Shown here: piece after piece, positions 1 to 64,000 of the stretch
How the letters are laid out: every line of letters starts with the position of its first letter
Position numbering within the stretch: position 1 is the stretch's first letter
NCBI GenBank assembly: GCA_035695045.1
Contig: DASSEX010000081.1
Span: forward strand, 9,881-73,880
Reading direction: 5' to 3'
Origin: Mycobacteriales bacterium
GTDB taxonomy: Bacteria > Actinomycetota > Actinomycetes > JAFAQI01
DNA length: 64,000 nucleotides
The notes under the pieces: generated by a model
Seen by the model: only the letters and a program-made list of their open reading frames with translations
What the model was told of the DNA's origin: nothing
Database searches by the model: none
Position numbers and translations under genes: made by a program

Positions 1-19
1 CGATCAGGATGCGCGTCAT
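1..19 (-). CDS. 5' end (first 6 codons, MTRILI...) of a minus-strand gene running out of the window; product unknown
   Basis: The reverse complement of bases 1-31 reads gacacGAGGAGGatgacgcgcatcctgatcg, a canonical AGGAGG Shine-Dalgarno 5 nt upstream of ATG at 19. The partial CDS is open at the window edge, so it is absent from the ORF track. Confidence 0.3.
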
Positions 20-98
20 CCTCCTCGTGTCGGCTGACGGGACCCCCGATCTGTAGCCGCGCTGCGGCAGGATCAGGTCGGCCCACCCTTCTCGGCGA

Positions 99-1352
99 TC
101 AGCCGAGAAGGGCGCCGAGTGCGGCCTCGAGCTTCGCGGTGGTCTCCGCCACCTCTGCCTCGGGGTCGGACTCCGCGACGATGCCCGCGCCCGCCCACAC
201 CCGGGCCCGGCTGCCGTCGAGCTGGGCACAGCGCAACGCGATCGCGAATTCGCCGTCGCCGCGCGCGTCGACCCAGCCGATCGGACCCGCATAGCGGCCG
301 CGTGGAGCAGACTCGAGCTGACGGATCATCTCGAGTGCTGCCGGCGCAGGAACCCCGCCGACCGCAGCCGTCGGATGCAGTGCAGCTGCCAGCCGGATGG
401 CGGACGGCGGCGGATCAGGCAGCCAGGCCTGCACATGGCTGCCCAGATGGGAGATGTTCGCGAGTCTCACCAGCTGCGGCTCGGCGTCGCAGGCCAGGTC
501 GACGGCGACCGGCGCGAGCACCTCGCGGACGGACTCGAGCGCCAGCCGGTGCTCGTGCCGGTCCTTGACGGATCCGAGGAGCTGACGCTCGAGCTCGGCG
601 TCCTCCTCCGGCGAACTGCCCCGTCGCACCGACCCGGCCAGCACGAGCGACTCGGCCTGTCGGCCGGTTCGGCGGACGAGCAGCTCCGGTGACGCGCCGA
701 CGAGTCCGTCGCAGACATAGGTGAAGCACGACGGGAACCGCTGGGCGAGCCTGGTGGCGATGACTCGCGGGTCGACGTCGCCCGCTGCCGTGACATCGAG
801 CGCGCGGGCGAGCACGACCTTGTCGAGATGACCGGCACGCAGCTCGTCGACTGCCGCTGCGACGGCGTCGGCCCAGGCGGCCTCGGCGGGCAGTCGCGTC
901 GTGACGTGTGCGTCGACCGGCACCGCGGCGGCGGCAGGACGGCGACGGAGCTGCGGCACCGCGACGGTGCCCGGCGGCGTGACCAGCGTCAGCCAGCTGC
1001 GGCCCTCTCGCCGGCCCAGTACCACTTTGGGGACGACGACGACGGAGCCGCTGTCGGCCGGGTCGAAGACCAGACTCGCGATCGCTACCGCCCCGGTGCC
1101 GGGCATCATCACGTCGTCGCGAACCGTCATCGCGCCGAGGAGTGTCTCGACCTCGGCGGCGATCTGGTCGCCGGAGCGAGCACTCCGCGACGTCGGCAGC
1201 CGCGCGGCGACGCCCCAGCCGACGATGCCGTCGTTGCCTCGAAGAAAGGCGAACGCCTCGCCATCCGGCAACCAGGACAGCAGGTCACCGGGATCTTCGA
1301 CCTCGACACTCCAGGCGACCAACTCCTCGACCGGTGCGACTGCCTGGGTCAT
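99..1352 (-). CDS. menF: isochorismate synthase family, chorismate-binding enzyme (MenF/EntC-like)
   Basis: 417 aa. The C-terminal block [21 protein letters not shown]...[28 protein letters not shown] is typical of chorismate-utilising enzymes of the MenF/EntC size class. Confidence 0.65.
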
Positions 1353-1870
1353 GAGGATCGTCCCGTTGGGCGGCCATCGGCCCTTCTACCCTGCAGCTCG
1401 GCGTTCTTGCCGTGCGCCAGCTGGCGCAGCTGCTCCTGGAACGTCGTCATGCGGGCCAGCAGGTCCCCGTCGGCGCTGGCGAGGATGCGCACGGCGAGCA
1501 GCCCGGCGTTGCGCGCGCCGCCGATCGACACGGTGGCGACGGGAACACCTGAGGGCATCTGCACGATCGACAGCAACGAGTCGAGACCGTCCAGCCGCTG
1601 GAGCGGGACCGGGACACCGATGACCGGCAGAGGTGTCACGGACGCCAGCATTCCCGGCAGGTGGGCGGCCCCACCGGCGCCGGCGATGATGATCCGCAAC
1701 CCGCGATCGGCCGCGGTGGCGCCGTACTCGAGCATCTCGCGCGGCATCCGGTGCGCAGAGACGACCCGCAGCTCGTGCGGGACGCCGAACTCCTCGAGCG
1801 TCTCCGCGGCTGCCTCCATCGTGGGCCAGTCGGAGTCACTGCCCATGACGATGCCGACGACCGCGCTCAT
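1349..1870 (-). CDS. purE: N5-carboxyaminoimidazole ribonucleotide mutase
   Basis: 173 aa. Contains [12 protein letters not shown]...[14 protein letters not shown], a classic PurE signature. Its stop overlaps the menF start (ATGA-type coupling). Confidence 0.95.
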
Positions 1871-2991
1871 GCATCGCCCCGCAGCAGCTCGACAGCCCGG
1901 CGGGCGCGCTCGCGCGTCTCGACGACGTCGTCGCCCAGCACTGTTACGTGCCCGAGCTTGCGGCCGGGACGGGGGGCCTTGCCATAGAGATGCACGGCGG
2001 CGTCGGGCACCTCGCCGAGCGCGCGCGGCAGGGTTCGGGCGAAGTCGGTGGTCGGCCCACCGAGCAGGTTGACCATGACCGTGACCGGCGCGCGCGGAGC
2101 CGTGTCACCGAGCGGCCAGTCGAGAACGGCTCGCAGGTGCTGCTCGAACTGGCTGGTCGTCGCACCCTCGATCGACCAGTGCCCGGAGTTGTGCGGTCGC
2201 ATCGCCAGCTCGTTGATGAGCAGCCCACCCGGCGCCTCGAAGAGCTCGACCGCCAGCAGGCCGACCACACCGAGGGCTTCGGCGAGCGACGTGGCGATTC
2301 GATCGGCTTCCGCTGCAAGTCCCGGGCTCAGCCGCGGCGCCGGCGCAATCACCTCGTGGCAGATGCCGTCGCGCTGGACGGTCTCGACCACCGGCCAGGT
2401 GCGCATCTCGCCGCTGGGACGCCGAGCGACCTGCACGGCGAGCTCGTGCACGATCGGCACCCGCTGCTCGACGTAGACGTTCGGACCGGGCAGCTCGGCG
2501 GGCGGCCCTGGCAAATGCCAGACGCCGCGACCGTCGTAACCCCCGCGGACGGCCTTGAGCACGACCGGCCAGCCATGGTCCTCGGCGAAGACGGCGACGT
2601 CGGGGATGTCATGCACCGAGGCAAAGCCCGGCACCGGGAAGCCCAGAGCACTCAGGCGCTCGCGCATGTAGAGCTTGTCCTGGGCGTGCGCCAACGCGTC
2701 GGCACCCGGTCGCACGACCACGCCGTCCGACTCGAGGGCCCGCAGATGTGCGGTGGGCACATGCTCGTGGTCGAACGTGACGACGTCACACGCCTTGGCG
2801 AAGGAGCGCAACGCGTCGAGGTCGTCCGGTGCTCCGAGGTCGACGTCATGGGCGACCAGCGCCGCGGAGTCGTCGGGGTTCTCCGCCAGCACCCGCAGCG
2901 AGAGACCGAGTGCGATGGCCGCCTGGTGCGTCATCCGCGCGAGCTGACCGCCCCCGACCATGCCCACGGCGGGGACGTCGGCGCGTGTCAC
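1867..2991 (-). CDS. purK: N5-carboxyaminoimidazole ribonucleotide synthase (ATP-grasp)
   Basis: 374 aa ATP-grasp protein; sequence resembles PurK. It lies immediately upstream of purE with a 4-nt overlap. Confidence 0.95.
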
Positions 2992-3013
2992 CCGACCATT
3001 CTCGCAGGCGAGG

Positions 3014-4045
3014 CTAGGTCCGCCGCTTCCTGACCCGGCGCACCCAACGCGACGCAGTCCGACGCACGCGCAGCGCGAGAGACGGGGTCGCAGCGGGGAG
3101 CGCCGCCTCAGGGGCTGCCTCGACCGACTCGCGGGCCTCCCGAGCGGCCGTCTTGATGGATGACTGGGCGAGCGCCTCCGCGTGACCGTAGGTTGCGACG
3201 TAGTGCTGCCGAAGGTCGTCGAGCGCGCTTCTCCGGTCAGCCGTGTCGCCGGCCTCCTGGGTCAGGCCCAGCAGCTCCTGCCAGGTGGCCTCGGCCAGGT
3301 CGCGCAACCACGCCGGCACGTCGACGGCGTCCCAGCCCGCGGGCGCCCGACGCAGCGAGGGGTCGACGAGGTCATCCACCTCGGCCTGCGCATCCGGGCC
3401 CGCCGCCGCCAGCAGGTCGACGTTCAGCGACTGCTCGGCCGTCTTGAGCGCACCGCGCCAGTCGCGCAGTACGTCGTCGTACAGGATGTAGGCGCGGCGG
3501 GCGCCGCGGGTCTGGTACTCGGCGTGCAACATCATGTTCAGCCACCAGCCGAGCCGGGTGGCATCGCTGTGCTTGTCGCGGTCAGTAGTGCGGACGCTCG
3601 ACATCACCTCCGTCGGATGACGAAGGGGCGTCACGAGCAACGGCTGCACACCCAGCTCGCCCATGCACGTCAGCCACATCGGAAGAAACCATGCCGTGCG
3701 CGGATCCTTGACGACGACACGGTCCGCCTCGTCGAACTGCCACCCTGTCCAGGTCCGGCAGTAGCCGAGCTCGACCGGCTCGTCGAGGACACGGGCCGCG
3801 GCCGACCAGGCGGCCGGTCGGGCATCCAACAGGTCAACGCCGTACCTGAGCATCAGCTTCGCGTGGAAGTTGACCACCCAGCGAGGCTCACCGAAGCCAC
3901 GCGGATTGGTCTTGTTCGCCTCGACCTCGGGCTGCGGGACGTAGAAGCCGAGCCGATTGAACACGCCGGCCGTCAGGCTGGTGCCGCTTCGTCCGGCTCC
4001 GATCACGAGCACGAGCTCGCGTGGATCCTCCTCCGCAGCCGTCAT
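3014..4045 (-). CDS. sulfotransferase family protein (PAPS-dependent, P-loop)
   Basis: 343 aa. N-terminal LVLVIGAGRSGTSL 5'-PSB loop, and a fold resembling the actinobacterial Stf-type sulfotransferases. Confidence 0.8.
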   Translation of the reverse strand: MTAAEEDPRELVLVIGAGRSGTSLTAGVFNRLGFYVPQPEVEANKTNPRGFGEPRWVVNFHAKLMLRYGVDLLDARPAAWSAAARVLDEPVELGYCRTWTGWQFDEADRVVVKDPRTAWFLPMWLTCMGELGVQPLLVTPLRHPTEVMSSVRTTDRDKHSDATRLGWWLNMMLHAEYQTRGARRAYILYDDVLRDWRGALKTAEQSLNVDLLAAAGPDAQAEVDDLVDPSLRRAPAGWDAVDVPAWLRDLAEATWQELLGLTQEAGDTADRRSALDDLRQHYVATYGHAEALAQSSIKTAAREARESVEAAPEAALPAATPSLALRVRRTASRWVRRVRKRRT

Positions 4046-4081
4046 CGCGCGGTGATCATAGTCGAGGCGGCGAGCGCCTCG

Positions 4082-5239
4082 TCAGCTGACCGGAAGGCCG
4101 AGCTGACGGGCGATCAGCAGCCGCTGCACCTCGCTCGTGCCTTCACCGATCTCCAGGATCTTCGCGTCGCGCCAGTGACGTGCGACGGGGAACTCGTCCA
4201 TGAAGCCGTAGCCGCCGAAGACCTGCGTGGCGTCGCGCGCGTTGTCGACGGCGATCGTCGAGGAGTAGAGCTTGGCGATGGCGGCTTCACGCTTGAACGG
4301 CTGACCGCCGGCCATGCGGGCCGCGGCGTCGTAGTAGGCGAGTCGAGCGACGTGAGTCCGCATGTCCATGTCGGCGATCCGGAACGCCACCGCCTGGTTC
4401 TGACCGATCGGCCGCCCGAAGGCCTCGCGCTCCTTGGCGTACTTCACCGACTCATCCACGCAGGCCTGGGCAAGACCGACGGCCAGTGCGCTGATGGCGA
4501 TGCGACCCTCGTCGAGGGTGGACAGGAACTGCGCGTAGCCGCGACCGCGCTCACCCAGGACGTGGTCCGCCGGAACCTGGCAGTCCTGGAAGGCGAGCTC
4601 ACGGGTGTCAGAGGCATGCCAACCGACCTTGCGGTAGCTCTTCGATGCCGAGAAGCCCTCGCGCGGCACCGGCACCATCACGCTTGTGAGCTCGGGGCGT
4701 CCGTCCGGCCGCTCGCCGGTGCGGCACAGCACCGTCACGAGACGAGTGATGTCCGTGCCCGAGTTGGTGATGAACGCCTTCGTGCCGTTGATGACCCAGC
4801 TGTCGTCGACCAGGACGGCGCGCGTCGTCGGGTTGCCGGCGTCAGACCCGCCTCCCGGCTCGGTCAGCCCGAAGGCGGCCAGCGCCTCTCCTCGGCAGAG
4901 CGCGGGGAGCCACTCCTTCTTCTGCTCCTCCGTCCCGAAGGTGTAGATGGGCATTGACCCGAGCCCGACCGCGGCTTCCAGGGTGATGGCCACGGACGAG
5001 TCGGCCCGGGCGAGCTCCTCGATGGCAAGACAGAGCGCGAAGAAGTCGCCGCCCATGCCGCCGTACTGCTCCGGGAACGGAAGGCCGAACAGGCCCATCT
5101 CGCCCATCTGACGGATGACGTCGTACGGAAACCGGTGCTCGCGGTCGGCTGACTCGGCTTGCGGAGCGACCACGTCGCGGGCGAACTTCCCGACTACGGA
5201 CCGCAGCGCTTCATGCTCGTCGTCGAGCCGAAAATCCAT
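4082..5239 (-). CDS. acyl-CoA dehydrogenase (short/branched-chain, isovaleryl-CoA DH-like)
   Basis: 386 aa from the internal ATG (MDFRLDDEHEAL...). The ACAD fold runs from the N-terminal helix domain to a C-terminal ...RQLGLPVS. The ORF-track N-terminal extension from 5371 is discounted. Confidence 0.85.
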   Translation of the reverse strand: MDFRLDDEHEALRSVVGKFARDVVAPQAESADREHRFPYDVIRQMGEMGLFGLPFPEQYGGMGGDFFALCLAIEELARADSSVAITLEAAVGLGSMPIYTFGTEEQKKEWLPALCRGEALAAFGLTEPGGGSDAGNPTTRAVLVDDSWVINGTKAFITNSGTDITRLVTVLCRTGERPDGRPELTSVMVPVPREGFSASKSYRKVGWHASDTRELAFQDCQVPADHVLGERGRGYAQFLSTLDEGRIAISALAVGLAQACVDESVKYAKEREAFGRPIGQNQAVAFRIADMDMRTHVARLAYYDAAARMAGGQPFKREAAIAKLYSSTIAVDNARDATQVFGGYGFMDEFPVARHWRDAKILEIGEGTSEVQRLLIARQLGLPVS

Positions 5240-5306
5240 GACGTGATCGTGCCACGTGCACGCGCAGGCGGGCTGAGCGACTGTCGCTCCGCGATAGCAT
5301 CGAGCG

Positions 5307-8132
5307 GTGCCGACGCCGAGCGAGAGTTCGACCGTCGGCGGGCTCAGACCGGACGTCAGCGTCGTCGTCATCGCCTACAACGACGCTGCACGACTGCCCG
5401 AAGCCGTGGCGTCCGTCCTCGACCAGACCTTGCGTGCGCTCGAGGTCATCGTGGTCGACGACGCGTCGACGGACGGCACCTGGGACGTCGCGCAAGCATT
5501 GGCCGAAGCGCATCCCGACCGCGTGCGCGCGATCAGGTTGCCGGAGAACTCCGGCGGCTGCTCCCGACCCCGCAACACGGGGATCGATGCCGCGCAAGGC
5601 GACTACGTCATGTTTCTCGACAGTGACGACAGTCTCGAGCGGCACGCCGCGAAGAACCTGCTGCTGACCGCGGAGCGGACGGGTGCAGACCTCGTCTCCG
5701 GCCTGTGCGTTCGGGTCAACGTGACGAACGAGAACAAGCGAACCAGGTGGTACGCGCGGCTGTATGCCGAGCACGCGACCTACGACAGCATCCGGGACGC
5801 GCCCGAGCTTCTGTTCGACACGCTGTCGACCAACAAGCTCTACCGACGCGAGTTCCTCGACCGCAACGGCATCCGGTTTCCGGACGGTCTCCATTACGAG
5901 GACCTGCTGTTCAGCACCGAGGCCTATTGCACGGCGCAGCCGATCGCCATCCTGCCCGTCGAGGTCTACCGGTGGCACGTCGTCGAGGACGCCGCGACCG
6001 CGTCGATCAGCAACCGGCGCAACAACATCGCCAACTTTCGTGACCGGCTGCAGATTCACCAGCGGATCGATGCCTACCTGGTCGCGCGCGGATTCGACGA
6101 CCTGCGACCGATCAAGGACCGGAAGTTCATCCTGCAGGACCTCAAGCTCTACCTGACCGACCTGGCACGGCGCGACGCGACGTACCAAGAAGCCTGGTTG
6201 AACATGGCCGCCGACTACCTCGAAACGGTCTCCGACGAAGCGGTCGTGAGCGCCGGCCCGCTGGCGGCGGCCACCGCGTACCTCGTCCGCCGGCGGGACC
6301 TCGACGAGACTCTGCACGCTGCCGAACTGTGGATCCACGGGCGCCTGTCCGGCGGCCTGTGCCTCGACAGCGGCCGCGCCTACCTCACCGGGCGCTACCT
6401 CGAGGACGACCTCGGCCGGGAGCTGTTGGACGTCACCGCTCTGCACCTGCACGATGCACCGTTCAGCCGTCGCAACATGCGCAACCGCCTGGTGTCGATC
6501 GCCGGTGACCGGACCGCCGAGCTGCGGGGCGAGATCAACGACCCCCTCCGTGCCATCGACGCAGACGACGAGCTGTCCGCGACGCTCGAGCTGCGGACGG
6601 CCGACGGCAGGCATCGGGTCGACATCGCCCGCCCGCAGGTCGAGCTGACGGCCCAAGGCACCCTGACCTGGCGGGCTTCACTCGCGGCACGCCGGCGACC
6701 GCCGCGGATGCCGCCGAACGTGAAGTCGTGGGGACTGTGGATGACCCTGCACCACGGCGACAGCGTCAACGTCTCCCAGGTCATCTCGACGACGGACGTG
6801 ACCGCCGGACGCAGACTCCCGTGGAAAAGGTCCCCGTGGACGGGCCAGAGCCTGCTCTGGGTCGAGCGAGGTCCTGGCGACGGAGTGTGGCTCCGGGTCG
6901 AACGTGCCTCGAAGGCCTGGCGCCTGGCTGACCGGGTGTGGTCTCGCGTGCGCCGCTCCGGTGTGTACGGCGACCTTCGACGGCTGTTCTTGTCGGCGCG
7001 CAGCCGTGGCCTCAAGTCGCTCGTCTATCGATCGGTACTCGTCCGGCTCCCTGTCCGTCGCGGAACTGCCGTGTTCGAGAGCCAGCTCGGTCGCGTGTAC
7101 GCCGACAACCCGAAGTACGTCTACCGGGCGTTGCGATCCGCCGGCGACAACCGCCGGGTCGTGTGGTCGTACACCGAGAGCACTTCTGGATGGCCGCAGG
7201 ACGCGGTGCTGGTGAAGCGAGCGAGCTGGCGGTACTTCTACGAGCTCGCCCGCGCAGAGCTGTGGGTCGACAACCAAGGGTTCCCGCCAGGAGCGCCGAA
7301 GCGGCGCGGCACCAAGTACCTCCAGACGTGGCACGGGTCGCCGTACAAGGCCATGGGCTTCGACCAGCCACAGCTGCAGTTCGGTCCGGCGGACAAGCGC
7401 GCGGAGTTCGCCGCCGGCGTCGGTCGATGGACGCACTTCTGCGTGCAGAGCCCGTTCGCGGACGACACGTTCCGTCGGGCGTTCCGGCACTCGGCCAAGT
7501 CCCTGCCCAGTGGGTACCCGCGCAACGACCCGCTGCTGCGGTACGACGCGGCGGCCGTCAAGGACCTTCGCGCCCAGCTGGAACTTCCGGACGACCGGCA
7601 GATCGTGCTCTACGCACCGACGTTCCGCGACTCCGATCGGGTCACACGCACGCGGTCGGGTCTGCGGTTGAACCTCGCACGGCTGAGCGAGCTGGTCGGG
7701 GACCGCTGCTACTTGCTCGTCCGCGCGCACTACCTCGACCGGGGCAGCGTCCCGACGCGCTACTCGAGCTTCGCGCGCGACGTCTCGGACTATCCGGACA
7801 CGACCGAGCTGTTGCTGCTGGCAGACGGCCTGATCACGGACTACTCGTCGGTGATGTTCGACTACGCCCTCCTGCGCCGGCCGATGCTCTTCTACGCCTA
7901 CGACCTAGAGCTCTACAACCAGACCCGTGGCTCCTATTTCGACCTCGAAACCGAGGCGCCGGGCCCCGTCGTCAAGACCGAGGACGGGGTCGCCGAATGG
8001 CTGAGCGACTTCCGTACGCCGCACCTCGCATACGCGGAACGCCTCGAGCGGTTCGTCGACAAGTTCTGCACCTACGAGACGGGCCACGCGTCGGAAGATG
8101 TCGTGCGCGAGTTCTTCGGCGTCGGCACATGA
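5307..8132 (+). CDS. bifunctional glycosyltransferase family 2 / CDP-glycerol:poly(glycerophosphate) glycerophosphotransferase (TagF/TagB-like) fusion
   Basis: 941 aa. N-terminal GT2 signatures VSVVVIAYND...[11 protein letters not shown]...FLDSDD (DXD). C-terminal Glyphos_transf motifs YLQTWHGSPYKAMGFD and ITDYSSVMFDY. Confidence 0.85.
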   Translation: MPTPSESSTVGGLRPDVSVVVIAYNDAARLPEAVASVLDQTLRALEVIVVDDASTDGTWDVAQALAEAHPDRVRAIRLPENSGGCSRPRNTGIDAAQGDYVMFLDSDDSLERHAAKNLLLTAERTGADLVSGLCVRVNVTNENKRTRWYARLYAEHATYDSIRDAPELLFDTLSTNKLYRREFLDRNGIRFPDGLHYEDLLFSTEAYCTAQPIAILPVEVYRWHVVEDAATASISNRRNNIANFRDRLQIHQRIDAYLVARGFDDLRPIKDRKFILQDLKLYLTDLARRDATYQEAWLNMAADYLETVSDEAVVSAGPLAAATAYLVRRRDLDETLHAAELWIHGRLSGGLCLDSGRAYLTGRYLEDDLGRELLDVTALHLHDAPFSRRNMRNRLVSIAGDRTAELRGEINDPLRAIDADDELSATLELRTADGRHRVDIARPQVELTAQGTLTWRASLAARRRPPRMPPNVKSWGLWMTLHHGDSVNVSQVISTTDVTAGRRLPWKRSPWTGQSLLWVERGPGDGVWLRVERASKAWRLADRVWSRVRRSGVYGDLRRLFLSARSRGLKSLVYRSVLVRLPVRRGTAVFESQLGRVYADNPKYVYRALRSAGDNRRVVWSYTESTSGWPQDAVLVKRASWRYFYELARAELWVDNQGFPPGAPKRRGTKYLQTWHGSPYKAMGFDQPQLQFGPADKRAEFAAGVGRWTHFCVQSPFADDTFRRAFRHSAKSLPSGYPRNDPLLRYDAAAVKDLRAQLELPDDRQIVLYAPTFRDSDRVTRTRSGLRLNLARLSELVGDRCYLLVRAHYLDRGSVPTRYSSFARDVSDYPDTTELLLLADGLITDYSSVMFDYALLRRPMLFYAYDLELYNQTRGSYFDLETEAPGPVVKTEDGVAEWLSDFRTPHLAYAERLERFVDKFCTYETGHASEDVVREFFGVGT

Positions 8133-9328
8133 CCGCAGCTGCCGAAGAACGGTCGGCGCCAGAGTCGCGTCACCGGCGCAACATCTTCATCGTCGCCAAC
8201 AACATCGAGGAAGTCGGCGGGCTGCAACGCGTCGTGCACACGCTCGCCGAAGGCTTTGCCGAACGAGGGCACGCCGTCGAGCTGATCGGCATCTCCCCCG
8301 GCCCGCCCGGAGCGCGCATCGAGCCCGGGCGCGGTTACCAGACCATGACGCTCGGGCCCGCGGAGCCCGCTGAGTGGGTGCCCCGCGGGATACGCGCAAA
8401 GCTCCGGCCGGTCAAACAGGCGAAGGAACGCTTCCGCCGACGCGTCCATGCGCGAAACGTCGGTCGGTTGCAGGCACGGTTCGACCGCGTCGAAGACGGA
8501 GTCGTCATCGTCGGTCAGATCTGGGCGATGCAGTGGGTCGCCGACGCAGACACCCGACACCTGCGCGTCATCGGGATGAGCCACGAGTCCTACGAGGCCT
8601 CCCGCGGGCTGCTGCCCACGGCCATCGGGTCGACGCGATATCGGCGGATCATGCAGCTCTACCCGCCGATCGACGCCGTCCTGCTGCTCACGGAAGTGGA
8701 TGCGCGCAAGTTCGAACAACGCGGGCTGTGCAACGTCCAGGTGATGCACAACCCCCTTCCTCAGTGGCCCGACCAGGTGTCACCTCTCACCGACAAGCGG
8801 GTGGTCGCCATCGGCCGGCTCGAGCCGGAGAAGCGATACGACCGTCTGCTGGACGCATGGAAGATTGTCGCCACACGCCACCCCGGCTGGCGACTGGACA
8901 TTTACGGCGCCGGTAGCCTCGCCATGTCACTGCATGACCAGATCGAAGAGGCCGGACTCGTGGACAGCGCAGTGTTGCAAGGACCCACCAAGGATCCGTT
9001 CAGCGTTCTTCAGCGCGCTTCGGTCCTCGCGTTGTCCTCGGAGCAGGAAGGACTGCCGCTCGTGCTGGCGGAAGCCATGGCAACCGGCGTTCCCTGCGTG
9101 GCATTCGACTGCGTGCCAGGGATCCGCGAAATCATCCGCGACGGCGAGGACGGCCTGGTCGTGCGCAACAGGGACGTCGACGCCCTCGCGGACGGGATCT
9201 GCCGACTTATCGAGGACGAGCAGCTGCGCCGGTCCTTCGGATCACGCGGGCGGCACAACATCGAGCGTTTCCGCCTGGACCGGATCCTCGACCGGTGGGA
9301 GCAGCTTTTCGAGCAGGTGGACCGATGA
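8129..9328 (+). CDS. glycosyltransferase family 4 (GT-B, retaining)
   Basis: 399 aa from the ATG overlapping the upstream stop (ATGA). Contains the GT4 EX7E region EQEGLPLVLAEAMATGVPCVAFD. The long upstream extension given in the ORF track (6938..) is shadow reading. Confidence 0.85.
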   Translation: MTAAAEERSAPESRHRRNIFIVANNIEEVGGLQRVVHTLAEGFAERGHAVELIGISPGPPGARIEPGRGYQTMTLGPAEPAEWVPRGIRAKLRPVKQAKERFRRRVHARNVGRLQARFDRVEDGVVIVGQIWAMQWVADADTRHLRVIGMSHESYEASRGLLPTAIGSTRYRRIMQLYPPIDAVLLLTEVDARKFEQRGLCNVQVMHNPLPQWPDQVSPLTDKRVVAIGRLEPEKRYDRLLDAWKIVATRHPGWRLDIYGAGSLAMSLHDQIEEAGLVDSAVLQGPTKDPFSVLQRASVLALSSEQEGLPLVLAEAMATGVPCVAFDCVPGIREIIRDGEDGLVVRNRDVDALADGICRLIEDEQLRRSFGSRGRHNIERFRLDRILDRWEQLFEQVDR

Positions 9329-9789
9329 ACCGCCTGCAGCAGATCTGGCACGAGATCGCCAAGTTCGGGCTCGTCGGTGCGGTCAACTACGTGCTCGACG
9401 TCTCCTTGTTCAACGCGCTGATCGTCGGCCCGCTGCACGACCGCCCGCTCACGTCCAAGGCGATCTCCACCGTGGTCGCGGCGACCTCGTCGTACTTCAT
9501 GAACCGCCACTGGACCTGGCGCAACAGGGCGAGGACCGGTCTTGGCCGGGAGTACGGCCTGTTCATCGTGCTCAGCGCCGTCGGGCTGGCCATCACCCTG
9601 GGATGTCTCGGGTTCGGCGAGTACGTGCTCAACCAACACTCGTGGCTCGCCCGCAACGTGTGGGGCAACGTCGTCGGCGTCGGCCTCGGCATGGTGTGGC
9701 GCTTCTGGTCGTTCAAGCGATGGGTGTTCCTGCCGGCCGGTCCGGCCGCCGACGCGGACGACGACGCGGCTCATGCGGCGCTCGTCTGA
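9325..9789 (+). CDS. GtrA family protein (polysaccharide-synthesis associated small membrane protein)
   Basis: 154 aa with 4 predicted TM helices. The N-terminal KFGLVGAVNYVLDVSLFNAL is GtrA-like. Its ATG overlaps the GT4 stop (ATGA). Confidence 0.8.
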   Translation: MNRLQQIWHEIAKFGLVGAVNYVLDVSLFNALIVGPLHDRPLTSKAISTVVAATSSYFMNRHWTWRNRARTGLGREYGLFIVLSAVGLAITLGCLGFGEYVLNQHSWLARNVWGNVVGVGLGMVWRFWSFKRWVFLPAGPAADADDDAAHAALV

Positions 9790-9799
9790 CGACGGAAGA

Positions 9800-11365
9800 T
9801 CACACGGGCGCGACCCCGTGGCGCCGGCGCGAGAATGCCCGGTCCTTGTTCCGGTACGCCGCCAGCCGGCGGATGAGCTCTGAGCGCAGCTCTTCGGGCT
9901 CGACGATCGCGTCGACGACGAGCTCACTCGCCAGCCGCACGATGTCGATGTCGGCGTTGTACTCGTCGCGCAGCTTCTGCACGTAGACCGCACGCTCGGT
10001 CTCATCCTCGATCGACTGAATGCGGTTGTAGTGGACGGCATTGACCGCCGCCTCCGCACCCATCACCGCGATCATCGCGGTGGGAAGCGCCAGCGTCGCG
10101 TCCGGCTCGAAGCCCGGCCCGGCCATCGCGTAGAGACCGGCGCCGTAGGCCTTGCGAACGATCACCGAGATCTTCGGCACGGTCGCCTCGGACACCGCGG
10201 TGATCATCTTCGCGCCGTGCCGGATGATGCCCTCCCGCTCGACGGCCGTGCCCACCATGAAGCCCGGAACGTCGGCGAGAAACACCAGGGGGACGTTGAA
10301 CGCGTCGCAGAGCTGGATGAAGCGTGCGGCCTTGTCCGCGGAGTCGACGAACAGGACGCCGCCTTTGAACATCGGGTTGTTGGCGACGATTCCGACAACC
10401 TCGCCGTCGAGACGCGCGAAGCCCACCAGCAGCTCTCGCGCCCACAGCGCATGGATCTCGAAGAACGAGTCTTCGTCGACCAGCGCCTTCACGTAGCGCC
10501 GCATGTCGAATGCCTGCCGCTCGCTGACGGGCACGAGGGAGCGCAGATCGCCGGTGCCGGCCGCCCTCGGCTCGGAGCGCGGGGGGAGCTGGGTCCAGTT
10601 CGAGGGCAGATAGGACAGATAGCACTGCACGATGTCGAGCGCGGTGGGCTCGTCCTTGGCGAGGAAGTGGCCGACGCCTGAGACGGTGCAGTGCATCTTG
10701 GCACCGCCCATCTCCTCCAGCGTCGTCTTCTCCCCGACGACCATCTCCACCATGCGAGCCGATCCGAGGTACATCGAGGCGTTGCCGTCCACCATGACGA
10801 CGACGTCACAGAACGCCGGGATGTAGGCGCCGCCCGCGGCGCTGGGACCGAACAAGGCACACACCTGAGGAATCGAGCCACTGGCCCGAACCTGGGTGTG
10901 GAAGATCTTCCCCGCTCCCCGCCGACCGGGGAACATCTCGACCTGGTCGGTGATGCGCGCGCCTGCGGAGTCGACCAACCACACCATTGGCACACCGGTG
11001 CGGTAAGCCTGCTCGATGATGCGCACGATCTTCTCGACCGTCCGGGCACCCCACGATCCGGCCTTCACCGTCGAGTCGTTGGCCATCAGACACACCGGCC
11101 GACCGTCGACGGTGGCGGTCCCGGTCACGACGCCGTCTGCCGGCAGATCGGCCGCGCCGGCGTTCGCGTAGAGCCCGTCCTCGACGAACGAGCCCGCGTC
11201 GACGAGCAGACGGATCCGCTCTCGCGCGAACAGCTTGCCCTTCTCGGCGTTCGCACTGTGGTACTTCTCGGCGCCGCCCGCGAGGATCCGCTCCCGGAGC
11301 TGGGCGAGATGGGGGTGACCTGGATCGTCGTGCTCGGCCCTGACAGCCTCGGAGTCGGCGCTCAT
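9800..11365 (-). CDS. acyl-CoA carboxylase carboxyltransferase beta subunit (AccD1/MCCase-beta-like)
   Basis: 521 aa from the internal ATG (MSADSEAVRAEH...). Carboxyltransferase N- and C-subdomains are present ([23 protein letters not shown] ... VANNPMFKGGVLFVDSADKAARF). Confidence 0.85.
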   Translation of the reverse strand: MSADSEAVRAEHDDPGHPHLAQLRERILAGGAEKYHSANAEKGKLFARERIRLLVDAGSFVEDGLYANAGAADLPADGVVTGTATVDGRPVCLMANDSTVKAGSWGARTVEKIVRIIEQAYRTGVPMVWLVDSAGARITDQVEMFPGRRGAGKIFHTQVRASGSIPQVCALFGPSAAGGAYIPAFCDVVVMVDGNASMYLGSARMVEMVVGEKTTLEEMGGAKMHCTVSGVGHFLAKDEPTALDIVQCYLSYLPSNWTQLPPRSEPRAAGTGDLRSLVPVSERQAFDMRRYVKALVDEDSFFEIHALWARELLVGFARLDGEVVGIVANNPMFKGGVLFVDSADKAARFIQLCDAFNVPLVFLADVPGFMVGTAVEREGIIRHGAKMITAVSEATVPKISVIVRKAYGAGLYAMAGPGFEPDATLALPTAMIAVMGAEAAVNAVHYNRIQSIEDETERAVYVQKLRDEYNADIDIVRLASELVVDAIVEPEELRSELIRRLAAYRNKDRAFSRRRHGVAPV

Positions 11366-11432
11366 CAAGCGGAAGCGTAGCGGCCCAGGCGTGCCCGACC
11401 GTGCACACCGCTGCGCTAGGGTCGCAGGCCCT

Positions 11433-12608
11433 ATGTCGCAACCAGATCGGCCCATCTTCATCGTCGGCTGCCCGCGATCGGGTACGACGTTGTTCCGGAC
11501 GATGCTGCATGCGCATCCACGCATCGCCGTGCCGCCGGAGACCCGGTTCGTCATGCCGGCGTATCGCCGCCGCTACGCGTTCGGTGACCTCCAGCTGACC
11601 GCGAACCGACAGCGACTCGCCAGGTGGATCGTGGATCGGGCAGAGACCCGGTTCAGCGTTCTCGAGGTCGATGCGGAGAAGGTTCGACAGGCCATCATCG
11701 ACGGGCCGCCGACCTTGGGATCAGCGTTCGGCGCCGTCTTCCGCGAGTACTCCGACAGCCATGGCAAGGCGCGCTGGGGCGACAAGCGCCCGGCCTACTA
11801 CTCGTTCATCGAGGAGCTCGACGCCCTCTTCCCGGACGCGCAGTTCATCCACGTCGTCCGGGACGGGCGGGCATGCGTGGCGTCGCTGAAACGGACACCC
11901 TGGCTCGACCACGAGCCGATTCCGTGCATGGCGACCTGGATGATGGCGATCGACTGCAGCCGCGAGTCCGGCGCGAAGCTCGGCCGGAACCGCTTCTGCG
12001 AGGTCCGTTACGAGGACCTCGTCACAGACCCGGAGAAAGAGATGCGACGGGTCTGCGAGTTCCTCGGCGAAGCCTTCGTCCCCGAGATGTGTCATCCCGA
12101 GAAGATCGCCGAGCAGGTAAACCCTGCGCATTACCAGCAACGCCGTCAGATCAGCGAGGGCATCTACACCAAGTCGATGGAGGCCTGGCGCGACGAGCTG
12201 ACACCGTGGGAGATCGCAACTTTCGAGAAGGCGGCGGGTTCGCGGCTGGCGCTCTACGGCTATGCCCCGTCCGGCATCGACCAGGAACCCCCCAAGGACA
12301 AGGTCCACGAGCTGCTCTCCGAGCACCGCCGCCTCCGCCAGAGCCTGCAGTCCCGGCGTCGTTCGGATCGGCGCAAACGCGTCGATGCCGACCGCCCCGT
12401 TGCCGCCGTACTGACCGAAGGGCAGCGCAAGGCCGCCGCCGAACCGATGAGGCGTCCGTTGGCAAGCAAGCTGCGGCGGTCCGCCCGGCCGGTCGTCCGC
12501 CGAACCCGACGGTTGTGGCGCACAATGGTCCGTCTCGAACGGCCTCCTCGCGCGGCAGCAGCGGCCCCCTCCGCCCAGCAGGCAGTCGACAACATCGAAG
12601 AGACCTGA
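11433..12608 (+). CDS. sulfotransferase family protein (second copy) with basic C-terminal tail
   Basis: About 391 aa from MSQPDRP. Contains the IFIVGCPRSGTTLF 5'-PSB P-loop and a mid-protein VVRDGRA (3'-PB-like) motif. The C-terminus is Arg/Lys-rich. Confidence 0.75.
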   Translation: MSQPDRPIFIVGCPRSGTTLFRTMLHAHPRIAVPPETRFVMPAYRRRYAFGDLQLTANRQRLARWIVDRAETRFSVLEVDAEKVRQAIIDGPPTLGSAFGAVFREYSDSHGKARWGDKRPAYYSFIEELDALFPDAQFIHVVRDGRACVASLKRTPWLDHEPIPCMATWMMAIDCSRESGAKLGRNRFCEVRYEDLVTDPEKEMRRVCEFLGEAFVPEMCHPEKIAEQVNPAHYQQRRQISEGIYTKSMEAWRDELTPWEIATFEKAAGSRLALYGYAPSGIDQEPPKDKVHELLSEHRRLRQSLQSRRRSDRRKRVDADRPVAAVLTEGQRKAAAEPMRRPLASKLRRSARPVVRRTRRLWRTMVRLERPPRAAAAAPSAQQAVDNIEET

Positions 12609-12674
12609 CGCCCGGGCGATTCGCCTGCGCGAGGTGACGACTGCCCCTACCCTCAGCCGGAAGAGGGGGTCTCG

Positions 12675-13310
12675 ATGGGTATCTCGCTGTTCAACTTCGT
12701 CCTGTTCCTGCACATCTCGCTGGTGGTCGTCGCCTTCGCGATGGCAGGCATCGTGCATGCCGGCATGCCGGCGATGGCGCGGGCGCGCGACGTCTCGCAG
12801 ATGCGCCCGTGGGCCGAGCTGCTGCACCGCCTCGACCCGCTGTTCCCCGTGGTTGCACTCTTCCTGCTCGGGCTCGGCTCCTGGCTCGTGCATCTCGGCG
12901 CGCACACCGGCGACGGGTTCTCGTTCAAGGACGGCTGGGTGATCACCTCCATCGTCACGCTGGTCGTGATCGAGGGGATCGCGGGCGCACTGCTCGCGCC
13001 GACCGCCAAGCGGCTCGTCGCCTCGATCCACGAGGCGGCGGACGGCCCGCCGAGCGCCGAGCTCCGCGTCGCCGCCCGCGATCCGAAGATCTGGTACCCC
13101 GGGCACATCGCGACGTTCGGCTTCCTCGGCATCGTATTCGTCATGGCCACCAAGCCCGCGGGTGAGTGGGCATGGCTGTTCCCGGCGGCCGGCGCTGCGA
13201 TCGGCGTCGCGCTGGCGCGGCTTCAGCTCGTGCGTCTCACCTCGACGAGCGACGGGTCGGTGCCGGCGCAGCGCGCTGCCGCAACGGAGACGGCCGTCCA
13301 GCAGGCCTGA
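12675..13310 (+). CDS. hypothetical integral membrane protein (4 TM)
   Basis: 211 aa with hydrophobic helices. Preceded by a GAAGAGGGGG RBS. No recognisable catalytic motif. Confidence 0.5.
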   Translation: MGISLFNFVLFLHISLVVVAFAMAGIVHAGMPAMARARDVSQMRPWAELLHRLDPLFPVVALFLLGLGSWLVHLGAHTGDGFSFKDGWVITSIVTLVVIEGIAGALLAPTAKRLVASIHEAADGPPSAELRVAARDPKIWYPGHIATFGFLGIVFVMATKPAGEWAWLFPAAGAAIGVALARLQLVRLTSTSDGSVPAQRAAATETAVQQA

Positions 13311-13323
13311 GGCCGCGTTCCGG

Positions 13324-14241
13324 TCAGCCGACCGGAACGGTCCGGGTCCGGGGACCCGCGCGCAGCACCTGTGACGGCAGCGTGCGACCGACGATGCGCT
13401 CGGCCGTCGCCGCGACGTCGATCATCGCGTCGAGGTCGACGCCGGTCGCGACGCCCATGTCCTCGACCATGTGCACGAGCTCCTCGGTCGCGACGTTGCC
13501 GGTGGCCCCCGGCGCGTAGGGACAGCCGCCGAGCCCGCCGACACTCGCGTCGAAGTCCGAGACACCGAGCTCGAGCGCGGCGAGGACGTTGGCGAGACCC
13601 GTGCCCCGCGTGTTGTGGAAGTGCAGGTTCAGCGGCGCGTCCGGATGCGCCGAGCGGAGCTCACCGACCAGCCGGGTGACCCGGGTGGGCGTCGCCATGC
13701 CGGTGGTGTCCCCGAACGAGATGCCGTCGGCACCGTCCCGCACGGCACGGGAGGCGACCGCGACGACCCGCTCGACCGGCACGTCTCCCTCGTAGGGGCA
13801 GCCCCAGGCGGTCGACACGATGACCTGCAAGGTCGCGCCGCGACCGTGCACCAGGTCGATGACCTCGGCGATCTCGTCGAGCGACTCGTCGGTCGAGCGG
13901 TTGATGTTCTTGCGGTTGTGCGTGTCGCTCGCACTCACCACGATCTCGAGCTCACGGAACCCCGCGTCGAGTGCGCGCTGCGCCCCTTTGAGGTTGGGCA
14001 CCAGCGCGGAGTAACGCACGTCGTCGTTGCGGGTCACGTGCTGCCACACCTCGGCGGCGTCGGCCATCTGCGGGATCGCCTTGGGGTGCACGAAGCTGAC
14101 CGCTTCGATCCGCCCGACGCCCGTCTTGGACAGCGCGTCGATCAGCTCGACCTTGGCCTCGGTCGGGACCGGCGCTTCGTTCTGTAGTCCGTCGCGCGGG
14201 CCGACCTCGCGCAGGCTGATCCGCTCCGGGAGGTCGCTCAC
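13324..14241 (-). CDS. hydroxymethylglutaryl-CoA lyase
   Basis: 305 aa. Has a TIM-barrel DRE_TIM signature (EVGPRDGLQNE ... HFHNTRGTGLAN ... GGLGGCPYAPGATGN). Confidence 0.9.
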   Translation of the reverse strand: MSDLPERISLREVGPRDGLQNEAPVPTEAKVELIDALSKTGVGRIEAVSFVHPKAIPQMADAAEVWQHVTRNDDVRYSALVPNLKGAQRALDAGFRELEIVVSASDTHNRKNINRSTDESLDEIAEVIDLVHGRGATLQVIVSTAWGCPYEGDVPVERVVAVASRAVRDGADGISFGDTTGMATPTRVTRLVGELRSAHPDAPLNLHFHNTRGTGLANVLAALELGVSDFDASVGGLGGCPYAPGATGNVATEELVHMVEDMGVATGVDLDAMIDVAATAERIVGRTLPSQVLRAGPRTRTVPVG

Positions 14242-14250
14242 GGGTCCAGG

Positions 14251-15225
14251 CTAGCCAGCGGCGGCGTCGGGCTCAGCGCGACGCAGACGACTCGCGTGCA
14301 GCAACGCGTAGCCCCGCACCGGCCGCGGTGGCACGCGGCGCAACCGGAACCGCGGGTCCTCGTCCAGCTCGGACGCGAGCTCACGGTCGACGAGGATGCT
14401 CGCCGGCCGGGCGATCGACGTCAGCCTGCTCGCGATGTTGACCGGCTCTCCGTAGACGTCACCGAGCCGGGCGAGCACGGGTCCGCAGGCGAGCCCGATT
14501 CGCAGGTCGGGCACGTCGTCAGCAGCTTCCACCCTGTCTGCCAGGTCGAGAGCGATCAGCGCTCCCTGACCCGCTTCGTCGGAGGTGAACATCACCTCGT
14601 CGCCCAGAGTCTTGACGACGCGTCCGCCGTGCTCGGCGATGACGTCGGCGGCAAGTGCCTCGAACGTGTCGACGACGCCGGCGAGCTCCGCCTCGCCGAC
14701 GTCGCGGGTCAGCGACGTGAACCCGACCAGGTCGGCGAAACCCACGACGAGCGACGCGGATGGCGACGTACCGTCGGCGAGCGCGCGCCCCGCGGTGGCG
14801 GCGAGATGACGACGCCAGACATAACCGATCAGACCCTCGACCACCGGCACCAGCTCGTGGGCGACCGCTGCCGCGTCCTCACCGGCTGCCGGATGGTCGA
14901 CATCGAATGCGGACGTGATTGCCGACACGTGCCAGTCCGCCAACCGCGCCAGCGACTGGCCCATCGCGCGGGTCATCGCCAGCTGCGTGCCGGCGTCGAT
15001 GACCCCACGCCGGACCAGTCCGTCGACCGCACGGAGCGCTTGCACGTCCTGGTTGGTGAACGCGACGTTGTCGTCGCCGACGTCCGCGAAGCCGAGAGCC
15101 CGCCACAGGATCCGGGCCTGCTCCACGGGCACGCCCGCCTGCTCCGCCACCTCGACCCGTGTGTATCGACGGTCGCCGCCGAGCAGCTCGCGCTCGAGCG
15201 CCGCCGGCACGTCCTCGGAAGTCAC
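14251..15225 (-). CDS. class III adenylate/guanylate cyclase with N-terminal regulatory region
   Basis: The C-terminal CYTH/cyclase core is VGFADLVGFTSLTRD...VKTLGDEVMF...GPVLARLGDVYGEPVNIASRL. The start is set at the GTG at 15225 to avoid a 150-nt overlap with the upstream gene; this start is uncertain. Confidence 0.7.
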   Translation of the reverse strand: MTSEDVPAALERELLGGDRRYTRVEVAEQAGVPVEQARILWRALGFADVGDDNVAFTNQDVQALRAVDGLVRRGVIDAGTQLAMTRAMGQSLARLADWHVSAITSAFDVDHPAAGEDAAAVAHELVPVVEGLIGYVWRRHLAATAGRALADGTSPSASLVVGFADLVGFTSLTRDVGEAELAGVVDTFEALAADVIAEHGGRVVKTLGDEVMFTSDEAGQGALIALDLADRVEAADDVPDLRIGLACGPVLARLGDVYGEPVNIASRLTSIARPASILVDRELASELDEDPRFRLRRVPPRPVRGYALLHASRLRRAEPDAAAG

Positions 15226-15239
15226 CCCTCGATCCTGCC

Positions 15240-15767
15240 TCAGGACGTCTGCGCGTCCGCGGCGCGTGCCACTCGCATCGACTCGTCCTCGGCATGGCGC
15301 AGCACCTGACGTTGCACCATCTCGACGGTCGGCACCTCCGGCAGGACCACCTGCCCGTGCTCGCCCGCCGACTCGATCGTCAACGTCCCGCAACGGAGCA
15401 TGCGGTCGATGACGGAGTGCCGGAAGGAGACGTCGTTGACCCGTGTGAGCGGGATGTCACGGCCGGACCGGGAGAGCACACCCGTGCGGATGACGACCCG
15501 CCTGTTGGTCAGCACGTAGCGCGTCGTCGACCACCTGAGGAACGGCCACAACGACCAGCGCAGCAGGACGAGCACCGCGACCACGAGGATCAGCCAGCGC
15601 AGCGCGGCGTGCAGTGAGCCGTCCGGGACGAGGAAGACGAGGTACGACGCGAGACCCACGACGACCGGCAGCAGCAGGGCAGGCAGGACGATCCGCTTCC
15701 AGTGCGGATGCAGGTCCAGGACGATGTGCTCGTCGTCGCCGAGCAGCCGGCTGGGGAACGGTGACAT
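15240..15767 (-). CDS. PH-domain (bPH_2/YdbS-like) membrane protein
   Basis: 175 aa from the internal ATG. Two TM helices are followed by a PH-like domain (LTNRRVVIRTGVLSRSGRDIPLTRVNDVSF). Its ATG overlaps the birA stop (ATGA). Confidence 0.7.
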   Translation of the reverse strand: MSPFPSRLLGDDEHIVLDLHPHWKRIVLPALLLPVVVGLASYLVFLVPDGSLHAALRWLILVVAVLVLLRWSLWPFLRWSTTRYVLTNRRVVIRTGVLSRSGRDIPLTRVNDVSFRHSVIDRMLRCGTLTIESAGEHGQVVLPEVPTVEMVQRQVLRHAEDESMRVARAADAQTS

Positions 15768-16573
15768 CAGCCGGTGCTCCTGACGTGCGTGACGTCGCCC
15801 GCCGACCAGCGCGCCGTCGCGCCGTCGCTGTCCTCGACGACCAGCTGCCCGCTGTCGTCGACGTCGATCGCTCGACCGGTCACCGTGCGCCCCCCAGGCA
15901 GCTCGACCCGCACCTGCACGCCGATCGTCTCGCACACCGAGCGGTACGCCGGCATCACGGCATCCGCCACTCCGCCGGCATCACGAAATGTGCGGTAACG
16001 CCGGGAGAACGACCGCAGCAGCTCCTTCACGAGCGGCTCCCGGTCGGTGCTGCCCCCCTCGATCGCCAGGCTGGTCGCGGTGTCGACGGGTCGCTCCTCC
16101 GCCCGGACTGTGACGTTGACTCCGATGCCGACGACAACGGCGTCGTCGAGACGCTCGACCAGGATCCCGCCCAGCTTGCGGCCGGAGACCAGCACGTCGT
16201 TGGGCCACTTCAAGGCACTGTTGACCTCGCCGACTCCGCGCGTCGACTCGACGACCGCGACGCCCGTCAACAACGGGATGAGCGGCAACGAGGTGACCGG
16301 CAGCTCGGGCCGCAGGAGCAGTGACATCAAGACCGAGGAGCGCGCCGGCGCCTCCCACGACCGCCCCAGCCGGCCGCGTCCGCCGCGTTGCTCCTCCGCG
16401 ATCACCACCAGACCCTCGGCGGCGCCGTCGCGCGCCGCGGTCGCGACGTCAGCATTGGTCGAGGTCGTCGATGCGCGCACCTCGAGCGCGGTCCACAACG
16501 GGTCGTCCCTCAGGACCGCACGAAGCCGGGCCGCCGACAACGGCGGCCGCTCGAGGTCCGACCACTGCGACAC
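15767..16573 (-). CDS. birA: biotin--[acetyl-CoA-carboxylase] ligase
   Basis: 268 aa. Contains the GRGRLGRSWEAP biotin-binding loop (GRGRRG(R/N)xW type) and KWPNDVL. Confidence 0.9.
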   Translation of the reverse strand: MSQWSDLERPPLSAARLRAVLRDDPLWTALEVRASTTSTNADVATAARDGAAEGLVVIAEEQRGGRGRLGRSWEAPARSSVLMSLLLRPELPVTSLPLIPLLTGVAVVESTRGVGEVNSALKWPNDVLVSGRKLGGILVERLDDAVVVGIGVNVTVRAEERPVDTATSLAIEGGSTDREPLVKELLRSFSRRYRTFRDAGGVADAVMPAYRSVCETIGVQVRVELPGGRTVTGRAIDVDDSGQLVVEDSDGATARWSAGDVTHVRSTG

Positions 16574-16582
16574 GGGCCAACG

Positions 16583-18223
16583 CTAAGGCCGATGCAGGCG
16601 AGCTGCCGTCTGTTGCGCGGCATAGCGCGCCCACGAGCCGGCCGCGATGGCACGGTCGGTGATCTGTGGCAGAGCGGTCAGCTGGAGGACGAGGCGGCCG
16701 TTGACCTCCGCGATGCGCACGCGATCGCCGACGAGGCGCCGCCACGGCGTCGGAAGCGGGTGGTCGCCCGGCGGCAGGTCCGCGTCGCGCCCCGTCAGTG
16801 GCCGGACCACGCGCTCGCCGTCACGCTGCAGCTCGACGAGCAGCCGCAGCTCGTGACCCACCGTCGGGCGGCCGAGCGCCTTGCCCAGAGCAACGAGATC
16901 GAGGCGTCCGCTGAACCGGACGTCGGCCCCCGCGTCGGTCAGCAGGAGCGGGCCGGACCACAGCACACCGCCGAGCCGCCCGCGCACGAGGATCCGGCCG
17001 GCCAGGGACTGAGCCGGCCCGAGCCGGCCGAGGACGTCGTACACGCGTCCGTCGCAGAACAGGCTGTCGCCCTCCCAGCGAGCGTGGTCGACCGTGGCGA
17101 GGAACGGTGTCGCCGCGAAGGCGGCGGAGAGCACGCCCGTCGCGGTCACGTCGAGAGCGTCGCCCGCGTCGGGATGAGCAGACGTCCAACGCAGCCGGTC
17201 GCCGCCTTCGACGGTCAGGTCGGACGCCAGGCCTCCGGTCACCGCGAAGTCGGCCGCCGCCAGCACGCCGGGCAGGTCTCCGCGGGCCGCGAGGACTGCC
17301 GCGACCCTGGGGCCGACCGGCTCGACCGGCCAGCTCCGCTCGTCGATGCCGGTCAGGTACTTCTGCGCCAGGTCCAGCAGTGCCTGCCGGTCATCGGTAC
17401 GACGACCACGGAGGTCACGCAGGAACACGGTGAAGTCCGCCGACAAGAACTTCACCTGCTTGGCGCGAACGACCGCGGCCGGCACATCGACGCGAGCGAG
17501 ATGCGCGTCGATGCGGCGATGCACCTCGAACCGGTCCTGCCAGTTGCGGAGCTCCGTGCGGTTGGTGATGGAGGGGATGTCCGCGTCACGCCGGACGTTC
17601 CAGACGTAGACCAGGTCGGGCACGACGGCGATGCGCCGGGCGCTCACGTAAGCCGCGGTCGTGAAGAGCAGATCCTCGTAGAGGAGCCCCTCCGGGAACG
17701 ACAGGTCGTTGTCCGTGAGGAAGCGGCGCCGGTAGAGCTTCGCGGGGGCAGGCGTGTCGAACAGCTGCTCCGGACGCTCGGCGATGCCGTCGACGACCGC
17801 CGCGCGGGCATAGAGCCGGCGGTGCGCCTCGATGTAGCGCGTCGGCCGGTGGTGGCGCCGCACCCACCGGCCGCACACGATGTCGGCGTCGGTGCGCCGC
17901 GCCGCGCGCAGCAGCCGGCTGCACGCCGGCCGGGGCAGCGCGTCGTCGCTGTCGAGAAACGTGACGTAGTCGCCCGTCACGAGTGACATGCCGACGTTTC
18001 GTGGGCGGCTGCAGCCCCCGCTGTTGGTCTCCAGCCGGTGGTAACGGACGCGTTCATCCGCGGCCGCGAGGGCCGCCGCGACCGTCGGCGTCTCGTCGTC
18101 CGATCCGTCGTCGACGATGACGACCTCGAGGTCGCGAAGGGTCTGCGTCGTCGCCGACCGGACAGCTGTGCCCAGGTGCTGCGCGTCGTTGAAGCAGATC
18201 ACGACGACCGACACCGCGGGCAT
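16583..18223 (-). CDS. glycosyltransferase family 2 with C-terminal non-TagF extension
   Basis: 546 aa. The N-terminal GT2 domain is paralogous to the two fusion proteins ([10 protein letters not shown]...[12 protein letters not shown]...FLDSDD). The C-terminal half has no Glyphos_transf motifs. Confidence 0.8.
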
Positions 18224-18240
18224 GCTCGTACGCTACGGCC

Positions 18241-19836
18241 ATGACAGCGGAGCCGCAGGAGACGCCTGCACACCCCGACCTGCACACGACCGCAGGACGG
18301 CTGGCGCAGCTCGACCACAAGCTCGACGAGGCGCTGCATGCCGGTTCGCAGGCGGCGGTCGACAAGCGGCACGAGGCCGGGCGCATGACCGCACGCGAGC
18401 GGATCGAGGCGCTGCTCGACCCCGGTTCGTTCGTCGAGCTCGATGCCCTGGCCCGGCACCGCGCTCACGGGTTCGGCGTCGAGGACAAGCGGCCGTACGG
18501 CGACGGCGTGATCACCGGGCACGGGACCGTCGACGGTCGTCCGGTATGCGTGTTCAGCCAGGACTTCACCGTCTTCGGCGGCAGTCTCGGCGAGGTCTTC
18601 GGCGAGAAGATCGTCAAGGTCATGGATCTCGCGATGAAGACCGGCTGCCCGCTGGTCGGCATCAACGACTCAGGCGGTGCCCGCATCCAGGAAGGTGTCG
18701 TCGCGCTGGGTCTCTACGCCGAGATCTTCTACCGCAACGTCATGGCGAGCGGCGTGGTTCCGCAGATCTCCCTGGTCATGGGCCCGTGTGCGGGCGGAGC
18801 GGTCTACTCACCGGCGATCACCGACTTCATCCTGATGGTCGACGAGTCGTCCCACATGTTCATCACCGGGCCCGACGTCATCAAGACCGTCACGGGCGAG
18901 GACGTGACCTTCGAGGAGCTCGGTGGTGCGCGAACGCACAACACCAAGTCCGGGGTCGCGCACTTCGTCGCGAACGACGAGGCCGACTGCCTCGAGCTCA
19001 CCAGGGCGCTGCTGTCGTACCTACCGAGCAACAACCTGGAGGACCCGCCGTCCTACGACGACGAGGACCTCGAGGCGATGACCGACGATGCGTTCCTCGA
19101 CACCTTCATCCCTGACTCCTCCAACCAGCCCTACGACATCAAGACGGTCGTCGAGCACGTCGTCGACGAGGGCGAGTTCCTCGAGGTGCACGCCCTGTTC
19201 GCGCCGAACATCGTCTGCGGTTTCGCCCGCATCGACGGACACAGCGTCGGCGTGGTCGCCAACCAGCCGATGTCGTTCGCCGGAACCCTCGATATCGACG
19301 CCTCGGAGAAGGCCGCACGCTTCGTGCGCACGTGCGACGCCTTCAACATCCCGATCGTGACGTTCGTCGACGTACCAGGGTTCCTGCCGGGCACGGCACA
19401 GGAGTGGGGCGGCATCATCCGGCGCGGGGCCAAGCTGCTCTATGCCTACGCCGAGGCGACGGTGCCGAAGGTGACCGTCATCACGCGCAAGGCCTACGGC
19501 GGCGCCTACGACGTCATGGGCTCGAAGCACCTGCGCGCCGACGTGAACCTCGCGTGGCCGACCGCGGAGATCGCCGTGATGGGGGCGCAGGGTGCCGCCA
19601 ACATCCTCTACCGCCGCGAGCTGGCCGACGCCGAGGATCCGGACGCGCGCCGCAAGGAGCTGGTCGCCGACTACGAGGACCACTTCGCCAACCCCTACAT
19701 CGCCGCCGAACGCGGCTACGTCGACGCCGTCATCCGGCCCTCGACGACCAGACGCGAGCTGGTGCGTGCTCTCCGCCTGCTGCGGACGAAGCGTGAGTCG
19801 CTCCCGCCGAAGAAGCACGGGAACATCCCGCTGTGA
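18241..19836 (+). CDS. accD5: acyl-CoA (propionyl/acetyl-CoA) carboxylase carboxyltransferase beta subunit
   Basis: 531 aa, colinear with PccB/AccD5 throughout ([26 protein letters not shown] ... [23 protein letters not shown]). Followed by a small epsilon-subunit gene, as in mycobacteria. Confidence 0.95.
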
Positions 19837-20066
19837 GCGAGAACGGTGAGGCGCAGCGCGACGCGCCGATGCTGCGGGTCGTGCACGGCGGCGACCCGGG
19901 CCCGGAGGCCCTCGCCGCGCTCGTGGTCGCGGTGAGCGCCAGGGCCGTATCCACAGCCGAGCCGCCCCGGCGACGGTCCGGCTGGGCCGATCGCGGCGCG
20001 ATGCTGCGGCGGCCGCTCGAGCACGGTCCCGGCCGCTGGGTCGCGAGCGGCCGGCGCTGGCGGTGA
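19833..20066 (+). CDS. accE5: acyl-CoA carboxylase epsilon subunit
   Basis: 77 aa. The GTG start overlaps the accD5 stop (GTGA). The [22 protein letters not shown] motif is typical of AccE. Confidence 0.7.
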
Positions 20067-20102
20067 ACGAGAACTTAATGCCCCCCGCGTAGGCTGGTCA
20101 CG

Positions 20103-21305
20103 ATGCGTCGCTTCCCAGCCGGTCTCGCCGTTGCCGCCCTGATCCTCACGGCCTGCAGTGCGACGAGCGGACAGGCCGAGCGGGTGACGACCGGGGCCTC
20201 CCCGTCCGCCTCGGCAACGGCGACCTCCTCACCGAGCCTCACGCCGCGTCCGACCCGCGCCGCCGCGTCGCTGCGCGGTCTGCTGCCGGGCATGCCGGCG
20301 CCGTTGTCGCCGACGGACATCTATGCCGCGGACCGACCTGGCCGCCTCTCCGCCGTCGTCCGGCACGACCCCGCGCTCGTCTACGTGCCCAACAGCGAGT
20401 CCGGGACGCTCGACGTCATCAGCCAGAAGACGTTCCAGATCGTGGGGCACTACCAGGTCGGCCGGCTGCCGCAGCACGTCACGCCGTCGTACGACATGCG
20501 CCGGCTCTACGTGCTGAACGACCAGGGCAACAGCGTCACGGTCATCGACCCGCGCACCGGCAAGCCGGGCCGGACGATCCCGGTCACCGACCCCTACAAC
20601 ATGTACTTCACCCCCGACGGCAAGTACGCCATCGTCGTCGCGGAGGCGTTGCAGCGTCTCGACTTCCTCAACGCCCGCACGATGCAGCTGGTGCACAGCC
20701 TTCCTGTCGACTGCTTGGGCATCGACCACGCGGACTTCACCGCGGACGGTCGATACGCCGTCTTCTCGTGCGAGTTCTCCGGCAAGCTGCTGAAGCTCGA
20801 CGTCGCGAAGCAGAAGGTCGTCGGCATGATTCACGTCAAGGAAGGCGGCTCGCCGCAGGACGTGAAGACCTCGCCGGACGGCAAGGTGATGTACGTCGCC
20901 GACCAGTACGCCAACGGCGTGCAGATCATCGATCCGAAGCGCTTCAAGGAGATCGGCTTCCTGCACACGGGCGTCGGGGCGCACGGCCTCTACGTCAACC
21001 GCTCGTCGACGTGGCTCTTCGTCACCAACCGGCGCGAGGGCAGCGTGAGCGTGATCGACCTGCGCACGCGCAAGGTGATCCACACGTGGCACATCCCCGG
21101 CGGCGGCAGCCCGGACATGGGCGGTCTGTCGGCCGACGGCAAGGTGCTGTGGTTGTCCGGCCGCTACAACAGCGTCGTCTACGCCCTCGACGCGCGGACA
21201 GGGCGCCTGCTGGCGAAGATTCCCGTCGGGTCCAGCCCGCACGGCCTCTGCGTGTACCCGCAGCCGGGGCGTTACTCGCTCGGGCACACCGGCGTCTTCA
21301 GATAA
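20103..21305 (+). CDS. lipoprotein, YVTN-family beta-propeller repeat protein
   Basis: 400 aa. A signal peptide carries the lipobox ILTAC. A Ser/Thr/Ala/Pro-rich linker is followed by repeated beta-propeller blades. Confidence 0.75.
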   Translation: MRRFPAGLAVAALILTACSATSGQAERVTTGASPSASATATSSPSLTPRPTRAAASLRGLLPGMPAPLSPTDIYAADRPGRLSAVVRHDPALVYVPNSESGTLDVISQKTFQIVGHYQVGRLPQHVTPSYDMRRLYVLNDQGNSVTVIDPRTGKPGRTIPVTDPYNMYFTPDGKYAIVVAEALQRLDFLNARTMQLVHSLPVDCLGIDHADFTADGRYAVFSCEFSGKLLKLDVAKQKVVGMIHVKEGGSPQDVKTSPDGKVMYVADQYANGVQIIDPKRFKEIGFLHTGVGAHGLYVNRSSTWLFVTNRREGSVSVIDLRTRKVIHTWHIPGGGSPDMGGLSADGKVLWLSGRYNSVVYALDARTGRLLAKIPVGSSPHGLCVYPQPGRYSLGHTGVFR

Positions 21306-22158
21306 CAGGAGGCCGGCCGGCTCGGGTCATCCGCCAGGCCGCTCTCCAGCCGATCGGACGGCGTTCGCCGCAGGGCTGACGGAGGCCGTCCCGCCACCCG
21401 CGCAGCGCCTCCCGGCGCGCGGCGCCCTGCGGCACGCGGGCGAGCGTCAGCACGAACCAGACCGCGAGGTAGACGGCGGCGACCGGCGCGGGCAGGTTGC
21501 GGCGGGCGAGCCACACCCGGTTGCGCCCCTGCATCCGGAAGTACGCCGGGTCACGCCCCGGCTGCTTCGCATCGTGCCAGCACACCAGCGCACCGGCGTA
21601 ACGCACCCGATGCCCTCCGTCGATGACGCGCCACGCGAGCTCGACGCCTTCGTGCTGGTAGAAGTACACCTCCGGCCAGCCACCGGCCGCCGCGAGCACG
21701 TCGCGCCGCGCGACGACCGCTCCCTCCCACAGCGCCGCGAGGTCACTGTCCCGGCCCGCGTCGCCGACGCGCAGCCGCGGTACGAAGGAGCGCGGCGTCT
21801 CCCCCGTCACCGGGTCGACCGGACGCAGCTGCACCACTCCGATGTCCGGGTTCGCGTCCAAGAGCTCCGCGGCCCTCGCGAGCACGTCGTCGTCGGCCAG
21901 GGCAGCGTCGTCATCGAGGAAGAACAACAGCTCGCCACTGACATGTGGCACACCCGCGTTGCGGCCGGCCGGGATGCCGACGTTCTGGGGAAGCCCGACA
22001 CCGCGCACGTCCGGAGGCAGGCCACTGGGCTGCCAACCGTTGCCGACGACGACGACGTCGAGAGAGACGCCACGTTGGGACAGGATCGAGCGCAGCGCCC
22101 GCTCCAACAGCTCCGGTCGGTTGCCCATGGTGAGGACGACGCAACCGATGCCGGTCAT
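21298..22158 (-). CDS. glycosyltransferase family 2 (short, GT-A)
   Basis: 287 aa from the internal ATG (MTGIGCVVLTMGNRPELL...), with an FLDDDA DXD motif. Its 3' end overlaps the convergent lipoprotein gene by 8 nt. The ORF-track extension to 22704 is discounted. Confidence 0.75.
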   Translation of the reverse strand: MTGIGCVVLTMGNRPELLERALRSILSQRGVSLDVVVVGNGWQPSGLPPDVRGVGLPQNVGIPAGRNAGVPHVSGELLFFLDDDAALADDDVLARAAELLDANPDIGVVQLRPVDPVTGETPRSFVPRLRVGDAGRDSDLAALWEGAVVARRDVLAAAGGWPEVYFYQHEGVELAWRVIDGGHRVRYAGALVCWHDAKQPGRDPAYFRMQGRNRVWLARRNLPAPVAAVYLAVWFVLTLARVPQGAARREALRGWRDGLRQPCGERRPIGWRAAWRMTRAGRPPVI

Positions 22159-22946
22159 CGCAGTCGCGCTGACGTCAGGATCGTCAGCAGATGCAGCAGG
22201 CAGACGAGGACGCCGACGACGGCGAGGACGACGGCAAGCACCTGATGACCGACGGTCGAACCCGCGACCAGGTCGACGACGGCGACCGCCACGAGGACCA
22301 CCGACAGGTCCCAGGCGAGCAAGAGACGGTTGATCGGGACGGCGTACGCGAGACGGCGTAGCCGGCGGATCCCGGAGACCTGCGGCGCGACAGCCGTCGG
22401 CTCGAAACGAGGCAGCCCGACATAGGCACGCGCCACGTGCACGAGGTCGGTCTCCGCCCTGCTGACCAGGACGAGCACGGCGCCGAGCAGCCCGAGTGTC
22501 GTCCAGCCGCCGATCGACCCGAGGCCACCGTCGGCATGCACCCCGACCGCGCACACGACGGCTGCGTCGGTCGTGTAGTGGCCGAAGCGGTCGAGGTAGA
22601 TCCCGCGCGGACTGCTCCACTGACGCCAGCGCGCGAGTTCTCCGTCCGAACAGTCGCAGAGCAGCTGCAGCTGGATGAGTGCGACCGCGACGAAGTCGGA
22701 CCACGCCGACGGCACGGTGAGCACCAGCGCCGCGGCCAGCCCGCTGACCACCATCAGCCAGGTGAGGCCGTCCGGCGTTGCCCTGGTGGGGATCAGCGCC
22801 CGGGTGAAGTGCAGCGACACCCGGCGCATGTAGAGCCGGCCCATCCAGTGCTCGCGACTCACGTCCTCGACGAGCGCCGGCGGATGAACGATCGCGCGCA
22901 GCTCCTCGAGCGAGGGCCGCGTGCGCTCAGCCGAAGGCGGCGACAT
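22155..22946 (-). CDS. CDP-alcohol phosphatidyltransferase family protein
   Basis: 263 aa polytopic membrane protein carrying the CDP-OH_P_transf motif DCSDGELARWRQWSSPRGIYLDRFGHYTTDA (D-x2-DG-x2-AR...G-x3-D-x3-D). Confidence 0.8.
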   Translation of the reverse strand: MSPPSAERTRPSLEELRAIVHPPALVEDVSREHWMGRLYMRRVSLHFTRALIPTRATPDGLTWLMVVSGLAAALVLTVPSAWSDFVAVALIQLQLLCDCSDGELARWRQWSSPRGIYLDRFGHYTTDAAVVCAVGVHADGGLGSIGGWTTLGLLGAVLVLVSRAETDLVHVARAYVGLPRFEPTAVAPQVSGIRRLRRLAYAVPINRLLLAWDLSVVLVAVAVVDLVAGSTVGHQVLAVVLAVVGVLVCLLHLLTILTSARLR

Positions 22947-23964
22947 AGTCGTCGACCCGCTTGCGGACGTCCGCCTCCGGCAGGTCGAGGTGCTCGAGGA
23001 TCGTGAACCGTTCGGGCCGCGTCGTCGGGGCGTGCACCACAGCGGCGGTGAACTGCTCGCTGGTGAGCGTGATGTCTCCCGGCAGCCTCGGCAGCTGGTG
23101 CCGCCGCAGGCACTCGTCGATCAGCTGCTGCTGCCTCTGGTCGCCGCGTAGGAACGCACAGAAGAGCGCGCCGACACCGGCGAGCTCGCCGTGGTTGCTC
23201 ACGCCCGGGAAGAGCTGGTCGATGGCATGGAGGATCTCGTGGTCGCCGCCGCTGCAGGGCCGGCTGCTGCCGGCGACCGCCATTGCCAGGCCGGACAGGA
23301 TCAGCGCCTCGGCGAGGGTCACCAGGAAGTCGGCCGACTCGATCGAGTCGGGCCTGAAGACGACGGCGTCCGCTGCCGCGCGCGCCATGGCCGCGGCGAG
23401 CCCGTCGATCTGCTCGCCGCGCTCGTCGGCCGCGAGCTGCCAGTCGGACAGAGCGGACAGGTTGCTGACCACGTCGCCGATGCCGGACCGCACCATCCGC
23501 TCGGGCGCGCGCTGCACGTAGTCGAGGTCGACGAACACGGCGAGCGGGATGTGCACGCCGTACGAGCCCTTCCGTCCTTCGTGCTCCAGCGACGCGACCG
23601 GTGACGCGATGCCGTCGTGCGACAGGTTGGTCGCGACCGCGACCATCGGCAGGCCGGTCAGGCTCGCGGTGTACTTCGCGACGTCGAGCGTCCGCCCGCC
23701 GCCGATGCCGACGACGGCGTCGTACGACGACTGACGCAGGCGCACCGCGAGCTCACGGGCGGAGTCGACGGATGCTTCCTCCACCGGCAGGACATCGGCG
23801 TCGGTGAGGGTCGGCGCGAGCACCTCCGCGATGGCCTCGCCCTGGCCGGGACCGACGAGGACGGCGACCCTCCCCCCGGCGGAGATGCCACCCTCGGCGA
23901 GCAGCCGGCGAAGTCCCGTGATCGCGCCGCGCCGCACGTCGACCGTGAGCGGCGACGCGATCAT
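22927..23964 (-). CDS. iron-containing alcohol dehydrogenase superfamily; sn-glycerol-1-phosphate dehydrogenase (AraM/EgsA)-like or glycerol dehydrogenase-like
   Basis: 346 aa from the internal ATG (MIASPLTVDV...). Contains the GIGGGRTLDVAKYTA glycine-rich NAD(P) loop and a DHE/HxxxH metal-site region. Its size and motifs fit G1PDH better than 3-dehydroquinate synthase. Confidence 0.6.
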   Translation of the reverse strand: MIASPLTVDVRRGAITGLRRLLAEGGISAGGRVAVLVGPGQGEAIAEVLAPTLTDADVLPVEEASVDSARELAVRLRQSSYDAVVGIGGGRTLDVAKYTASLTGLPMVAVATNLSHDGIASPVASLEHEGRKGSYGVHIPLAVFVDLDYVQRAPERMVRSGIGDVVSNLSALSDWQLAADERGEQIDGLAAAMARAAADAVVFRPDSIESADFLVTLAEALILSGLAMAVAGSSRPCSGGDHEILHAIDQLFPGVSNHGELAGVGALFCAFLRGDQRQQQLIDECLRRHQLPRLPGDITLTSEQFTAAVVHAPTTRPERFTILEHLDLPEADVRKRVDDYVAAFG

Positions 23965-23969
23965 CCGGG

Positions 23970-24701
23970 CTAGTAGTGGCACGCGATCTCCCGCGCCTTC
24001 GCGAGGTCGTCGTGGTTGTCGACCTCGACCCACGCGACCGTCCCGATCGGCGCGACATCGACCAGGCCGCCGCGGTCGGCGTACTCCTGGTAGCCGTCCT
24101 CGTAGTAGAGGCCGGTGTCCCGGCGCCAGGTCGCCTCGAGCGCCTCCGCGAGCCCGTCGGCTGCGGCAGGGGCGATCCGGGTCACGCCGATGTACTCCCC
24201 CGCAACCTCCGCCGGGTCGAGCTCTTTGTTGATGCGGGTCATCGTCCCGGCCGGACCGAGGATGATCTTCATCTCCTCCTCGGCGAGCGGCTTCACGTCG
24301 TCCATCGCGAGGAGGATCTCCCGTGGCTCCGTGGCGAGCAGAGTCTTCTCCACGGAATCGGGATGCACGGTGTCGCCGTTGCACAACAGCACACCCTCGG
24401 CGAAGAACTCACGCGCCAGCCACAGCGAGTAGGCGTTGTTCCACACCGTCGCCCTGTCGTTGAAGACGGTCCGCAGCCGGACACCGTGCCGTCGCTGCAG
24501 CGCCTCGACGCGGTTGTCGATCTGGTGCGCCGCGAAGCCGGTGACCACGACCACATCGGTCAGGCCCACCTGCGCGAGGTTGTGCAACGCGATGTCGAGG
24601 ATCGACGTGTCGTCGGCGACCGACAGGAGCGTCTTCGGAAGGTCGTCCGTCAACGGGGAGAGCCGGCGACCCGCGCCCGCGGCGAGAACGACTCCGATCA
24701 T
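23970..24701 (-). CDS. sugar/polyol-phosphate nucleotidyltransferase (GlmU/RmlA-like N-terminal fold; LicC/IPCT-like cytidylyltransferase)
   Basis: 243 aa. Contains the MIGVVLAAGAGRRLSPLTDDLPKTLL GxGxR(L) nucleotide loop. This is not the small TagD (HxGH) class. Confidence 0.75.
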   Translation of the reverse strand: MIGVVLAAGAGRRLSPLTDDLPKTLLSVADDTSILDIALHNLAQVGLTDVVVVTGFAAHQIDNRVEALQRRHGVRLRTVFNDRATVWNNAYSLWLAREFFAEGVLLCNGDTVHPDSVEKTLLATEPREILLAMDDVKPLAEEEMKIILGPAGTMTRINKELDPAEVAGEYIGVTRIAPAAADGLAEALEATWRRDTGLYYEDGYQEYADRGGLVDVAPIGTVAWVEVDNHDDLAKAREIACHY

Positions 24702-27682
24702 GCGCCAACCTCATCACACGCGGCCCTCAGACCTGCGCACCGCTCGACGAGGAAGTCGGCGACGGCGGCCGCTGCGCGTCCTTGGTCGTACTCCGCGAAC
24801 CGCACCCGAGCAGCGGCCCGCAACGATGCGCTGTCGTGCCGCGTTCGCTCGAGATCGGCGAGCAAGGCCGCCAGCGCCTCGTCGTCGTGCACGACCGGGC
24901 CGGGGGCGGCCTCGGCGATGTCGACGTACGCCGGCGGCGCCGTTCCGTGCACCGTGCGCCCGATCTCGCAGCGGCAGCCGACGAGGATGACCGGCCGGTC
25001 GCGGAGCACGATGTCGAACATCGCCGGGTGATGGTCGGTGACGAGGACGTCGGCGGCAAGCAGCAACTGCTCGAGCGGCCCGTCGCCGAGACGGAGAACG
25101 CGCGCGCCTCCGAACGCGACCGCGGAGCCGACCTCGGCCGGCCGGTCGCAGTCCCGCAGGTGAAGCACGGCGAGGTCCTCGGGGCGCACCCCGACCGCCG
25201 CCCGGGCGGCGTGGACCGACGCCGCGTCGTCGTGGACCAGAGCGTCGTTACGCGGGAGTCCTACCGGCAACGTCTGCGCCGTGTGCCGGAACGCGCGCGC
25301 CAGCACGTCCTCGTCGTACGGCGCCCGCACGCACACCGCGTCCCACCGATCGACACTGCGGCGCAGCGCAAGCCGGTCGTCGTTGCTCGCCCGGCGCATC
25401 TGCGGGGCGTCGAAGCCGACCCACCGCAACGGGGTGAACCTCGGGATGTGCACGTACACGGTGCTCGGCGACTTCACCGTCTCGCGCGGGAATCCGCTGT
25501 CGTCGACCCATGCCTCCGCTCGAGCGAGAGCAGAGTAGTAGGCCCAGGAGCCATGCCTGACGAGGCGCACGTCCGTGGGGAACACGGTGGTGTCGCCGGC
25601 GTGCACCCAGATCGGCTCGATGGGCAAACGCCTTCGGCGGAGCTCGTCGAAGACGGCACGCGGGCTTCCGCCGAACGCTGCACCGTCCTCGCTCTGGAAC
25701 ACCACCGACCGCGGCCGGGTGCGGGCCGGCCGAAGGGCGCGAGCCAACACCTCCTCACGCACCCGCGGGTGCGCGGGGTGCCGGGCCAACGTCGCCGCCC
25801 GCCGGGCGGTCTGCCGGGCGCGTCGCAGACCGGGCGACCGGAGAACCCGCTGACCCGCCTTGTGTACCGCCTGTGCACTGCGTGTGCCCGGAACCCACTC
25901 GAGAGCGAGGTCCCCCTGGGGCGTGACGAGGGTCTGGAGGCGGTCGGCAGCGAACCGGCCGGCGAGGGGTCGACCGGACAGATGCAGCCCGTCCCAGTCG
26001 GCATTCCGGACGGTCAACCGGGACTCGTTCACCTCGCTGCCGACGGACAGCTGCAGCCGCAGGTCCCAGACCCGATCGACGAAGCCGAGCGCCCTGATGG
26101 TCTGTCTGGTGTCGACGGTTGCAGTCCACTCGATGTCGCCGGTGTCCGGTTCACGTCGCAGGTCGAGGACCGGCACAGAGCCCGAGCGACGGCCGCGCCG
26201 GGGGCGGGCGATGAGGCGGGCGGCGACAGGAGCCTCCGACGGGATCCGGCCGAGCTGGTTGAGCAGTCGCCCACGCAGCTCTAGCCGATGACCGTGCACC
26301 TGCAGCTGCGTCACCTCGTCATAGAGGTCGAGGGAGGGCAGGGCCAGCTCCTGGAACCCGAGCTCTGTGACGTCGAAGAACGGCGCATCCGCGGCGGCTT
26401 CCAGTCCACGTTCGTCCCAGAACACCCGACCGGACCGCTCCAGGAGCCTCGTCGAGAGCTTGCGTCCGTGCGCCACGTAGTCGATGGCGCCGAACAGGCC
26501 GGCCTCGTCGTCATGCAGGAGGTACCACCCGACGAGTGCCTGGAGAGGATGGACGCGGGCGAACGCGGCGGCATCCAGCGTTTCCAGATAGCTCCTTGCG
26601 ACTCGGCCGAACTCCTCGCGGAACGCCGAGTCTCGGAACGGCAGATCCGGCAGGTAGAGCACGAGGTCGTGACGCAAGAACTTCAGGTCCTTGTGGAGCT
26701 TCAGCTGCGTTGCACCATGCGCCCGGAACTGCTCATCGAGCAGGCGATGCACGCGGACGCGGTCCTCGAAGTTGCGCAGCTCGGATCTCCGGTTGGAGAT
26801 CGAGGGGGTGTCGAGCGACTCGACCACGTTCCATCGGTAGACGACGTCCGGCACCAAGGTGAACCGGCGTGCGAGGAGGTAGACCTCCCCCGAGAAGAGC
26901 AGGTCTTCGTAGTGGACGCCTTCCGGGAAGCGCAGCGCATTGCGTTGGAGGAAGTCACGTCGGTAGCACTTGTTGGTGGACAAGGTGTCGTACAGCAGGT
27001 CGGGGTTCTCGAGGATCGACTCGTACGTCGTCCGTCTCGTGTAGAGCCACCGGTACCACGGCGACACTGCGCCGCCCTTGCTCAGGTGGACCCTGTGGCA
27101 GAGCCCAGACGAGAAGTCCGCCTCGTCTGCCTCCGCGGCGGCGACGAGAGTCGCGCAGGCAGTTCGGGGAAGCTCGTCGTCACTGTCCAGGAACATGACG
27201 TAGCGTCCGCGAGCGATGTCGATCCCGGCGTTGCGGGGACGGCTGCAGCCACCGCTGTTCTCGGCGAGCCGCTCGACCCGAATGCGGGGGTCGGCCGCGG
27301 CCAGCTTCGCAGTTACGGTCGGCGTGGCGTCAGTGCTGGCGTCGTCGATGATCACGATCTCGAGGTCGGTCATCGTCTGGCGGCGGACCGACCGGACGGC
27401 CGTGTCGAGACGGTCCGCGTCGTTGTAGACGATCACGACCACGCTCAGGAGCGGCTCGGTCGCCCTCGAGGAACGGGACGATCGGACACGGACAGGAAGA
27501 ATTCGGGCGCTCCTTAGGTTCTTCGGGTGACAGTCTCGTTGCTCCGTTGGGACTGAAGCAGGCCCCTGCCCCCGCCGAAGGAAAAGATATGCGACTCCGA
27601 CTTGTGGCCGCCGCGATCGCCGTGGCGCTTCCGACCATGGGCCTCGTGGCCACCACTGCTCCCTCTGCCGGCGCGGCGACAT
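24698..27682 (-). CDS. bifunctional GT2 / TagF-like glycerophosphotransferase fusion, second paralog (TagF-like active-site motif degenerate)
   Basis: 994 aa as the ATG-initiated ORF. The GT2 region starts near residue 78 (LLSVVVIVYNDADRL...[11 protein letters not shown]...FLDSDD), so the true start may be an internal GTG near 27440. The C-terminal TagF-like region keeps VTDHHPAMFDI but reads YVHIPRFTPLRWVGFD where paralog 1 has the WHG motif. Confidence 0.75.
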   Translation of the reverse strand: MSPRRQREQWWPRGPWSEAPRRSRRPQVGVAYLFLRRGQGPASVPTEQRDCHPKNLRSARILPVRVRSSRSSRATEPLLSVVVIVYNDADRLDTAVRSVRRQTMTDLEIVIIDDASTDATPTVTAKLAAADPRIRVERLAENSGGCSRPRNAGIDIARGRYVMFLDSDDELPRTACATLVAAAEADEADFSSGLCHRVHLSKGGAVSPWYRWLYTRRTTYESILENPDLLYDTLSTNKCYRRDFLQRNALRFPEGVHYEDLLFSGEVYLLARRFTLVPDVVYRWNVVESLDTPSISNRRSELRNFEDRVRVHRLLDEQFRAHGATQLKLHKDLKFLRHDLVLYLPDLPFRDSAFREEFGRVARSYLETLDAAAFARVHPLQALVGWYLLHDDEAGLFGAIDYVAHGRKLSTRLLERSGRVFWDERGLEAAADAPFFDVTELGFQELALPSLDLYDEVTQLQVHGHRLELRGRLLNQLGRIPSEAPVAARLIARPRRGRRSGSVPVLDLRREPDTGDIEWTATVDTRQTIRALGFVDRVWDLRLQLSVGSEVNESRLTVRNADWDGLHLSGRPLAGRFAADRLQTLVTPQGDLALEWVPGTRSAQAVHKAGQRVLRSPGLRRARQTARRAATLARHPAHPRVREEVLARALRPARTRPRSVVFQSEDGAAFGGSPRAVFDELRRRRLPIEPIWVHAGDTTVFPTDVRLVRHGSWAYYSALARAEAWVDDSGFPRETVKSPSTVYVHIPRFTPLRWVGFDAPQMRRASNDDRLALRRSVDRWDAVCVRAPYDEDVLARAFRHTAQTLPVGLPRNDALVHDDAASVHAARAAVGVRPEDLAVLHLRDCDRPAEVGSAVAFGGARVLRLGDGPLEQLLLAADVLVTDHHPAMFDIVLRDRPVILVGCRCEIGRTVHGTAPPAYVDIAEAAPGPVVHDDEALAALLADLERTRHDSASLRAAARVRFAEYDQGRAAAAVADFLVERCAGLRAACDEVGA

Positions 27683-28578
27683 CGCCCGTGCTCTTCGGTC
27701 TGACAGACAAGTGGAAGGACCAGATCAGCGCCGACAACTCGCAACTGCATCTGACCGCCGGCGTGGTCGACCTGTTCCAGCAGTGGGTCGCCACCAGCAC
27801 GAAGCGCACGACGGTGAAGAACTGGATGAGCTGGGTCCGGGGCGCCAGCGGCGCGCCCGGTGGCGCTCCCATGCTGACCCTTCAGCCACCCACGTCCGCC
27901 TCTTTGAGCTCGATCAATGCCGGGCACTACGACGCGCAACTGCGCGCGTGGGCGCACACGATTGCGTCCTGGGGCCACCCGATGTTCGTGCGGCTGTTCC
28001 CGGAGATGAATCAGAAGTCGCACAGCTACTCGCCCGGCTACGGAAGCAACACCGCCGCACAGTTCCGGACGGCGTGGCGTCACGTGGTCACACTGATGCG
28101 CAACGCCGGCGCTCACAACATTGCCTTCATCTGGTGCCCGTACCGCGTCTACTCGACCTCGACGCCACTGAAGTCGGTGTGGCCCGGTGCTTCGTATGTC
28201 AACTGGGTCGGATTCGACGCCTACAACTACGACGACTCACACCATGCCTTCGCGTGGCCGTACGCACTGTTCTCGCCCACCGTCAAGGCGATCCGCAGCA
28301 TCGCCCCGTACAAGCCGCTCGTCATCGCCGAAGTTGGCACAAGGCCCGAGAGCCAGAAGCCGACCTGGATCTCCCGCTCCGTAACGGCCGCCCAGTCGGT
28401 CGGCGCGAAGGCCATGCTCTGGTTTGACGAGAGCGCGGAGTACAACTGGCGGCTCGATTCGGCGCCAAGTCCCTCGGTGATCAACGCAGCCAGGACAGCA
28501 CTGCACTCGTCCGCGATCACCTACGCCGGCAAGTGGTCGATCGCCCGGATCGACCAGCTCGTCTCGACGGGCAAGTAG
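27589..28578 (+). CDS. secreted glycoside hydrolase, GH26-like (beta-mannanase/endoglycanase fold)
   Basis: About 329 aa from MRLRL, with signal peptide MRLRLVAAAIAVALPTMGLVATTAPSAGAA. Candidate catalytic motifs are FVRLFPEMN (acid/base Glu) and VIAEVG (nucleophile Glu). Upstream RBS is GAAGGAAAAG. Confidence 0.6.
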   Translation: MRLRLVAAAIAVALPTMGLVATTAPSAGAATSPVLFGLTDKWKDQISADNSQLHLTAGVVDLFQQWVATSTKRTTVKNWMSWVRGASGAPGGAPMLTLQPPTSASLSSINAGHYDAQLRAWAHTIASWGHPMFVRLFPEMNQKSHSYSPGYGSNTAAQFRTAWRHVVTLMRNAGAHNIAFIWCPYRVYSTSTPLKSVWPGASYVNWVGFDAYNYDDSHHAFAWPYALFSPTVKAIRSIAPYKPLVIAEVGTRPESQKPTWISRSVTAAQSVGAKAMLWFDESAEYNWRLDSAPSPSVINAARTALHSSAITYAGKWSIARIDQLVSTGK

Positions 28579-28583
28579 GCGGA

Positions 28584-31415
28584 CTAACCGTTCGGCTGGG
28601 AGGCGGCGATCGTCGCGAGCGCCGCCTCCAGCAGCCGCTCCTGCCGCTCGTACTCCGCCCGGTTGTTCGCGGCCAGCGCAGCCTGGGCGCGCGCCTGGGC
28701 CTGCTGAGCGGCGGCGACAGCCTGGGCCAGTCGGGCGGACGGCGTCGACCCGTTGCCGACGGCGTCGGCCAGGGCGAGGTCGAGTGTCGGCTCGAACGCG
28801 ATCGTGCCACCGCGCGCCACGACGACGCGACGCAGGATCGGGAAGGACGTGCCGCCCGCGGCGCGGGAGTAGATCGGTTCGACCCAGATGACGTCACCGT
28901 CGACCGGGATCGGCTGCAGGTTGCCCAGGACGACTCGGGAGCCGCCGCCTCGCAACAGTGTCAGCTGCTGGGCCACGCCGGGATCCGACTCGATGTCGTT
29001 GCGGATCTGGCCCGGTCCCTCGACGCCCGCCGGAAGGGTCTGCAGCTGCATCCGGCCGTAGCCAGGCCCCGGATCCGAGCCGACCGAGAGGTAGGCCGTC
29101 ATGGTGCGTCCGTTCAGAGAAACGAACGACGTCGTGAGTGCCAGCTGCGTGCCGCCGGCGCCGGGAAGGCGTAGGTAGTAGGACGGCTGCGCGGCCGACC
29201 CCTTCATCGTCGGGTCGGACGGCACCAGCCAGAAGTCACTGCCGTTGTAGAACGAGCGCGGGTCGGTGACGTGGTAGCGCGCAAGCATCGTGCGCTGCAC
29301 GTTGAACAGGTCGCGCGGGTAGCGCAGATGCGCACGTACGTCGGAGGGGAGGGCAGCCGCCGGCCGGACCAGTCCCGGGAACGCCTTCATCCACGTCGCA
29401 AGAACGGGGTCGCGCCCGAGGCCGGTCTCGGTGTCCCACCGGTAGAGGTGCACGGTGCCGTCGTACGCGTCGACCGTCGCCTTCACCGAGTTGCGGATGT
29501 AGTTGATGCTCTGGTTCGACTGCGCCGACGACGAGCCGTTCGTGACATAGGTGTCCGACGCCGCCGCGGCAAGGTTCTGCTGCTGCGAGTAGGGCACCGA
29601 GTTGGCCGTGGTGTAACCGTCGACCACCCACAGCACCCGCCCGCCGGCTACGACGGGGTACGCCGCCCCGTCGACGGTGAGCCAGGGGGCGACCTGCTGC
29701 ACGCGCTGCCGCGGGTCGCGGATAGAGAGCAGGCGCGAATACTTGTTGATGCCCTTGGAGAACAGGATGTTCTTGTCGCCGAGCTGCCAGGCGAAGGCGA
29801 GGCGTCGCCAGAACGAGCCGATCCGGACACCGCCGAGTCCGTGGTAGGTGTTGGTGACCTGGCCGCTTCCGGTGGCCGGCCGGTCGAACTCGTGCGGCCG
29901 CGCACCGGGCGGAGCGCCGACGATGGAGTACGACGGCGAGCTCTGCCCGAAGTAGATGCGCGGTTCGTAGCTGCCGAGGCCTCCCGTGGGGGGGATGTCC
30001 GACTCCACGAAGTTGGGTGTTCCGCCGCGGAGATCATCGACAGGCGCAGCGACAACGCCGTAGCCATGCGTGTAGACGAGGTGCAGGTTGCTCCAGGTGC
30101 GCTGACCACTGGGCAGTCCGGACGGGTTCAGCTCACGCACAGCCAGCGCGACGTCACGCGTGGCACCACCCAGCGGGTAGCGGTCCGTGTCCAGTGTCGA
30201 CTTGAACCCGTAGAAGGCACGGACCTGCTGCAGCTGGGTGAACGTCGGCGACATCTGGTTGGGGTCGAGCAGCTGCGGCTGTGCCGCGGCCACCGCCGCC
30301 GACACCGCCGCTCCGGACATCTGCTGCGGAGACGCGGCCGCGCCCGTGGTGACGGTGTCCGACCCGATGCCGTAGCCGTATCTGGTCGCCACCAGGTCGC
30401 GGGCGATGGACAGCGCTTCGGCGTCCTGGGCGTCCGGCTTGACGTGATAGGTCTGCACGACCCAGGGCACGACCCCACCGAGCACCACGCCGCTGAGCGC
30501 CAGCGTCACGACCCCCGCGGCCGTCACCTTCCAGCTGCGGAAGGCGGCGTTGATGAAGAACAGCACCGCGAGGATGACGGCGATGACCAGCAGGATCAGC
30601 TTCGAAGGCAGCACGGCATGGATGTCGGTGTACGACGGGCCGGTGACGACGCCGCGGTTGGAGACCGCTGTCGCCAGGCGGTCGAGCCAGTAGCCGAACG
30701 CCTTCAGCAGTGCGAGAGCGCCGAGCAGCAGGCACAGGTGGACGCGCATCTCGGCGCGCAGCCGCGGCCGTTGACCACGTGGTCGAAAGCCGCCGTTGAG
30801 GTAACCCATCACCCCCAGGAGCACCAGGCACAGCAGCACGATGGTGAACACCGCACCGAGCGCGAAGCGATGCATCGGGTAGACGAACACGTAGTAGGAG
30901 TAGTCGCGGTGGAACTGCGGGTCCTTGACTCCGAACGACGTCGCGTTGCGCCATTGCAGCCACAGCGGCCACTGCCGGGCTGCCCGGGACCCCAGCCATA
31001 TGCCGGCGACCAGGGCTGCGACGACCGTCACCAGGTGCCGGCGCGGGTAGACCAGCCGCCCGTAGCGAAGGCGCACCGAGAACCGCGTCGTCGGGGCGTC
31101 GCCGCCGTACGGTGTGTGCCGGTGCAGCGCGAAGAGGTTCACCGCGACGGCCAACGCGGTCGCCCCGCCGAAGACGGCGAACATCACGATCTGCGTCAGC
31201 AGCCGCCGTGAGTAGACCGACGACTCGTGCAACGAGCCGAACCACAGCCAGTTGGTGTAGAGCGAAACCACCGTGTTGACGACGGCGTACAGGACCGCGA
31301 CGACGACGACGAGCACGAAGAGCGGGCGGACCTTGCGCAACGTCGCCCGGATCGGGGCCTTGGGCCGGACCGGCGCCTCCACCTCACGGCTCTCGGATGG
31401 TGCGGCGGTCCTCAC
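28584..31415 (-). CDS. UPF0182 family large membrane protein
   Basis: 943 aa. The N-terminal TM bundle carries the family hallmark YTNWLWFGSLHESSVYSRRLLTQIVMF, followed by a large Gly/Tyr/Trp-rich extracytoplasmic domain. From memory it matches the mycobacterial Rv3193c-type UPF0182 proteins. Confidence 0.7.
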   Translation of the reverse strand: MRTAAPSESREVEAPVRPKAPIRATLRKVRPLFVLVVVVAVLYAVVNTVVSLYTNWLWFGSLHESSVYSRRLLTQIVMFAVFGGATALAVAVNLFALHRHTPYGGDAPTTRFSVRLRYGRLVYPRRHLVTVVAALVAGIWLGSRAARQWPLWLQWRNATSFGVKDPQFHRDYSYYVFVYPMHRFALGAVFTIVLLCLVLLGVMGYLNGGFRPRGQRPRLRAEMRVHLCLLLGALALLKAFGYWLDRLATAVSNRGVVTGPSYTDIHAVLPSKLILLVIAVILAVLFFINAAFRSWKVTAAGVVTLALSGVVLGGVVPWVVQTYHVKPDAQDAEALSIARDLVATRYGYGIGSDTVTTGAAASPQQMSGAAVSAAVAAAQPQLLDPNQMSPTFTQLQQVRAFYGFKSTLDTDRYPLGGATRDVALAVRELNPSGLPSGQRTWSNLHLVYTHGYGVVAAPVDDLRGGTPNFVESDIPPTGGLGSYEPRIYFGQSSPSYSIVGAPPGARPHEFDRPATGSGQVTNTYHGLGGVRIGSFWRRLAFAWQLGDKNILFSKGINKYSRLLSIRDPRQRVQQVAPWLTVDGAAYPVVAGGRVLWVVDGYTTANSVPYSQQQNLAAAASDTYVTNGSSSAQSNQSINYIRNSVKATVDAYDGTVHLYRWDTETGLGRDPVLATWMKAFPGLVRPAAALPSDVRAHLRYPRDLFNVQRTMLARYHVTDPRSFYNGSDFWLVPSDPTMKGSAAQPSYYLRLPGAGGTQLALTTSFVSLNGRTMTAYLSVGSDPGPGYGRMQLQTLPAGVEGPGQIRNDIESDPGVAQQLTLLRGGGSRVVLGNLQPIPVDGDVIWVEPIYSRAAGGTSFPILRRVVVARGGTIAFEPTLDLALADAVGNGSTPSARLAQAVAAAQQAQARAQAALAANNRAEYERQERLLEAALATIAASQPNG

Positions 31416-32179
31416 GGCTTGTCCTCTTCCTCGTCGTCGTCCACGTCGGTGTCCGCGCGATAGTGCTCGAGCACGTCGTCCATCGGGCCGTCCGCGACCT
31501 TGCGCCCGCCCTTGAGGTAGATGCCGCGTTCACAGAACCGCCGCAGGTCGTTCTCGTTGTGCGACACCATCACGACCGTGCGACCTTGGCTGAGGAGGTA
31601 CTCCATCACACGGTAGGACTTGCGTTTGAACCGTCGGTCACCGACGGCCATGACCTCGTCGACCAGCAGGATCGGCTCCTCCAGCCGGGTGACGACCGAG
31701 AAGCCGAGTCGCGACTTCATGCCGCTCGAATAGTGTCGGAGCGGCGTGTTCATGAAGCCTTCCAGCTCCGCCCACTTGACGATGCGGTTGTACTTCGCGT
31801 CGATCTGCCGCCGCGAGAACCCGTGCAGGGATCCGAGCAGGTAGACGTTGTCACGGCCGGTCAGCTCCGCGTTGAAACCCGCGTTGAGCTCGAGCATGGC
31901 GCCGACGCCACCGTTGACCCACACCTCGCCCTCGTCCGGCATCAACACGCCGGCGATCAACCGGAGGAGCGTGCTCTTGCCGGATCCGTTGCGGCCGATG
32001 AGTCCGACGGCCTCCCCCTGACGGACGCTGAACGAGACGTTCCTCAGCGCCCAGAACGTGTTCGGAGCGGTGATCGTGGCCTTACGGACGACGAAGTCCT
32101 GCAGCTTGAGCCGCCGCCGCCGGGTGACGGCGAAGTTGATCCCGACGTTCGACACGTTGATGACGTCCGGCACGCTCAC
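31412..32179 (-). CDS. tagH: ABC transporter ATP-binding protein, TagH/Wzt-like (glycopolymer export)
   Basis: 255 aa from the GTG overlapping the permease stop (GTGA). Contains Walker A GRNGSGKST, the ABC signature YSSGMKSRL and Walker B ILLVDE. Confidence 0.85.
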   Translation of the reverse strand: MSVPDVINVSNVGINFAVTRRRRLKLQDFVVRKATITAPNTFWALRNVSFSVRQGEAVGLIGRNGSGKSTLLRLIAGVLMPDEGEVWVNGGVGAMLELNAGFNAELTGRDNVYLLGSLHGFSRRQIDAKYNRIVKWAELEGFMNTPLRHYSSGMKSRLGFSVVTRLEEPILLVDEVMAVGDRRFKRKSYRVMEYLLSQGRTVVMVSHNENDLRRFCERGIYLKGGRKVADGPMDDVLEHYRADTDVDDDEEEDKP

Positions 32180-33048
32180 AGCTCCTTGAGCACGTGCCGC
32201 TCGAGCGTGATGAACGTCCACCAGCCGACGACGAAGAACAGGATCGCACCGACGCACGACACGAGGAACTGCGTCAGAAGGGTCCCCGCCGGGATCATGT
32301 TCGGGTACCAGACCGCGCGGTTGAGCTGCAGGATGCCGACGAGCGGGTTGAGCTGGTAGATCAGCGCCAACTTTCCGTGCAGCCGGCTCGACGGGTAGAG
32401 CACGGGCGACAGGTAGAACATCACCCGCAGCACCACGCGCAGGATCTTGGACACGTCGCGCAACAGCGCGTTCAGCGACGCGAGCATCAGTCCGAGGCCG
32501 ACGACGAGAAGCACCTCGACGAGGAACGCGAGCGGCAGCCACACGATGTAGCGACTGGGAAACTGGCCGTACAGCACACCCACGAGAAACACCACGGGGA
32601 GGCTGAGGAGGTACTCCGCCCCCTGCTCGCCGACGGACGCGAGCGGATAGATCTCCCTCGGCAACGTGACGGTGCGCACCAGGCCGGCGTTGCTGCGCAG
32701 CGAACCGGCCGCCTGCGACAGCGTGCCGTTGAAGAACAGCCACGGCATGATCGCCGAGGCGATGAACAGCGGGTAGTGCGGCATGCCGAACCGAGCGACC
32801 CGCCCGAAGATCAGCCAGTAGACGGCGACGAGCAGCGTCGGCTCGAGAAGCGACCAGGCGTAGCCCAGGAAGGACTCGCGGTACTGCACCTTGAGACCGC
32901 GCGCGATGAGCTCATAGAGGACGTTGGAGCGCCGCCGGATCTGGTTGATCCGCGCGACCGGGCTGCCACCCAGCAGCCGACCACGTTCGTAGTCCCACCA
33001 GACGCGCCACTCGTTGAGGAGCCCGGGCGGCTGCTCGACCTGCGTCAA
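32176..33048 (-). CDS. tagG: ABC-2 type transporter permease, TagG/Wzm-like
   Basis: 290 aa with 6 TM helices; ABC-2 family layout, immediately upstream of the ATPase. Confidence 0.85.
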   Translation of the reverse strand: MTQVEQPPGLLNEWRVWWDYERGRLLGGSPVARINQIRRRSNVLYELIARGLKVQYRESFLGYAWSLLEPTLLVAVYWLIFGRVARFGMPHYPLFIASAIMPWLFFNGTLSQAAGSLRSNAGLVRTVTLPREIYPLASVGEQGAEYLLSLPVVFLVGVLYGQFPSRYIVWLPLAFLVEVLLVVGLGLMLASLNALLRDVSKILRVVLRVMFYLSPVLYPSSRLHGKLALIYQLNPLVGILQLNRAVWYPNMIPAGTLLTQFLVSCVGAILFFVVGWWTFITLERHVLKEL

Positions 33049-33104
33049 CGGGTGTTCCTCACGATGGGCGTGCGGCCAGAAGGCCGCTGGGATGCACGGA
33101 AAGA

Positions 33105-34292
33105 CTACCGTTCGGCCGCGTGCCGCCCCGGTAGCGCAAGCACGTCCGGACCGAGGTCCGCGAGGCTGCGGCAGCCCGCCAGAGCCATCGTCAGGTCGAG
33201 CTCTGCGAGCAGGCTGCGCAGGACGTGACGCACGCCGTCCTCGCCACCGAGCCCCAGGCCGTAGACGTACGGCCGCCCGATGAGCACCGCCTGGGCCCCG
33301 AGGGCGAGCGCCTTCACGACGTCGCTGCCGGTGCGCACGCCCGAGTCGAGCAGAACGGCCATCCGGTCACCGACGGCCGACACGACCCCCGGCAGCGCGT
33401 CGAGCGACGCGATCTCGCCGTCGATCTGGCGACCGCCGTGGTTGCTCACGATGACGCCGTCCATGCCCGCATCGGCCGCGCGGCGAGCGTCGTCGGGGTG
33501 CAGCACGCCCTTCAGCACGATCGGGCCGTCCCACTGCTCGCGGAGCCAGACGAGGTCGTCCCAGCTCTTCGTCGGGTCGCCGAACATCGTCAGCCACCTC
33601 AACACTGAGGCGCCGGGGTCCTCCTCGGGCGACTTCTCCAGGCCGGCCAGGAAGGCGGGGTCCGACTCGTAGTTGGCGAGCCCCATCCGCTGCAGGAACG
33701 GCAGGTACGCCGCGCTGAGATCACGGGGCCGCCACGCGAGGATGAAGGTGTCGAGGGTGACGACGAGTGCGCTGAACCCGGCCCCTTTCGCCCGGCCGAT
33801 GAACGAGGACGCCACGTCGCGGTCGCGCGGCCAGTAGAGCTGGAACCATCGGGGCGAGTCACCCCCGGCCTCGGCCACCTCCTCCATCCGGTACGACGAC
33901 ACCGTCGACAGCACCATCGGGATCCGCAGGCTCGCCGCGGCTCGGGCGACGGCGAGCTCGGCCTCGTCGTGCACGATTCCCTGCACACCGACCGGCGCGA
34001 GAGCGAGCGGCGCAGGGAAGGTCGTCCCGAGAACCGTCGTGGACAGGTCACGGGTCGAGACGTCGCGCAGGAAGCGCGGGACGATCCGCCATCGGTCGAA
34101 CGCGGCGCGGTTCTCCCGAGCCGTCCCCTCGGTGCCCGCACTGCCGGCGACGTAGCCGTAGGGCTCCGGCGCGAAACGCTCGCGCGCGAGCTCCTCCAGC
34201 TGCCCCGGCTCGCACGGCAGCGACGGAAGGACGCCGCCGAGGCCGTTGAGGTAGATCTCGTTCTGGTAGTTCGCGAACGGCTGCTCAGTCAC
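33105..34292 (-). CDS. FMN-dependent alpha-hydroxy-acid dehydrogenase/oxidase (lactate 2-monooxygenase-like)
   Basis: 395 aa. Contains the FMN_dh motifs VLSTVSS...KGVLHPDDARRAADAGMDGVIVSNHGGRQ. Confidence 0.85.
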   Translation of the reverse strand: MTEQPFANYQNEIYLNGLGGVLPSLPCEPGQLEELARERFAPEPYGYVAGSAGTEGTARENRAAFDRWRIVPRFLRDVSTRDLSTTVLGTTFPAPLALAPVGVQGIVHDEAELAVARAAASLRIPMVLSTVSSYRMEEVAEAGGDSPRWFQLYWPRDRDVASSFIGRAKGAGFSALVVTLDTFILAWRPRDLSAAYLPFLQRMGLANYESDPAFLAGLEKSPEEDPGASVLRWLTMFGDPTKSWDDLVWLREQWDGPIVLKGVLHPDDARRAADAGMDGVIVSNHGGRQIDGEIASLDALPGVVSAVGDRMAVLLDSGVRTGSDVVKALALGAQAVLIGRPYVYGLGLGGEDGVRHVLRSLLAELDLTMALAGCRSLADLGPDVLALPGRHAAER

Positions 34293-34375
34293 CGGCGGAG
34301 CATCGCATGTCCCCGGGGGCCGCCGCCGCGTACGCAGCGCGTCGGCGCCATCGGCCGCCCCCGTAGAGTGCTCGC

Positions 34376-36121
34376 GTGCGCAAGGTCCTCATCGCCAACC
34401 GCGGCGAGATCGCGGTGCGCGTCATCCGCGCCTGCCGCGACGCCGGCCTCGGCAGCGTCGCCATCTACGCAGACCCCGACCTGGACGCAGTCCACGCCCG
34501 CCTCGCCGACGAGGCCTATGCACTCGGCGGCGCGACGCCGGGCGAGACCTACCTCGACATCGCGAAGATCCTCGACGTGGCCCGGCGTTCGGGAGCGGAC
34601 GCGGTCCATCCCGGCTACGGCTTCCTCGCCGAGAACGCGGCGTTCGCGAGCGCGGTCATCGACGCCGGGCTCATCTGGATCGGACCCCCGCCCGAGGCGA
34701 TCGAGGCACTCGGCGACAAGGTCAAGGCGCGGCACATCGCGCAGGATGTCGGCGCTCCCCTCGCTCCCGGCACCGCTGACCCCGTCGACGGTGTCGACGA
34801 GGTGCTCGCCTTCGTCGACGAGCACGGACTGCCGGTCGCGATCAAAGCCGCCTTCGGTGGCGGCGGACGCGGCCTGAAGGTCGCGCGCGAGCGCGACGAG
34901 ATTCCCGAGCTCTACGACAGCGCGGTCCGTGAAGCCGTCGCTGCGTTCGGCCGGGGTGAGTGCTTCGTCGAGCGCTACCTCGATCGCCCACGTCACGTCG
35001 AGACGCAGATCATCGCCGACCAGCACGGCACCGTCGTCGTTGTCGGCACCCGCGACTGCTCGCTGCAGCGCCGGCACCAGAAGGTCGTGGAGGAAGCACC
35101 TGCGCCCTTCCTCACCGACGAGCAGCTCCAGCGGCTCTACGAGTCGTCGAAAGCGATCGCCCGGGCCGCGGGCTATGTCGGCGCCGGCACGTGCGAGTTC
35201 CTCGTCAGCCAGGACGGCGTCGTGTCCTTCCTCGAGGTCAACACACGGCTGCAGGTCGAGCACCCCGTCACGGAAGAGACCAGCGGGGTCGATCTCGTCC
35301 GCGCGCAGTTCGCCATCGCCGACGGGCAGCGACTGAAGGGCGTCGACCCGGCGCCGCGTGGCCACTCGATCGAGTTCCGTATCAACGCCGAGGATCCGGG
35401 CCGTAACTTCCTGCCCGCTCCGGGGCAGATCACGTCACTGCGACTGCCGCACGGGCCGGGCGTGCGCGTCGACGCCGGTTACGTCGAGGGCGACGTCGTA
35501 CCCGGCGGCTTCGACTCGCTGCTCGCGAAGCTCGTCGTCACCGGATCCTCACGGCAGCAGGCGATCGAGCGCTCGCGTCGCGCGCTGGCCGAGTTCGAGG
35601 TCGGCGGCATGCCGACGCTGCTGCCGTTCCACCGCGCCGTACTGGACGATCCCGCGTTCATCAGCGAGCCGTTCTCGATTCACACGAGGTGGATCGAGAC
35701 CGAGTGGCAAGGGGGCATCGAGCCCTACACGCCTACTGCGGACCCCGCCGACCCTGCGGCCGAGCGCGAGCTGATCACCGTCGAGGTCGGCGGGCGCCGG
35801 CTCGAGGTCGTGCTGCCTGACGGGCTCGCACGCTCGGGCGGTACGTCGTCCGGCCGCAAGCCGCCGTCGCACGCACGCAAGGGCGGCGGCGCCTCCGCGG
35901 TGTCCGGCGACACCCTCACGGCTCCGATGCAGGGAACCATCGTCAAGGTCGCCGTCGAGGACGGGCAGCAGGTGGGCGAGGGCGATCTCGTCGTCGTCCT
36001 CGAGGCGATGAAGATGGAACAGCCGATCGCCGCGCACAAGGCCGGAACGATCAGCGGTCTGACCGCCGAGGTCGGCGCCCCGGTGCAGTCGGGCTCGCCG
36101 ATCTGCACCATCGCCGACTAA
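34376..36121 (+). CDS. accA3: acetyl/propionyl-CoA carboxylase alpha subunit (biotin carboxylase + BCCP)
   Basis: 581 aa. Starts [19 protein letters not shown] and carries the ATP-grasp biotin carboxylase core. The C-terminal biotinyl domain has the EAMKME biotinylation motif. Confidence 0.95.
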
Positions 36122-36333
36122 GCGAGGCTGCTCGCGGCTCCTGCCGCATCGGGGTGAGACGTCACTCACTTTCCCGCTGCCTTGTCCGCATTTGTCCGTC
36201 TACCCGGCGGTAGGCCCGCGTTCCGCCGTGACCGTGGCGATACGTGCGGGCATCGACTCACTACGGCAGGTGCAGGGCGAGCGGACGACGTTCGTCACTG
36301 ACGTCCCACGGCGATCGGGAGGAGGTGATTCGG

Positions 36334-36540
36334 ATGGCTCAGCAGAAGGCCGCCAGTGAGCCCCTGCTCACCCCCGCGGAAGTCGCAGGACTCTTCGGCG
36401 TCGACAGCGCAACCGTCACCCGGTGGGCACGAGCCGGCCGGCTGACCGCCGTACGCACGCTCGGCGGCCATCGGCGCTTCCTCGAACGCGAGGTGCGCGC
36501 ACGCCTTTCCGCGTCGACGGGCCCTTTCCGTTCGATGTGA
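36334..36540 (+). CDS. bldC: BldC-like small MerR-type HTH DNA-binding protein
   Basis: 68 aa. The sequence EPLLTPAEVAGLFGVDSATVTRWARAGRLTAVRTLGGHRRF resembles Streptomyces BldC. A strong RBS GGGAGGAGG lies 7 nt upstream, after a 212-nt leader. Confidence 0.8.
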   Translation: MAQQKAASEPLLTPAEVAGLFGVDSATVTRWARAGRLTAVRTLGGHRRFLEREVRARLSASTGPFRSM

Positions 36541-36574
36541 CCCAACCCCTGACAGCTTTCTCGGAGGACACGGC

Positions 36575-37753
36575 ATGACTGGATACACCGCCCGACATCG
36601 TCAGGCGCCGCACCCGACCGGCGCGAAGCGCGCCGCCGTCGTCGTCGGGTTCGGCGCACTCGCGACCACCGCGGTCGCCGGCACCTCTGCTGCCGCAGCC
36701 TGGGCGTGCCCCAGCCAGCACGCGCACAGCGGCACCAGTGGCAGCTCCGTGACCACGCATGACCAGCGCAGGACCTCGGCCGGCGCCCAGCCCGGCGGCA
36801 CGTCCGGCGCGACCCGTGGCTCCGCACCGTCGAACCCGGACGGCGCCAGCAACGGCGGCGCGGACAAGCCCTGGGGCGCCGCCGCGGCCAACGACAACGT
36901 CGACGGCAACAACGGCTCCGGCAACGACGCCGACTGCGAGGACGACAACAACGGCGTCGGCACCCCCGGCCACTGCCGCACCGGCTTCGCCGGGCACCAG
37001 CACGACGTCGGAGGCTCGGCGCACGGGAGCGGAGAGTCTCAAGCCGCCACCGCACATGCGCGGGTCGCTGAGCGCATGCTGCTGCACTCCTCCGGTGGGA
37101 CACGCGACGTCGTCGCGGGTCTCGGTGTGGTCCATGTGACGTCGAGCGAAGCGACACCCGGAACGCTGACCGTCGTCGTGACCCGCCCGAACGGTGACAC
37201 CGCAACGGTGACCGTCGCGGCCCCGGCGAGCGGTGAGACCGTGGTGGCGCCGGTCACCATCAACGGCGTGACCGTCCTGGTGACCGTGACCGGCACGAGT
37301 GGCGGTGCAGATGTCGCTGTTTCCGCGACGCCGCACGGCCTGTCTTCCGACTCCCACGAGTCCGGCTCGGTCGGCGGTTCGGACGAGGCGGGCTCGGTCA
37401 GCCGACCCGCCGGCACCGGGGCATCGGGCGCATCGGGCGCATCGACACAGGTGCTCGGCGAGCAGGTCAGCCGCGCACTCAATGCCGCCGCATTGACGTC
37501 GTCGGCTTCGAGCCCCGCCTCCCTTGCGTCAGGCGCGTCCGCCGCGTCGCTCGCGTCCAGCGCGTCGCTCGCGTCCGGCACGACGTCCGGCGCCGCTTCG
37601 GTGTCACCGACGTCGACCCAGCTGCCGTTCACCGGCGGCCGGGACACGCCACTGCTCACGCTCATCGGCGCCGCAGGTGTCGTCACGGGCATCGGTCTCG
37701 TCCGGGCGGCGCGCCGTCGGCCGGGCACCCGGGCCGCGCACACGACGTCCTGA
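36575..37753 (+). CDS. LPXTG-anchored cell-surface protein, Ser/Ala/Gly/Thr-rich
   Basis: 392 aa with an N-terminal signal peptide. The C-terminal sorting signal is LPFTGG, a hydrophobic stretch and RRRP. The middle is low-complexity (SGASGASGAS, ASLASGASAASLASSASLASG). Confidence 0.75.
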   Translation: MTGYTARHRQAPHPTGAKRAAVVVGFGALATTAVAGTSAAAAWACPSQHAHSGTSGSSVTTHDQRRTSAGAQPGGTSGATRGSAPSNPDGASNGGADKPWGAAAANDNVDGNNGSGNDADCEDDNNGVGTPGHCRTGFAGHQHDVGGSAHGSGESQAATAHARVAERMLLHSSGGTRDVVAGLGVVHVTSSEATPGTLTVVVTRPNGDTATVTVAAPASGETVVAPVTINGVTVLVTVTGTSGGADVAVSATPHGLSSDSHESGSVGGSDEAGSVSRPAGTGASGASGASTQVLGEQVSRALNAAALTSSASSPASLASGASAASLASSASLASGTTSGAASVSPTSTQLPFTGGRDTPLLTLIGAAGVVTGIGLVRAARRRPGTRAAHTTS

Positions 37754-37778
37754 CCCGGCTGTCCACGCCACGCGCGTT

Positions 37779-37835
37779 GAGTGCGACGTTCGACCCCCTA
37801 TCAGCGCATGAGATAGGGGGTCTTTCGTCGCACTC
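37779..37835. terminator. compound hairpin between convergent genes (bidirectional terminator candidate)
   Basis: The outer stem is gagtgcgacg paired with cgtcgcactc. The inner stem is gaccccctatc, a 9-nt loop, then gatagggggtc, followed by TTT. Confidence 0.5.
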
Positions 37836-37850
37836 GACGAAGTCGGGTGG

Positions 37851-39248
37851 TCAGTCCTTGGTCGCGAGGTGCAGCTGACGCGCAGCCTCGGTGATGCTTC
37901 CGCTGATCGACGGATAGATGGTGAAGGTCTGCGCGAGCTGGTCGACGGACAGGGAGTTCTGCACGGCCATCGACACCGGCAGGATCAGCTCACTGGCCCG
38001 CGGTGCGACGACGACGCCGCCGAGCACGGTGCCCGTGCCGGGGCGGCAGTAGAGCTTCACGAACCCGTCGAGGACGCCCTGCATCTTCGCGCGCGCGTTG
38101 GTGCCGAGGGGAAGCTTCACCTCGCGGACACCGCCCGACCGATCGTTCTCCACCGTCGTCTGGCCGAGGCCGACCGTCGCAATCTCCGGATCCGTGAACA
38201 CGTTGGCCGCGACATGCCCGAGTCGCAACGGGGTCACTGCGTCACCGAGTGCATGCCACATCGCGATGCGTCCCTGCATGGCCGCCACCGACGCCAGCAG
38301 CAGCACACCCGTGCAGTCACCTGCGGCGTAGATGCCGGGGACCGTCGTGCGCGAGACGCCGTCGACCTGCACGTAGCCGCGTTCGTCGACCGCTACACCG
38401 ACGTCTTCCAGCCCGAGCCCGCGGGTGTTGGGTACGGCGCCGACCGCGACGAGACAGTGACTGCCCTCCACCGTGCCGCCGTCATCGAGCTTCACGACCA
38501 CGCCGTCACCGGTGCGGCTCACACCCGCGGCGCGTGACCTCTTCACGATGCGCATGCCGCGGCGGCCGAACACGTCCTCGATCAACAGCGCCGCGTCGGC
38601 GTCCTCGCTCGGCAGGACGCGATCGCGGCTCGAGACGAGGGTCACCCTGCTGCCCAGGGCGAGGTACGCCGAGGCGAACTCCGCGCCGGTCACGCCGGAT
38701 CCGACGACGACGAGGTGCTCCGGCAGCTGTGGCAGGTCGTAGAGCTGCTGCCACGACAGGATGCGCTCGCCGTCGGGCTCCGAGCCCGGCAGCGTGCGGG
38801 GCGAGCCGCCCGTCGCGACGAGGATCACGTCGGCGTCGTACTTCTCCTCACCGTCGTCGGTCTGCGCCACGAGCTGATGCGCGCCGACGATGCGGCCGGA
38901 CCCGCGCACCACACGCACGCCTTCGCGGGCGACCCGGCGCGCGATGTCGAGCGACTGCGCCAGAGCCAACGCCTTGACCCGTGCGTTGACCCGCGCGAGG
39001 TCGGCGGTGACCTCGTCCTCGGGCTGCGCACCCGATCGCAGCCGCACGCCCAGCGGTTCACTGCACGCGAACGACGTCATCGACTCGCTCGTCGCGATCA
39101 GCGTCTTCGACGGCACGCAGTCGGCGAGCACACACGCGCCGCCGAGGCCGTCGCGGTCGACGACCACCACGTCGGCGCCGAGCTGAGCGGCGACAAGCGC
39201 GGCCTCATAGCCGCCGGGGCCACCACCGAGGATCGCGACGCGGGTCAT
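37851..39248 (-). CDS. lpdA: flavoprotein pyridine nucleotide-disulfide oxidoreductase (LpdA-type NAD(P)H quinone reductase / dihydrolipoamide dehydrogenase family)
   Basis: 465 aa. Contains an N-terminal FAD GxGxxG (ILGGGPGG), a second NAD(P) GxGxxG (VVVGSGVTGAEFA) and a C-terminal dimerisation domain. There is no CxxxxC redox disulfide (CVLADCVPSK is partial). Confidence 0.8.
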   Translation of the reverse strand: MTRVAILGGGPGGYEAALVAAQLGADVVVVDRDGLGGACVLADCVPSKTLIATSESMTSFACSEPLGVRLRSGAQPEDEVTADLARVNARVKALALAQSLDIARRVAREGVRVVRGSGRIVGAHQLVAQTDDGEEKYDADVILVATGGSPRTLPGSEPDGERILSWQQLYDLPQLPEHLVVVGSGVTGAEFASAYLALGSRVTLVSSRDRVLPSEDADAALLIEDVFGRRGMRIVKRSRAAGVSRTGDGVVVKLDDGGTVEGSHCLVAVGAVPNTRGLGLEDVGVAVDERGYVQVDGVSRTTVPGIYAAGDCTGVLLLASVAAMQGRIAMWHALGDAVTPLRLGHVAANVFTDPEIATVGLGQTTVENDRSGGVREVKLPLGTNARAKMQGVLDGFVKLYCRPGTGTVLGGVVVAPRASELILPVSMAVQNSLSVDQLAQTFTIYPSISGSITEAARQLHLATKD

Positions 39249-39285
39249 GACGGCATTCTGCCCAGCCCCGGCCTAGTCTTCCCGG

Positions 39286-39738
39286 GTGGCTCTCTACGCC
39301 GCCTACGGCACCAACCTCGATCCCGACCAGATGCGCGAGCGCTGTCCGCACTCCCCCTCGCGCGGGGCCGGCTGGCTGGTCGGGTGGCGGCTGACGTTCG
39401 GCGGCGAGGACCTGGGCTGGGAAGGCGCGCTCGCGACCGTCGTCGAGGACGCCGGCGACCAGGTGTTCGTGATGGTCTACGACGTCCCGGAGCAGGACGA
39501 GGCGGCGCTGGACAGCTGGGAGGGCGCCGACAGCGGCCTCTACCGCAAGATCCGTGTCCGCGTGCAGACCCTGGCCGGTGACGAGCTGTGCTGGCTCTAC
39601 GTGCTCGACGGCTACGAAGGCGGGCTGCCGTCCGCGCGCTACCTCGGGCTGATGGCCGACGCAGCCGAGAAGGCCGGAGCACCCGACGACTACGTCACGG
39701 CGCTGCGGCGCCGCGCCTGCCGCACGATCGGCCCCTGA
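39286..39738 (+). CDS. gamma-glutamylcyclotransferase-like (AIG2/GGCT fold) protein
   Basis: 150 aa from a GTG start. The N-terminal (V)ALYAAYGTNLDPDQMRERCP matches the GGCT YGSL/N motif region. Confidence 0.65.
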   Translation: MALYAAYGTNLDPDQMRERCPHSPSRGAGWLVGWRLTFGGEDLGWEGALATVVEDAGDQVFVMVYDVPEQDEAALDSWEGADSGLYRKIRVRVQTLAGDELCWLYVLDGYEGGLPSARYLGLMADAAEKAGAPDDYVTALRRRACRTIGP

Positions 39739-39745
39739 CCCGGCG

Positions 39746-39997
39746 GTGTCGGAGCCCGTTCCGTCGGGTATCGCCGAGGGCATGGGAGCAGCACTCATCG
39801 CGCCGGTTGTCGCGCTTCTCGTCCTCGGCCTCATCGCGGCCGCCTACTTCACGCGTGCGGCCAGCAAGCGGCGCCGCGCCGAGGAGACGCTTCCTGACGA
39901 GCCCTACGCCCGCCGCGCGGAGGAGATCCGGCGGCTGCGCACGGACCACGCCGAGTCCGACCCGGCGCACGTGACGCATCCGGCCCGCCGGCCCTAG
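39746..39997 (+). CDS. small hypothetical membrane protein (1 TM, basic tail)
   Basis: 83 aa, or about 71 aa from the internal MGAAL. One hydrophobic helix followed by KRRRAEE. Coding status is uncertain. Confidence 0.35.
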   Translation: MSEPVPSGIAEGMGAALIAPVVALLVLGLIAAAYFTRAASKRRRAEETLPDEPYARRAEEIRRLRTDHAESDPAHVTHPARRP

Positions 39998-41158
39998 CTA
40001 ACCGGCGAGGCAGGCACCCGCGAGGAGCCGCACCCCTACTCCGATGCACCGCTCGTCGACGTCGAACGTCGGCTGGTGCAGGTCGACCGCGTCGAGGTCA
40101 CCCGGTCGTCGTACTCCCAGCCGGGCCAGCGCGCCGGGCACCTTCTCGAGCAGCCATCCGAAGTCCTCGCCACCCAGGCTCTGCTCCGTGTCGCACGCCG
40201 CCATGTCGCCGAGCCCGGCCTTCGCGGCGGCGTGCAGCTCGGCCACGGGAAGCGCATCGTTGACGACCGGAGGCACGCCGCGGGTGTGCGTGATGTCCAC
40301 CTCGACGCCGTACGGCGCCACGACGTCGCGCACCGTCGCGGCGAGCAGCGTGGGCATGGTCTCCCACACGTTGCGGTCCAGCATGCGCAGCGTTCCTCTT
40401 GCGACGCCGCTCCGCGGAATGACGTTGGACGCACTGCCGGCGTGCACCTCACCCCAGACCAGGTTGACGCCGGCGCGCGGATCGACCCGGCGAGCCAGCG
40501 CACCCGGCACCCGGCTGACCATCTCGCCGATCGCGGAGACGAGGTCCGCCGTGCGATGCGGTCGGGCGGTGTGCCCGCCGGGTCCGGTCAACCGCACCTC
40601 GATCTGGTCCGTCGCCGACGTCACCGCACCGACGCGCAGGCCGACCCGGCCGACCTCGATCGACGGGTCGCAGTGGACGGCGAAGACGCGCTCCAGCCCG
40701 TCCAGCCCACCGTGCTCGATCAGCTCCAGCGCACCGCCGGGCATCTTCTCCTCGGCCGGCTGGAACAGCAGCCGCACACCGCGCGGAAGCCGACCGGCGG
40801 CAGCGAGCCCGGCCAGGTAGCGGCCGACCCCCACGACGACGGTGGCGTGCACGTCATGACCGCAGGCGTGGGAGACACCGTCGACCGTGGACCGGTACGC
40901 CGCCGCGGTGCCATCCGTCACCGGCAAGGCGTCGATGTCCGCGCGCAGGCCGACAACGGGGCTCGGCCCGATGTCGCAGATCACCCCGGTGCCGCCCGGC
41001 AGCTTGCGTGGCGAAAGGCCGACGGCGGTCAGCTCGTGGACGATCCGGGCCGTCGTCCGGTGCTCGTGCCATCCCAGCTCGGGATGCGCGTGCAGGTCGC
41101 GGCGCAGCTCGACGAGTGACGCGCCCTCCTCGGCCAGGAACTGGTCGAGCCCGGTCAC
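39998..41158 (-). CDS. M20 family metallopeptidase / amidohydrolase (AmiA/AmiB, N-acyl-amino acid amidohydrolase-like)
   Basis: 386 aa. Metal-binding motifs HACGHD and ...EE.... The starts with LDQFLAEEGASLVELRRDLHAHPELGWHE, typical of the M20D subfamily. Confidence 0.85.
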   Translation of the reverse strand: MTGLDQFLAEEGASLVELRRDLHAHPELGWHEHRTTARIVHELTAVGLSPRKLPGGTGVICDIGPSPVVGLRADIDALPVTDGTAAAYRSTVDGVSHACGHDVHATVVVGVGRYLAGLAAAGRLPRGVRLLFQPAEEKMPGGALELIEHGGLDGLERVFAVHCDPSIEVGRVGLRVGAVTSATDQIEVRLTGPGGHTARPHRTADLVSAIGEMVSRVPGALARRVDPRAGVNLVWGEVHAGSASNVIPRSGVARGTLRMLDRNVWETMPTLLAATVRDVVAPYGVEVDITHTRGVPPVVNDALPVAELHAAAKAGLGDMAACDTEQSLGGEDFGWLLEKVPGALARLGVRRPGDLDAVDLHQPTFDVDERCIGVGVRLLAGACLAG

Positions 41159-42309
41159 GGGGCGACCTGGCCGGCACCCGGCATGCCGTCGCGCATCTCC
41201 TTGAGCAACGAGTCGACGACCGCGGTCAGGTCATCGCCGTTCGCGGCCGCGACCGCGCGCTGGCGTTGAGCGGACGGTCCGATGTCGAGGATCTGCTGCG
41301 CTACCGCGAGCTCCTTGGTGCACCCGAGACGTTCGGCGAAGGGCATGAGGTCGTCGACGAGATCGTCGATGAGATCGCGCAGCGGCGCGGTGCCCCCCTG
41401 GTCGTCGACGAGGATGTCGGCGTCGATGCCGTAGCGAGCGGCGCGCCACTTGTTCTCGCGCACCGTCCAGCGTTTCGGCGTCGGCAGCGTGTATCCCTTG
41501 TCCAGCTGGTTGTTGAACATCTCCACGAGGCACTGCGACAGAGCCGCTGCCCAGCCGACCTCCGTCAACGTCGGCAGCCCGTCGCAGATGCGCAGCTCGA
41601 CGGTGCCGAACTGCGGATGCGGGCGGACGTCCCACCAGACTTCGCGAATCGTCGAGATCGTTCGCGAGGAGATGAGCGTCTCCATGAACTGCTCGAAGTC
41701 GTCCCAGCCCGACAGCTGGTAGGGCAGTCCCGCCGTCGGCAGCCCTTCGAACACCTTCGAGCGTGCGGAGGCGAGTCCGGTGTCGCGGCCGAGCCAGTAC
41801 GGCGAGGACGCGGACAGGGCGAGGAAGTGCGGGATGTACGCCGTCAACGCGTTGACGATGGGGATCGCCTTCTCCGGTGAACGCACACCGACATGGACGT
41901 GCACACCGAAGATCTGCAGCCGCCTGGCCAGCCACTGCATGTCCTCGACCAGCTGTGCGTACCTCGGGTTGGGGCTGATCTGCTGCGTCGACCAGTCGGT
42001 GAACGGGTGGGTCCCCGAGCACATCACTCCAATGCCGCGCGCCGCCGCCGCTGTCGCGACCTGATCGACGGTCGTGCGCAGGTCGTCGAGCGCTTCGTCG
42101 ACCGTGCCGCAGACACCCGTGATGACCTCGATGCACGACTCGAGCAGCTCATGCTTGGCCTTCGGGTGCTCGCCGCCGTATGGCGCACCCAGCTCGGCGA
42201 GGATGTCGCTCGCGGCGCCACGCAGCTCGCGAGTCTGCAGGTCGACCAGCTCGAGCTCCCATTCCACGCCCAGGCTCGACCGCGGCGAGGACGTGAACGG
42301 GATCTGCAC
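41155..42309 (-). CDS. carboxylate-amine ligase, glutamate--cysteine ligase family 2 (YbdK-type)
   Basis: 384 aa. Starts GVEWELELVD..., the GCS2 hallmark, and carries the HVHVGV motif. Its stop overlaps the M20 start (ATGA). Confidence 0.9.
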   Translation of the reverse strand: MQIPFTSSPRSSLGVEWELELVDLQTRELRGAASDILAELGAPYGGEHPKAKHELLESCIEVITGVCGTVDEALDDLRTTVDQVATAAAARGIGVMCSGTHPFTDWSTQQISPNPRYAQLVEDMQWLARRLQIFGVHVHVGVRSPEKAIPIVNALTAYIPHFLALSASSPYWLGRDTGLASARSKVFEGLPTAGLPYQLSGWDDFEQFMETLISSRTISTIREVWWDVRPHPQFGTVELRICDGLPTLTEVGWAAALSQCLVEMFNNQLDKGYTLPTPKRWTVRENKWRAARYGIDADILVDDQGGTAPLRDLIDDLVDDLMPFAERLGCTKELAVAQQILDIGPSAQRQRAVAAANGDDLTAVVDSLLKEMRDGMPGAGQVAP

Positions 42310-42354
42310 GAGGGGACGCTATCGAGGAAACGGCTTCGATTCAGCAGTGACCGA

Positions 42355-42672
42355 TCAGCGTTCGTCGTCCTCGTCGACCATCATGTCGTCGAGGCTGCTC
42401 TCCTCGCCGTCATCGCTCTGGCCCTCTCCGTCGTTCCCCTCGATCCGGTCGCCGGCTTCGTTCTCGCGCTCCCCTTCGGGGACGTCGGCGCCCTCACCCG
42501 TCACGGGCTCCAGGTTGTCGAGTGGTTCGCCCGGCACGTAGCCGTCCTGCTCGGCCTTGTCGCGATGCTCGTCACAGATCGCAATCCAGCCGGTGCCGTC
42601 CTCGCGCACGGCGGTCGCAGTCGCCGCCTCGTCGAAGTCGCCGTAATGACACTTGCCGAGACTGATCTGCAC
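42355..42672 (-). CDS. hypothetical highly acidic small protein with N-terminal Cys/His pairs
   Basis: 105 aa. Starts MQISLGKCHYGDF...IAICDEH, then a run of about 60 residues with more than 40% D/E. No family assigned. Confidence 0.45.
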   Translation of the reverse strand: MQISLGKCHYGDFDEAATATAVREDGTGWIAICDEHRDKAEQDGYVPGEPLDNLEPVTGEGADVPEGERENEAGDRIEGNDGEGQSDDGEESSLDDMMVDEDDER

Positions 42673-42693
42673 GGGGGTGCCTTCCTCGGGTCC

Positions 42694-44274
42694 TCACATG
42701 GCGTCGGCCGGCGTGTACACGCCCCAGATGTCACGAAGCGCGTTGCACACCTCACCCACCGTCGCGCGGGCGCGGAGCGCGTCGCGCATCGGGTAGAGGA
42801 CGTTGTCGTTCCCCTTCGCGGCCCGACGTAACGTGTCGAGTCCGCGCGCGACGTCGTCGGCCGAGCGGTCGGCGCGCAGCGCCGTCAACCGCTTCGCCTG
42901 CTCCTCCTCGATCGCCGGGTCGACCCGCAGCGGTTCGTAGCGCTCGTCGGCCGGCATCTGGTGCTTGTTGACGCCGACCACGACGCGCCAGCCGTTCTCG
43001 ATCTGCTGCGCCGTCGTGTACGCCGCCTGCTCGATCTCCCGCTTCTGGAAGCCCTTCTCGATCGCGGCGACGGCTCCGCCCATCTCCTCGACCTGGCCCA
43101 TCAGCTCGCGAGCAGCTGCCTCGACCTCGTCGGTGAGCTTCTCGACGGCGTACGAGCCCGCGAACGGGTCGACCGTCGCGGTCAGGTCGGTCTCGTTGGC
43201 GAGGACCTGCTGGGTGCGGACGGCGAGCCTCGCCGCCTTCTCCGTCGGGAGGGCGATCGCCTCGTCGAAGGAGTTGGTGTGCAACGACTGCGTGCCGCCG
43301 AGAATCGCGGCGATCGCCTGTGTGGTCACCCGGATCAGGTTGACCTCCGGCTGCTGCGCGGTGAGCTGCACACCAGCGGTCTGGGTGTGGAAGCGCAACA
43401 TCTGCGACTTCGGGTCCTTGGCACCGAACTCGTCGCGCATCACCTCGGCCCAGATCCGCCGGGCGGCGCGGAACTTCGCGACCTCCTCGAGCAGGGTGGT
43501 GCGGGCGACGAAGAAGAACGCCAGCCGGGGCGCGAACTCGTCCACCTGCTGCCCGCTCGCGACGGCCGCGCGGACGTACTCGATGCCGTCCGAGAGCGTG
43601 AACGCGATCTCCTGCGCAGGTGTCGCTCCCGCCTCCGCCATGTGGTAGCCGGAGATCGAGATGGTGTTCCACTTGGGGATCTCCGCCCGGCAGTAGCGGA
43701 AGATGTCGGTGATCAGGCGCAGCGACGGCTTCGGCGGGTAGATGTAGGTGCCGCGAGCGATGTACTCCTTGAGGACGTCGTTCTGGATGGTGCCGGTCAA
43801 GGCCGACGCGGCGACACCCTGCTCCTCGGCGACCAGTTGGTAGAGCAGCAGCAGCACCGCCGCCGGTGCGTTGATCGTCATCGACGTCGAGACCTTGTCG
43901 AGCGGGATCCCGTCGAACAACATCCGCATGTCGTCGATCGAGTCGATCGCGACCCCGACCTTGCCGACCTCGCCGTGCGCGACGGCGTCGTCCGAGTCGT
44001 AGCCCATCTGCGTCGGCAGGTCGAACGCGACGGACAGGCCGGTGCTGCCGGCGGCGACCAGCTGGTGGTAGCGCTCGTTGGACTCGCGAGCGGTGCCGAA
44101 TCCGGCGTACTGGCGGATCGTCCAGGGCCGGCCCGTGTACATCGACGGGTAGACGCCGCGCGTGTAAGGAAACTCCCCCGGACGACCCAACCGAGCGTCG
44201 GCATCCCAGCCGGCCAGAGCCCCGGCGTCGTAGACCGGCTCGATCGGGAAGCCCGACTCCGACTCTCGGGTCAT
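42694..44274 (-). CDS. methylmalonyl-CoA mutase family, catalytic (substrate-binding TIM barrel) subunit lacking the B12-binding domain
   Basis: 526 aa colinear with the MCM/ICM large-subunit N-domain ([29 protein letters not shown] ...). It ends before the DxHxxG cobalamin module. Confidence 0.85.
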
Positions 44275-44286
44275 GATCCGATGCTA

Positions 44287-44301
44287 GTCACGGCCCGTGA
44301 C
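44287..44301. promoter_or_regulatory. perfect palindrome GTCACGG-C-CCGTGAC in divergent promoter region
   Basis: 15-bp inverted repeat in the 44-bp spacer between the mutase gene (-) and the Ser/Thr kinase gene (+). Confidence 0.3.
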
Positions 44302-44318
44302 GGGGTAGGGACGAGGAG

Positions 44319-45347
44319 ATGACCGCCTCAGAGGCGGCGACCCGGCAGCGCCTGGTCGCCGGTCGCTACCGCCTGCACACACCGCTGGGCCGCGGCGGCA
44401 TGGGCGTGGTCTGGGCCGCCGAGGACGAGCTGCTCCAGCGGCCGGTGGCGGTCAAGGAGGTGCGGTTCCCGCCGACGGTCGACGACGAGGAGCGCGACCT
44501 CCTCCGCGAGCGGACCCTGCGGGAGGCACGCACCGCCGCGCGGCTCGACCACCCGTGCGCGGTCCGGGTGTTCGACGTGTGCGACGACAACGAACAGCCG
44601 TTCATCGTCATGGAGCGGCTCGTCGGCCGGACGCTCTCGGACATCGTGAAGAACGACGGGCCCGTCTCCCCTGCGCGGGCAGCCGAGATCGGCATGTGCC
44701 TCGTGGATGCGCTGTCAGCCGCGCATGCGGCGGGCATCGTGCACCGCGACGTCAAGCCCGGCAACGTGGTCGTCGGGGAGGACGGTCGGGTGACCCTCAC
44801 CGACTTCGGCATCGCCTCGACGGCCGGCGATCCGTCGATCACCTCGACCGGCCTGCTGCTCGGCTCGCCGGCGTACATCGCGCCGGAACGTGCGCGTGGC
44901 GGCCGTCCCGAGCCCGCCAGCGACTACTGGTCGCTGGGTGCGACGCTCTACACGGCCGTTGAGGGGCATCCGCCCTTCGACAAGCCGGAGGCGGTCGCGA
45001 CGCTGGCGGCGGTCGTCACCGAGCCACACGAGCCGTGCCGACGCGCGACCGGTTTGCTGTGTGACGCCATCCACGGCCTGCTCGACAAGGACCCGGAGGC
45101 TCGGCCCAGCCGCGACGAGCTGCGCGCGATGTTCGAGACGGTCATCGCGGACCCCGACGCCCAGGTCGCTGCGCCGGTCAGCGTCTCAGCCGCCGAGACC
45201 GACACGGGTGGCCACACCGTGGCCCTCACGCCGACCGACGCGCGGCCGCCGATCACCAGGCGGCAGCGCGTGCTGGCGCTGGCTGCGCTGTCCACCGTCG
45301 TCTTCGTCGTGACCGGCGTCATCTCGGCGATGTTGGCCAGCCACTGA
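44319..45347 (+). CDS. serine/threonine protein kinase with C-terminal TM anchor
   Basis: 342 aa. Contains the GRGGMGVVW glycine loop, VAVK, HRDVKPGNVVV, DFG and APE motifs, and a C-terminal hydrophobic helix. Confidence 0.9.
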   Translation: MTASEAATRQRLVAGRYRLHTPLGRGGMGVVWAAEDELLQRPVAVKEVRFPPTVDDEERDLLRERTLREARTAARLDHPCAVRVFDVCDDNEQPFIVMERLVGRTLSDIVKNDGPVSPARAAEIGMCLVDALSAAHAAGIVHRDVKPGNVVVGEDGRVTLTDFGIASTAGDPSITSTGLLLGSPAYIAPERARGGRPEPASDYWSLGATLYTAVEGHPPFDKPEAVATLAAVVTEPHEPCRRATGLLCDAIHGLLDKDPEARPSRDELRAMFETVIADPDAQVAAPVSVSAAETDTGGHTVALTPTDARPPITRRQRVLALAALSTVVFVVTGVISAMLASH

Positions 45348-45374
45348 GTCGTTCGGCGGTAGCCTGCGCGCAAT

Positions 45375-46481
45375 ATGCGTGCCCGTTTCACTGCGGCTCT
45401 CCTGACTGCCGCCCTCCCGCTCCTCGCCGCCCCGGCGACGGCCGCCGCCGGCGGCGATCCGGTCGGAGGGCCGATGCTCGGCAGCCGCGGTGTGGTGGTC
45501 GACTCGCAGCGTGGAGCGCCGCCGCTGCCGAAGGGGCTGACGGCGGCCTCCTGGCTGGTCGCCGACGCCGACACGGGTGAGGTGCTGGCGGCGAAGGCGC
45601 CCCATGTCCGGCACCTGCCGGCGAGCACGCTGAAGGTGCTGACCGCGATCACGTTGCTTCCACGCCTGGACCCGTCGCAGATGGTGCGGGCCAGCTGGCA
45701 GGACGCGGCCACCGACGGCACGAAGGTCGGTCTCGTCCCCGGCATGAAGTACTCCGTGGACACACTGTTCACCTCGATGCTCGTCGTCTCCGCCAACGAC
45801 GCCGCGGGTGCGCTCGCGGAGGCCGCCGGCGGAATCGGGCCGACCGTTCGACTGATGAACGACACGGCGCGACACCTGCAGGCGGACGACACGAACGCCC
45901 GTACGCCGAGCGGCCTCGACGCGAAGGGCGAGTCCTCCTCGGCGTACGACCTGGCCCTGCTCGGCCGGGCCGGACTGGCGATGCCGGCGTTCCGGCACTA
46001 CATCGGCATCGTCATGGACCACGTACCGGCCCCGCACCACAAGCGCTTCGAGATCTACACGCACGACCAGCTGCTGACGTCGTACCCGGGGATGATCGGC
46101 GGCAAGAACGGTTACACGGTCGCGGCGTCCGCGACGTTCGTCGGCGCTGCCCGCCGGCACGGTCACACCATCCTGGTCACGCTGATGCATGCGCCGCCGT
46201 ACTTCTGGCCGCAGGCGAAGAGTCTGCTCGACTGGGGCTTTGCGGCGGACGGCAAGGTTGTCCCGGTCGGTCAGCTGGTGGAACCGTCGACGGGGAAGAC
46301 GACCACGGTCCCGCAGCACGCGTCGAGAACGACGACCGTGTTCTTGTCCGCCCATCGTCCGAGCAGCCCGGTGGCGAGCTGGCAGCTGCTGGCACTCGCA
46401 GGTTCAGCGGCCGTGGCGGCGACCGTCACCGCACGCCGGATGCGGCGTCGCACACACGCTCTGTCGCTGCCGCCACTCTGA
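45375..46481 (+). CDS. D-alanyl-D-alanine carboxypeptidase (serine-type, class A low-MW PBP)
   Basis: 368 aa with a signal peptide. Carries SxxK (ASTLK), SxN (SAND) and KNG/KTG-like (GGKNG) motifs. Confidence 0.85.
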   Translation: MRARFTAALLTAALPLLAAPATAAAGGDPVGGPMLGSRGVVVDSQRGAPPLPKGLTAASWLVADADTGEVLAAKAPHVRHLPASTLKVLTAITLLPRLDPSQMVRASWQDAATDGTKVGLVPGMKYSVDTLFTSMLVVSANDAAGALAEAAGGIGPTVRLMNDTARHLQADDTNARTPSGLDAKGESSSAYDLALLGRAGLAMPAFRHYIGIVMDHVPAPHHKRFEIYTHDQLLTSYPGMIGGKNGYTVAASATFVGAARRHGHTILVTLMHAPPYFWPQAKSLLDWGFAADGKVVPVGQLVEPSTGKTTTVPQHASRTTTVFLSAHRPSSPVASWQLLALAGSAAVAATVTARRMRRRTHALSLPPL

Positions 46482-46622
46482 CCTAACCGGGACTCCCGGC
46501 AGATTGCCCGACTGGCGGCGAAACCGCCCATCGACGTGTATCGTTCCGCGCAACCTGCGCCTCCCCGGCGCGGGCCGCTCCGACGATCGGCTCGGGGCGA
46601 GGATCGAGCAACTGGGGTCGTT

Positions 46623-46829
46623 GTGGCACAAGGCACAGTCAAGTGGTTCAACTCCGAGAAGGGCTACGGCTTCATCGCCGTGGACGGAGGTAGTGACGTC
46701 TTCGTTCACTACAGCGCAATCCAGATGGACGGCTACAAGTCCCTCGAAGAAGGCCAGCGGGTCGAGTTCGAGGTGACCCAGGGCCAGAAGGGTCCGCAGG
46801 CCGACGCGGTGCGCGCCGTCTCCTCCTGA
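46623..46829 (+). CDS. cspA: cold-shock protein (CspA family)
   Basis: 68 aa from a GTG start. Starts (M)[17 protein letters not shown] with the RNP1 motif, and has VFVHYSAI (RNP2). A 140-nt leader lies upstream. Confidence 0.9.
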
Positions 46830-46846
46830 CGCGTCCCCTTAGGCTT

Positions 46847-46887
46847 CGACGAAGGCCCGCGACCGTGATGGTCGCGGGCCTTCGTCG
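46847..46887 (+). terminator. 17-bp perfect stem-loop immediately downstream of cspA
   Basis: The hairpin is cgacgaaggcccgcgac, loop cgtgatg, then gtcgcgggccttcgtcg. It starts 18 nt after the cspA stop. There is no U-tract, as is common in high-GC genomes. Confidence 0.55.
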
Positions 46888-46949
46888 TGTCGGAGACGCG
46901 CCGATGTCTGTCGTGTCGGAGGCGCGCCGATGTCTGTCGTGTCGCGAGG
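46885..46949. repeat. 26-bp tandem direct repeat (about 2.5 copies)
   Basis: tcgtgtcggagacgcgccgatgtctg is followed directly by tcgtgtcggaggcgcgccgatgtctg and then tcgtgtcgcgagg. It sits downstream of the cspA hairpin. Confidence 0.6.
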
Positions 46950-46956
46950 TTCGCGG

Positions 46957-47994
46957 TCAGCGGCTGCGGATCCGCCGACCGCGCTCTTGCTCGAAGCCGG
47001 ACTGTTCCTCCGGGTACGCGTCCTGCGTCGCCGTGTCGTCCTGACCGTCGAACGACGTGTCGACGTCTTCCTCTTCCTGGTAGCGCTCCCGCTCGGCATA
47101 GGCCTCGTAGGTCCGGAAGTCCGCCTCGGTCGCAGGTGCGTCGGTCATCGCGCGCGGCCACAGCTTGTACTGCCGTACGACGTTGACCTCCGCGGCGAGC
47201 AGTACGACCTGGGCCTGCAGGTAGAACCACGAGAGCAGGACGATGACGCCGGCGACATCCTTGCCGTAGGTCTTGCTGGCGCCGCTGAGCTTGTGCGAGA
47301 TGAACGCCGACGCGGCGAGCTGGAGCACCTGAAGCGCGAGCGCCGACAGCAGCGCGCCCGGCAGCGCGTCGCGCCAGCGGACGTGCCGCACCGTCAGCCA
47401 TCGGAAGAGCAGGATGAACAGCGCGGTGTTGAGGACGATGGCGAGCGCGGTGCCCGCGATCCGGATCCCGATGCCGAGGTGGAGCCCACCGATCGAGTGC
47501 ACGCTCGTCACGGCGCTGGCGATGATCGTCGTGACGATGAGTCCGCCTCCGCCCACCACCACGATCCCGAGCGCACGGAGCGTCGACTTGAGGAAGTTCG
47601 GGCGGTCGGTGTGCGAGACGAGGTAGACGGTGTTGAAGGCCGTCTGCGCCGCTTTCGCCACTCCGAGGCCGCTCCACAGGGACAGCGCCAGGCCGACGAC
47701 GAGCGCGACGATGCTGCCGCTCGGCGGCGACGCCGGGAGGTTGATCAGCGGCAGGTTGCGCAGCGCCGACTGGGTGACGCCGTGCTGCAGCTCCGGATGC
47801 CCGTGCAGCACGAACGACATGACCGTCGTCAGCGCGAGCATCAGCGGGAAGATCGAGAAGATGGCGTAGTAGGCGATGAGCGCTGCCAGGTTGCCGGCCT
47901 GGTCTTCGCCGAACTTCTTCAGCACGGCGAACGGGAACGCCGCCCACGTGCGCCGCTGCTGCAGCCGGTCGAGCCGGTCGAGGAAACCCTTCAC
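46957..47994 (-). CDS. YihY/BrkB (virulence factor BrkB / RNase BN-like) family membrane protein
   Basis: About 345 aa from the GTG at 47994 (VKGFLDRLDRLQQRRTWAAFPFA...), the typical family N-terminus. It has 6 TM helices and an acidic C-terminal tail. The 75-aa upstream Ser/Ala/Pro-rich extension is discounted. Confidence 0.65.
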   Translation of the reverse strand: MKGFLDRLDRLQQRRTWAAFPFAVLKKFGEDQAGNLAALIAYYAIFSIFPLMLALTTVMSFVLHGHPELQHGVTQSALRNLPLINLPASPPSGSIVALVVGLALSLWSGLGVAKAAQTAFNTVYLVSHTDRPNFLKSTLRALGIVVVGGGGLIVTTIIASAVTSVHSIGGLHLGIGIRIAGTALAIVLNTALFILLFRWLTVRHVRWRDALPGALLSALALQVLQLAASAFISHKLSGASKTYGKDVAGVIVLLSWFYLQAQVVLLAAEVNVVRQYKLWPRAMTDAPATEADFRTYEAYAERERYQEEEDVDTSFDGQDDTATQDAYPEEQSGFEQERGRRIRSR

Positions 47995-48025
47995 GGACAG
48001 ATCGCTACCCACTGGACGGGCGCGG

Positions 48026-48631
48026 TCACCATCCGGCTTCGCGCCGAACGGTTCCGGCCGGCCGCTCCTCGGGGCCGGGCAGGCCGCCGCCGCCGAAGAC
48101 GAAGTCCCGCTGTGGCCGCCAGGTGCCGTCGGTGTCCTGCTCGAAGAGGCTGAAGCCGTGCACGCGGAAGTCGGCTTCGTAGGTGCCGAGCGCGGCGAAC
48201 GCGTCGTCGAGCGCATCCGCCGGCAGATCGTGGGCCACCGTCACGTGCGGGTGGTAGGGAAATCGGATGTCGCGGTGCAGCGGCCCTTCTCGAACCTTCG
48301 CCTCGAGCCGTTCGCACTCGCTGATGCCTTGGACGAGCGGCACGAAGACGACCGGCGACACCGGCCGGAACGTCGCTGAGCCGCGCAGCCTGATGTCGAA
48401 GTCCTGCTCGCCCATCGCGACGACGCGCAGGTGCTCCTCGATGTCGGGCAAGGAGTCCGAGGGCACCTCCGTCGGGGGCAGCAGGGTCACGTGCGGAGGG
48501 ATGCGCGCAGCGTTGGGATCGCCGAGCCGCTCCCGCCAGCGCTGCAGCTCGCTGTTGAAGGGCTCCGGCAGGCCGATGGCCACACCGATCGATCGGGCGC
48601 CCTCGGCGATGCTGCCTGCTGCCGTCGTCAT
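48026..48631 (-). CDS. 2H phosphoesterase superfamily protein (ThpR/LigT-like RNA 2',3'-cyclic phosphodiesterase)
   Basis: 201 aa with two H-x-T-x motifs (HVTLL and HVTVA) at the canonical spacing. Its ATG overlaps the trpS stop. Confidence 0.75.
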
Positions 48632-49632
48632 CCGCGGGCCGGCAGGAAGCCGACCGCCTCGTAGGCCTGTGCCAGCATCTCCGCCGCCACCTTCCGCGCC
48701 CGCGCTGCGCCGGCCGCGAGTACGTCGTCGAGTGCGGCGCTGTCGTCGAGCCAGCGTTGCGTGCGTTCGCGGTACGGCGTCGCGAACTCGGTGAATGCGT
48801 CGGCGACGTCACCCTTGAGCGCGCCATAGCCCTTGCCGGCGTAGTCGGGGACGACATCGGCCACGCTGCGGTCGGTGAGGGCGGCGAGGATCGTCAGGAG
48901 GTTGGACACGCCCGGCTTCTGCTGCGGGTCGAACCGGATCTCCGTCTCGGTGTCGGTGACGGCGCGCTTGATCTTCTTCGCGTTCACCCCGGGCTCGTCG
49001 AGCAGCCACAGGCAACCGGCGCCGCCGATGCTCTTCGACATCTGCTTCTCGACCACCTGCAGGTCGTAGATCTTGCCGGTCTCCTTGAGGATGAACGGCT
49101 CCGGCACGACAAACGTCTCACCGAACCGGGTGTTGAACCGCTGCGCGAGGTCGCGGGTCAGCTCGAGATGTTGACGCTGGTCCTCGCCGACAGGGACCTG
49201 GGCGGCGCGGTAGAGCAGGATGTCGGCGGCCATCAGCATCGGGTAGGTGAACAGCCCGACGGTGGACTCCTGCTGGCGCGACGACTTGTCCTTGAACTGG
49301 GTCATCCGGCTGGCCTCGCCGTAGCCGGTGAGGCAGCTCATCACCCAGCCGAGCTGCGCGTGCTCCTCGATGTGACTCTGCACGAACAGCGTGCAGCGGT
49401 CCGGGTCGAGCCCGGCAGCAAGCAGTTGCGCCGCGGCGACACGGGTGCGCTGGCGCAGCTCCGCCGGATCCCAGGCAACGGTGATCGCGTGCAGGTCGAC
49501 GACGCAGTAGAACGCGTCGTGGGAGTCCTGCAGGGCAACCCACTGCCGGACCGCGCCGAGGTAGTTGCCGAGATGGAACGAGTCGGCCGTCGGCTGGATG
49601 CCGGACAGCACACGTGGGCGGTCGGCGGGCAT
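48628..49632 (-). CDS. trpS: tryptophan--tRNA ligase
   Basis: 334 aa. Carries the HIGH-class motif ([10 protein letters not shown]) and KMSKS. Confidence 0.95.
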
Positions 49633-49643
49633 GTGCCCATTGT

Positions 49644-50948
49644 CTACGACGGCGACTCGTTGTCCTCGGGCACGTCGAGAGGAGTCACGCGGACCCGGGC
49701 GATGCGGCGGCCGTCCATCTTGGTGACCTTCAGCCGGACCGAGTCGACCTCCACGGCGTCGCCGTTGCGGGGCAGCCGCCCGAGGCGCGACATCAGGCAG
49801 CCGGCAACGGTCTCGTAGGGACCGTCGGGCAGCTCGTGTCCGGTCGACTCGGCGAAGTCGTCGAGGTTGAGCAGGCCGTCGACCTCCATGTCGCCGCCAC
49901 GCAGTCGGCGCGTCTCGTCGTCGACGACGTCGTACTCGTCGCGGATGTCCCCGATCAGCTCCTCGATGAGGTCCTCGAGGGTGACGATGCCGGCGGTCCC
50001 GCCGTACTCGTCGACGACGACGGCGAGATGGTCGCCGGAGCGGCGCATCTCCGACATCGCCGGCAGCACCATCTTGGTCGCCGGCAGCATCAGCACCTCA
50101 CGCGCGAGATCACCCACCTTCGCACCGCGACGCGCCGCCCCGGTCGGCGTGTAGAGGTCGCGCACGTGCACGAAGCCGACGACCTCGTCGTGGGAGCCGC
50201 GGACGACCGGATAGCGCGAGTGCGGCAGCGACTGCACGGTGCGCACGGCCCGCGCGAGACTCCAGCCGGCGTCGAGGAACTCGACCTCGGTGCGCGGCAC
50301 CATCACCTCGCGCAGCTGGCGCTCTCCGGCCTCGAAAACTTCGTCGATGAGCCGGCGCTCGTCGCCGCTGAGCGCCTCGTGCGCCGTGACGAGGTCGCGC
50401 AGCTCTTCTTCGGTGATGTTCTCGCGCGAGACCGAGGGATCGCCGCCCGCGAGACGCACGAACAGGTCCGTGCTCTTCGAGAGGAACCAGATCACCGGCC
50501 GCATCAGCCGGGCGAACCGTTCGAGTGGGGGGCCGAGCAGGAGCGCCGTTCCCTCTGCGCGCTGCAGACCGAGCCGCTTGGGCACCAGCTCGCCGAGCAG
50601 GATCGTGACGTAGGAGATGCCGAGCACGACGACCACGAAACCGATCACGTCGGCGACGCTCTTGGACAGCCCCGCCCGCTCGAGTGCATGACCCACCGGA
50701 TGCCCGAGAGTGGCCTCACCGAAGGCACTGACCAGGATCGCGGTCGTCGTCACGCCGATCTGGATCGCACCGAGGAAGCGGTTGGGGTTGTGCACCAGGT
50801 CGACGACGTGCCGGCCGCGGCTTCCCTGATCGCCGATGGCGCGGACCTGACCCTCGCGCAGCGAGACCAGGGCGATCTCAGCGGCCACGAACAGGCCGCT
50901 GAGCAGCACCAGCACGATGACGACGACGACGCTCGCCCAGACGGGCAC
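49644..50948 (-). CDS. hemolysin/CNNM family protein (DUF21 TM domain + CBS pair + CorC_HlyC)
   Basis: 434 aa. An N-terminal 4-TM DUF21 domain is followed by tandem CBS domains and a C-terminal transporter-associated domain. Confidence 0.85.
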
Positions 50949-51037
50949 TCAGCACCCCCCACTTCCCGTTGAGGGCGACGATAAGTGTCCTATGAGGGGG
51001 TCCATAAGACACACAACGTCACACTCAACAGGAGCGG

Positions 51038-51994
51038 TCAGAGATTGGCGACGTCGGCCTGTTTGGCGCGGACCGCCTCGGCGGCCTCCTTGAGGCCGGC
51101 GAGCTCCGTGTCGGTGAGGTCGCGCTCGACGACCTTGCGTACGCCACCCTTGCCGAGCTCCGCCTCGACGCCGAGGTAGACGCCGGAGATGCCGTACTCG
51201 CCGTCGACCCACGTGCACACCGGCATCACCGCTCCGCTGTCCTCGGCAACGGCCCGCGCCATGCGTGCCGCGGCCGCGGACGGCGCGTAGTAGGCCGAGC
51301 CGGTCTTCAGCAACGCCACGACCTCGGCGCCGCCGTTTCGAGTGCGGTCGACGAGCTCGTCGATCTTCGCCTGGTCGAGCACGTCGGACAGCGGTTTGCC
51401 GTCGACCTTGCACGCGCTCGGCACCGGCACCATCGTGTCGCCGTGCGAGCCCAGCGTGAGCGTGGTCACGGACGACACCGGGACGTTCGCCGCCTCGGCG
51501 ACGTTGTTGGTGAACCGCGCGGTGTCGAGCATGCCGGCCTGGCCGATGACGCGGTTCTTCGGGAAGCCGGTGGCGATCTGGGCCAGAGCGGTCATCTCGT
51601 CGAGCGGGTTGGAGACGACGATGACGACGGCCTCGGGTGAGTACTTCGCGACGTTCTCGGCCACCTGGCGCACGATCTTCGCGTTGGTCTCGATGAGGTC
51701 CATGCGGCTCATGCCGGGCTTGCGCGGCAGCCCGGCCGTGATGACGACGATGTCGGAGTCAGCCGTCTTCTCGTAGCCGGAACCGTCCTGGCCCGTGGTG
51801 ACACCGACGACCTGCGTCTCGAAGCCCTCGATCGGGCGGGACTGGTTGAGGTCGAGGGCGAGCCCCTCCGGCTTTCCCTCCACGATGTCGGTGAGGACGA
51901 CGGTCTCGAAGACGTCGTACTCGGCAAGTCGCTGCGCGGTCGTGCTGCCGTAGAAACCGGCTCCGACGACCGTGACCTTTCCAGACCGTGCCAC
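51038..51994 (-). CDS. mdh: malate dehydrogenase (LDH-like family)
   Basis: 318 aa. Contains the VTVVGAGFYGST Rossmann loop and the catalytic-region motif SNPLDEMT. Confidence 0.9.
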   Translation of the reverse strand: MARSGKVTVVGAGFYGSTTAQRLAEYDVFETVVLTDIVEGKPEGLALDLNQSRPIEGFETQVVGVTTGQDGSGYEKTADSDIVVITAGLPRKPGMSRMDLIETNAKIVRQVAENVAKYSPEAVVIVVSNPLDEMTALAQIATGFPKNRVIGQAGMLDTARFTNNVAEAANVPVSSVTTLTLGSHGDTMVPVPSACKVDGKPLSDVLDQAKIDELVDRTRNGGAEVVALLKTGSAYYAPSAAAARMARAVAEDSGAVMPVCTWVDGEYGISGVYLGVEAELGKGGVRKVVERDLTDTELAGLKEAAEAVRAKQADVANL

Positions 51995-51996
51995 TG

Positions 51997-53100
51997 CTAT
52001 TTCATCTCCTCGAGCTTTGCGATGATCGCGTCGGCGTACTCACTTGTGCCCACCGCGGTCGGGTCGTCACGGGTCGGCTTCATGTCATAGGTCGTGTTCT
52101 TGCCCTCGCGGATGACATCGGCGACAGCGTGCTCGAGGTTCTCGGCGGCCTTGCCCTCACCGAGGTGCTTGAGCATCAACATGCCGGACAGGATCATCGC
52201 GGTCGGGTTGACCTTGTTCTGCCCCTTGTACTTCGGCGCGGACCCGTGCGTCGCCTCGAAGACGGCGGCGTTCTTGCCGATGTTGGCGCCGGGAGCGACA
52301 CCGAGACCGCCCACCATCCCTGCGGTCAGGTCGCTCAGGATGTCGCCGTAGAGGTTGGGCAGCACCAGCACGTCCCACTCGTCCGGCCGCTGGATGAGCC
52401 CCATGCAGGTCGCGTCGACGAGGTTCTCCCACGGGTCGATGTCGGGGAACTCCTTGGCCACCTCGCGGAACACCGACAGGAACAGACCGTCGGTGTGCTT
52501 CATGATGTTGCTCTTCGTCACGCAGTGGACGCGCTTGCGCCCGTTGTCCCGGGCGTACTCGAACGCGTAACGGATGATCCGCTCCGAGCCGAACTCGCTC
52601 ATCGGCTTGATGGAGATGCCGGACCCCTCGCGGATCTTCTTCTCCTGCAGCCCGTTGAGGAACTCGATGACCTTGTCGGCGTCCTCCGAGTGCGCGGGGT
52701 ACTCGATGCCGGCATAGAGGTCCTCGGTGTTCTCGCGCACGATCACGACGTCGACGTTGTCGAACCTGCTGCGCACACCGGCATAGGACTTGCAGGGGCG
52801 CAGGCATGCGTAGAGGTCGAGCTCGTAGCGCAGCGCGACGTTGACCGAACGGAAGCCGGTGCCGATCGGCGTCGTGATCGGACCCTTGATGGCGACGCCG
52901 TTGCGGCGCACCGAGTCGATCGTCTCCTGCGGCAGCGGCGTGCCGGCGGTCTCCATGATGTCGACGCCGGCTTCCTGGACGTCCCAGTCGAAGTCCGAGC
53001 CGACCGTGCCGGCGGCCGCTTCGAGCACGCGACGGGTGGCCTCGGCGAGCTCGGGACCGGTCCCGTCGCCCGGGATCAGCGTCACGCGATGCGTGGTCAT
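51997..53100 (-). CDS. icd: isocitrate dehydrogenase (isocitrate/isopropylmalate dehydrogenase family)
   Basis: 367 aa. The segment NLYGDILSDLTAGMVGGLGVAPGANIG...EATHGSAPKYKGQNKVNP resembles the E. coli-type IDH C-terminal active-site segment. Confidence 0.75.
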   Translation of the reverse strand: MTTHRVTLIPGDGTGPELAEATRRVLEAAAGTVGSDFDWDVQEAGVDIMETAGTPLPQETIDSVRRNGVAIKGPITTPIGTGFRSVNVALRYELDLYACLRPCKSYAGVRSRFDNVDVVIVRENTEDLYAGIEYPAHSEDADKVIEFLNGLQEKKIREGSGISIKPMSEFGSERIIRYAFEYARDNGRKRVHCVTKSNIMKHTDGLFLSVFREVAKEFPDIDPWENLVDATCMGLIQRPDEWDVLVLPNLYGDILSDLTAGMVGGLGVAPGANIGKNAAVFEATHGSAPKYKGQNKVNPTAMILSGMLMLKHLGEGKAAENLEHAVADVIREGKNTTYDMKPTRDDPTAVGTSEYADAIIAKLEEMK

Positions 53101-53157
53101 GTCAGGTCTCCAGGCGTTCAGGGGGCGAATTCGAGGCTATCCGAGCGGTGCCGCCGC

Positions 53158-53463
53158 TCATTGGGCCGGGAAGGGGGTGACGAGAGCGAGCACTCCGATC
53201 GCGGCGCCGAGAGAAGCCAGGAGTACGACGTCGACCTGCCGGCTGCGCACGACCAGCGAGCCTGCGTCGCGGGGCCGCAGCACGAGCCGAAGGAACGCGC
53301 CGACGATCAGCGCGCCCGAGATGACGAGCATGCCGAGCTGCGGTCGCCGCAGCACAGCGACGACGATGCCGACCGCGACGCCGGCGACGACGAGCACCAG
53401 CGGGTCCGGGCGGCGGCGTACGGGCGGCGGCGCCGTCGGATGTGGCGCCGGGTCCGAGGTCAC
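53158..53463 (-). CDS. DUF3017-like small membrane protein
   Basis: About 101 aa from a GTG overlapping the upstream stop (GTGA). It has two TM helices (LVLVVAGVAVGIVVAVL ... VLLASLGAAIGVLALV). Confidence 0.45.
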   Translation of the reverse strand: MTSDPAPHPTAPPPVRRRPDPLVLVVAGVAVGIVVAVLRRPQLGMLVISGALIVGAFLRLVLRPRDAGSLVVRSRQVDVVLLASLGAAIGVLALVTPFPAQ

Positions 53464-53882
53464 GGGTTGGTGCCGGGCTGTTGCGGTGGCGGCTGGTCGC
53501 CGGAGAGAACAGAGACAGCCAGGTCGGCCTGCGCGGCGCGCACCAGCACATGGTCGGTCGTGAACCCCGACACGGACGTGAACGGGATCTGCGCGCCGGC
53601 CAGCCGTCCGGCCACGTCCGCGAGAAACCCGACCAGCTCCCACGGCAGCGGGCCCGCAAACGTGATCCGCCGCCACCCGGCGTCGACCTGAAGGGCATCG
53701 GCGGACCAGGCCGGGTCGTCGAGCATCGCCTCGGGCAGGATCACCGTCGTCTCGTCCTCGGACGCCACGATCGCGGTGAAGGCGTCCGCCGGAAGCGGAG
53801 CGGGCTGCCACCCCTGCGGGCACCGCACGACGGCGAGGTGCGTGGGGTCGAGTCGCGGATGCAGGTCGGTCGCCGCAGCCAT
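53460..53882 (-). CDS. hypothetical protein (possible ACT/regulatory-like fold)
   Basis: About 141 aa from MAAATDLHPR. No catalytic motif is evident. It is translationally coupled to the downstream DUF3017 gene. Confidence 0.4.
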   Translation of the reverse strand: MAAATDLHPRLDPTHLAVVRCPQGWQPAPLPADAFTAIVASEDETTVILPEAMLDDPAWSADALQVDAGWRRITFAGPLPWELVGFLADVAGRLAGAQIPFTSVSGFTTDHVLVRAAQADLAVSVLSGDQPPPQQPGTNP

Positions 53883-54004
53883 TCCGCCCGAATCCTCCCG
53901 CCGCCGTCGCACGGGCAGTCTAACGACGCAGCCGAGCAGGTGACGGGTGTGTCGCCCCCGGTGGGGTGGGTAGGCCGAGTGAGGAAGAAATGTGACCGCA
54001 ACAG

Positions 54005-54634
54005 GTGAAGGGAACGCGCGTGGACACGCCGTACCTGCGAGTCGAGGACACCGGATCGGTGTTCGAGCTGCGCACCGAGGTCACGACCGTCGGTCGCGGC
54101 GAGGGCGTCGACATCGCGCTCGACGATCCCAGCGTCTCGCGGCTGCACGCGGAGCTCGTGCGCCGCGGACCGCACGTCTACATCGCCGACCTCGGACTGT
54201 CCGCCAACGGAACACGGGTCAACGGACGGCCGGTCGGGCGACGCATTCTTGCCGACGGCGACGTGCTCAGCTTCGGTGCGGCACGGGCTCGCATGGGCGG
54301 GCTGGCGAAGTCCGAGGCGGCTGCTGAGGAGACCGTCGAGCTGCGCAGGGTCGCGGCTCCGGATCTCACCCGTCGCGAGGTCGAGGTCCTCCAGGCACTG
54401 TGCCGGCCGGCGCTCCGCCACGAAGCCTTCGTCGCGCCCGCCACGGCCAAGGACGTCGCGGACGAGCTCGTCGTCACCGAGGCAGCGGTGAAGCAGCACC
54501 TGTTGCGTCTCTACCAGAAGTTCCGCATCCCCGAGGGCGGCAACCGACGCGGACGGCTGGCGAACGAGGTCATCGCACTGGGCGTCGTCCGCCCTGTTCC
54601 CAACGGCGAAGACCAGGTAAGACGCGCGGGCTGA
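54005..54634 (+). CDS. FHA-domain transcriptional regulator with C-terminal LuxR/GerE-type HTH
   Basis: 209 aa. An N-terminal FHA domain (TTVGRGEGVDIALDDPSVSRLHAEL...NGTRVNGRPV) is followed by a C-terminal HTH (TRREVEVLQALCRP...ELVVTEAAVKQHLLRLYQKF). Confidence 0.65.
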   Translation: MKGTRVDTPYLRVEDTGSVFELRTEVTTVGRGEGVDIALDDPSVSRLHAELVRRGPHVYIADLGLSANGTRVNGRPVGRRILADGDVLSFGAARARMGGLAKSEAAAEETVELRRVAAPDLTRREVEVLQALCRPALRHEAFVAPATAKDVADELVVTEAAVKQHLLRLYQKFRIPEGGNRRGRLANEVIALGVVRPVPNGEDQVRRAG

Positions 54635-54638
54635 GGCC

Positions 54639-55502
54639 CTAGCTGCTGACCCGACGTTCGGCGGCTTCGACGCAGTTGCGGAAGAGCATCGCGATGGTGG
54701 TCGGGCCGACGCCACCGACGCGCGGCGTTATCGCGCCGGCGACCTCCTCGCAGGACTCGTCGACGTCGGGAAGCAGTCGCTTGCCTTCGTACCGCACACC
54801 GGCACCGATGACCGTCGCTCCCGGTCGGATGTGCTCGGGCTGGATCATGCCGGGCACTCCTGCCGCGGCGATGACGATGTCGGCGCGACGCGTGTAGTCG
54901 CTCCAGTCCGGGACACCCGTGTGCACGAGCGTCACCGCTGCGTTCGCGGTCGGGCGCTTCTGCGACAGCAGGATCGACAGCGGACGGCCGATCGTGAAAC
55001 CACGGCCGACGACGCAGACGTTGCGGCCCGCGACAGGGATCTCGTAGTGCGTGAGAATCGCCTCGATCCCCGCCGGCGTACACGGCTTTGGGCCCGGCAT
55101 GTCGAGAGCAAGGCGGCCCATGTTCGTCGGATGAGCGGCGTCGGCGTCCTTGTCCGGGTCGATCTCGTAGAGAGCCTTCTCGTAGTCGAGGTGCGCGGGG
55201 ATCGGGTACTGCAGCAGGATCGCGTCGACGTCACGGGCGTCGTTGAACCCGCGGATCTTCGCGTGCAGTCCCTCCTGCGTGGCGGTCGCCGCAAGATGCA
55301 CGTGGTGCCCCGGGTTGAAGCCGAGCTCAGCAGCCTTGTTCTGCTTCATCGCGACGTAGCGCTCGCTCGGCTCGTCGTCGCCCACGAGGATCGTCGCCAG
55401 ACCCGGCGGATGACCGAGCTCGCGGAGCTTCTCGATGCGCGGGGCGAGGTCGTCGAAAACGGCCTGCGCGACCGGCGCGCCGGGCAGCAGTCGTGCGGTC
55501 AT
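54639..55502 (-). CDS. folD: bifunctional methylenetetrahydrofolate dehydrogenase / methenyl-THF cyclohydrolase
   Basis: 287 aa from the internal ATG (MTARLLPGAPVAQAV...). Contains VCVVGRGFTIGRPL and DVGI-type FolD motifs. The RBS ggag lies in the 8-nt spacer after purH. Confidence 0.9.
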   Translation of the reverse strand: MTARLLPGAPVAQAVFDDLAPRIEKLRELGHPPGLATILVGDDEPSERYVAMKQNKAAELGFNPGHHVHLAATATQEGLHAKIRGFNDARDVDAILLQYPIPAHLDYEKALYEIDPDKDADAAHPTNMGRLALDMPGPKPCTPAGIEAILTHYEIPVAGRNVCVVGRGFTIGRPLSILLSQKRPTANAAVTLVHTGVPDWSDYTRRADIVIAAAGVPGMIQPEHIRPGATVIGAGVRYEGKRLLPDVDESCEEVAGAITPRVGGVGPTTIAMLFRNCVEAAERRVSS

Positions 55503-55510
55503 GCAGCTCC

Positions 55511-57067
55511 TCAGTGGAAGAAGTGACGCGTGCCGGTGAAGTACAGCGTCACGCCCGCCGTCTTGCAGGCCTCGATCGTTTCGTCGTCGCGGACGGACCC
55601 ACCCGGTTGCACGATGGCGCGAACGCCCGCATCGATAAGGACGCCGGGCCCGTCGGCGAACGGGAAGAACGCGTCGCTCGCCGCGACCGACCCCTTGGCG
55701 CGGTCGCCGGCCCGCGACACCGCCAGCCGGCACGAGTCCACGCGGTTGACCTGCCCCATGCCGATGCCGACGGTGGCCTCGTCGTTGGCGAGCAGGATGG
55801 CGTTGGACTTGACCGAACGGGCCGCGCGCCAGGCGAACTCGAGGTCGCGCAACGTCGCGTCGTCGGCGGCGTCGCCCGCTTGCAGCGTCCAGGTCCCCGG
55901 GTCGTCGCCGTCAGCCGTCACTCTGTCGACGGACTGCATGAGCAAGCCACCGGACACGCTCCTGGTCTCGACCTCGAGTGCGGCGGGCGGCTGCACCCGA
56001 AGGATCCGGATCGATGGCTTCCGCGCGAGGATCTCGACCGCACCGGGCTCGTAGTCGGGCGCCGCGATGACCTCGGTGAAGACGTCGGCGACCTGCTCGG
56101 CCATCGCGACCGACACCGTCGCATTGGTGGCGATGACACCACCGAACGCGGACACGGGATCGCAGGCGTGCGCCTTGCGGTGCGCATCCGCGACGTCCGC
56201 GCCGGTCGCGATGCCGCACGGGTTCGCGTGCTTGATGATCGCGACGCACGTGCCACGGAAGTCGTTCGCCGCGCGCAGCGCGGCGTCGGTGTCGACGTAG
56301 TTGTTGTACGACATCTGCTTGCCGTGCAGCTGCTCCGCCTGGGCGAGTCCCCCGGGACCGTACGGCGACCGGTAGAGGGCGGCGCGCTGGTGCGGGTTCT
56401 CGCCGTAGCGAAGGACATCCGCACGTTCCCAGGAGGCGGCCACCCAGTCCGGGAACCCGGTGCCCTCATCCGTCGGCGCGAGCACGCTGGACATCCATGA
56501 CCCGACCGCGATGTCGTAGCTCGCGGTGTGCTGGAACGCCTTCGCGGCCAGCCGCCGGCGCTGCTCGAGTGTGAACCCGCCGTCCCGGAGGGCATCGCGC
56601 ACGTCGCCGTACGACGCCGGGTCCACGACAACGGCGACCGACGGATGGTTCTTCGCTGCAGCGCGCACCATCGACGGACCACCGATGTCGATCTGCTCCA
56701 CGCACTCGTCCGGAGTTGCGCCGCTCGAGACCGTCTCGACGAAGGGATAGAGGTTCACGACGACGAGGTCGAACGGCTCGACGCCGAGCTCTTCGAGCTG
56801 TTGCGCGTGTTCGGGCTTGCGCAGGTCGGCGAGGATGCCCGCGTGCACCTTCGGGTGCAGCGTCTTCACCCGGCCGTCGAGACATTCGGGAAACCCGGTG
56901 AGCTCCTCCACCGCGGTGACGGGCACACCGGCGTCGCGCAGCCGGGCAGCGGTCGAACCGGTCGACACCACCTGCACTCCCGCCGCTGCCAGCGCAGCGC
57001 CGAGCTCGTCGAGACCGGTCTTGTCGTAGACGCTGACCAGCGCTCGCCTGATGGGACGCCTGCTCAT
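55511..57067 (-). CDS. purH: bifunctional AICAR transformylase / IMP cyclohydrolase
   Basis: 518 aa from [18 protein letters not shown]. The MGS-like and AICARFT domains span the whole length. Confidence 0.95.
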
Positions 57068-57669
57068 CCGAGCCGCACCTTTCTTCCGTCGACCTTCCAA
57101 CCGTCGCGCACCATGCGGCCGACGACTTCTATCAACAGCTTGCGCTCGACTGCCTTGATCCGCTCGTGCAGAGCGCTCTCGTCGTCGCCGTCCTCGACGG
57201 TCACCGCCTGCTGAGCGATCACCGGGCCGGTGTCCACGCCGCCGTCGACCAGATGAACCGTGCAGCCGGTCACGTGCACGCCGTAGTGCAACGCGTCGCG
57301 GACGGCGTGCGCTCCGGGGAACGACGGCAGCAGCGCAGGGTGTGTGTTGACGACGGTGAAGCGTTCGAGGAACCGCTTGCCGAGGATCTTCATGTATCCG
57401 GCGGAGACCACGAGGTCCGGCGCGTACGCCGCGACGGTGTCCGTCAGTGCCGCGTCCCAGTCATCGCGGTCGGCGAATTCCGTCACGGGCAGCGCGAAGG
57501 TCGGCACCTGCGCCCGCTCCGCGCGAAGCAGGCCTTCGATGCCGGCACGATCCGCTCCGACGACGCTCACCGCGGCGCCGTACGCGGGATCCGCGCATGC
57601 ATCGAGCAGCGCCTGGAGGATGGAACCGCCTCCGGAGACGAGGACGGCAAGCCGCGCGGGCAGGGTGAT
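57064..57669 (-). CDS. purN: phosphoribosylglycinamide formyltransferase
   Basis: PurN core is [20 protein letters not shown] ... [12 protein letters not shown] ... [14 protein letters not shown]. There is no in-frame ATG or GTG near the domain start, so a CTG/TTG start near 57669 is inferred. The ORF-track ATG at 58008 would add about 105 Arg-rich residues and overlap DUF2752. Confidence 0.7.
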
Positions 57670-57755
57670 CTCCTCGGGTCGTCCGGGGAAGACGCTGCCA
57701 CGATATCGGTCCGCGCACGCTGGGCGGGGCCGGACGCATCTGCGATGCTGCGGCT

Positions 57756-58157
57756 GTGACGGTGACAGCAGCCGGCCCGGCGCCGCGCTTTGCGTCTCGA
57801 GGCGTCCGTCGGGTCGTCCTGCCGCGCTATCTCGCGATGGGGCTCGTCGTGCTGGCCGTCGCCGCGTTGCACGTACGCCGTCCCGCCACGCTCTGCCTGT
57901 TGCGCGCAACGACCGGAGTCCCGTGCCCGTTCTGCGGCGGTACGACGGCCGCCGTCCGGCTCGGGCACGCCGATCTCCGCGGTGCCGTCGCCGCGTCCCC
58001 GCTGGCACTGCTGCTGATCGTGACCTGGCCGCTGGTCGGCGTCGTACGCGGTCCGGGGTGGTGGCAGGTCCGGGCGGCGCGATGGTCCTTGATCGCGGTC
58101 GCGCTCGTGTCGGCAGAGGTGTGGCAGTTGTTGCGGTTCGGTCTCATCCGGCTCTAG
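57756..58157 (+). CDS. DUF2752 domain-containing membrane protein
   Basis: 133 aa with the conserved CPFCGGT motif between TM helices. Confidence 0.7.
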   Translation: MTVTAAGPAPRFASRGVRRVVLPRYLAMGLVVLAVAALHVRRPATLCLLRATTGVPCPFCGGTTAAVRLGHADLRGAVAASPLALLLIVTWPLVGVVRGPGWWQVRAARWSLIAVALVSAEVWQLLRFGLIRL

Positions 58158-58197
58158 AGTCCGCGCCGACGCCGCCCCCGACATCGGAGCGCTCCAC

Positions 58198-58821
58198 ATG
58201 ACGCAGCCGCCCGAGGACCCGTACGGCACACCGGCGGAGCACCCGACACCGCCGAGCGCACCACAGCCGCCGCAGTACGGACAGCCGGCGGCGGGGCAGC
58301 CCGAGCAACCACCGGCCTACGGTCAGCCGCCGGCCTACGGTCAGCCACCCGGTTATGGCCAGCCGCCGCCCTACGGGCAGCCGCCACAGGGTTACGGCTA
58401 CGCACCACCGGCAGCGGGCGGCGCGTACGCGAGCTGGATCCAGCGGGTGGGCTCGTACATCATCGACGGGCTGGTCGCGTTCCCGGGCTACATCGTGGCG
58501 GCACTCGGTCACGCGATCGGCGGCGGCTTCGGTACGCTGCTCGTGATCGTCGGCTATCTCGGTGCACTCGCCATCGTGGTGTGGAACCGCTGGATCCGGG
58601 CGGGCACGACCGGCCAGTCGCTCGGCAAGCAGGCGCTGAACATCAAGCTGATCCGCGAGTCCGACGCGCAGCCGATGGGCACCGGCATGGCCTTCGTGCG
58701 CGACCTCGCGCACTTCCTCGACAGCATCGCCTGCTACATCGGCTGGCTGTGGCCGCTGTGGGACAACAAGCGGCAGACGTTCGCGGACAAGGTGTGCAGC
58801 AGCGTCGTCGTCAGCGCCTGA
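58198..58821 (+). CDS. RDD family membrane protein with Pro/Gln/Tyr-rich N-terminal tail
   Basis: 207 aa. An N-terminal YGQPP repeat tail precedes an RDD-family core ([14 protein letters not shown] ... [12 protein letters not shown]). Confidence 0.75.
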
Positions 58822-58822
58822 C

Positions 58823-59335
58823 GTGACGACCGACGACCCCTACCAGTCGCCGGCGGAAGACGGCGGTGCCGGGCAGCCACCTCCCCCACCACCACCGCCG
58901 GGCTACGGCCCACCACCTCCGGCCGGCTACGGTCCGCCGCCTCCACCACCCCCGCCGGGCTTCGGCCCGCCGCCGCCGTACGGACAGCCGCCGTACGGCC
59001 AGCCGCCGTACGGCCAGCCGCCGTACGGACAGCCGCCGTACGGCCAGCCGCCGTACGGACAGCCGCCGTACGGACAGCCGCAGTACGGCCAGTACGGCTA
59101 TCCGCAGCCGTCGAGCACCAACGGCTTCGCGATCGCGTCCCTGGTCTGCGCATTCCTGTGCTGGCCACTCGGCCTGGTCTTCGGGTTCGTGGCGAAGTCC
59201 CAGATCCGGCAGAGCGGTCAGCAGGGCAGTGGTCTCGCGACCGCCGGCATCGTCGTGTCCGCGGTAGCCGGCGCCCTGCTCGTCCTCTTCTTCATCATCG
59301 GCGCGACGGTCAGCACGACGAGCCCGCAGTACTGA
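58823..59335 (+). CDS. DUF4190 domain-containing protein with proline-rich (YGQPP x7) N-terminus
   Basis: 170 aa. A Pro-rich repeat region precedes the C-terminal DUF4190 two-TM domain ([28 protein letters not shown]). It starts 2 nt after the RDD gene stop. Confidence 0.7.
58973..59092 (+). repeat. 15-bp tandem repeat x8 (ccgccgtacgg[a/c]cag) encoding the YGQPP repeats
   Basis: Eight near-identical head-to-tail units lie within the DUF4190 gene. Confidence 0.6.
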
Positions 59336-59357
59336 CGGCCTGGTACGCCGCCGCGCG

Positions 59358-60563
59358 TCAGCGGCCGCGGCGCCAGGTCATGGCGCCGGCTGCGCCGCAG
59401 GCGACCGCGGCGACCTCGGCCGCCACCGCGAGACCGGTCTGCCACGGAGAAGCCCCGATGGCGGTCATCCGTCCCGGACCCGCCGATCCACCCGCGACGG
59501 CCACCAGGACAGCGGTGCAGGTCCCGGCGATTGCTCCGGCGCCGAGCGCAAGCAGCATCGTGCGCAGCAGCGGCTCGCCGAACCGCGCAACGACCGCAGC
59601 CGCGGCCAAGCCGGCACCGACGAGCGCGGCCAGCACGATCGCCTCGACGACAACGCCGGCCGATGAGTGCGGAACGGCCGCAAGGAGCGGCAGCGCAGGC
59701 AGGCTCCCCGGATGCGCCGAGCCGATGGTCACTGCGCTCCCGGCGCCGACCGCGAAGCCCGGACCCGAGAGGTAGCCCACCGCCGCAGCTGCGGCGTTGG
59801 GCACGAGCGCGAGATCGAGCAGCAGGACAGCCCCGGCGGCGACGGGGCCGCCGCCGAGCGCTCCCACGCTGGACCACGCCGTGGCGGCGTGGGTTGCCAA
59901 CGACGCCACGACCAGCAGCAGCCCGCCGACCAGCAGTGCACCGGTCGCGGCGAGTCCGCCCGAGAGCGGTCGGGCCACTGCCGCCGGGAGCCTTTCCCAG
60001 CAGGCACGAACCAGACCGACGCCGCGAGCGGCCCCCCATCCGGCGCAGACCAGCCCGATCAGCAAGCCACCGATGAGGGCGACGACCGGATCAGGGTGAA
60101 CGTGCGAGGAGTTCGCGGCGGCGGCCACGAACGCGGCGAGGACGGCGTACGGCACGGCGACCGCCACCGCGATCATGCCCACCGCGCGCGGGTCCTCGGC
60201 CTGCTGACCGCGCGCGAGGACCGCTGCGGAGCGGGCGACGAGCCAGCCGAGGGCGAGCGTCAGTCCCAGCGGCGCGAGCACGATGGTGCCGCCTTCGACG
60301 TGCAGCGGCACCCGATGGGCGGCCAGCCACACCTGCAGCGCCGTGCGGATCGCTTGCCCGGCGTTGGCACCGGATCGGGAGTCAGCCGCCCACGCGATCA
60401 GGACGACGACGACGAGGACGGCGCAGCCGAGCGCTGCCGCCCAGAGCGCCGAGACCACTCCACGCGCCCACAGAGTGGACATGAACGGAACGGGCGCATC
60501 CTGATCGCTCTCCGCGACGCGAGAGGTCGTCGGCGTCCGGGTCAGCAGCTCGGTCATCGACAC
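59358..60563 (-). CDS. polytopic integral membrane protein, Ala/Gly/Leu-rich (possible PerM-like division-associated membrane protein)
   Basis: 401 aa with about 10 predicted TM helices. From memory, its position between sucD and the Pro-rich membrane proteins parallels the mycobacterial Rv0954/Rv0955 neighbourhood; homology is not verified. Confidence 0.5.
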   Translation of the reverse strand: MSMTELLTRTPTTSRVAESDQDAPVPFMSTLWARGVVSALWAAALGCAVLVVVVLIAWAADSRSGANAGQAIRTALQVWLAAHRVPLHVEGGTIVLAPLGLTLALGWLVARSAAVLARGQQAEDPRAVGMIAVAVAVPYAVLAAFVAAAANSSHVHPDPVVALIGGLLIGLVCAGWGAARGVGLVRACWERLPAAVARPLSGGLAATGALLVGGLLLVVASLATHAATAWSSVGALGGGPVAAGAVLLLDLALVPNAAAAAVGYLSGPGFAVGAGSAVTIGSAHPGSLPALPLLAAVPHSSAGVVVEAIVLAALVGAGLAAAAVVARFGEPLLRTMLLALGAGAIAGTCTAVLVAVAGGSAGPGRMTAIGASPWQTGLAVAAEVAAVACGAAGAMTWRRGR

Positions 60564-60619
60564 GAGCGTGACAAACCCGGAACGACTTTGCCGGTTGCAA
60601 CGCCGACGTCGCGCGAGAC

Positions 60620-61492
60620 TTACGACGCGGAGACGAGCTCCCGCATGAGCCGCGCGGTCTCCGAGGGCGTCTTGCCGACGCGAACGCCGACCGCCTCGAG
60701 TGCTTCCTGCTTCGCCGCCGCCGTACCGCTCGAACCGGACACGATCGCGCCCGCATGACCCATCGTCTTGCCCTCGGGAGCGGTGAACCCGGCGACGTAG
60801 CCGACGACCGGCTTCGTGACGCTGGACTTGATGAAGTCCGCGGCGCGTTCCTCCGCGTCGCCACCGATCTCGCCGATCATCACGATCGCGTCGGTCTCGT
60901 CGTCTTCCTCGAAGGCACGCAGGCAGTCGATGTGTGTGGTGCCGATGATCGGGTCACCACCGATGCCGACACACGACGAGAAGCCGAGATCGCGCAGCTC
61001 GTACATCATCTGGTAGGTCAGTGTGCCGCTCTTGCTGACGAGGCCGATCCGACCGGGCTTGGTGATGTCAGCCGGAATGATGCCGGCGTTGGACTTGCCC
61101 GGAGAGATGATGCCCGGGCAGTTGGGCCCGATGATGCGCGTGCTTGCGGACTCCCGCGAGTAGGCGAAGAAGTACGCCGTGTCCTGCACCGGGATCCCCT
61201 CGGTGATGACGACGAGCAACGGCATCTGCGCGTCGATCGCCTCGATCGCGGCATCCTTCGCGAACGCAGGCGGAACGAAGACGACCGACACGTCGGCGCC
61301 TGTCTCCTTCATCGCCTCACCGACTGTCGCGAAGACGGGAATGCCGTCGACGTCGGTGCCGGCCTTGCGCGGGTTGACGCCGCCGACCACGTTGGTGCCG
61401 GACGCAACCATCCGCCGGGTGTGCTTCGTGCCTTCGGAGCCCGTGATGCCCTGCACGATCACCTTGCTGCTGTCGTTCAACCAGATCGCCAT
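60620..61492 (-). CDS. sucD: succinate--CoA ligase [ADP-forming] subunit alpha
   Basis: 290 aa from [21 protein letters not shown]. Carries the phospho-His loop GHAGAIVSG. Its ATG overlaps the sucC stop (ATGA). Confidence 0.95.
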
Positions 61493-62679
61493 CAGGCTGC
61501 GCTCCCGCTCGACGCAAGCTCGGCGGCCCGCTCGGCCGCTCCGTCCATCGTGTCGACCTGCTCGACGAGTCGATGATCGGCTTCGCTGAGGATTCGCCGA
61601 CCCTCCTCCGCGTTGTTCCCGTCGAGCCGGACGACGAGCGGTTTGGTCAGCTCCTCGCCGCGTCCTTCGAGCAGCGACAGCGCCGACACGATGCCGTTGG
61701 CCACCGCATCGCACGACGTGATGCCGCCGAAGACGTTCACGAACACGGATCGGACCGACGGGTCGGACAGGATGATCTCCAGCCCGTTCGCCATCACCTC
61801 GGCGGACGCACCGCCGCCGATGTCGAGGAAGTTGGCCGGGCGCACCCCCGAATGCCGCTCACCGGCGTAGGCGACGACGTCCAGCGTCGACATGACCAGC
61901 CCCGCGCCGTTGCCGATGATGCCGACCTCGCCGTCGAGCTTCACGTAGTTGAGGTTCTTCTCCTTCGCCCGCGCCTCGAGCGGGTCGGCGGCGGCGCTGT
62001 CGCGATACGCGTCATGCACGTCGCGGTGCCGGAAGTCGGCGTTGTCGTCGAGGGTCACCTTGCCGTCGAGCGCGAGCACCTTGTCGTCCGGCGTGCGCAC
62101 GAGCGGGTTGACCTCGACCAACGTTGCCTCTTCGCCGGTGAAGACGTCCCAGAGCTTGACGATGACCTCGACCGCCTGGTCTCGGATGACCTCCGGCAGG
62201 CCGCCCTTCTCCGCGATCTCGCGCGCCTTCGCCTCGTCGACGCCGACGACCGGGTCGACGGGGATACGAGCGAGCGCTTCCGGCTTCTCGACCGCCAGCT
62301 GCTCGATCTCCATGCCGCCCTCGGCCGAGCACATCGCGAGATAGCTCCGGTTGCCGCGGTCCAGGAGAAACGAGAAGTAGTACTCCTCACCGATGTCCGC
62401 CGCCTCGGAGATGAGGATCGTACGGACGGTGTGGCCCTTGATGTCCATGCCGAGGATGTCGCGCGCCTTCGCCTCGGCGTCGTCCACGCTCGGCGCGAAC
62501 TTGACGCCGCCGGCCTTGCCTCGCCCGCCGGTCTTGACCTGGGCCTTGACCATGACCGGGGCACCGAGCTGCTCAGCCGCCGCTCGGACCTCGTCGACGG
62601 AGGTCACGACCACCTGCTTCGTGGTCGGGACGCCGTACTTGGCGAAGAGCTCTTTCGCTTGCCACTCGAACAGGTCCAC
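61492..62679 (-). CDS. sucC: succinate--CoA ligase [ADP-forming] subunit beta
   Basis: 395 aa. Starts [18 protein letters not shown], then an ATP-grasp and CoA-ligase domain. Confidence 0.95.
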
Positions 62680-62734
62680 GACCGGCGAGGCTATCCGCGG
62701 CTTGCGCCGGGGCGATCACCGGGCTTGCGGATGA

Positions 62735-63163
62735 TCAGGCGGCGTCGGCGGGGCTGACGTGCTGGCTGACCCATTCGACGATGCTCGCCGTGGTCGTGCC
62801 CGGGGTGAAGACTTCCGCGACACCCATCTCCTTCAGCGGTGCGATGTCCGCGTCCGGGATGATCCCGCCCCCGAAGACGACGATGTCGAGGGCGTCGCGC
62901 TCGCGCAACAGCTCCAGCACCCGGCCGAACAGCGTCATGTGCGCGCCGGACAGGATCGACAGACCGATCGCGTGGGCGTCCTCCTGCAGGGCCGTCTCCA
63001 CGACCTGCTCCGGCGTCTGGTGCAGGCCGGTGTAGATGACCTCCATGCCCGCGTCGCGGAGGGCCCGTGCCACGACCTTCGCCCCACGGTCGTGACCGTC
63101 GAGGCCCGGCTTGGCGATGACCACGCGGATGCGCGCGGCGGTGCCCGGCGTCGTCGCCATCAC
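62735..63163 (-). CDS. cobalamin (B12)-binding subunit of a methylmalonyl-CoA mutase-family enzyme (MCM C-terminal-domain protein / IcmB-like)
   Basis: 142 aa. Carries the DxHxxG motif in [19 protein letters not shown] and a Rossmann-like B12-binding fold. Confidence 0.85.
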
Positions 63164-63210
63164 GAACCTCCCTCCACATCGGGTCGCGGCTGCTGCGAGA
63201 GTAACCGCCT

Positions 63211-64000
63211 GTGACCGACTGGCGCGACGCCGTCCTCGCCGACGTCACTCCTCTGAGCCGGCCCGGGGCGGACCGGCCGGCTTCTGCTGAGCCCGCAGCC
63301 GTGCAGATCGGTGCCGGGCGGATCGGCGACGCGGAGTGCGTCGTGGCCGCGTGGGACTTCGCCGTCCGCGGCGGCACGTTCGGAGAGCACGAGGCGACCT
63401 TGTTCACGGTGGCCTGTGCCGAAGCGGCATCGTCCGGCCGCCCGCTGGTCTCGCTGTTGCGGAGCGGCGGGACGCGCTTGCAGGAGGGAATGCGCGCACT
63501 GGTGGGCATCCCGCGGGCGATGCTCGCCCTCGACCAGCTCGCGTCGTCCGGGGTTGGTCACATCGCTGTCGTCGACCATCCGACGACCGGAGGAGTCTGG
63601 GTGGCGATCGGGTCGCGCGCCGACATCCGGCTGGGCGTGCGGGGCGCAACCGTCGGCTTCTCGGGCCCGCGGGTGATCGAGGCGATGACCGGCGTGACGA
63701 TCGGCCCGGGCGCCAACACCGCGGAGTCCGCGGGCGCCAGCGGGTTGCTGGACGCCGTCGTCCCCACGGACGAGATCGTCGACCGGCTCGCGCAGGCCGT
63801 GGCCGTCCTGCAGCCCGACGATCCCGCGACCACGTCGCTGACGCCCACACCGATCGGCGTACCGGACCGGTCCGGCTGGCAACAGGTCGCCGCTTCCCGC
63901 GAGGCATCACGCCCGGACGGGGTCGAGCTGCTGACCGGTCTGCTGAGCGACCCGGTCGCGCTGACCGGCGTCGACGACTCCTCAGCCGCCGCCGTCGGCC
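63211..64000 (+). CDS. AccD-family carboxyltransferase (N-terminal part; gene continues beyond the window)
   Basis: The reading frame from the GTG at 63211 is open to the window end, which is why it is absent from the ORF track. The translation (...[46 protein letters not shown]...) matches the carboxyltransferase N-subdomain fold. Confidence 0.55.

Follow-up and report, generated by a model that had tools for sequence, protein, structure and literature searches.

A polymorphic purK–accA3 locus predicted to assemble and export a teichoic-acid-like glycopolymer in an uncultured actinobacterium

The purK–accA3 interval in a 64-kb stretch of actinobacterial DNA (the window) is predicted to encode assembly and export of a teichoic-acid-like glycopolymer, a reading supported by Glyphos_transf and ABC-2 exporter assignments that survive HMM, PDB-sequence and fold tests. 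Our best interpretation, to which we give about even chances, is of a polymorphic locus for a wall polymer of glycosylated and probably sulfated poly(glycerol phosphate), for which CDP-glycerol would be formed from DHAP via sn-glycerol-1-phosphate. We compare family and fold memberships, the state of catalytic motifs, how tightly the operons are packed, and what is conserved or varies among relatives, all of which are directly observed. Arabinogalactan or LAM machinery was considered for the locus and rejected. The host is an uncultured soil actinobacterium, deposited as 'Mycobacteriales bacterium' (NCBI TPA MAG).

[quoted passage not shown] An earlier note on this DNA, made from the sequence alone, held that WTA-type polymers are poorly described in high-GC actinobacteria; this is not so for their chemistry, and it is their genetics and enzymology that are poorly described.

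Genes were called by GC3 frame analysis and identified with Pfam and NCBIfam. HMM searches confirmed nearly every gene named earlier in the interval, with polymer assembly and export genes in three blocks separated by ACAD, an MCC-beta-like carboxyltransferase, HMG-CoA lyase, a cyclase, bPH, birA, accD5, and accE5. The previous tally of about 20 polymer genes falls to about 14–15 credible ones, and UPF0182 is not countable among them. The reported lack of insertion marks was borne out: no integrase or transposase domain was present in any scanned ORF, an Rfam scan of the window gave no matches, and there is no compositional break (GC of 0.687 in polymer genes versus 0.702 in housekeeping genes, and GC3 of 0.81–0.93 throughout the interval). 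ARAGORN proposed a 94-nt 'tRNA-Arg' at 14644-14737, which was rejected as a real tRNA; it sits within the cyclase ORF. Packing is tight, with a largest intergenic gap of 146 bp and many 4-bp start/stop overlaps. Housekeeping genes adjoin polymer genes, so that neighbours in the locus are not always functionally linked.

Both GT2/TagF fusions described previously are present, and only fusion 1 (941 aa; 5307..8132, plus strand) has an intact TagF active site. It consists of a TarS/RmlT-like GT-A domain, a helical linker and a beta-sandwich, fused to a TagF-type glycerol-phosphate transferase (PF04464, E 4e-102; PF00535, E 2e-37). Its best NCBIfam match is TarF, a glycerol-phosphate transferase (248 bits, versus 111 bits for TarL), and PDB sequence searches match it to S. 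epidermidis TagF (E 8e-77; 262 bits, versus 110 bits for TarL), placing it nearest to glycerol-phosphate rather than ribitol-phosphate enzymes. Both catalytic histidines (QTWHG, RAHYL) and the other motifs are kept. In Foldseek searches with the AF2 model (pLDDT 89.1) the C-terminus matches TagF (TMt 0.83), and the N-terminal ~575 residues superpose on RmlT, TarS, and TarP, which are WTA-decorating enzymes resembling the GT2 parts of this N-terminus. GT2-TagF fusions of ~940 aa are very common in actinomycetes and are already named by NCBI. The fusion 1 stop overlaps (ATGA) the start of a retaining GT4 glycosyltransferase of GT-B type (8129..9328, plus strand; Glycos_transf_1, E 5e-38), which is followed by a small GtrA-family membrane protein, a putative polyprenyl-phosphate-sugar flippase (9295..9789, plus strand; PF04138, E 1.6e-23).

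A 546-aa GT2 (16583..18223, minus strand; PF00535, E 2e-33) located 9 bp upstream of birA is paralogous to the first two-thirds of each fusion (43-50% identity to their N-termini), having the GT-A, linker and beta domains and no TagF domain; it is conserved in the related loci L001, L018, and L020. The DSDD and YED motifs are kept in all three GT-A paralogs (FLDSDD and LYED in the 546-aa protein), and these GT2 modules are TarS/RmlT-like, i.e. of the WTA-decorating type.

Fusion 2 (914 aa; 24698..27442, minus strand) joins an intact TarS-like GT-A domain (PF00535, E 6e-32) to a degenerate TagF-like domain (PF04464, E 7e-43, as a split match) from which both catalytic histidines have been lost: QTWHG aligns with HIPRF, a ~38-aa deletion removes YAPTFR...RxHYL, and TDYSS becomes TDHHP. 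These changes are shared with the partial homologs P0307 and P0310 and are not seen in the nearest full-length relatives; the degenerate domain is nonetheless retained in homologs at 45-53% identity, and the gene has a coding-like GC3 of 0.86.

Two sulfotransferases were proposed earlier, and both stand, one by Pfam match and the other by homologs and fold. The Sulfotransfer_3 protein (11391..12608, plus strand; PF13469, E 3e-45) has the carbohydrate sulfotransferase NoeE as its nearest named family (75 bits, below the NCBIfam cutoff) and has a conserved L018 counterpart that is 72% identical. The second, a divergent PAPS-type protein of 343 aa (ST343; 3014..4045, minus strand), immediately precedes purK, with which it shares a strand, and itself has no Pfam, NCBIfam or PDB sequence match. 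Homologs at 45-55% identity carry PF13469, with some named sulfotransferase by NCBI, and all 38 sequences compared keep the GxGRSGTS loop unchanged. The AF2 model (pLDDT 91.3) matches PAPS sulfotransferases almost exclusively, and its top ~33 Foldseek PDB matches are sulfotransferases. ST343 homologs also adjoin L031 and L096, two loci with both TagF and the cassette described below. On this sequence and model evidence the polymer is probably sulfated.

The cassette comprises four genes read from the minus strand. A LicC/IPCT-type phospho-alcohol cytidylyltransferase of 243 aa (the NTP-transferase; 23970..24701; PF00483, E 6e-13) has LicC CTP:phosphocholine cytidylyltransferase (1jyk, E 2e-14), 4jd0 and 6pd1 as best PDB matches. 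An Fe-ADH_2 protein of 345 aa (22927..23964; PF13685, E 7e-33) resembles sn-glycerol-1-phosphate dehydrogenase (G1PDH): it matches NF002022 over its full length (E 1e-72) at 245 bits, below the 413-bit cutoff, so its substrate is a prediction, and in the PDB it matches the G1PDHs of M. jannaschii (E 3e-42) and Pyrobaculum (E 5e-41), with glycerol dehydrogenases at ~1e-10. Its homologs are named G1PDH by JGI. Next come a small membrane CDP-alcohol phosphotransferase of 263 aa (22155..22946; PF01066, E 9e-6) and a GT2 of 286 aa (21298..22158; PF00535, E 4e-12), the last gene of the operon. The phosphotransferase has the signature DxxDGxxAR-x8-GxxxDxxxH, in which the last Asp is replaced: the fourth Asp of AF2299 (4o6m), its best PDB match (E 3e-7), aligns with a His that is present in 67 of 70 homologs.

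This arrangement recurs widely. In informative metagenomic loci the NTP-transferase immediately precedes the G1PDH-like gene (57 of 57) and the phosphotransferase lies downstream of it (55 of 62), followed by the GT2 in 37 of the 47 that have enough downstream DNA. A TagG and TagH pair accompanies the cassette in 19/28 loci with at least 4 kb downstream, and LCP genes are near it in 12 of 33 long loci. In other lineages a second, larger CDP-alcohol phosphotransferase precedes the cassette (at least 19/33 long loci); none is present in our window. Only 6 of 80 loci have TagF within 10 kb; of the 14 flanked by 5 kb or more on each side, 4 have it and 10 lack it. Cassette synteny has also been reported in Streptomyces (PMC13118837). 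The four genes, usually followed by TagG/TagH, are thus a conserved actinobacterial operon, mostly without TagF. The polyol-phosphate dehydrogenase, cytidylyltransferase and CDP-alcohol phosphotransferase listed earlier do not correspond to TarJ, TarI or TagD and form a distinct conserved module. This widely conserved, unstudied cassette suggests an unusual route to a glycerol-phosphate building block.

The nearby ABC-2 exporter is predicted from a permease (32176..33048, minus strand; PF01061, E 2e-16, with weak KpsM and Wzm matches) of the TagG/Wzm/KpsM class and an ATPase (31412..32173, minus strand; PF00005) of the TagH/Wzt class. The ATPase matches NCBIfam TagH models at 184 and 175 bits and galactan Wzt at 163 bits, all below cutoffs, and TagG/TagH is thus a class-level designation. 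In Streptomyces, tagGH matter for WTA-related phenotypes (PMC10269677).

We propose that the locus consists of two modules threaded among housekeeping genes. Module A would comprise fusions 1 and 2, the 546-aa GT2, the GT4, GtrA and both sulfotransferases. At the inner membrane face the fusion 1 TagF domain would use CDP-glycerol to extend a glycerol-phosphate chain from a lipid-linked primer. The GT4 and the TarS/RmlT-like GT-A modules, which are found in the fusion 1 N-terminus, in fusion 2 and in the 546-aa GT2, would add sugars to the chain, and the cytoplasmic PAPS-type enzymes would add sulfate. Module B would be the cassette operon together with the TagGH-type exporter. Its G1PDH-like enzyme would convert DHAP to sn-glycerol-1-phosphate, which the LicC-type enzyme would cytidylylate to CDP-glycerol; the membrane phosphotransferase would hand glycerol phosphate to a membrane-bound acceptor glycosylated by the GT2, and the ABC-2 transporter would export the finished lipid-linked polymer. 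Since ORF domain scans found no TagD (CTP_transf_like) in the 64-kb window, module B probably also feeds CDP-glycerol to TagF in this genome. The genome would have to encode TagO/TagA-like priming enzymes and LCP ligases outside this region. Substrates, stereochemistry, sulfation, cooperation of the two modules, and wall attachment are the parts of this scheme that we infer.

In this scheme TagF would have to accept the sn-1 enantiomer; characterised TagF enzymes take CDP-glycerol derived from sn-glycerol-3-phosphate. The modules may be independent, given that the cassette mostly occurs without TagF (74 of 80 loci have no TagF domain within 10 kb) and that other lineages have the large phosphotransferase. 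A less likely alternative is accordingly that there are two products: a classical WTA-like polymer from module A, using sn-3 CDP-glycerol from a TagD encoded elsewhere, and a product of a self-contained module B, independent of TagF and LtaS, whose phosphotransferase would install or polymerise sn-glycerol-1-phosphate on a glycolipid or lipid carrier for export by its own ABC-2 transporter, yielding an LTA-like polymer, a glycerol-phosphate glycolipid or a donor for glycerol-phosphate decoration. The regular presence of TagGH after the cassette fits this, as do the flanking LCP genes and large phosphotransferase in other lineages, and the L020 cassette adjoins its own TagGH. LTA carries sn-glycerol-1-phosphate, and LTA-making actinobacteria lack LtaS (PMC3196553; PMC7086022). 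However, the large phosphotransferase, a possible polymerase elsewhere, is absent here, as is TagD from all 64 kb; the 4-of-14 co-occurrence with TagF exceeds that expected for unrelated functions; and the TarS-like fusion 2 heads the cassette operon, here and in no other genome, with a 4-bp overlap indicating translational coupling.

It is unlikely that the Fe-ADH_2 and LicC-type enzymes instead make CDP-2-glycerol, a CDP-polyol or a CDP-inositol-like donor, giving not a teichoic acid but a capsule or exopolysaccharide that bears phospho-alcohol side groups. CDP-2-glycerol is made by the pneumococcal Gtp1/Gtp2 route, LicC-family enzymes accept diverse phospho-alcohols, IPCT/DIPPS is among the NCBIfam matches of the NTP-transferase and phosphotransferase, and ABC-2 exporters, such as KpsM to which the permease has a weak match, also serve capsules. 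The sub-cutoff G1PDH score, with a top PDB match (3ce9) deposited as 'glycerol dehydrogenase', would also fit, yet characterised archaeal G1PDHs match the protein better than glycerol dehydrogenases do by ~30 orders of magnitude, and the operon has no kinase for free glycerol. The intact TagF domain, nearest to glycerol-phosphate transferases, argues for a glycerol-phosphate polymer, and LCP genes near the cassette in other taxa for wall attachment. Very improbable is a chance gathering of unrelated neighbours in a permissive region, with fusion 2, the GH26-like gene, the beta-propeller and DUF2269 decaying or irrelevant. Glycopolymer genes are indeed mixed with unrelated housekeeping genes, the TagF active site of fusion 2 is gone and one relative has deleted the gene, and neither UPF0182 nor the lipoprotein is cassette-associated elsewhere; but many genomes share the TagF-GT4-GtrA and cassette sub-operons, sulfotransferases are repeatedly seen with TagF genes, fusion 2 has coding-like GC3, and its degenerate domain is kept in homologs at 45-53% identity.

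Three further genes were included in the earlier list. UPF0182 (28584..31415, minus strand; PF03699, E 4e-242), whose first 4 bp overlap the TagH stop, had been counted as a polymer gene; the family is conserved throughout the Actinobacteria and has a reported link to FtsH-dependent quality control of membrane proteins, FtsH/YccA (bioRxiv 10.1101/2025.11.14.688347). None of the 80 cassette loci outside the present lineage has it, and it most likely belongs to the housekeeping backbone, not the polymer machinery. The supposed GH26-like hydrolase (27589..28578, plus strand) is secreted, having a signal peptide and no lipobox, and has a 72% identical L001 ortholog; its family match is weak and partial (PF02156, E 1.3e-6). 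A YncE-like beta-propeller lipoprotein (20103..21305, plus strand; PF21783, E 4e-29; lipobox LTAC) has an uncertain link to the polymer; the close relatives L001 and L020 also have it next to the cassette, and none of the other 78 loci does.

The gene families here are already known, but close relatives differ in gene content: the synteny comparison shows a locus fixed in position, not in content. The earlier view of it as ancient and tightly integrated holds only for its position. Gene order is the same in L018, whose fusion is only 67% identical; content varies in L100 and L020. TagF-GT4-GtrA order is kept in L018 and L100. At similar housekeeping divergence (HMGL 96%, MCC-beta 88%), however, block 1 of L100 is built differently, containing a TagF-only gene, a 737-aa GT2-TagF, a TarS-linker GT2, DUF6077, and four sulfotransferases, and in L001, from the same genome, fusion 2 is deleted, leaving its last ~10 codons as a 3′ remnant. 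In L020 an unrelated TagGH pair replaces the whole TagG-TagH-UPF0182-GH26-fusion 2 segment, and these three changes together are the behaviour of a polymorphic surface-polymer locus.

Genes were bounded by third-position GC, in a window with a GC content of approximately 70%, and identified using Pfam and NCBIfam. The leftmost 36 kb begins with genes for a chorismate-binding enzyme, PurE and PurK, followed by those for a sulfotransferase-like protein of 343 aa (3014-4045, minus strand) and an acyl-CoA dehydrogenase (4082-5239), and then on the plus strand by a protein combining GT2 and TagF domains (fusion 1, 5307-8132), a GT4 glycosyltransferase (8129-9328) and GtrA (9295-9789). To the right of these are an MCC-beta-like carboxyltransferase gene (9800-11398), a Sulfotransfer_3 gene (11391-12608, plus strand), a DUF2269 gene, an HMG-CoA lyase gene (13324-14241, minus strand), genes for an adenylate cyclase and a bPH_2 protein, birA, a gene for a 546-aa GT2 (16583-18223, minus strand), accD5 and accE5. 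The order continues with a plus-strand beta-propeller lipoprotein gene (20103-21305) and a minus-strand group coding for a 286-aa GT2 (21298-22158), a small CDP-alcohol phosphotransferase (22155-22946), a glycerol-1-phosphate dehydrogenase (G1PDH)-like protein (22927-23964), an NTP-transferase (23970-24701) and a second GT2 and TagF-like fusion (fusion 2, 24698-27442); we refer to the first four of these as the cassette. A GH26-like secreted protein (27589-28578, plus strand), a UPF0182 protein (28584-31415), and TagH-like (31412-32173) and TagG-like (32176-33048) proteins, the last three on the minus strand, are encoded between fusion 2 and an FMN-dependent dehydrogenase gene, which is followed by accA3. 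The gene list of the earlier note, drawn up from sequence inspection, is essentially right and is confirmed by the Pfam and NCBIfam assignments. The 36-64 kb interval contains housekeeping genes, and domain scans of its ORFs identified no TagD, TagO, TagA or LCP genes. No scanned ORF in the entire 64-kb window matches the TagD-type (PF01467) glycerol-3-phosphate cytidylyltransferase, and the TagO and TagA linkage-unit enzymes, TagB and an LCP ligase are also absent from it; the linkage-unit enzymes and the ligase may be encoded outside the window.

The interval is very compact, with intergenic gaps of no more than 146 bp and 4-bp overlaps between many neighbors. On the minus strand, the polymer genes within 3014-5239 and 13324-18223 look to share transcripts with housekeeping genes. 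The 343-aa sulfotransferase gene follows the acyl-CoA dehydrogenase gene at a distance of 36 bp and precedes purK by 22 bp, and the 546-aa GT2 gene precedes birA by 9 bp within a series of five genes spaced by no more than 11 bp. The divergent pairs formed by the MCC-beta-like and Sulfotransfer_3 genes and by the 546-aa GT2 gene and accD5 have almost no spacer, with some housekeeping start positions being approximate. The acyl-CoA dehydrogenase, MCC-beta-like and HMG-CoA lyase genes occur as isolated genes among the polymer blocks and not as one operon, and the best NCBIfam matches of the acyl-CoA dehydrogenase are not isovaleryl-CoA dehydrogenases, so that the leucine catabolism label given to these genes earlier is putative. 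In the segment 36244-37753, past accA3, the coding signal of either strand is ambiguous and the first two codon positions are GC-rich; neither of the two ORFs there (36575-37753, plus strand; 36601-36981, minus strand) has a Pfam match.

The locus had also been described as free of integrase, transposase, tRNA and any shift in GC, and this description holds. Scanning of the ORFs found no integrase or transposase domain. The GC content of the polymer genes is 0.687, compared with 0.702 for the housekeeping genes, and GC3 stays high across the interval; there is therefore no compositional signature of an island. The sole ARAGORN call, a 94-nt tRNA-Arg(GCG) at 14644-14737 (minus strand), lies inside the adenylate cyclase ORF, which is intact in relatives, and is a probable false positive; an Rfam scan of the window found nothing.

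Fusion 1 has the same sequence as HET6818444.1 (100% identity), and its match to Glyphos_transf (PF04464) scores 342 bits where the cutoff is 22.1, spanning positions 5-365 of the 367-position model, so that the assignment proposed previously is upheld by the HMM as well as by a match to the TagF fold. Its C-terminal 360 residues align with Staphylococcus epidermidis TagF (E 8e-77, 33-34% identity) and contain the TagF motifs QTWHG (H676), RAHYL (H808), YAPTFR and TDYSS. The two histidines correspond to the catalytic residues mutated in the S. epidermidis TagF entries 3L7J and 3L7M, and are invariant in an alignment of 41 sequences. Scores for TarF (248 bits) and TagF (262 bits) exceed that for the ribitol-phosphate polymerase TarL (about 110 bits), and we infer from these similarities that the TagF domain of fusion 1 would transfer glycerol phosphate from CDP-glycerol, being closer to TarF and TagF than to TarL. 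An AF2 model built from 41 homologs (pLDDT 89.1, pTM 0.84) contains a GT-A domain (residues 17-225), a helical linker (241-344), a beta-sandwich (352-533), three helices (536-576) and a TagF-type GT-B domain (584-937). Foldseek aligns the model with 3L7J (TMt 0.83, rmsd 3.7 Å, 389 columns), and matches the N-terminal ~575 residues to full-length RmlT of Listeria monocytogenes and TarS of Staphylococcus aureus (540-580 aligned columns) and also to TarP (TMt about 0.8); a PDB sequence search finds the same class of wall teichoic acid glycosyltransferases at E values of 1e-19 to 5e-20. From the Foldseek matches at its two ends, fusion 1 is therefore a wall teichoic acid-type glycosyltransferase joined to a wall teichoic acid-type polymerase, and the modeled layout suggests that polymerization is coupled with glycosylation. 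The architecture is common, with more than 1,600 homologs in genera including Streptomyces, Actinomadura, Actinoallomurus and Embleya, for which the NCBI name is 'bifunctional glycosyltransferase/CDP-glycerol:glycerophosphate glycerophosphotransferase'. When genome contigs were scanned for loci related to fusion 1, the sole matches were unrelated GT2 domains of Firmicutes and Bacteroidota.

Fusion 2 retains the GT-A motifs, and its PF04464 domain is still recognizable as a split match of 147 bits. However, the TagF motifs are lost: the position of the first catalytic histidine is occupied by arginine (HIPRF), a deletion of approximately 38 aa removes the segment from YAPTFR to RxHYL including the second catalytic histidine, and TDYSS is changed to TDHHP. 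These changes are common to two partial homologs (53% and 45% identity), whereas the nearest full-length relatives (40-43%) have canonical TagF motifs. Fusion 2 is best read, on these motifs, as a TarS-like glycosyltransferase with a catalytically dead TagF-like domain. The 546-aa GT2 has the same GT-A, linker and beta module as the two fusions and is devoid of any TagF domain. For the middle domains of these three paralogs, Pfam searches at E≤1 found nothing; the domains were identified using AF2 and Foldseek. By Foldseek and secondary structure the layout of GT-A, helical linker and C-terminal beta domain is that of TarS, TarP and RmlT, and FLDSDD, containing the DxD motif, is present in all three GT-A domains. 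The fold and the fusion to TagF lead us to infer that the GT-A modules glycosylate the polyol of a polyol-phosphate chain. The TarS-like modules appear to form a natural series in which the TagF domain is active, dead or lacking, and this series is new at the level of a variant.

Fusion 1 resembles the TagF proteins of S. epidermidis and Bacillus subtilis (3L7I, PF04464) in C-terminal sequence, fold and catalytic histidines. Residues 5-105 of S. epidermidis TagF 3L7I, with a DADD motif, also align with residues 18-119 of the fusion 1 GT2 domain, so that the archetypal TagF already has the arrangement of GT2 and TagF domains; this N-terminal part was not seen in the matched crystal-structure chains. 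Unlike TagF, fusion 1 has a complete TarS/RmlT-like module (GT-A, linker and beta-sandwich) ahead of the TagF domain, and the locus as a whole differs in the catalytic residues missing from fusion 2 and in having no TagD, TagB, TagA or TagO in the window. TarS and TarP of S. aureus and RmlT of L. monocytogenes share the N-terminal fold and the conserved DxD, but are free-standing enzymes that decorate poly(ribitol phosphate), whereas the modules here are fused to a polymerase, fused to a dead polymerase domain, or free-standing. The order of a GT-A domain followed by a TagF-like domain also occurs in the Gram-negative capsule polymerases CslB, Cps1B, Cps12B and Ccs2, in which one polypeptide combines glycosyl transfer with phosphoryl-alcohol transfer (PMC5974469), and in Cps3D (8QOY), a detectable homolog of fusion 1 (sequence E 1.5e-23; Foldseek E 1e-21). 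However, the capsule enzymes make in-chain poly(oligosaccharide phosphate) and often have TPR domains, whereas the fusion 1 GT-A domain resembles side-chain decorating enzymes, no TPR domain is seen in its model, and its similarity to the capsule polymerases is much lower than to TagF. As an alternative to side-chain decoration, the sugar added by fusion 1 may have an in-chain role.

The cassette genes were described in the earlier note as coding for a polyol-phosphate dehydrogenase, a cytidylyltransferase and a CDP-alcohol phosphotransferase, but they are not TarJ, TarI or TagD. The G1PDH-like protein matches archaeal sn-glycerol-1-phosphate dehydrogenases of known structure (E 3e-42 and 5e-41) far better than glycerol dehydrogenases (E ~1e-10), and matches NCBIfam NF002022 over its full length (E 1e-72) with 245 bits, under the 413-bit cutoff. 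The NTP-transferase most resembles LicC and further cytidylyltransferases that act on phospho-alcohols. The small CDP-alcohol phosphotransferase is a 263-aa membrane protein whose best PDB match is AF2299, a DIPPS-like protein, and which scores 26.6 bits for PF01066 against a cutoff of 22. This family is defined by polytopic membrane proteins with the signature D-x2-D-G-x2-A-R...G-x3-D-x3-D, of which the small enzyme has seven of eight residues, the last being histidine (DCSDGELARW-x8-GIYLDRFGH, residues ~98-123). Histidine at the fourth aspartate position is conserved in 67 of 70 homologs and thus marks a distinct subfamily rather than a defect. NCBIfam IPCT/DIPPS matches both the NTP-transferase and the phosphotransferase, and the archaeal and hyperthermophile IPCT/DIPPS and AF2299 systems (4O6M, 4MND) have the same two-step logic, in which a LicC/IPCT-type cytidylyltransferase forms a soluble CDP-alcohol that a small membrane phosphotransferase uses with a hydroxyl acceptor. 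Unlike IPCT/DIPPS, the window has separate genes coupled to a G1PDH-like protein, a GT2 and an ABC-2 exporter, with histidine replacing the fourth aspartate. Judged from these family matches, the module of G1PDH-like, LicC-type and atypical phosphotransferase proteins is likely to be a source and handler of glycerol phosphate, and is new at the level of a variant; literature searches found no biochemical characterization of a module combining G1PDH, cytidylyltransferase and CDP-alcohol enzymes.

The distribution of the cassette was surveyed in 80 metagenomic loci fetched via an alignment of G1PDH-like proteins and then searched for homologs of the window proteins, with counts taken over those loci having enough flanking DNA to be informative. 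The cassette operon is found across soil actinobacteria. The NTP-transferase gene is directly upstream of the G1PDH-like gene in all 57 loci scored, the small CDP-alcohol phosphotransferase gene is downstream in 55 of 62, a GT2 of the 286-aa type is next in 37 of 47, and a TagG and TagH pair accompanies the cassette in 19 of 28. A larger second CDP-alcohol phosphotransferase (about 530-620 aa) with the canonical fourth aspartate precedes the operon on the same strand in at least 19 of 33 long loci (e.g. L003:6922-9180 and L033:6526-8391), in other lineages often with a DUF5941 protein encoded next to it, and 12 of the 33 have LCP ligase genes near the cassette. The window contains no larger CDP-alcohol phosphotransferase, DUF5941 or LCP genes. 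Where both are present, the larger and small phosphotransferases could constitute a TagF-independent pair for priming and polymerization. A 2026 study reported a Streptomyces block with synteny of araM, nucleotidyltransferase, CDP-alcohol phosphatidyltransferase, GT2, tagG and tagH (PMC13118837); the same families are present, annotated as teichoic acid-related and reported by synteny and annotation alone, and the window differs in that fusion 2, the GH26-like gene and UPF0182 lie between its exporter and the cassette. One locus (L019:9282-13288 in ENA ERZ25039522 contig_20299, 3.57 Mb) has the NTP-transferase and G1PDH-like pair among ATP-synthase genes, and the cassette therefore lies at different chromosomal sites in different actinobacteria; many genes in this stretch are fragmented, probably by long-read frameshifts, and because of this the locus was otherwise left out of inference. 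Three ORF clusters that scored as conserved (unk334, unk277 and unk496) are antisense shadows of known genes.

The exporter genes have ABC2_membrane and ABC_tran domains, as had been proposed, although their identity as TagG and TagH stands at class level only: TagH models are the best NCBIfam matches of the TagH-like protein but fall below cutoff, and galactan Wzt is nearly equal. The GH26-like protein has a partial match (positions 141-242 of a 311-position HMM, 28 bits, E 1.3e-6) and no NCBIfam match.

Two sulfotransferases are encoded in the interval, neither with a signal peptide. The 11391-12608 product belongs clearly to Sulfotransfer_3 and most resembles NoeE, a carbohydrate sulfotransferase. 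The 343-aa protein, identical (100%) to the 'hypothetical protein' VFH66_14535 [Mycobacteriales bacterium], has no direct Pfam or HMM match and no match in a PDB sequence search; BLASTP with the Sulfotransfer_3 protein aligns the P-loop alone (E 0.04). Its homologs carry PF13469, and a GxGRSGTS loop of the PAPS-binding type is invariant in the family. Nearly all Foldseek matches to its AF2 model (pLDDT 91.3) are sulfotransferases, the top ones being TPST, the CurM and OLS ST domains, Stf1 and Stf9 (probability 1.0, TM 0.4-0.5). Judged from its homologs and modeled fold, the protein thus has both the sulfotransferase fold and the 5'-phosphosulfate loop. Homologs of it adjoin two other loci containing both the cassette and TagF (L031 and L096), and a related locus (L100) has four sulfotransferase genes amid TagF genes. 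The wps-1 locus of Actinoplanes missouriensis also has two sulfotransferases of different families together with a GH26-family enzyme, and is predicted to direct synthesis of a sulfated exopolysaccharide, with sulfation unverified (PMC13390465). However, wps-1 is Wzx/Wzy-dependent without TagF or CDP-alcohol enzymes, whereas the locus described here has an ABC transporter and, judging from its genes, a phosphate-containing product. Sulfated polymers in actinomycetes are so far a genetic prediction only, and the recurrence of sulfotransferases among TagF genes, which is new at the level of a variant, predicts sulfated wall polymers that are undemonstrated in actinomycetes (PMC13390465).

Comparison with close relatives shows that the chromosomal site is conserved while its contents turn over. 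In one relative (L018, a JGI contig) the first polymer block is the same gene for gene, with fusion 1 being 67% and housekeeping genes 73-91% identical. In GCA_035690365.1 (loci L001 and L100), housekeeping genes are 80-96% identical, and the backbone and cassette (92-94%) are kept, with a different first block between the MCC-beta-like gene and purK (L100:4958-19654, DASSKP010000028.1). This contains genes for DUF6077 (683 aa), GtrA, GT4, a TagF-only protein (400 aa) with 60% identity to the TagF domain of fusion 1, Sulfotransfer_3, Sulfotransfer_2 (633 aa) and Sulfotransfer_3 proteins, an acyl-CoA dehydrogenase, a 737-aa GT2-TagF protein, a further Sulfotransfer_3-like protein and a GT2 with a TarS_linker. 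In the same genome, some 50 bp stand in place of the 2.77 kb containing fusion 2 (window 24698-27494 versus L001:9090-9270), and because the final ~10 codons of that gene are retained before the NTP-transferase start, this is a deletion. At locus L020 (1-2700), in which the G1PDH-like protein is 94% identical, the 3' end of the FMN-dehydrogenase gene runs straight into a different TagG and TagH pair (26% and 39% identity to that of the window) followed by the cassette, and an 8.4-kb segment containing TagG, TagH, UPF0182, GH26 and fusion 2 has therefore been replaced. The junction upstream of the NTP-transferase gene is a variable spot among relatives with a 94%-identical G1PDH-like gene. This pattern is analogous to that of O-antigen or capsule loci, and serotype-like variability inside a housekeeping backbone is new at the level of a variant. 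Such behavior – a fixed site with exchangeable content – may be relevant to the phage-host interactions of soil actinobacteria.

In the mechanism that the family memberships make most likely, reduction of DHAP would give sn-glycerol-1-phosphate, which would then be cytidylylated to form CDP-glycerol. A lipid-linked acceptor would be built or modified by the small CDP-alcohol phosphotransferase together with the 286-aa GT2, and the TagF domain of fusion 1 would extend a poly(glycerol phosphate) chain. The chain would be glycosylated by the TarS/RmlT-like modules and GT4, sulfated by the cytoplasmic sulfotransferases and exported via the TagGH-type ABC-2 transporter, with GtrA and the GH26-like enzyme acting in extracytoplasmic modification or trimming, and LCP ligases encoded elsewhere joining the polymer to peptidoglycan. 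The main rival explanation is that the cassette and exporter are an independent TagF-free system for a lipoteichoic acid-like or glycerol phosphate-glycolipid product, and are merely adjacent to the TagF genes here. The behavior of the cassette in most other genomes is consistent with such autonomy, a TagF domain lying within 10 kb in six of the 80 loci. However, the cassette co-occurs with TagF in four of the 14 well-flanked loci, it is translationally coupled here to fusion 2, and no TagD is encoded in the window, all of which favor cooperation of the cassette with the TagF genes.

A broader reading, which we put forward as speculative and rather unlikely, is that many actinobacteria, the source of the window among them, make glycerol phosphate envelope polymers without TagD or LtaS, and often without TagF. 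A bacterial G1PDH and a LicC-type enzyme would form CDP-sn-1-glycerol, CDP-alcohol phosphotransferases (the small Asp-to-His type and, where present, its larger canonical partner) would prime or polymerize glycerol phosphate on a lipid, and the product would be exported by an ABC-2 transporter and, in this lineage, sulfated. Synthesis of poly(glycerol phosphate) lipoteichoic acid in LtaS-less actinobacteria is an open question (PMC3196553). The conserved cassette operon with TagGH is a candidate for a TagD- and LtaS-independent supply of sn-1 glycerol phosphate units, and the broader reading, if true, would explain sn-1-type poly(glycerol phosphate) in LtaS-less actinobacteria and extend the range of known wall polymers to sulfated teichoic acids.

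The chemical catalogue of actinomycete teichoic acids is decades old, and to our knowledge almost none of their enzymes are known. The view of the locus as teichoic acid-like is supported by its gene families, and the accompanying suggestion that such polymers are poorly described is not, as actinomycete teichoic acids are already known chemically. The locus is not categorically new, because all of its components are in known families, most are annotated, and teichoic acids are chemically known; the gene families themselves are ordinary, and their proposed significance comes from sequence comparisons.

The UPF0182 gene starts within a 4-bp overlap with the TagH stop codon both in the window (31412-31415) and in L001 (5267-5270). 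UPF0182 was considered as a partner in polymer export and rejected: members of this family occur universally in Actinobacteria, have been connected with quality control of membrane proteins by FtsH/YccA (bioRxiv 10.1101/2025.11.14.688347), and are absent from the 80 other cassette loci. The overlap with TagH is therefore probably incidental.

Follow-up and report, generated by a model that had tools for sequence, protein, structure and literature searches.

Candidate sulfotransferases linked to TagF-like genes suggest a sulfated teichoic-acid-type polymer in soil actinobacteria

The window, that is, the whole 64-kb stretch of DNA that was analysed, contains genes for two putative sulfotransferases, StfA and StfB, together with the glycosyltransferase (GT), polymerase and export genes listed in Table 1. 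Both ORFs are present at the positions given, their GC3 (0.86 for StfA and 0.82 for StfB) identifies them as coding frames, and close StfB homologues of 391 aa have the identical start Met.

Table 1. Positions in the window of the sulfotransferase genes and of the genes discussed with them
Feature	Position	Strand	Remarks
StfA	3014..4045	(-)	343 aa; predicted divergent TPST/Sulfotransfer_3-like PAPS sulfotransferase
Acyl-CoA dehydrogenase gene	4082-5371		between StfA and first GT block
GT2 and TagF-like (Glyphos_transf) fusion, putative poly(glycosyl)polyol-phosphate polymerase	5307..8132	(+)	941 aa; Glyphos_transf (PF04464) E 3.9e-102
GT4 glycosyltransferase	8132..9328, start approximate	(+)	
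GtrA-family small membrane protein (lipid-linked sugar flippase type)	9295..9789	(+)	
Carboxyltransferase gene	9800-11554		between first GT block and StfB
StfB	11433..12608	(+)	391 aa from ATG; predicted Sulfotransfer_3 sulfotransferase
GT2 glycosyltransferase	16583..18223	(-)	546 aa; between birA and pccB
GT2 glycosyltransferase	21298..22150, start approximate	(-)	
CDP-alcohol phosphatidyltransferase-family (CDP-OH_P_transf) membrane enzyme	22155..22946	(-)	
Fe-ADH_2 (glycerol-1-phosphate-dehydrogenase-like) enzyme	22927..23900, start approximate	(-)	
Nucleotidyltransferase (NTP_transferase)	23970..24701	(-)	
Second GT2 and TagF-like fusion	24698..27682	(-)	~994 aa; Glyphos_transf E 7.2e-43
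ABC transporter ATPase (ABC_tran)	31412..32150, start approximate	(-)	TagH-like position
ABC-2 type permease (ABC2_membrane)	32176..33048	(-)	TagG-like

By predicted function, this gene set is a teichoic-acid-type kit of polymerases, GTs, a GtrA protein, CDP-alcohol activation and an exporter. The ABC_tran and ABC2_membrane genes are adjacent on the same strand, as a TagGH-type ABC-2 exporter pair. The nucleotidyltransferase gene, grouped with the Fe-ADH_2 and CDP-OH_P_transf genes, likely encodes a polyol-phosphate or sugar-phosphate activating enzyme, without being an equivalog of TagD or TarI. Both GT2-Glyphos_transf fusions score below the NCBIfam TarF/TarL equivalog cutoffs, the TarF model matching the first of them at 1.6e-73. 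An earlier note on this DNA had placed the two sulfotransferases within a glycopolymer locus, flanking its first GT block. The teichoic-acid-type genes are indeed present and the pair does bracket the GT2-TagF, GT4 and GtrA genes, but one gene intervenes on each side, and no GT or TagF gene shares an operon with either StfA or StfB in this window. StfA is instead part of a same-strand run from the acyl-CoA dehydrogenase gene through StfA to purK and purE, while StfB is divergent from the carboxyltransferase gene and lies upstream of a gene for a DUF2269 membrane protein.

StfB matches Sulfotransfer_3 with 155.6 bits (E 2.9e-45) against a cutoff of 27, and is therefore a member by Pfam's own criterion; Sulfotransfer_1 also matches its C-terminal part (9e-13). 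Residues 8-20 (IFIVGCPRSGTTL) hold the P-loop G12CPRSGTT19, and further motifs are Glu36, RWGDKRP, R143...S151 and YEDL. The closest relatives in the PDB are TPST1/2 (1e-17), followed by the OLS and CurM sulfotransferase domains. R143DGRACVAS151 is aligned with VRDGRASVHS of TPST2, a 3'-phosphate-binding motif, and PPE36TRF with GEETRI of TPST2, in which the Glu about 21 residues past the P-loop Arg is the catalytic base.

By contrast, the profile search proposed in the earlier note, successful for StfB, leaves StfA below the Pfam threshold: Sulfotransfer_3 scores 13.2 bits (E 0.11) against the gathering cutoff of 27 bits, so that the assignment comes through PF13469-bearing homologues, profile-profile alignment and predicted fold, and no NCBIfam model matches. 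PF13469 is present in most StfA homologues, and aligning the StfA family with the StfB family by hhalign gives a probability of 94.1% (E 1.3e-7), every motif of one family falling on its counterpart in the other. The AF2 model of StfA has a pLDDT of 90.2, and its top PDB matches in Foldseek are sulfotransferases with a probability of 1.00. Residues 12-24 (VLVIGAGRSGTSL) include the 5'-phosphosulfate-binding P-loop G16AGRSGTS23, which follows the first beta-strand; this loop is invariant or nearly so within both families, and the two loops align. Glu40 (PQPE40V) is likewise invariant, aligned by hhalign, and its spacing from R19 equals that in StfB. GxGRSGTS, PQPE40, K113DPR and R142HPxE...S150 are conserved among StfA relatives, and all 53 family-invariant residues are kept in StfA. 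One of these conserved stretches, the invariant R142HPTEVMSS150, aligns with the 3'-phosphate-binding motif of StfB (R-x7-S, after a beta-strand). This region, which the earlier note had singled out for checking on full alignment, is thus present in both proteins (V-R143-DGRACVA-S151 in StfB and L-R142-HPTEVMS-S150 in StfA), and in alignments the two stretches match both one another and the motif of TPST.

The cofactor and catalytic motifs and the fold mark both proteins as predicted sulfotransferases; they are TPST/CurM-like Sulfotransfer_3 enzymes of different subfamilies. The P-loop-like motifs that the earlier note had read in the two ORFs are confirmed, whereas its description of them as typical of the Stf family is not borne out, there being no match to Stf0 (PF09037) and only weak similarity of StfB to Stf9 (2z6v, 1.9e-7) and Stf1 (2zq5, 2.3e-3). 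Neither protein is demonstrably a member of the mycobacterial Stf family: PF09037 matches neither of them, and StfA matches no solved Stf by single sequence or by profile. StfB is also distantly similar to NoeE (3e-21, far below cutoff). The basic C-terminal tail noted previously for StfB is real, comprising a long Arg-rich extension, in which residues 346-363 form an amphipathic helix, and 27 K+R among the last 100 residues, but a comparable feature of StfA had been overlooked: an Arg-rich amphipathic helix at 323-340, the last 25 residues of the protein containing 10 K+R and 0 D+E. The hydrophobic moment peaks at this basic helix in both proteins, and no TM segments were found in either.

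At E<=1e-30 the StfA family counts approximately 1,900 sequences, each standing for one 50%-identity cluster, and most members are annotated as 'hypothetical protein'. Among 80 species-representative loci with an StfA relative, a TagF-like gene lies within 10 kb in 57 and within 500 bp in 53, 'TagF-like' here being a homology call, since neighbours were surveyed by tblastn with the window proteins and the calls checked against Pfam in samples. The TagF-like gene is immediately upstream on the same strand in 52/80 loci, and in all but one of these 52 the two genes overlap, by exactly 4 nt (stop/start codons) in 42. This linkage spans Thermoleophilia and Actinomycetes, mostly away from the birA-purK context. 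A second Sulfotransfer_3 gene is found in the cluster at 29 of the 80 loci, true StfB orthologues (42-46% identity) being among them. The StfA domain also occurs in natural fusions with GT4 (4), Stealth (2), GT2 (1) and FkbM (1) domains, and TarS-linker GT2 genes are found within clusters of the TagF-StfA type. In the cultured Nocardioides tweenelious, the neighbours of the StfA homologues include a TarIJ-like fusion as well as two TagF-like genes; the TarIJ-like fusion of the Nocardioides cluster (L072) is of IspD-SDR type. Members of the StfA family thus share operons with genes for glycopolymer enzymes, are coupled to them in translation and in some cases are fused to such enzymes. No homologue was found to be tied to the small-molecule sulfation that the earlier note had raised as a counter-explanation, StfA relatives being mostly operonic with TagF-like genes.

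The extent of this operon linkage, across dozens of soil actinobacteria, points to a sulfated wall polymer that has not been described. On this sequence evidence, StfA and StfB are probably cytoplasmic, membrane-peripheral, PAPS-dependent O-sulfotransferases that tailor a teichoic-acid-type glycopolymer. The GT2-TagF fusions would assemble the polymer, whether poly(polyol-phosphate) or poly(glycosyl-polyol-phosphate), on a carrier lipid at the inner membrane face, where StfA and StfB may dock by their Arg-rich amphipathic C-terminal helices and place sulfate esters on backbone or sugar hydroxyls; the finished sulfated chain would then be exported by the TagGH-like ABC exporter. The PAPS donor, the acceptor, the pre-export timing and the membrane role of the tails are elements that we infer, and PAPS-synthesis genes (APS kinase, ATP sulfurylase) are found neither in the window nor recurrently near StfA clusters. 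No gene for TagO, TagA or an LCP ligase appears among the Pfam annotations of the 64-kb window, although all three may be encoded elsewhere in the genome, so that anchoring of the polymer in the wall is likewise something we infer.

It is unlikely that the sulfotransferases, with the same enzymology, modify a secreted phosphoglycan of capsule or exopolysaccharide type and not a peptidoglycan-anchored wall teichoic acid. Capsules too are built by TagF-like and Stealth enzymes, and a phosphoglycan capsule would fit the StfA-Stealth fusions, the Stealth gene next to the Thermobispora-like StfB orthologue and the lack of LCP, TagO and TagA genes in the window; in addition, a single chemical precedent was found for sulfate and glycerol phosphate in one polymer, the capsule of Cobetia marina. 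However, TagF-type polymers of monoderm actinobacteria, to which these organisms belong, are typically linked to the wall, the exporter in the window is of TagGH-like ABC-2 type, and LCP genes may lie elsewhere in the genome. It is highly improbable that in this lineage the sulfotransferases are remnants, decoupled from polymer synthesis and serving a housekeeping or other role, with StfA transcribed together with genes of leucine catabolism and purine synthesis and without any sulfated polymer being made. StfA does follow the acyl-CoA dehydrogenase gene after 36 bp and precedes purK by 22 bp, all three lying on one strand; the TagF genes that flank four of its relatives are lost here, and the acyl-CoA dehydrogenase gene also adjoins StfA without TagF at five other loci. 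Against this, StfA retains every family-invariant residue, another locus keeps the same arrangement with intact genes at 70% identity, and two GT2-TagF genes and an exporter are still nearby.

The case of StfB alone is less uniform, and the suggestion that it, but not StfA, acts on another acceptor, such as a lipid or a tyrosine in a protein or peptide, lying near the polymer genes by synteny only, is considered rather improbable. Its best solved relatives are tyrosylprotein sulfotransferases, and its immediate neighbours are the carboxyltransferase and DUF2269 genes. The wider family (42-50% identity) is mostly outside glycopolymer clusters, a TagF-like neighbour occurring in only 6 of the 37 loci of this family that span 7 kb or more, with distant relatives adjoining flagellar/che, squalene-synthase, MMPL or suf genes. 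Yet the closest orthologues (54-55% identity, at three loci) are flanked by ABC-2, GT4 and GT2-TagF genes, a Thermobispora-like orthologue abuts a cluster of CDP-OH_P_transf, Stealth and GT2-TagF genes, and at four loci the TagF-StfA pair has an orthologue of 42-46% identity just upstream; nor was a candidate peptide substrate gene noticed. The StfB family is functionally heterogeneous, and the link of StfB to the polymer is weaker than that of StfA.

Polymer tailoring by StfA and StfB, as favoured here, would follow the logic of the cytoplasmic enzymes TarM, TarS and TagE, glycosyltransferases that tailor wall teichoic acid, soluble or peripheral enzymes that stand beside TagF/TarL-type polymerases and decorate the lipid-linked chain before TagGH export; these transfer sugars from UDP-sugars, whereas StfA and StfB would transfer sulfate from PAPS. 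The GxxRSGTT/S loop, the Glu approximately 21 residues on, R-x7-S, YED/YDD and the fold are shared with the TPST/CurM-OLS sulfotransferases (PF13469), but their acceptors are protein tyrosines or a polyketide beta-hydroxyl, and StfA differs from them in its own invariant TNPRGFGEP loop, its basic amphipathic tail and its glycopolymer-enzyme genomic partners. Mycobacterial Stf proteins and rhizobial NoeE/NodH are, as proposed for StfA and StfB, bacterial PAPS-dependent sulfotransferases of envelope glycolipids or glycans, but their acceptors are trehalose, menaquinone and Nod factors, not polymers. The mycobacterial products include sulfolipid-1 (Stf0) and sulfomenaquinone (Stf3), Stf1 and Stf9 being further members.

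The capsule of Cobetia marina KMM 1449 carries sulfate esters and glycerol phosphate in one polymer, and the gene cluster behind it includes sulfotransferase, GT and ABC-transporter genes (PMC11766843). This is, however, a Gram-negative organism with a group-III capsule and kps genes, in which glycerol phosphate is a side group, and PAPS-synthesis genes lie inside the cluster (PMC11766843), unlike the situation around StfA. Two sulfotransferases of different families inside a polysaccharide cluster are also a feature of the sulfated-exopolysaccharide clusters xss, for cyanobacterial synechan, and wps-1 of Actinoplanes missouriensis, an actinomycete whose sulfated product is likewise only inferred (PMC13390465). 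Those systems are Wzx/Wzy-dependent with Sulfotransfer_1/2-type enzymes, whereas StfA and StfB have phosphodiester polymerases of the TagF type and an ABC-2 exporter as partners.

Teichoic acids set wall charge, ion binding, autolysin control and interactions with phages and antibiotics in Gram-positive bacteria, and their known tailoring consists of D-alanylation and glycosylation. Should the proposed role be correct, sulfation would be a third backbone tailoring, giving walls with both phosphodiester and sulfate charge; a sulfate ester would provide a permanent, pH-independent negative charge without extra phosphorus, which may be relevant for abundant, poorly cultured soil actinobacteria such as Thermoleophilia. 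Sulfated glycans of bacteria are considered rare. Sulfated polysaccharides of actinomycetes were still treated as unverified in a 2026 paper (PMC13390465), and, as the earlier note had remarked, sulfated teichoic-acid-like polymers are not established for actinobacteria: no sulfated teichoic acid is reported in the searchable literature, which makes the claim novel, yet without chemical precedent. It is tentatively suggested, as a possibility of somewhat less than even standing, that such polymers are widespread and unrecognised in soil Actinomycetota, sulfation by StfA-type enzymes, themselves unannotated, being an integral, co-translated step of TagF-dependent assembly. The taxa concerned are Thermoleophilia (Solirubrobacteraceae, Thermoleophilaceae, Gaiellaceae), Nocardioides, Frankiaceae, Sporichthyaceae and Mycobacteriales-affiliated lineages. 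The module is conserved and defined, consisting of a TagF-like gene translationally coupled to an StfA-type sulfotransferase gene, often with a second sulfotransferase, and Nocardioides tweenelious CN2-186 is a cultured carrier usable for direct chemical testing.

As the window has a G+C content of about 70%, gene assignment relied first on GC at the third codon position and then on matches to Pfam and NCBIfam. Both open reading frames singled out in the earlier note, StfA and StfB, prove to be real coding frames. The ATG taken as the start of StfB is also used by homologues of 391 aa, and NCBI has an entry identical in sequence to StfA, from a Mycobacteriales MAG, annotated as a hypothetical protein. 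The teichoic-acid-type toolkit of the window is distributed in small blocks with housekeeping genes in between. The two genes do bracket the first glycosyltransferase block, as had been described, although they are not directly contiguous with it, acyl-CoA dehydrogenase (ACAD) and carboxyltransferase genes intervening. StfA lies in a run on one strand consisting of the ACAD gene, 36 bp, StfA, 22 bp, purK and then purE; StfB and the carboxyltransferase gene are divergent, and a DUF2269 gene comes after StfB. Hence neither is operonic with a glycosyltransferase in the window. Scans for promoters and terminators near the two genes yielded nothing informative. The DUF2269 gene is possibly co-transcribed with StfB, and a similar 213-aa gene occupies the equivalent place in the related locus L002, where StfB is absent. 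The leucine-catabolism-like genes, together with birA, pccB and purKE, interleave the glycopolymer genes.

Features of the window and of loci and proteins compared with it
Feature	Position	Strand	Remarks
StfA	3014-4045	-	343 aa; real coding frame; VLVIGAGRSGTSL near N-terminus
StfB	11433-12608	+	391 aa counted from ATG; real coding frame; contains IFIVGCPRSGTTL
Acyl-CoA dehydrogenase gene	4082-5371		separates StfA from block 1
Polymer block 1	5.3-9.8 kb		GT2-TagF, GT4, GtrA
GT2-TagF fusion	5307-8132		block 1
GT4 gene	~8132-9328		block 1
GtrA gene	9295-9789		block 1
Carboxyltransferase gene	9800-11554		separates block 1 from StfB
DUF2269 integral-membrane protein	12675-13310	+	66 bp downstream of StfB, same strand
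Lone GT2 gene	16.6-18.2 kb		between birA and pccB
Polymer block 2	21.3-33 kb		GT2, CDP-alcohol phosphatidyltransferase, Fe-ADH_2, nucleotidyltransferase, second GT2-TagF, GH26-like, UPF0182, ABC ATPase and ABC-2 permease
Four-gene same-strand run, block 2	22155-24701, continuing into 24698-27682	-	upstream of polymer genes only
GH26-like (mannanase-family) ORF	27547-28578	+	between second GT2-TagF and UPF0182
Leucine-catabolism-like genes	4082-5371, 9800-11554, 13324-14241, 34367-36121		acyl-CoA dehydrogenase, carboxyltransferase, HMG-CoA-lyase-like gene, biotin carboxylase
L002	10001-18537		contig DASSKP010000028.1, MAG GCA_035690365.1; also DUF6077 and TarS-linker GT2 genes
L128	4904-13587		StfB-family gene with flagellar export FlhB/FlhA, CheR
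L146	6650-13268		StfB-family gene with tandem squalene/phytoene synthases, SpoIIE phosphatase
L125	7554-13288		StfB-family gene with RecQ, MMPL
StfA-domain fusion proteins	P0270, P0271, P0275, P0279, P0281, P0289, P0298, P0304		called from protein sequences

The prediction that StfB is a sulfotransferase is unambiguous: it matches Sulfotransfer_3 with an E value of 2.9e-45, also has a C-terminal match to Sulfotransfer_1 in Pfam, and its family alignment keeps the P-loop, PPE36TRF, RWGDKRP, VR143DGRxxVxS151 and YEDL. Among solved structures, tyrosylprotein sulfotransferases are closest to StfB (~1e-17), followed by the sulfotransferase domains of olefin synthase and CurM. StfA has no Pfam match at E ≤ 0.01, its full-length similarity to Sulfotransfer_3 being sub-threshold (E 0.11; 13.2 bits against a cutoff of 27), so that the HMM check proposed in the earlier note bears out StfB but, at normal thresholds, not StfA. 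No NCBIfam model matches StfA either, and as searches of PDB sequences with both the single sequence and a profile gave no meaningful match, structure prediction and Foldseek were used.

More than 1,100 homologues of StfA were found, most of which carry a precomputed Sulfotransfer_3 (PF13469) domain, and a 32-sequence alignment of the family is invariant at G16xGRSG-S23, P39E40, T46NPRGFxEP54, K113DPR116 and R142HPxE146...S150. Comparison of the StfA and StfB family profiles gives a probability of 94.1% (E 1.3e-7, 191 columns), with the P-loop, the Glu, the Lys/Arg motif, the R...S 3'-phosphate motif and the YDD/YED motif in register. The 3'-phosphate-binding region, absence of which had been set beforehand as a test of the sulfotransferase reading, is thus present in both proteins (R143...S151 in StfB, R142...S150 in StfA). 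The AlphaFold model of StfA (pLDDT 90.2, pTM 0.83) has best PDB matches in Foldseek that are essentially all sulfotransferases, including tick and human TPST, OLS-ST, CurM-ST, cytosolic SULTs and StaL, at a probability of ~1.0 and with modest TM-scores of 0.40-0.48. Taken together, the domains of the homologues, the alignment, the profile comparison and the predicted fold settle the assignment of StfA as a sulfotransferase at the level of sequence and modelled structure. The label 'Stf-family' is not supported: neither protein matches Stf0 (PF09037) and StfB is only distantly similar to mycobacterial Stf9 and Stf1, and membership of that family was rejected.

The central result comes from comparative genomics of StfA. 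When one genome per GTDB species was scanned with a pattern, relatives of StfA turned up in 136 genomes, from which 80 loci were kept and their neighbours surveyed by tblastn with a panel of window proteins. These loci belong to Thermoleophilia (Solirubrobacteraceae, Thermoleophilaceae and Gaiellaceae), Mycobacteriales-affiliated MAGs, Frankiaceae, Sporichthyaceae and cultured Nocardioides species. In 57 of the 80 loci there is a TagF-like gene within 10 kb of StfA, and in approximately 66 there is a GT2 gene; in 53, the TagF-like match ends no more than 500 bp from StfA, with a median gap between alignments of 57 bp. At the codon level, StfA is immediately preceded by a TagF-like gene on its own strand in 52 of the 80 loci; the two genes overlap in all but one of these (51), and by exactly 4 nt in 42. 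Judged from sequence, this 4-nt overlap is a classical translational-coupling arrangement. In 40 loci the start of a GT2(-TagF) gene follows StfA within 400 bp, and the recurrent order on one strand is (GT2-)TagF, StfA, GT2-TagF, often accompanied by a divergent arm of GT4, Sulfotransfer_3 and GT4 and by a nucleotidyltransferase/CDP-alcohol-transferase pair, the latter lying beside the StfA cluster in about 11 loci. A Pfam census of 99 smaller neighbours at 14 diverse loci is headed by Sulfotransfer_3 (11), GT4 (5), Glyphos_transf (4) and Sulfotransfer_1 (4). The association extends to fusions: an exhaustive profile search of 1.84 billion representatives returned 1,898 proteins at E ≤ 1e-30, and ten of the top 150 matches are abnormally long, eight of them predicted to join the StfA domain to GT4 (four), Stealth hexose-1-phosphate transferase (two), GT2 (one) or FkbM methyltransferase (one) domains. 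In two homologues, P0261 (688 aa) and P0358 (541 aa), there are long additional regions that match nothing in Pfam.

In the genome of the window, the sulfotransferase and polymer genes are decoupled. Locus L001 (70% identity) has the same gene order as the window, four others (L014, L031, L034 and L040) retain the order ACAD, (GT2)TagF, StfA, GT2-TagF, purK, and in the birA-purK interval of L002, TagF, GT4 and GtrA genes are interspersed with three Sulfotransfer_3 genes and one for a Sulfotransfer_2 protein of 633 aa. These closer relatives show how the arrangement in the window came about: there, a conserved module has been rearranged and dispersed. The sulfation cluster of L002, with its four sulfotransferase-like genes, is much denser than that of the window, and the birA-purK interval seems to be a hot spot for gain, loss and rearrangement of polymer and sulfotransferase genes between related genomes (L001, L002, L031 and L070).

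The evidence for StfB is more mixed. A second, distinct Sulfotransfer_3 gene occurs inside 29 of the 80 StfA clusters; four of these (L025, L035, L059 and L073) are true StfB orthologues (42-46% identity) positioned directly upstream of TagF-StfA, and the remainder are paralogues of ~30% identity flanked by GT4 genes. In a StfB-anchored metagenome scan, independent of the StfA survey, the closest relatives (L089-L091; 54-55% identity) are flanked by ABC-2, GT4 and GT2-TagF, and a TagF-like neighbour is found in 6 of the 37 loci of at least 7 kb. Cultured or near-cultured examples are similarly varied. A Thermobispora bispora-type contig runs GT2, GT2, GT2-TagF, PMT_2, Stealth and CDP-OH_P_transf before the StfB orthologue; that of Thermomonospora has only the CDP-OH_P_transf/nucleotidyltransferase pair nearby, and that of Streptomyces stands alone beside the suf operon. 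Sampled loci without TagF have unrelated contents (L128, L146 and L125 in the table), and their StfB-family members, at 45-50% identity, hint at other acceptors. These mixed neighbourhoods imply that the broad StfB family is functionally diverse, and the polymer assignment of StfB is therefore rated below that of StfA. A polymer role for the StfB of the window is moderately supported by its position and nearest orthologues.

Other explanations of this association were considered. Synteny inertia in the birA-purK interval could place StfA beside polymer genes, yet a birA, purK or pccB context is found in only about 9 of the 80 loci, against 57 with a TagF-like gene, and this explanation was rejected. 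Sulfation of an antibiotic or other small molecule was likewise rejected, no PKS, NRPS or other secondary-metabolite genes being found near StfA or StfB in the window and the sampled loci. The reading of the earlier note, a sulfated wall polymer, is supported at the level of sequence analysis, with strong support for StfA and moderate support for StfB. The product may be either a wall-linked polymer or a capsule. The nearest chemical precedent is a capsule, that of Cobetia marina, which contains rhamnose-2-sulfate and mannose-6-phosphoglycerol and is encoded by a cluster with cysNC, cysD and cysQ (PMC11766843). By contrast with that cluster, StfA clusters have no recurring genes for synthesis of PAPS: none was found in the window or among common neighbours in the Pfam census.

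The window encodes two proteins of sulfotransferase fold with intact cofactor and catalytic motifs, together with an ABC-2 exporter and a set of TagF-type polymer genes; the StfA family has operonic, translationally coupled and fused associations with polymer-building enzymes. Both enzymes would use cytoplasmic PAPS as donor and sulfate hydroxyls on a lipid-linked poly(glycosyl-)polyol-phosphate chain before its export. Neither has a transmembrane segment. The basic C-terminal tail previously remarked on in StfB corresponds to an Arg-rich helix (346-363), and StfA has one too (323-340); each is the helix of highest hydrophobic moment in its protein, the basic tail is kept across both families, and these amphipathic tails may hold the enzymes at the inner membrane face. 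TarM, TarS and TagE glycosylate wall teichoic acid ahead of export by TagGH, to which the proposed tailoring would be analogous. The two subfamilies suggest two acceptor positions. That StfA is coupled to TagF, and that the second sulfotransferase is nested between GT4 genes, hints at a backbone-proximal acceptor for the former enzyme and a sugar-side acceptor for the latter; as StfA-GT4 fusions exist, this division is only a guess.

The same-strand run in block 2 comprises GT2-TagF, NTP_transferase, Fe-ADH_2 and CDP-alcohol phosphatidyltransferase genes. The Fe-ADH_2 enzyme is glycerol-1-phosphate-dehydrogenase-like, and the transferase pair has weak NCBIfam matches to inositol-1-phosphate cytidylyltransferase/DIPP synthase and archaetidylinositol-phosphate synthase. 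These similarities point away from the classical TagD or TarIJ route and suggest that the activated polyol is unusual, either sn-glycerol-1-phosphate or an inositol phosphate.

A literature search, which covered only part of the subscription work on actinomycete wall chemistry, found no sulfated teichoic acid and no sulfotransferase linked to TagF-type or wall teichoic acid synthesis. On the basis of two sulfotransferase genes, a 2026 study of Actinoplanes missouriensis inferred that a sulfated Wzx/Wzy exopolysaccharide is made, adding that sulfated polysaccharides in actinomycetes still await verification; its putative sulfated-EPS cluster, wps-1, includes a GH26 gene (PMC13390465), and the window has a GH26-like ORF. 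The enzyme superfamily and the type of polymer machinery are already known; what is new is their conserved coupling, which predicts a sulfated teichoic-acid-type polymer. This prediction is directly testable in a cultured carrier, Nocardioides tweenelious CN2-186, whose cluster, at about 1.19-1.21 Mb of NZ_JBDZDU010000001.1, contains a TarS-like GT2, StfA homologue(s), a further Sulfotransfer_3/_1 gene, two TagF-like polymerases and a TarIJ-like IspD-SDR fusion.

Loci L004 (on a 3.5-Mb contig) and L005 are the same locus from related samples, in which the carboxyltransferase, acyl-CoA dehydrogenase and birA region is fragmented in L004 but intact in L005; the fragmented genes look like frameshift errors of long-read assembly, not real pseudogenes. 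In the window, the GH26-like ORF has an unusually low first-position GC of 0.56, and a stretch of ~1.3 kb (36446-37797) contains overlapping long ORFs on both strands with a high second-position GC of 0.68-0.69 and no Pfam match.

What the first reader, a model, noticed from the sequence alone, without database searches (positions are those of the whole stretch)
5307..18223. Three paralogous GT2 domains sharing the unusual [11 protein letters not shown] signature
The two 941/994-aa fusions and the 546-aa GT2 share an almost identical N-terminal architecture (V[VS]VVVI.[YF]ND...[16 protein letters not shown]...G.YV.FLDSDD). This indicates lineage-specific duplication, with each paired to a different C-terminal domain (TagF-like, degenerate TagF-like, or unknown). 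The divergently oriented copies suggest primase/polymerase-type division of labour, as with TagB/TagF or TarK/TarL.
Basis: seen in the sequence. Interest (0 to 1): 0.55.

Follow-up and report, generated by a model that had tools for sequence, protein, structure and literature searches.

The report
Three TarS-like teichoic-acid glycosyltransferase paralogs
Three genes in this soil actinobacterial genome encode old, related copies of a known enzyme type that adds sugars to cell-wall teichoic acids; the family is ordinary, but one copy carries a conserved polymerase-like domain that has lost both residues such polymerases need.

Summary
Observation confirmed. A (5307-8132 +, 941 aa), B (24698-27442/27682 -, 914 or 994 aa; outside the stated coordinates) and C (16583-18223 -, 546 aa) are clear paralogs. 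BLASTP gives E 1e-73 to 1e-140, and all three carry (E/T)[10 protein letters not shown]...FLDSDD.

1. The motif is neither unusual nor lineage-specific. It is the nucleotide-sugar loop of TarS/TarP/RmlT-type wall-teichoic-acid glycosyltransferases (TarS: NSGGPGKPRN). About 200 of 219 retrieved actinobacterial homolog clusters have NSGGC[SG]xPRN.
2. The copies are ancient paralogs. In an NJ tree each groups with its own orthologs, and Streptomyces/Actinomadura fusions fall between them.
3. C's "unknown" C-terminus is homologous to the middle region of A and B. The models of C (pLDDT 94) and B (89) align over about 550 columns with full-length TarS.
4. A TagB/TagF-like primase/polymerase split is not supported. 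Only A keeps both TagF catalytic histidines. B and nearly all of its orthologs lack them, yet the domain is conserved and keeps the TagF fold.

Most likely, A is a bifunctional polyol-phosphate transferase/glycosyltransferase, C is a stand-alone TarS-like decorating enzyme, and B is an active glycosyltransferase with a non-canonical TagF-like domain. B sits in a conserved operon with a glycerol-1-phosphate dehydrogenase, a cytidylyltransferase and a CDP-alcohol phosphotransferase.

This is a new member of a known kind, of modest interest.

The parts
5307..8132 (+). Gene A, 941 aa. TarS-like GT2 body (catalytic + helical, aa 15-330, nt 5349-6296; beta-rich middle region, aa 331-565, nt 6297-7001) fused to a complete TagF-like domain (aa 575-936, nt 7029-8114). 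Motif [11 protein letters not shown] at nt 5544-5576. Catalytic-histidine equivalents H676 (TWHGS, nt 7332-7334) and H808 (RAHYL, nt 7728-7730).
   Evidence: PF00535 E 2e-37. PF04464 342 bits over model positions 5-365 of 367. S. epidermidis TagF 3L7I E 8e-77. NCBI names it a bifunctional GT2/CDP-glycerol glycerophosphotransferase (P0220).
8129..9328 (+). GT4-family (GT-B) glycosyltransferase, 399 aa. Its ATG overlaps A's TGA stop (ATGA), so it is probably translationally coupled to A.
   Evidence: PF00534 E 5e-38. The A-like fusion in L003 is followed directly by a GT4 gene. The gene after the fusion in L004 has no Pfam hit.
16583..18223 (-). Gene C, 546 aa. Stand-alone TarS-like glycosyltransferase with a GT2 catalytic + helical part (aa 1-330) and a beta-rich C-terminal part (aa about 335-515) homologous to the middle region of A and B. 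Motif [11 protein letters not shown] at nt 17996-18028. birA follows 10 nt downstream.
   Evidence: Model pLDDT 94. Foldseek top hit is full-length TarS 5TZ8_A (E 2e-27, 549 columns), then RmlT and TarP. About 545-aa orthologs at 45-82% identity in metagenomes.
24698..27442 (-). Gene B, 914 aa by NCBI's start; the ORF extends to the ATG at 27682, giving 994 aa. TarS-like body (aa 1-310, nt 26513-27442; middle region aa 311-560, nt 25763-26512) fused to a TagF-like domain without the histidines (aa 562-904, nt 24731-25759). Motif [11 protein letters not shown] at nt 27230-27262. IPRFTP replaces TWHGSP (nt 25430-25447). TDHHP replaces TDYSS (nt 25025-25039). A deletion of about 35 aa removes the R-x-H-Y motif.
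23970..24701 (-). NTP-transferase (LicC-like cytidylyltransferase), 243 aa. Overlaps B's stop, so it lies in the same operon.
   Evidence: 1JYK CTP:phosphocholine cytidylyltransferase, E 2e-14. Conserved after B orthologs in L001 and L002.
22927..23973 (-). NAD(P)-dependent sn-glycerol-1-phosphate dehydrogenase-like protein (Fe-ADH_2), about 348 aa.
   Evidence: NF002022 E 4e-73, 246 bits, below the equivalog cut-off of 413; archaeal G1PDH 4RGQ/5FB3, E 1e-41 to 1e-42.
22155..22946 (-). Small integral-membrane CDP-alcohol phosphotransferase-like protein, 263 aa.
   Evidence: PF01066 26.6 bits, above the cut-off of 22; AF2299 4O6M, E 3e-7. A 256-263 aa gene follows B, or the cassette genes after B, in L001, L002 and L003.
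21298..22150 (-). Fourth GT2 glycosyltransferase, about 280 aa, start approximate. It has the generic motif QNVGIPAGRN...FLDDDA and is not a TarS-like paralog.
   Evidence: only E 5e-5 against the TarS-like HMM. 276-286 aa orthologs sit in the same position in L001-L003.
27547..28578 (+). GH26-like protein, divergent from B.
   Evidence: PF02156 28 bits. A weak GH26 hit lies next to B orthologs in L001-L003 and near the fusion in L004.
31412..33048 (-). ABC-2 type exporter pair: permease at 32176-33048 and an ATPase within 31412-32743 (start uncertain). KpsM/Wzm/TagG-like, a candidate polymer exporter.
   Evidence: Adjacent to the GH26-B block in L001 and L003.
11391..12608 (+). Sulfotransferase (NoeE-like). 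Possibly part of the same glycopolymer gene set; its start is probably downstream of 11554.
   Evidence: Sulfotransferase genes lie next to the ABC exporter in L003 and L004.

Best explanation
The three genes are ancient paralogs of the TarS/TarP/RmlT type of inverting GT-A (GT2) glycosyltransferase, which glycosylates polyol-phosphate wall teichoic acids in the cytoplasm. Each has the complete TarS-like body: catalytic, helical and beta-rich oligomerisation/'turret' subdomains.

The shared [10 protein letters not shown]...FLDSDD...YEDLLF string makes up the active site. It comprises the nucleotide-sugar-binding loop, the metal-binding DxD and the Glu-Asp catalytic pair.

- A carries this body fused to a complete TagF-like GT-B domain. 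It is the widespread actinobacterial 'bifunctional glycosyltransferase/CDP-glycerol glycerophosphotransferase'. Its TagF-like domain is inferred to add glycerol- (or other polyol-) phosphate from a CDP-alcohol onto a lipid-linked chain. Its TarS-like domain is inferred to add a beta-linked sugar from a nucleotide sugar. Together with the translationally coupled GT4, this would give a glycosylated teichoic-acid-like polymer, exported by the nearby ABC-2 transporter.
- C is a stand-alone TarS-like decorating enzyme.
- B keeps an intact TarS-like glycosyltransferase, but its TagF-like domain has lost both invariant histidines and other active-site motifs while keeping the fold under selection. 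It most likely acts as a non-catalytic CDP-alcohol/polymer-binding or partner-binding module, or as a re-tooled one. It would work with the co-transcribed G1P dehydrogenase, cytidylyltransferase, CDP-alcohol phosphotransferase and GT2.

Shown: homology, folds, the presence or absence of catalytic residues, conservation and synteny. Inferred: substrates, products, and the role of B's domain.
For: - TarS-like identity. The best PDB sequence hits for the GT2 regions of C and A are TarS, TarP and RmlT (E 1e-17 to 1e-23), with aligned NSGG..(K/R)PRN, DSDD and (A/Y)ED(Q/L)LF. Foldseek aligns C (pLDDT 94) and the N-terminal about 550 aa of B (pLDDT 89) with full-length TarS 5TZ8_A over 549-550 columns (E 2e-27 and 2e-26), followed by RmlT and TarP.
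- Motif residue roles. [quoted passage not shown]
- Middle-domain homology. An HMM built without C hits C residues 310-544 at E 3.6e-16.
- A's TagF domain. It matches S. epidermidis TagF at E 9e-68 and keeps QTWHG and RAHY, the positions mutated in the PDB entries 3L7J (H to N) and 3L7M (H to A). Both histidines are critical in TagB, TagF, TarL and the capsule polymerases (PMC10901376; PMC5974469; PMC11666461).
- B's domain. In the 13 B-clade members of alignment A3 (B plus 12 orthologs), 12 of 13 lack the first histidine, none has a histidine at the second position, and all but P0108 share the deletion around it. YAPTxR and DYSS are also replaced. Mean pairwise identity of this domain within the clade is 57%, against 54% for the middle region and 72% for GT2. 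The modelled fold matches TagF with TM 0.73-0.77.
- Operon. The B / NTP-transferase / G1PDH / CDP-OH-PT / GT2 order is conserved in L001 and L002. L003 has the core B / CDP-OH-PT / GT2.
- Family size. More than 1,100-1,500 homolog clusters were found, mostly named bifunctional GT2/CDP-glycerol glycerophosphotransferase.
- Precedent for a non-catalytic role. Catalytically inactive Cps7A mutants still stimulate long-chain synthesis (PMC11666461).
Against: - No member of the actinobacterial GT2-TagF fusion family turned up as biochemically characterised in the literature searches, so donors, acceptors and products are inferred.
- The TarS poly-RboP-binding residue H253 aligns with an invariant Asp in C (at the edge of the local alignment). 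The acceptor may therefore differ from poly-ribitol phosphate.
- The window has no TagO, TagA, TagB, TagD or LCP genes, so a complete teichoic-acid pathway is not demonstrated here.
- Loss of the H444 equivalent does not by itself prove inactivity. The active Gro3P transferase Cps7A has Tyr at that position.
- The organism is an uncultured MAG, so there is no cell-wall chemistry.
Confidence: 0.7

Rival explanations
1. A recent lineage-specific triplication produced a TagB/TagF- or TarK/TarL-like primase/polymerase pair (A and B) plus an accessory enzyme (C).
For: A and B share the same three-part architecture and lie within 20 kb of each other. TagF-like paralog pairs with split roles are known in Bacillus and Staphylococcus.
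Against: B lacks both histidines that are essential in TagB as well as TagF. C has no TagF-like domain. A is closer to Streptomyces and Actinomadura fusions than to B. The genes belong to separate transcription units separated by housekeeping genes.
Confidence: 0.05
2. A is a main-chain co-polymerase like the GT-A/TagF-like capsule polymerases (Cps1B, CslB). Its two domains alternate to build a poly(glycosyl-polyol phosphate) or poly(oligosaccharide phosphate) backbone, rather than decorating a poly(glycerol phosphate) chain.
For: It has the same N-terminal GT-A + C-terminal TagF-like order as the characterised capsule polymerases, whose domains act independently and alternately (PMC5974469). 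That paper notes that the biosynthesis of type II wall teichoic acids, which have such backbones, is little understood. From my own knowledge, not tested here, such backbones have been described in actinomycete walls.
Against: A's GT-A part is specifically TarS/TarP/RmlT-like, including the oligomerisation and turret subdomains. These enzymes glycosylate pre-formed chains. There is no TPR domain. A's TagF domain is closest to the homopolymerase S. epidermidis TagF.
Confidence: 0.3
3. B's TagF-like domain is not dead but re-tooled. New residues, such as the conserved His-His in T(D/Q)HHP, would catalyse transfer from a different donor, for example CDP-sn-glycerol-1-phosphate made by the adjacent G1P dehydrogenase and cytidylyltransferase.
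For: HH replaces the donor-binding YS/SS positions in 10 of the 13 B-clade members in A3; the other three have HA or AA. The domain is as conserved as the rest of the protein and keeps the TagF fold. Active TagF-like Cps7A lacks the H444 equivalent. The G1PDH/cytidylyltransferase genes are co-transcribed with B.
Against: The loop carrying the second histidine is deleted and the YAPTxR motif is lost. L003 has a B ortholog without the adjacent G1PDH and NTP-transferase genes. A separate CDP-alcohol phosphotransferase in the operon could supply the phosphotransfer step.
Confidence: 0.25
4. B is a decaying gene, a pseudogenised fusion whose TagF half is drifting.
For: It has a low PF04464 score split into two stretches, an internal deletion, and has lost the catalytic residues.
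Against: The frame is intact over 914 codons with GC3 of 0.84, typical of coding sequence here. The same substitutions and deletion recur in nearly all orthologs at 50-67% identity. Fifty-six columns of the domain are invariant across the clade. The model is confident and the synteny is conserved.
Confidence: 0.03

Closest known systems
S. aureus TarS (PDB 5TZ8/5TZE), TarP (6H1J) and L. monocytogenes RmlT (8BZ4-8): GT2 wall-teichoic-acid glycosyltransferases
   Same: The GT-A catalytic domain has the NSGxxxxPRN loop, DSDD and the E-D catalytic pair. The helical, oligomerisation and turret subdomains are also shared. C is about the same length as TarS (546 aa against 572-573), and models of C and B align with full-length TarS.
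   Different: Sequence identity is only about 18-22%. There is a Cys in the loop (GGCS). TarS H253, which binds phosphate of poly-RboP, aligns with Asp. The oligomeric state is unknown. In A and B the body is fused to a TagF-like domain. Donor sugar and acceptor are unknown.
S. epidermidis/B. subtilis TagF and S. aureus TarL (TagF-like polyol-phosphate polymerases, PF04464)
   Same: A's C-terminal domain matches TagF at E 9e-68 and keeps both invariant histidines and the YAPTxR and TDYSS motifs. B's domain keeps the fold (TM 0.73-0.77). Residues 4-114 of the 729-aa S. epidermidis TagF chain themselves match the GT2 region (E 3e-8), so a GT2-like + TagF arrangement is not confined to actinobacteria.
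   Different: B lacks both histidines and the loop carrying the second one. The N-terminal region here is a complete, apparently active TarS-like enzyme, not the poorly defined N-terminal domain of TagF or TarL.
GT-A/TagF-like group 2 capsule polymerases of Gram-negative pathogens (Cps1B, Cps12B, CslB, Ccs2; Litschko et al. 2018, PMC5974469)
   Same: An N-terminal Mg2+-dependent GT-A domain and a TagF-like domain sit in one polypeptide. The two histidines are essential and the domains are independently active.
   Different: The capsule enzymes' GT-A was modelled on K4CP rather than TarS. They carry TPR domains and sit in kps-type capsule loci. Here there is a TarS-like beta-rich middle region, no TPR, and an actinobacterial housekeeping neighbourhood.
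NCBI-annotated actinobacterial 'bifunctional glycosyltransferase family 2 protein/CDP-glycerol:glycerophosphate glycerophosphotransferase' (about 950 aa; Streptomyces, Actinomadura, Embleya and others)
   Same: A is a member by architecture, length and 41-47% identity, and NCBI gives it this name.
   Different: The literature searches found no characterised representative. B is a divergent side branch without the histidines. C is the unfused form.

Membership tests
TarS/TarP/RmlT-type WTA glycosyltransferases (GT2, GT-A) | GT-A catalytic domain with a DxD metal site | tested here: met
   PF00535 E 1e-32 to 1e-37 in A, B and C. FLDSDD aligns with TarS FVDSDD.
TarS/TarP/RmlT-type WTA glycosyltransferases (GT2, GT-A) | Nucleotide-sugar loop N-S-G-x4-P-R-N (RmlT N86...R94) | tested here: met
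   (E/T)[10 protein letters not shown] in A, B and C against TarS NSGGPGKPRN and TarP NSGNASVPRN. Residue roles come from PMC11697029.
TarS/TarP/RmlT-type WTA glycosyltransferases (GT2, GT-A) | Glu-Asp catalytic pair (RmlT E197/D198, conserved in TarS and TarP) | tested here: met
   YEDLLF is invariant in A, B and C and aligns with TarS AEDQLF.
TarS/TarP/RmlT-type WTA glycosyltransferases (GT2, GT-A) | Helical + oligomerisation + turret subdomains after the catalytic domain | tested here: met
   Foldseek aligns C and B with full-length TarS 5TZ8_A over 549-550 columns, E 2e-27 and 2e-26. For A this rests on the HMM and alignment only.
TarS/TarP/RmlT-type WTA glycosyltransferases (GT2, GT-A) | Poly-RboP phosphate-binding residues (TarS H253/R258; RmlT H268/R273) | tested here: inconclusive
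   TarS ...FLNRHF aligns with C ...FLSADF, so H253 falls opposite the invariant D263, but this is the last column of a local alignment. R258 was not covered.
TarS/TarP/RmlT-type WTA glycosyltransferases (GT2, GT-A) | Glycosylates a wall teichoic acid chain | not testable with these tools
   Needs enzyme assays or cell-wall chemistry.
TagF-like polyol-phosphate transferases (PF04464) | TagF-type GT-B-like fold | tested here: met
   A: PF04464 342 bits, full length; TagF E 9e-68. B: Foldseek against 3L7I/3L7J, TM 0.73-0.77 over about 410 columns.
TagF-like polyol-phosphate transferases (PF04464) | Two invariant catalytic histidines (TagF H444 in WHG; the second His in R-x-H-Y, called H584 in the literature) | tested here: not met
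   Met in A (TWHGS, RAHYL). Not met in B (IPRFTP; second motif deleted) or in its clade: 12 of 13 members lack the first histidine and none has the second. C has no such domain.
TagF-like polyol-phosphate transferases (PF04464) | Other active-site motifs (YAPTxR; TDYSSxxFD) | tested here: not met
   A has YAPTFR and TDYSSVMFD. The B clade has variable L..C.. in place of the first and T(D/Q)HHPAMF(D/E) in place of the second.
GT-A/TagF-like capsule polymerases (Litschko 2018) | GT-A + TagF-like domains in one chain | tested here: met
   A. B has the architecture only.
GT-A/TagF-like capsule polymerases (Litschko 2018) | TPR domain and a group 2 capsule (kps) locus | tested here: not met
   No TPR hit in Pfam. 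The neighbours are actinobacterial housekeeping genes.
TagB/TagF (TarK/TarL) primase-polymerase pair | Two catalytically competent TagF-like enzymes acting in sequence | tested here: not met
   A is the only TagF-like domain in the 64-kb window with both histidines.

The most novel reading that the evidence does not exclude
The B operon (B, cytidylyltransferase, G1P dehydrogenase, membrane CDP-alcohol phosphotransferase, GT2, with the GH26-like gene and ABC-2 exporter nearby) makes a wall glycopolymer containing sn-glycerol-1-phosphate by a cytoplasmic CDP-glycerol route. Phosphotransfer has moved from the TagF-like domain to a CDP-alcohol phosphotransferase. The histidine-less TagF-like domain survives as a chain- or donor-binding scaffold for the attached TarS-like glycosyltransferase. 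That would be a TagF-independent way of building a teichoic-type polymer with the 'lipoteichoic' glycerol stereochemistry.
Probability: 0.12. Interest if true: 0.65.

Novelty: new member of a known kind. Interest (0 to 1): 0.3.

Why it matters
The paralogy itself is ordinary. These are members of a very large, already annotated actinobacterial family, and the 'signature' is the active-site loop that TarS, TarP and RmlT share.

Three points are useful:
- The N-terminal half of the uncharacterised actinobacterial GT2-TagF fusions can now be read as a complete TarS-like teichoic-acid glycosyltransferase. This gives concrete predictions for the active site and the oligomerisation region.
- The unfused 546-aa form is the same enzyme without the polymerase domain.
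- A small, conserved, soil-derived clade carries a TagF-like domain that has lost both catalytic histidines. It sits in a conserved operon with an archaeal-type glycerol-1-phosphate dehydrogenase, a cytidylyltransferase and a CDP-alcohol phosphotransferase. This gives a testable lead on non-canonical teichoic-type polymer synthesis, and on what non-catalytic TagF-like domains do. Such domains recur in other actinobacterial proteins.

Tried and rejected
- Further paralogs. I searched the whole window in six frames with HMMs of the TarS-like, middle and TagF-like regions. Only A, B and C (and A and B for TagF) were found.
- Other teichoic-acid genes. I looked for TagO, TagA, TagB, TagD and LCP genes by Pfam/NCBIfam on the plausible ORFs. 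None is present, and the rest of the window is housekeeping.
- Equivalog assignment. NCBIfam gave none: TarF 248 bits against a cut-off of 550, and TarL 111 against 1000.
- First tree attempt. A Biopython bootstrap run timed out. I redid it with numpy distances and NJ. Backbone support is weak (44-48%), so only the conclusion that the three copies are not each other's nearest relatives is used.
- Cultured B-type genomes. A scan of GTDB species representatives with a B-clade C-domain profile found none above 39% identity. It found related, shorter histidine-poor 'DHA' TagF-like proteins in Actinomadura, Spirillospora and Nonomuraea.
- Literature. Searches for characterised actinobacterial GT2-TagF fusions, for pseudo-TagF domains, and for G1P dehydrogenase linked to teichoic acids found nothing directly relevant. 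One query was malformed.
- B as a pseudogene was considered and rejected.
- Divergent promoter sharing between the copies was considered and rejected, because they are not adjacent.

Full report
**What is there.**
The window is high-GC (about 70%) DNA from an uncultured actinobacterium. The 546-aa protein is 100% identical to a protein of 'MAG TPA: Mycobacteriales bacterium' on a 119-kb contig.
- A = 5307-8132 (+), 941 aa.
- C = 16583-18223 (-), 546 aa.
- B = 24698-27682 (-), 994 aa from its first ATG.

B lies outside the coordinates given in the finding. NCBI calls B as 914 aa, starting at the GTG at 27442. There is no other in-frame start codon between the two. The extra 80 residues are Arg-rich and have no counterpart in orthologs. 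The length is therefore 914 or 994 aa and remains unresolved.

**Observation check.**
The similarity is far beyond chance:
- A-C: 45% identity over 386 aa, E 3e-73.
- B-C: 40% over 487 aa, E 3e-82.
- A-B: 36% over 895 aa, E 1e-140.

All three carry (E/T)[16 protein letters not shown] and YEDLLF. Pfam finds GT2 (PF00535) in all three. The TagF-like family PF04464 is full-length in A (342 bits), weaker and split in B (147 bits), and absent in C. A six-frame HMM scan of the whole window finds no further copy of any of the three regions. The fourth GT2 (21298-about 22150, -) is only distantly related and has the generic QNVGIPAGRN in place of the motif.

**What the shared N-terminal region is.**
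The closest solved structures by sequence are the wall-teichoic-acid glycosyltransferases S. aureus TarS, S. aureus TarP and L. monocytogenes RmlT. TarS reads LETNSGGPGKPRNV where C reads [14 protein letters not shown]. TarP reads NSGNASVPRN. FVDSDD and AEDQLF of TarS align with FLDSDD and YEDLLF.

The RmlT paper assigns these positions as follows (PMC11697029):
- N86 contacts the nucleotide base and W89 contacts the sugar.
- D112/D113 bind Mg2+.
- E197/D198 are the catalytic pair, conserved in TarS and TarP.

The 'unusual signature' is therefore the active-site loop of this enzyme subfamily. Among the 219 homolog clusters retrieved up to that point, about 200 have NSGGC[SG]xPRN and 75 have exactly [10 protein letters not shown]. 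Many Streptomyces proteins have NSGGCGEPRN. The motif is not universal in GT2, but it is neither rare nor specific to this lineage.

**The 'unknown' C-terminus of C.**
The alignment of A, B and C continues well past the Pfam GT2 domain. An HMM of the fusions' middle region (A residues 331-565), built from A, B and 18 homologs without C, hits C residues 310-544 at E 3.6e-16 over nearly the whole model.

An AlphaFold model of C (40-sequence alignment, pLDDT 94, pTM 0.91) has full-length TarS as its best Foldseek hit in the PDB. The hit is 5TZ8_A at E 2e-27 over 549 aligned columns, followed by RmlT and TarP. The catalytic and helical part superposes on TarS 1-349 with TM about 0.8. The low global TM (about 0.5) is what different subdomain orientations would produce; I did not check this.

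A full-length model of B (pLDDT 89) behaves the same way over its first about 550 residues (5TZ8_A, E 2e-26, 550 columns). C is therefore a stand-alone TarS-like enzyme, and A and B are the same enzyme with a TagF-like domain appended. About 545-aa orthologs of C at 45-82% identity occur on many metagenomic contigs, so the short form is not a truncation artefact.

**Age of the duplication.**
A is 41-45% identical to fusions from Streptomyces, Embleya, Actinomadura, Actinoallomurus and a Frankiaceae MAG, but only 35-36% identical to B. I built an NJ tree of the first 360 residues with 64 sequences, the TarS outgroup taken, and 100 bootstraps.
- B and its ten sampled orthologs form a clade with 98% support.
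- A groups with its own orthologs plus others.
- C's core clade branches below all fusions.
- The smallest clade containing any two window copies holds 46 to 62 of the sampled actinobacterial sequences.

Backbone support is weak, so I use only the robust point: the three copies are not each other's nearest relatives. Orthologs of A, B and C also co-occur on contigs of related MAGs. Examples are L001 and L002 for B and C, and shared contig lengths for P0221/P0003 and P0223/P0007 for A and C. These are ancient paralogs retained together, not a lineage-specific burst.

**The TagF-like domains.**
The PDB holds S. epidermidis TagF wild type and two mutants. Comparing their sequences in the alignments shows the mutated positions directly: QTW[H]GTP (H to N) and LLRM[H]YL (H to A). 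Both histidines are reported as critical in TagB, TagF and TarL (H300/H433) and in the capsule polymerases (Cps7D H612/H743, Cps3D H479/H609).

A keeps both (TWHGS at H676, RAHYL at H808) and also YAPTFR and TDYSSVMFD. B has IPRFTP at the first site. A deletion of about 35 residues removes the second, with L..DCD in place of YAPTFR and TDHHPAMFD in place of TDYSSVMFD.

The same changes recur in B's orthologs at 50-67% identity. In the 13 B-clade sequences of alignment A3:
- The first histidine is R, P, D or A in 12 of 13.
- None has a histidine at the second position.
- All but P0108 share the deletion.
- 10 of 13 have the new His-His.

The domain is nevertheless maintained:
- Mean pairwise identity within the clade is 57%, against 54% for the middle region and 72% for GT2.
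- 56 columns are invariant.
- The model is confident and matches TagF with TM 0.73-0.77 over about 410 columns.

It is thus a conserved, non-canonical TagF-like domain and not a pseudogene. Because the active Gro3P transferase Cps7A has Tyr at the H444 position, I do not claim that inactivity is proven. However, the loss of both histidines plus two further motifs makes the canonical mechanism very unlikely.

**How common is this variant?**
A profile of the B-clade C-domain, searched against 1.84 billion representatives, finds 8,625 TagF-like proteins at E <= 1e-3. Only about six representatives at 50% clustering are of the B type, and scores then fall from 484 to 361 to 344 bits. Of the nearest about 170 aligned domains, 145-153 keep each histidine.

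The exceptions fall into three groups:
- The B type.
- A 'DHA' type of about 520-580 aa, also present in cultured Actinomadura xylanilytica, Spirillospora, A. barringtoniae and Nonomuraea (38-39% identical to B's domain for the three closest, 34% for A. barringtoniae).
- The second domains of about 1,600-aa tandem TagF-like proteins.

Histidine-less TagF-like domains are therefore a recurring minority in actinobacteria, and I found no description of them in the literature.

**Genomic context.**
The three genes are scattered through a housekeeping backbone that has the same gene order in the related MAG contigs L001 and L002. It includes chorismate-binding enzyme, purK, fadE, two carboxyltransferases, HMG-CoA-lyase-like protein, adenylate cyclase, birA and accA.

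- A is followed by a GT4 glycosyltransferase whose ATG overlaps A's stop as ATGA.
- C is followed 10 nt later by birA. C is separated by only 17 nt from the divergent pccB start, in this window and in L001 alike.
- B heads an operon. After B come a LicC-like NTP-transferase (1JYK, E 2e-14) and a glycerol-1-phosphate dehydrogenase-like protein (NF002022, E 4e-73; archaeal G1PDH structures, E 1e-42). These are followed by a 263-aa CDP-alcohol phosphotransferase-like membrane protein (PF01066; AF2299, E 3e-7) and a small GT2.

This order is conserved behind B orthologs in L001 and L002. In L003 the core B / 256-aa protein / GT2 remains without the first two genes. A GH26-like gene and an ABC-2 exporter pair lie next to B in this window and next to its orthologs in L001 and L003. 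L002 has the GH26-like gene but no exporter on the contig stretch read.

In a Frankiaceae MAG (L004) a canonical fusion sits beside an LCP ligase, a sulfotransferase, the exporter and the same G1PDH cassette. This supports a cell-wall glycopolymer role for the whole gene set. The window itself has no TagO, TagA, TagB, TagD or LCP gene.

**Mechanism proposed.**
Shown: the folds, the catalytic residues, the conservation and the synteny. Inferred from the known chemistry of TarS/TarP/RmlT and TagF:
- A adds polyol-phosphate from a CDP-alcohol through its TagF-like domain, using a His base and a His acting on the leaving group. It adds a beta-linked sugar from a nucleotide sugar through its TarS-like domain, using DxD-bound metal and an Asp base. 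This happens on a lipid-linked chain at the inner face of the membrane, together with the coupled GT4.
- C decorates the chain in trans.
- B glycosylates through its intact TarS-like domain. Its TagF-like domain binds the donor, the chain or a partner without canonical catalysis. One precedent is that inactive Cps7A mutants still promote long-chain synthesis. The phosphotransfer step in B's operon may be supplied by the CDP-alcohol phosphotransferase, using CDP-glycerol made from G1P.

It cannot be decided here whether A's sugar ends up in the side chain or in the backbone, as in GT-A/TagF-like capsule polymerases. I favour side-chain or mixed because the GT part is specifically TarS-like.

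The paralogy and the 'degenerate TagF-like' description of B are right. Four claims are not supported: that the signature is unusual, that the duplication is lineage-specific, that the C-terminal partners differ (for C), and that there is a TagB/TagF-type primase/polymerase division of labour. The motif core is shared with the Firmicute TarS/TarP/RmlT enzymes, but these are related rather than unrelated GT2s.

**Novelty.**
A and C are new members of known kinds. B is a variant of a known kind: it keeps the TagF fold, has lost the catalytic histidines and is conserved, in a G1P-dehydrogenase operon. B is the only part a specialist might want to follow up. Overall interest is 0.3.

Noticed in passing
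window 21298-24701 (-): A conserved cassette lies downstream of B: LicC-like NTP-transferase, archaeal-type sn-glycerol-1-phosphate dehydrogenase-like protein, a 263-aa CDP-alcohol phosphotransferase-like membrane protein and a small GT2. It suggests a CDP-glycerol route starting from G1P rather than G3P, in a bacterial cell-wall locus.
   Followed up: partly
window 11391-12608 (+); also L003 5885-6961 and L004 4282-5409: A NoeE-like sulfotransferase (PF13469). As called, it overlaps the end of the carboxyltransferase gene at 9800-11554 by about 160 nt. Sulfotransferase genes sit next to the ABC-2 exporter in related loci, which hints at a sulfated glycopolymer.
   Followed up: no
window 27547-28578 (+); L001 8860-9834, L002 1577-2647, L003 8836-9855, L004 15624-16661: A weakly GH26-like protein sits immediately divergent from B and its orthologs, and near the canonical fusion in L004. 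It is a conserved partner of unknown role.
   Followed up: no
window 8129-9328 (+): The ATG of a GT4 glycosyltransferase overlaps the TGA of gene A (ATGA). The first GC3-based gene call missed it because the long ORF in that frame begins inside A.
   Followed up: yes
window 18224-18240: Only 17 nt separate the divergent start codons of C (18223, -) and the carboxyltransferase pccB (18241, +). The spacing is the same in L001, so either the starts are mis-set or the two genes share an extremely compact control region.
   Followed up: no
PDB 3L7I chain (S. epidermidis TagF, 729 aa), residues 4-114: The N-terminus of canonical TagF itself matches the GT2 region of C (E 3e-8) and gives a second matched stretch with A. 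A GT2-like + TagF arrangement therefore also exists in Firmicutes.
   Followed up: no
P0322, P0330, P0337, P0338, P0348 (about 1,600-aa proteins); L005, L006, L035, L060: Other actinobacterial TagF-like domains lack one or both catalytic histidines. They are the second domains of tandem TagF-like giants and a 'TDHA' type of about 520-630 aa in cultured Actinomadura, Spirillospora and Nonomuraea.
   Followed up: partly
window 3014-4045 (-): A 343-aa ORF with coding-like GC3 (0.86) has no Pfam or NCBIfam hit. It lies between purK and the acyl-CoA dehydrogenase.
   Followed up: no
window 28584-31415 (-): A UPF0182 family membrane protein (943 aa, 806 bits) is inserted between the GH26-B block and the ABC-2 exporter. 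It is absent from that position in L001 and L003.
   Followed up: no
window 27443-27682 (-): B's ORF has an 80-codon Arg-rich leader with no internal start codon. NCBI's GTG start at 27442 trims the protein to begin inside the first beta-strand, whereas orthologs start 5-15 residues upstream of it. The true start, possibly non-canonical, is unresolved.
   Followed up: partly
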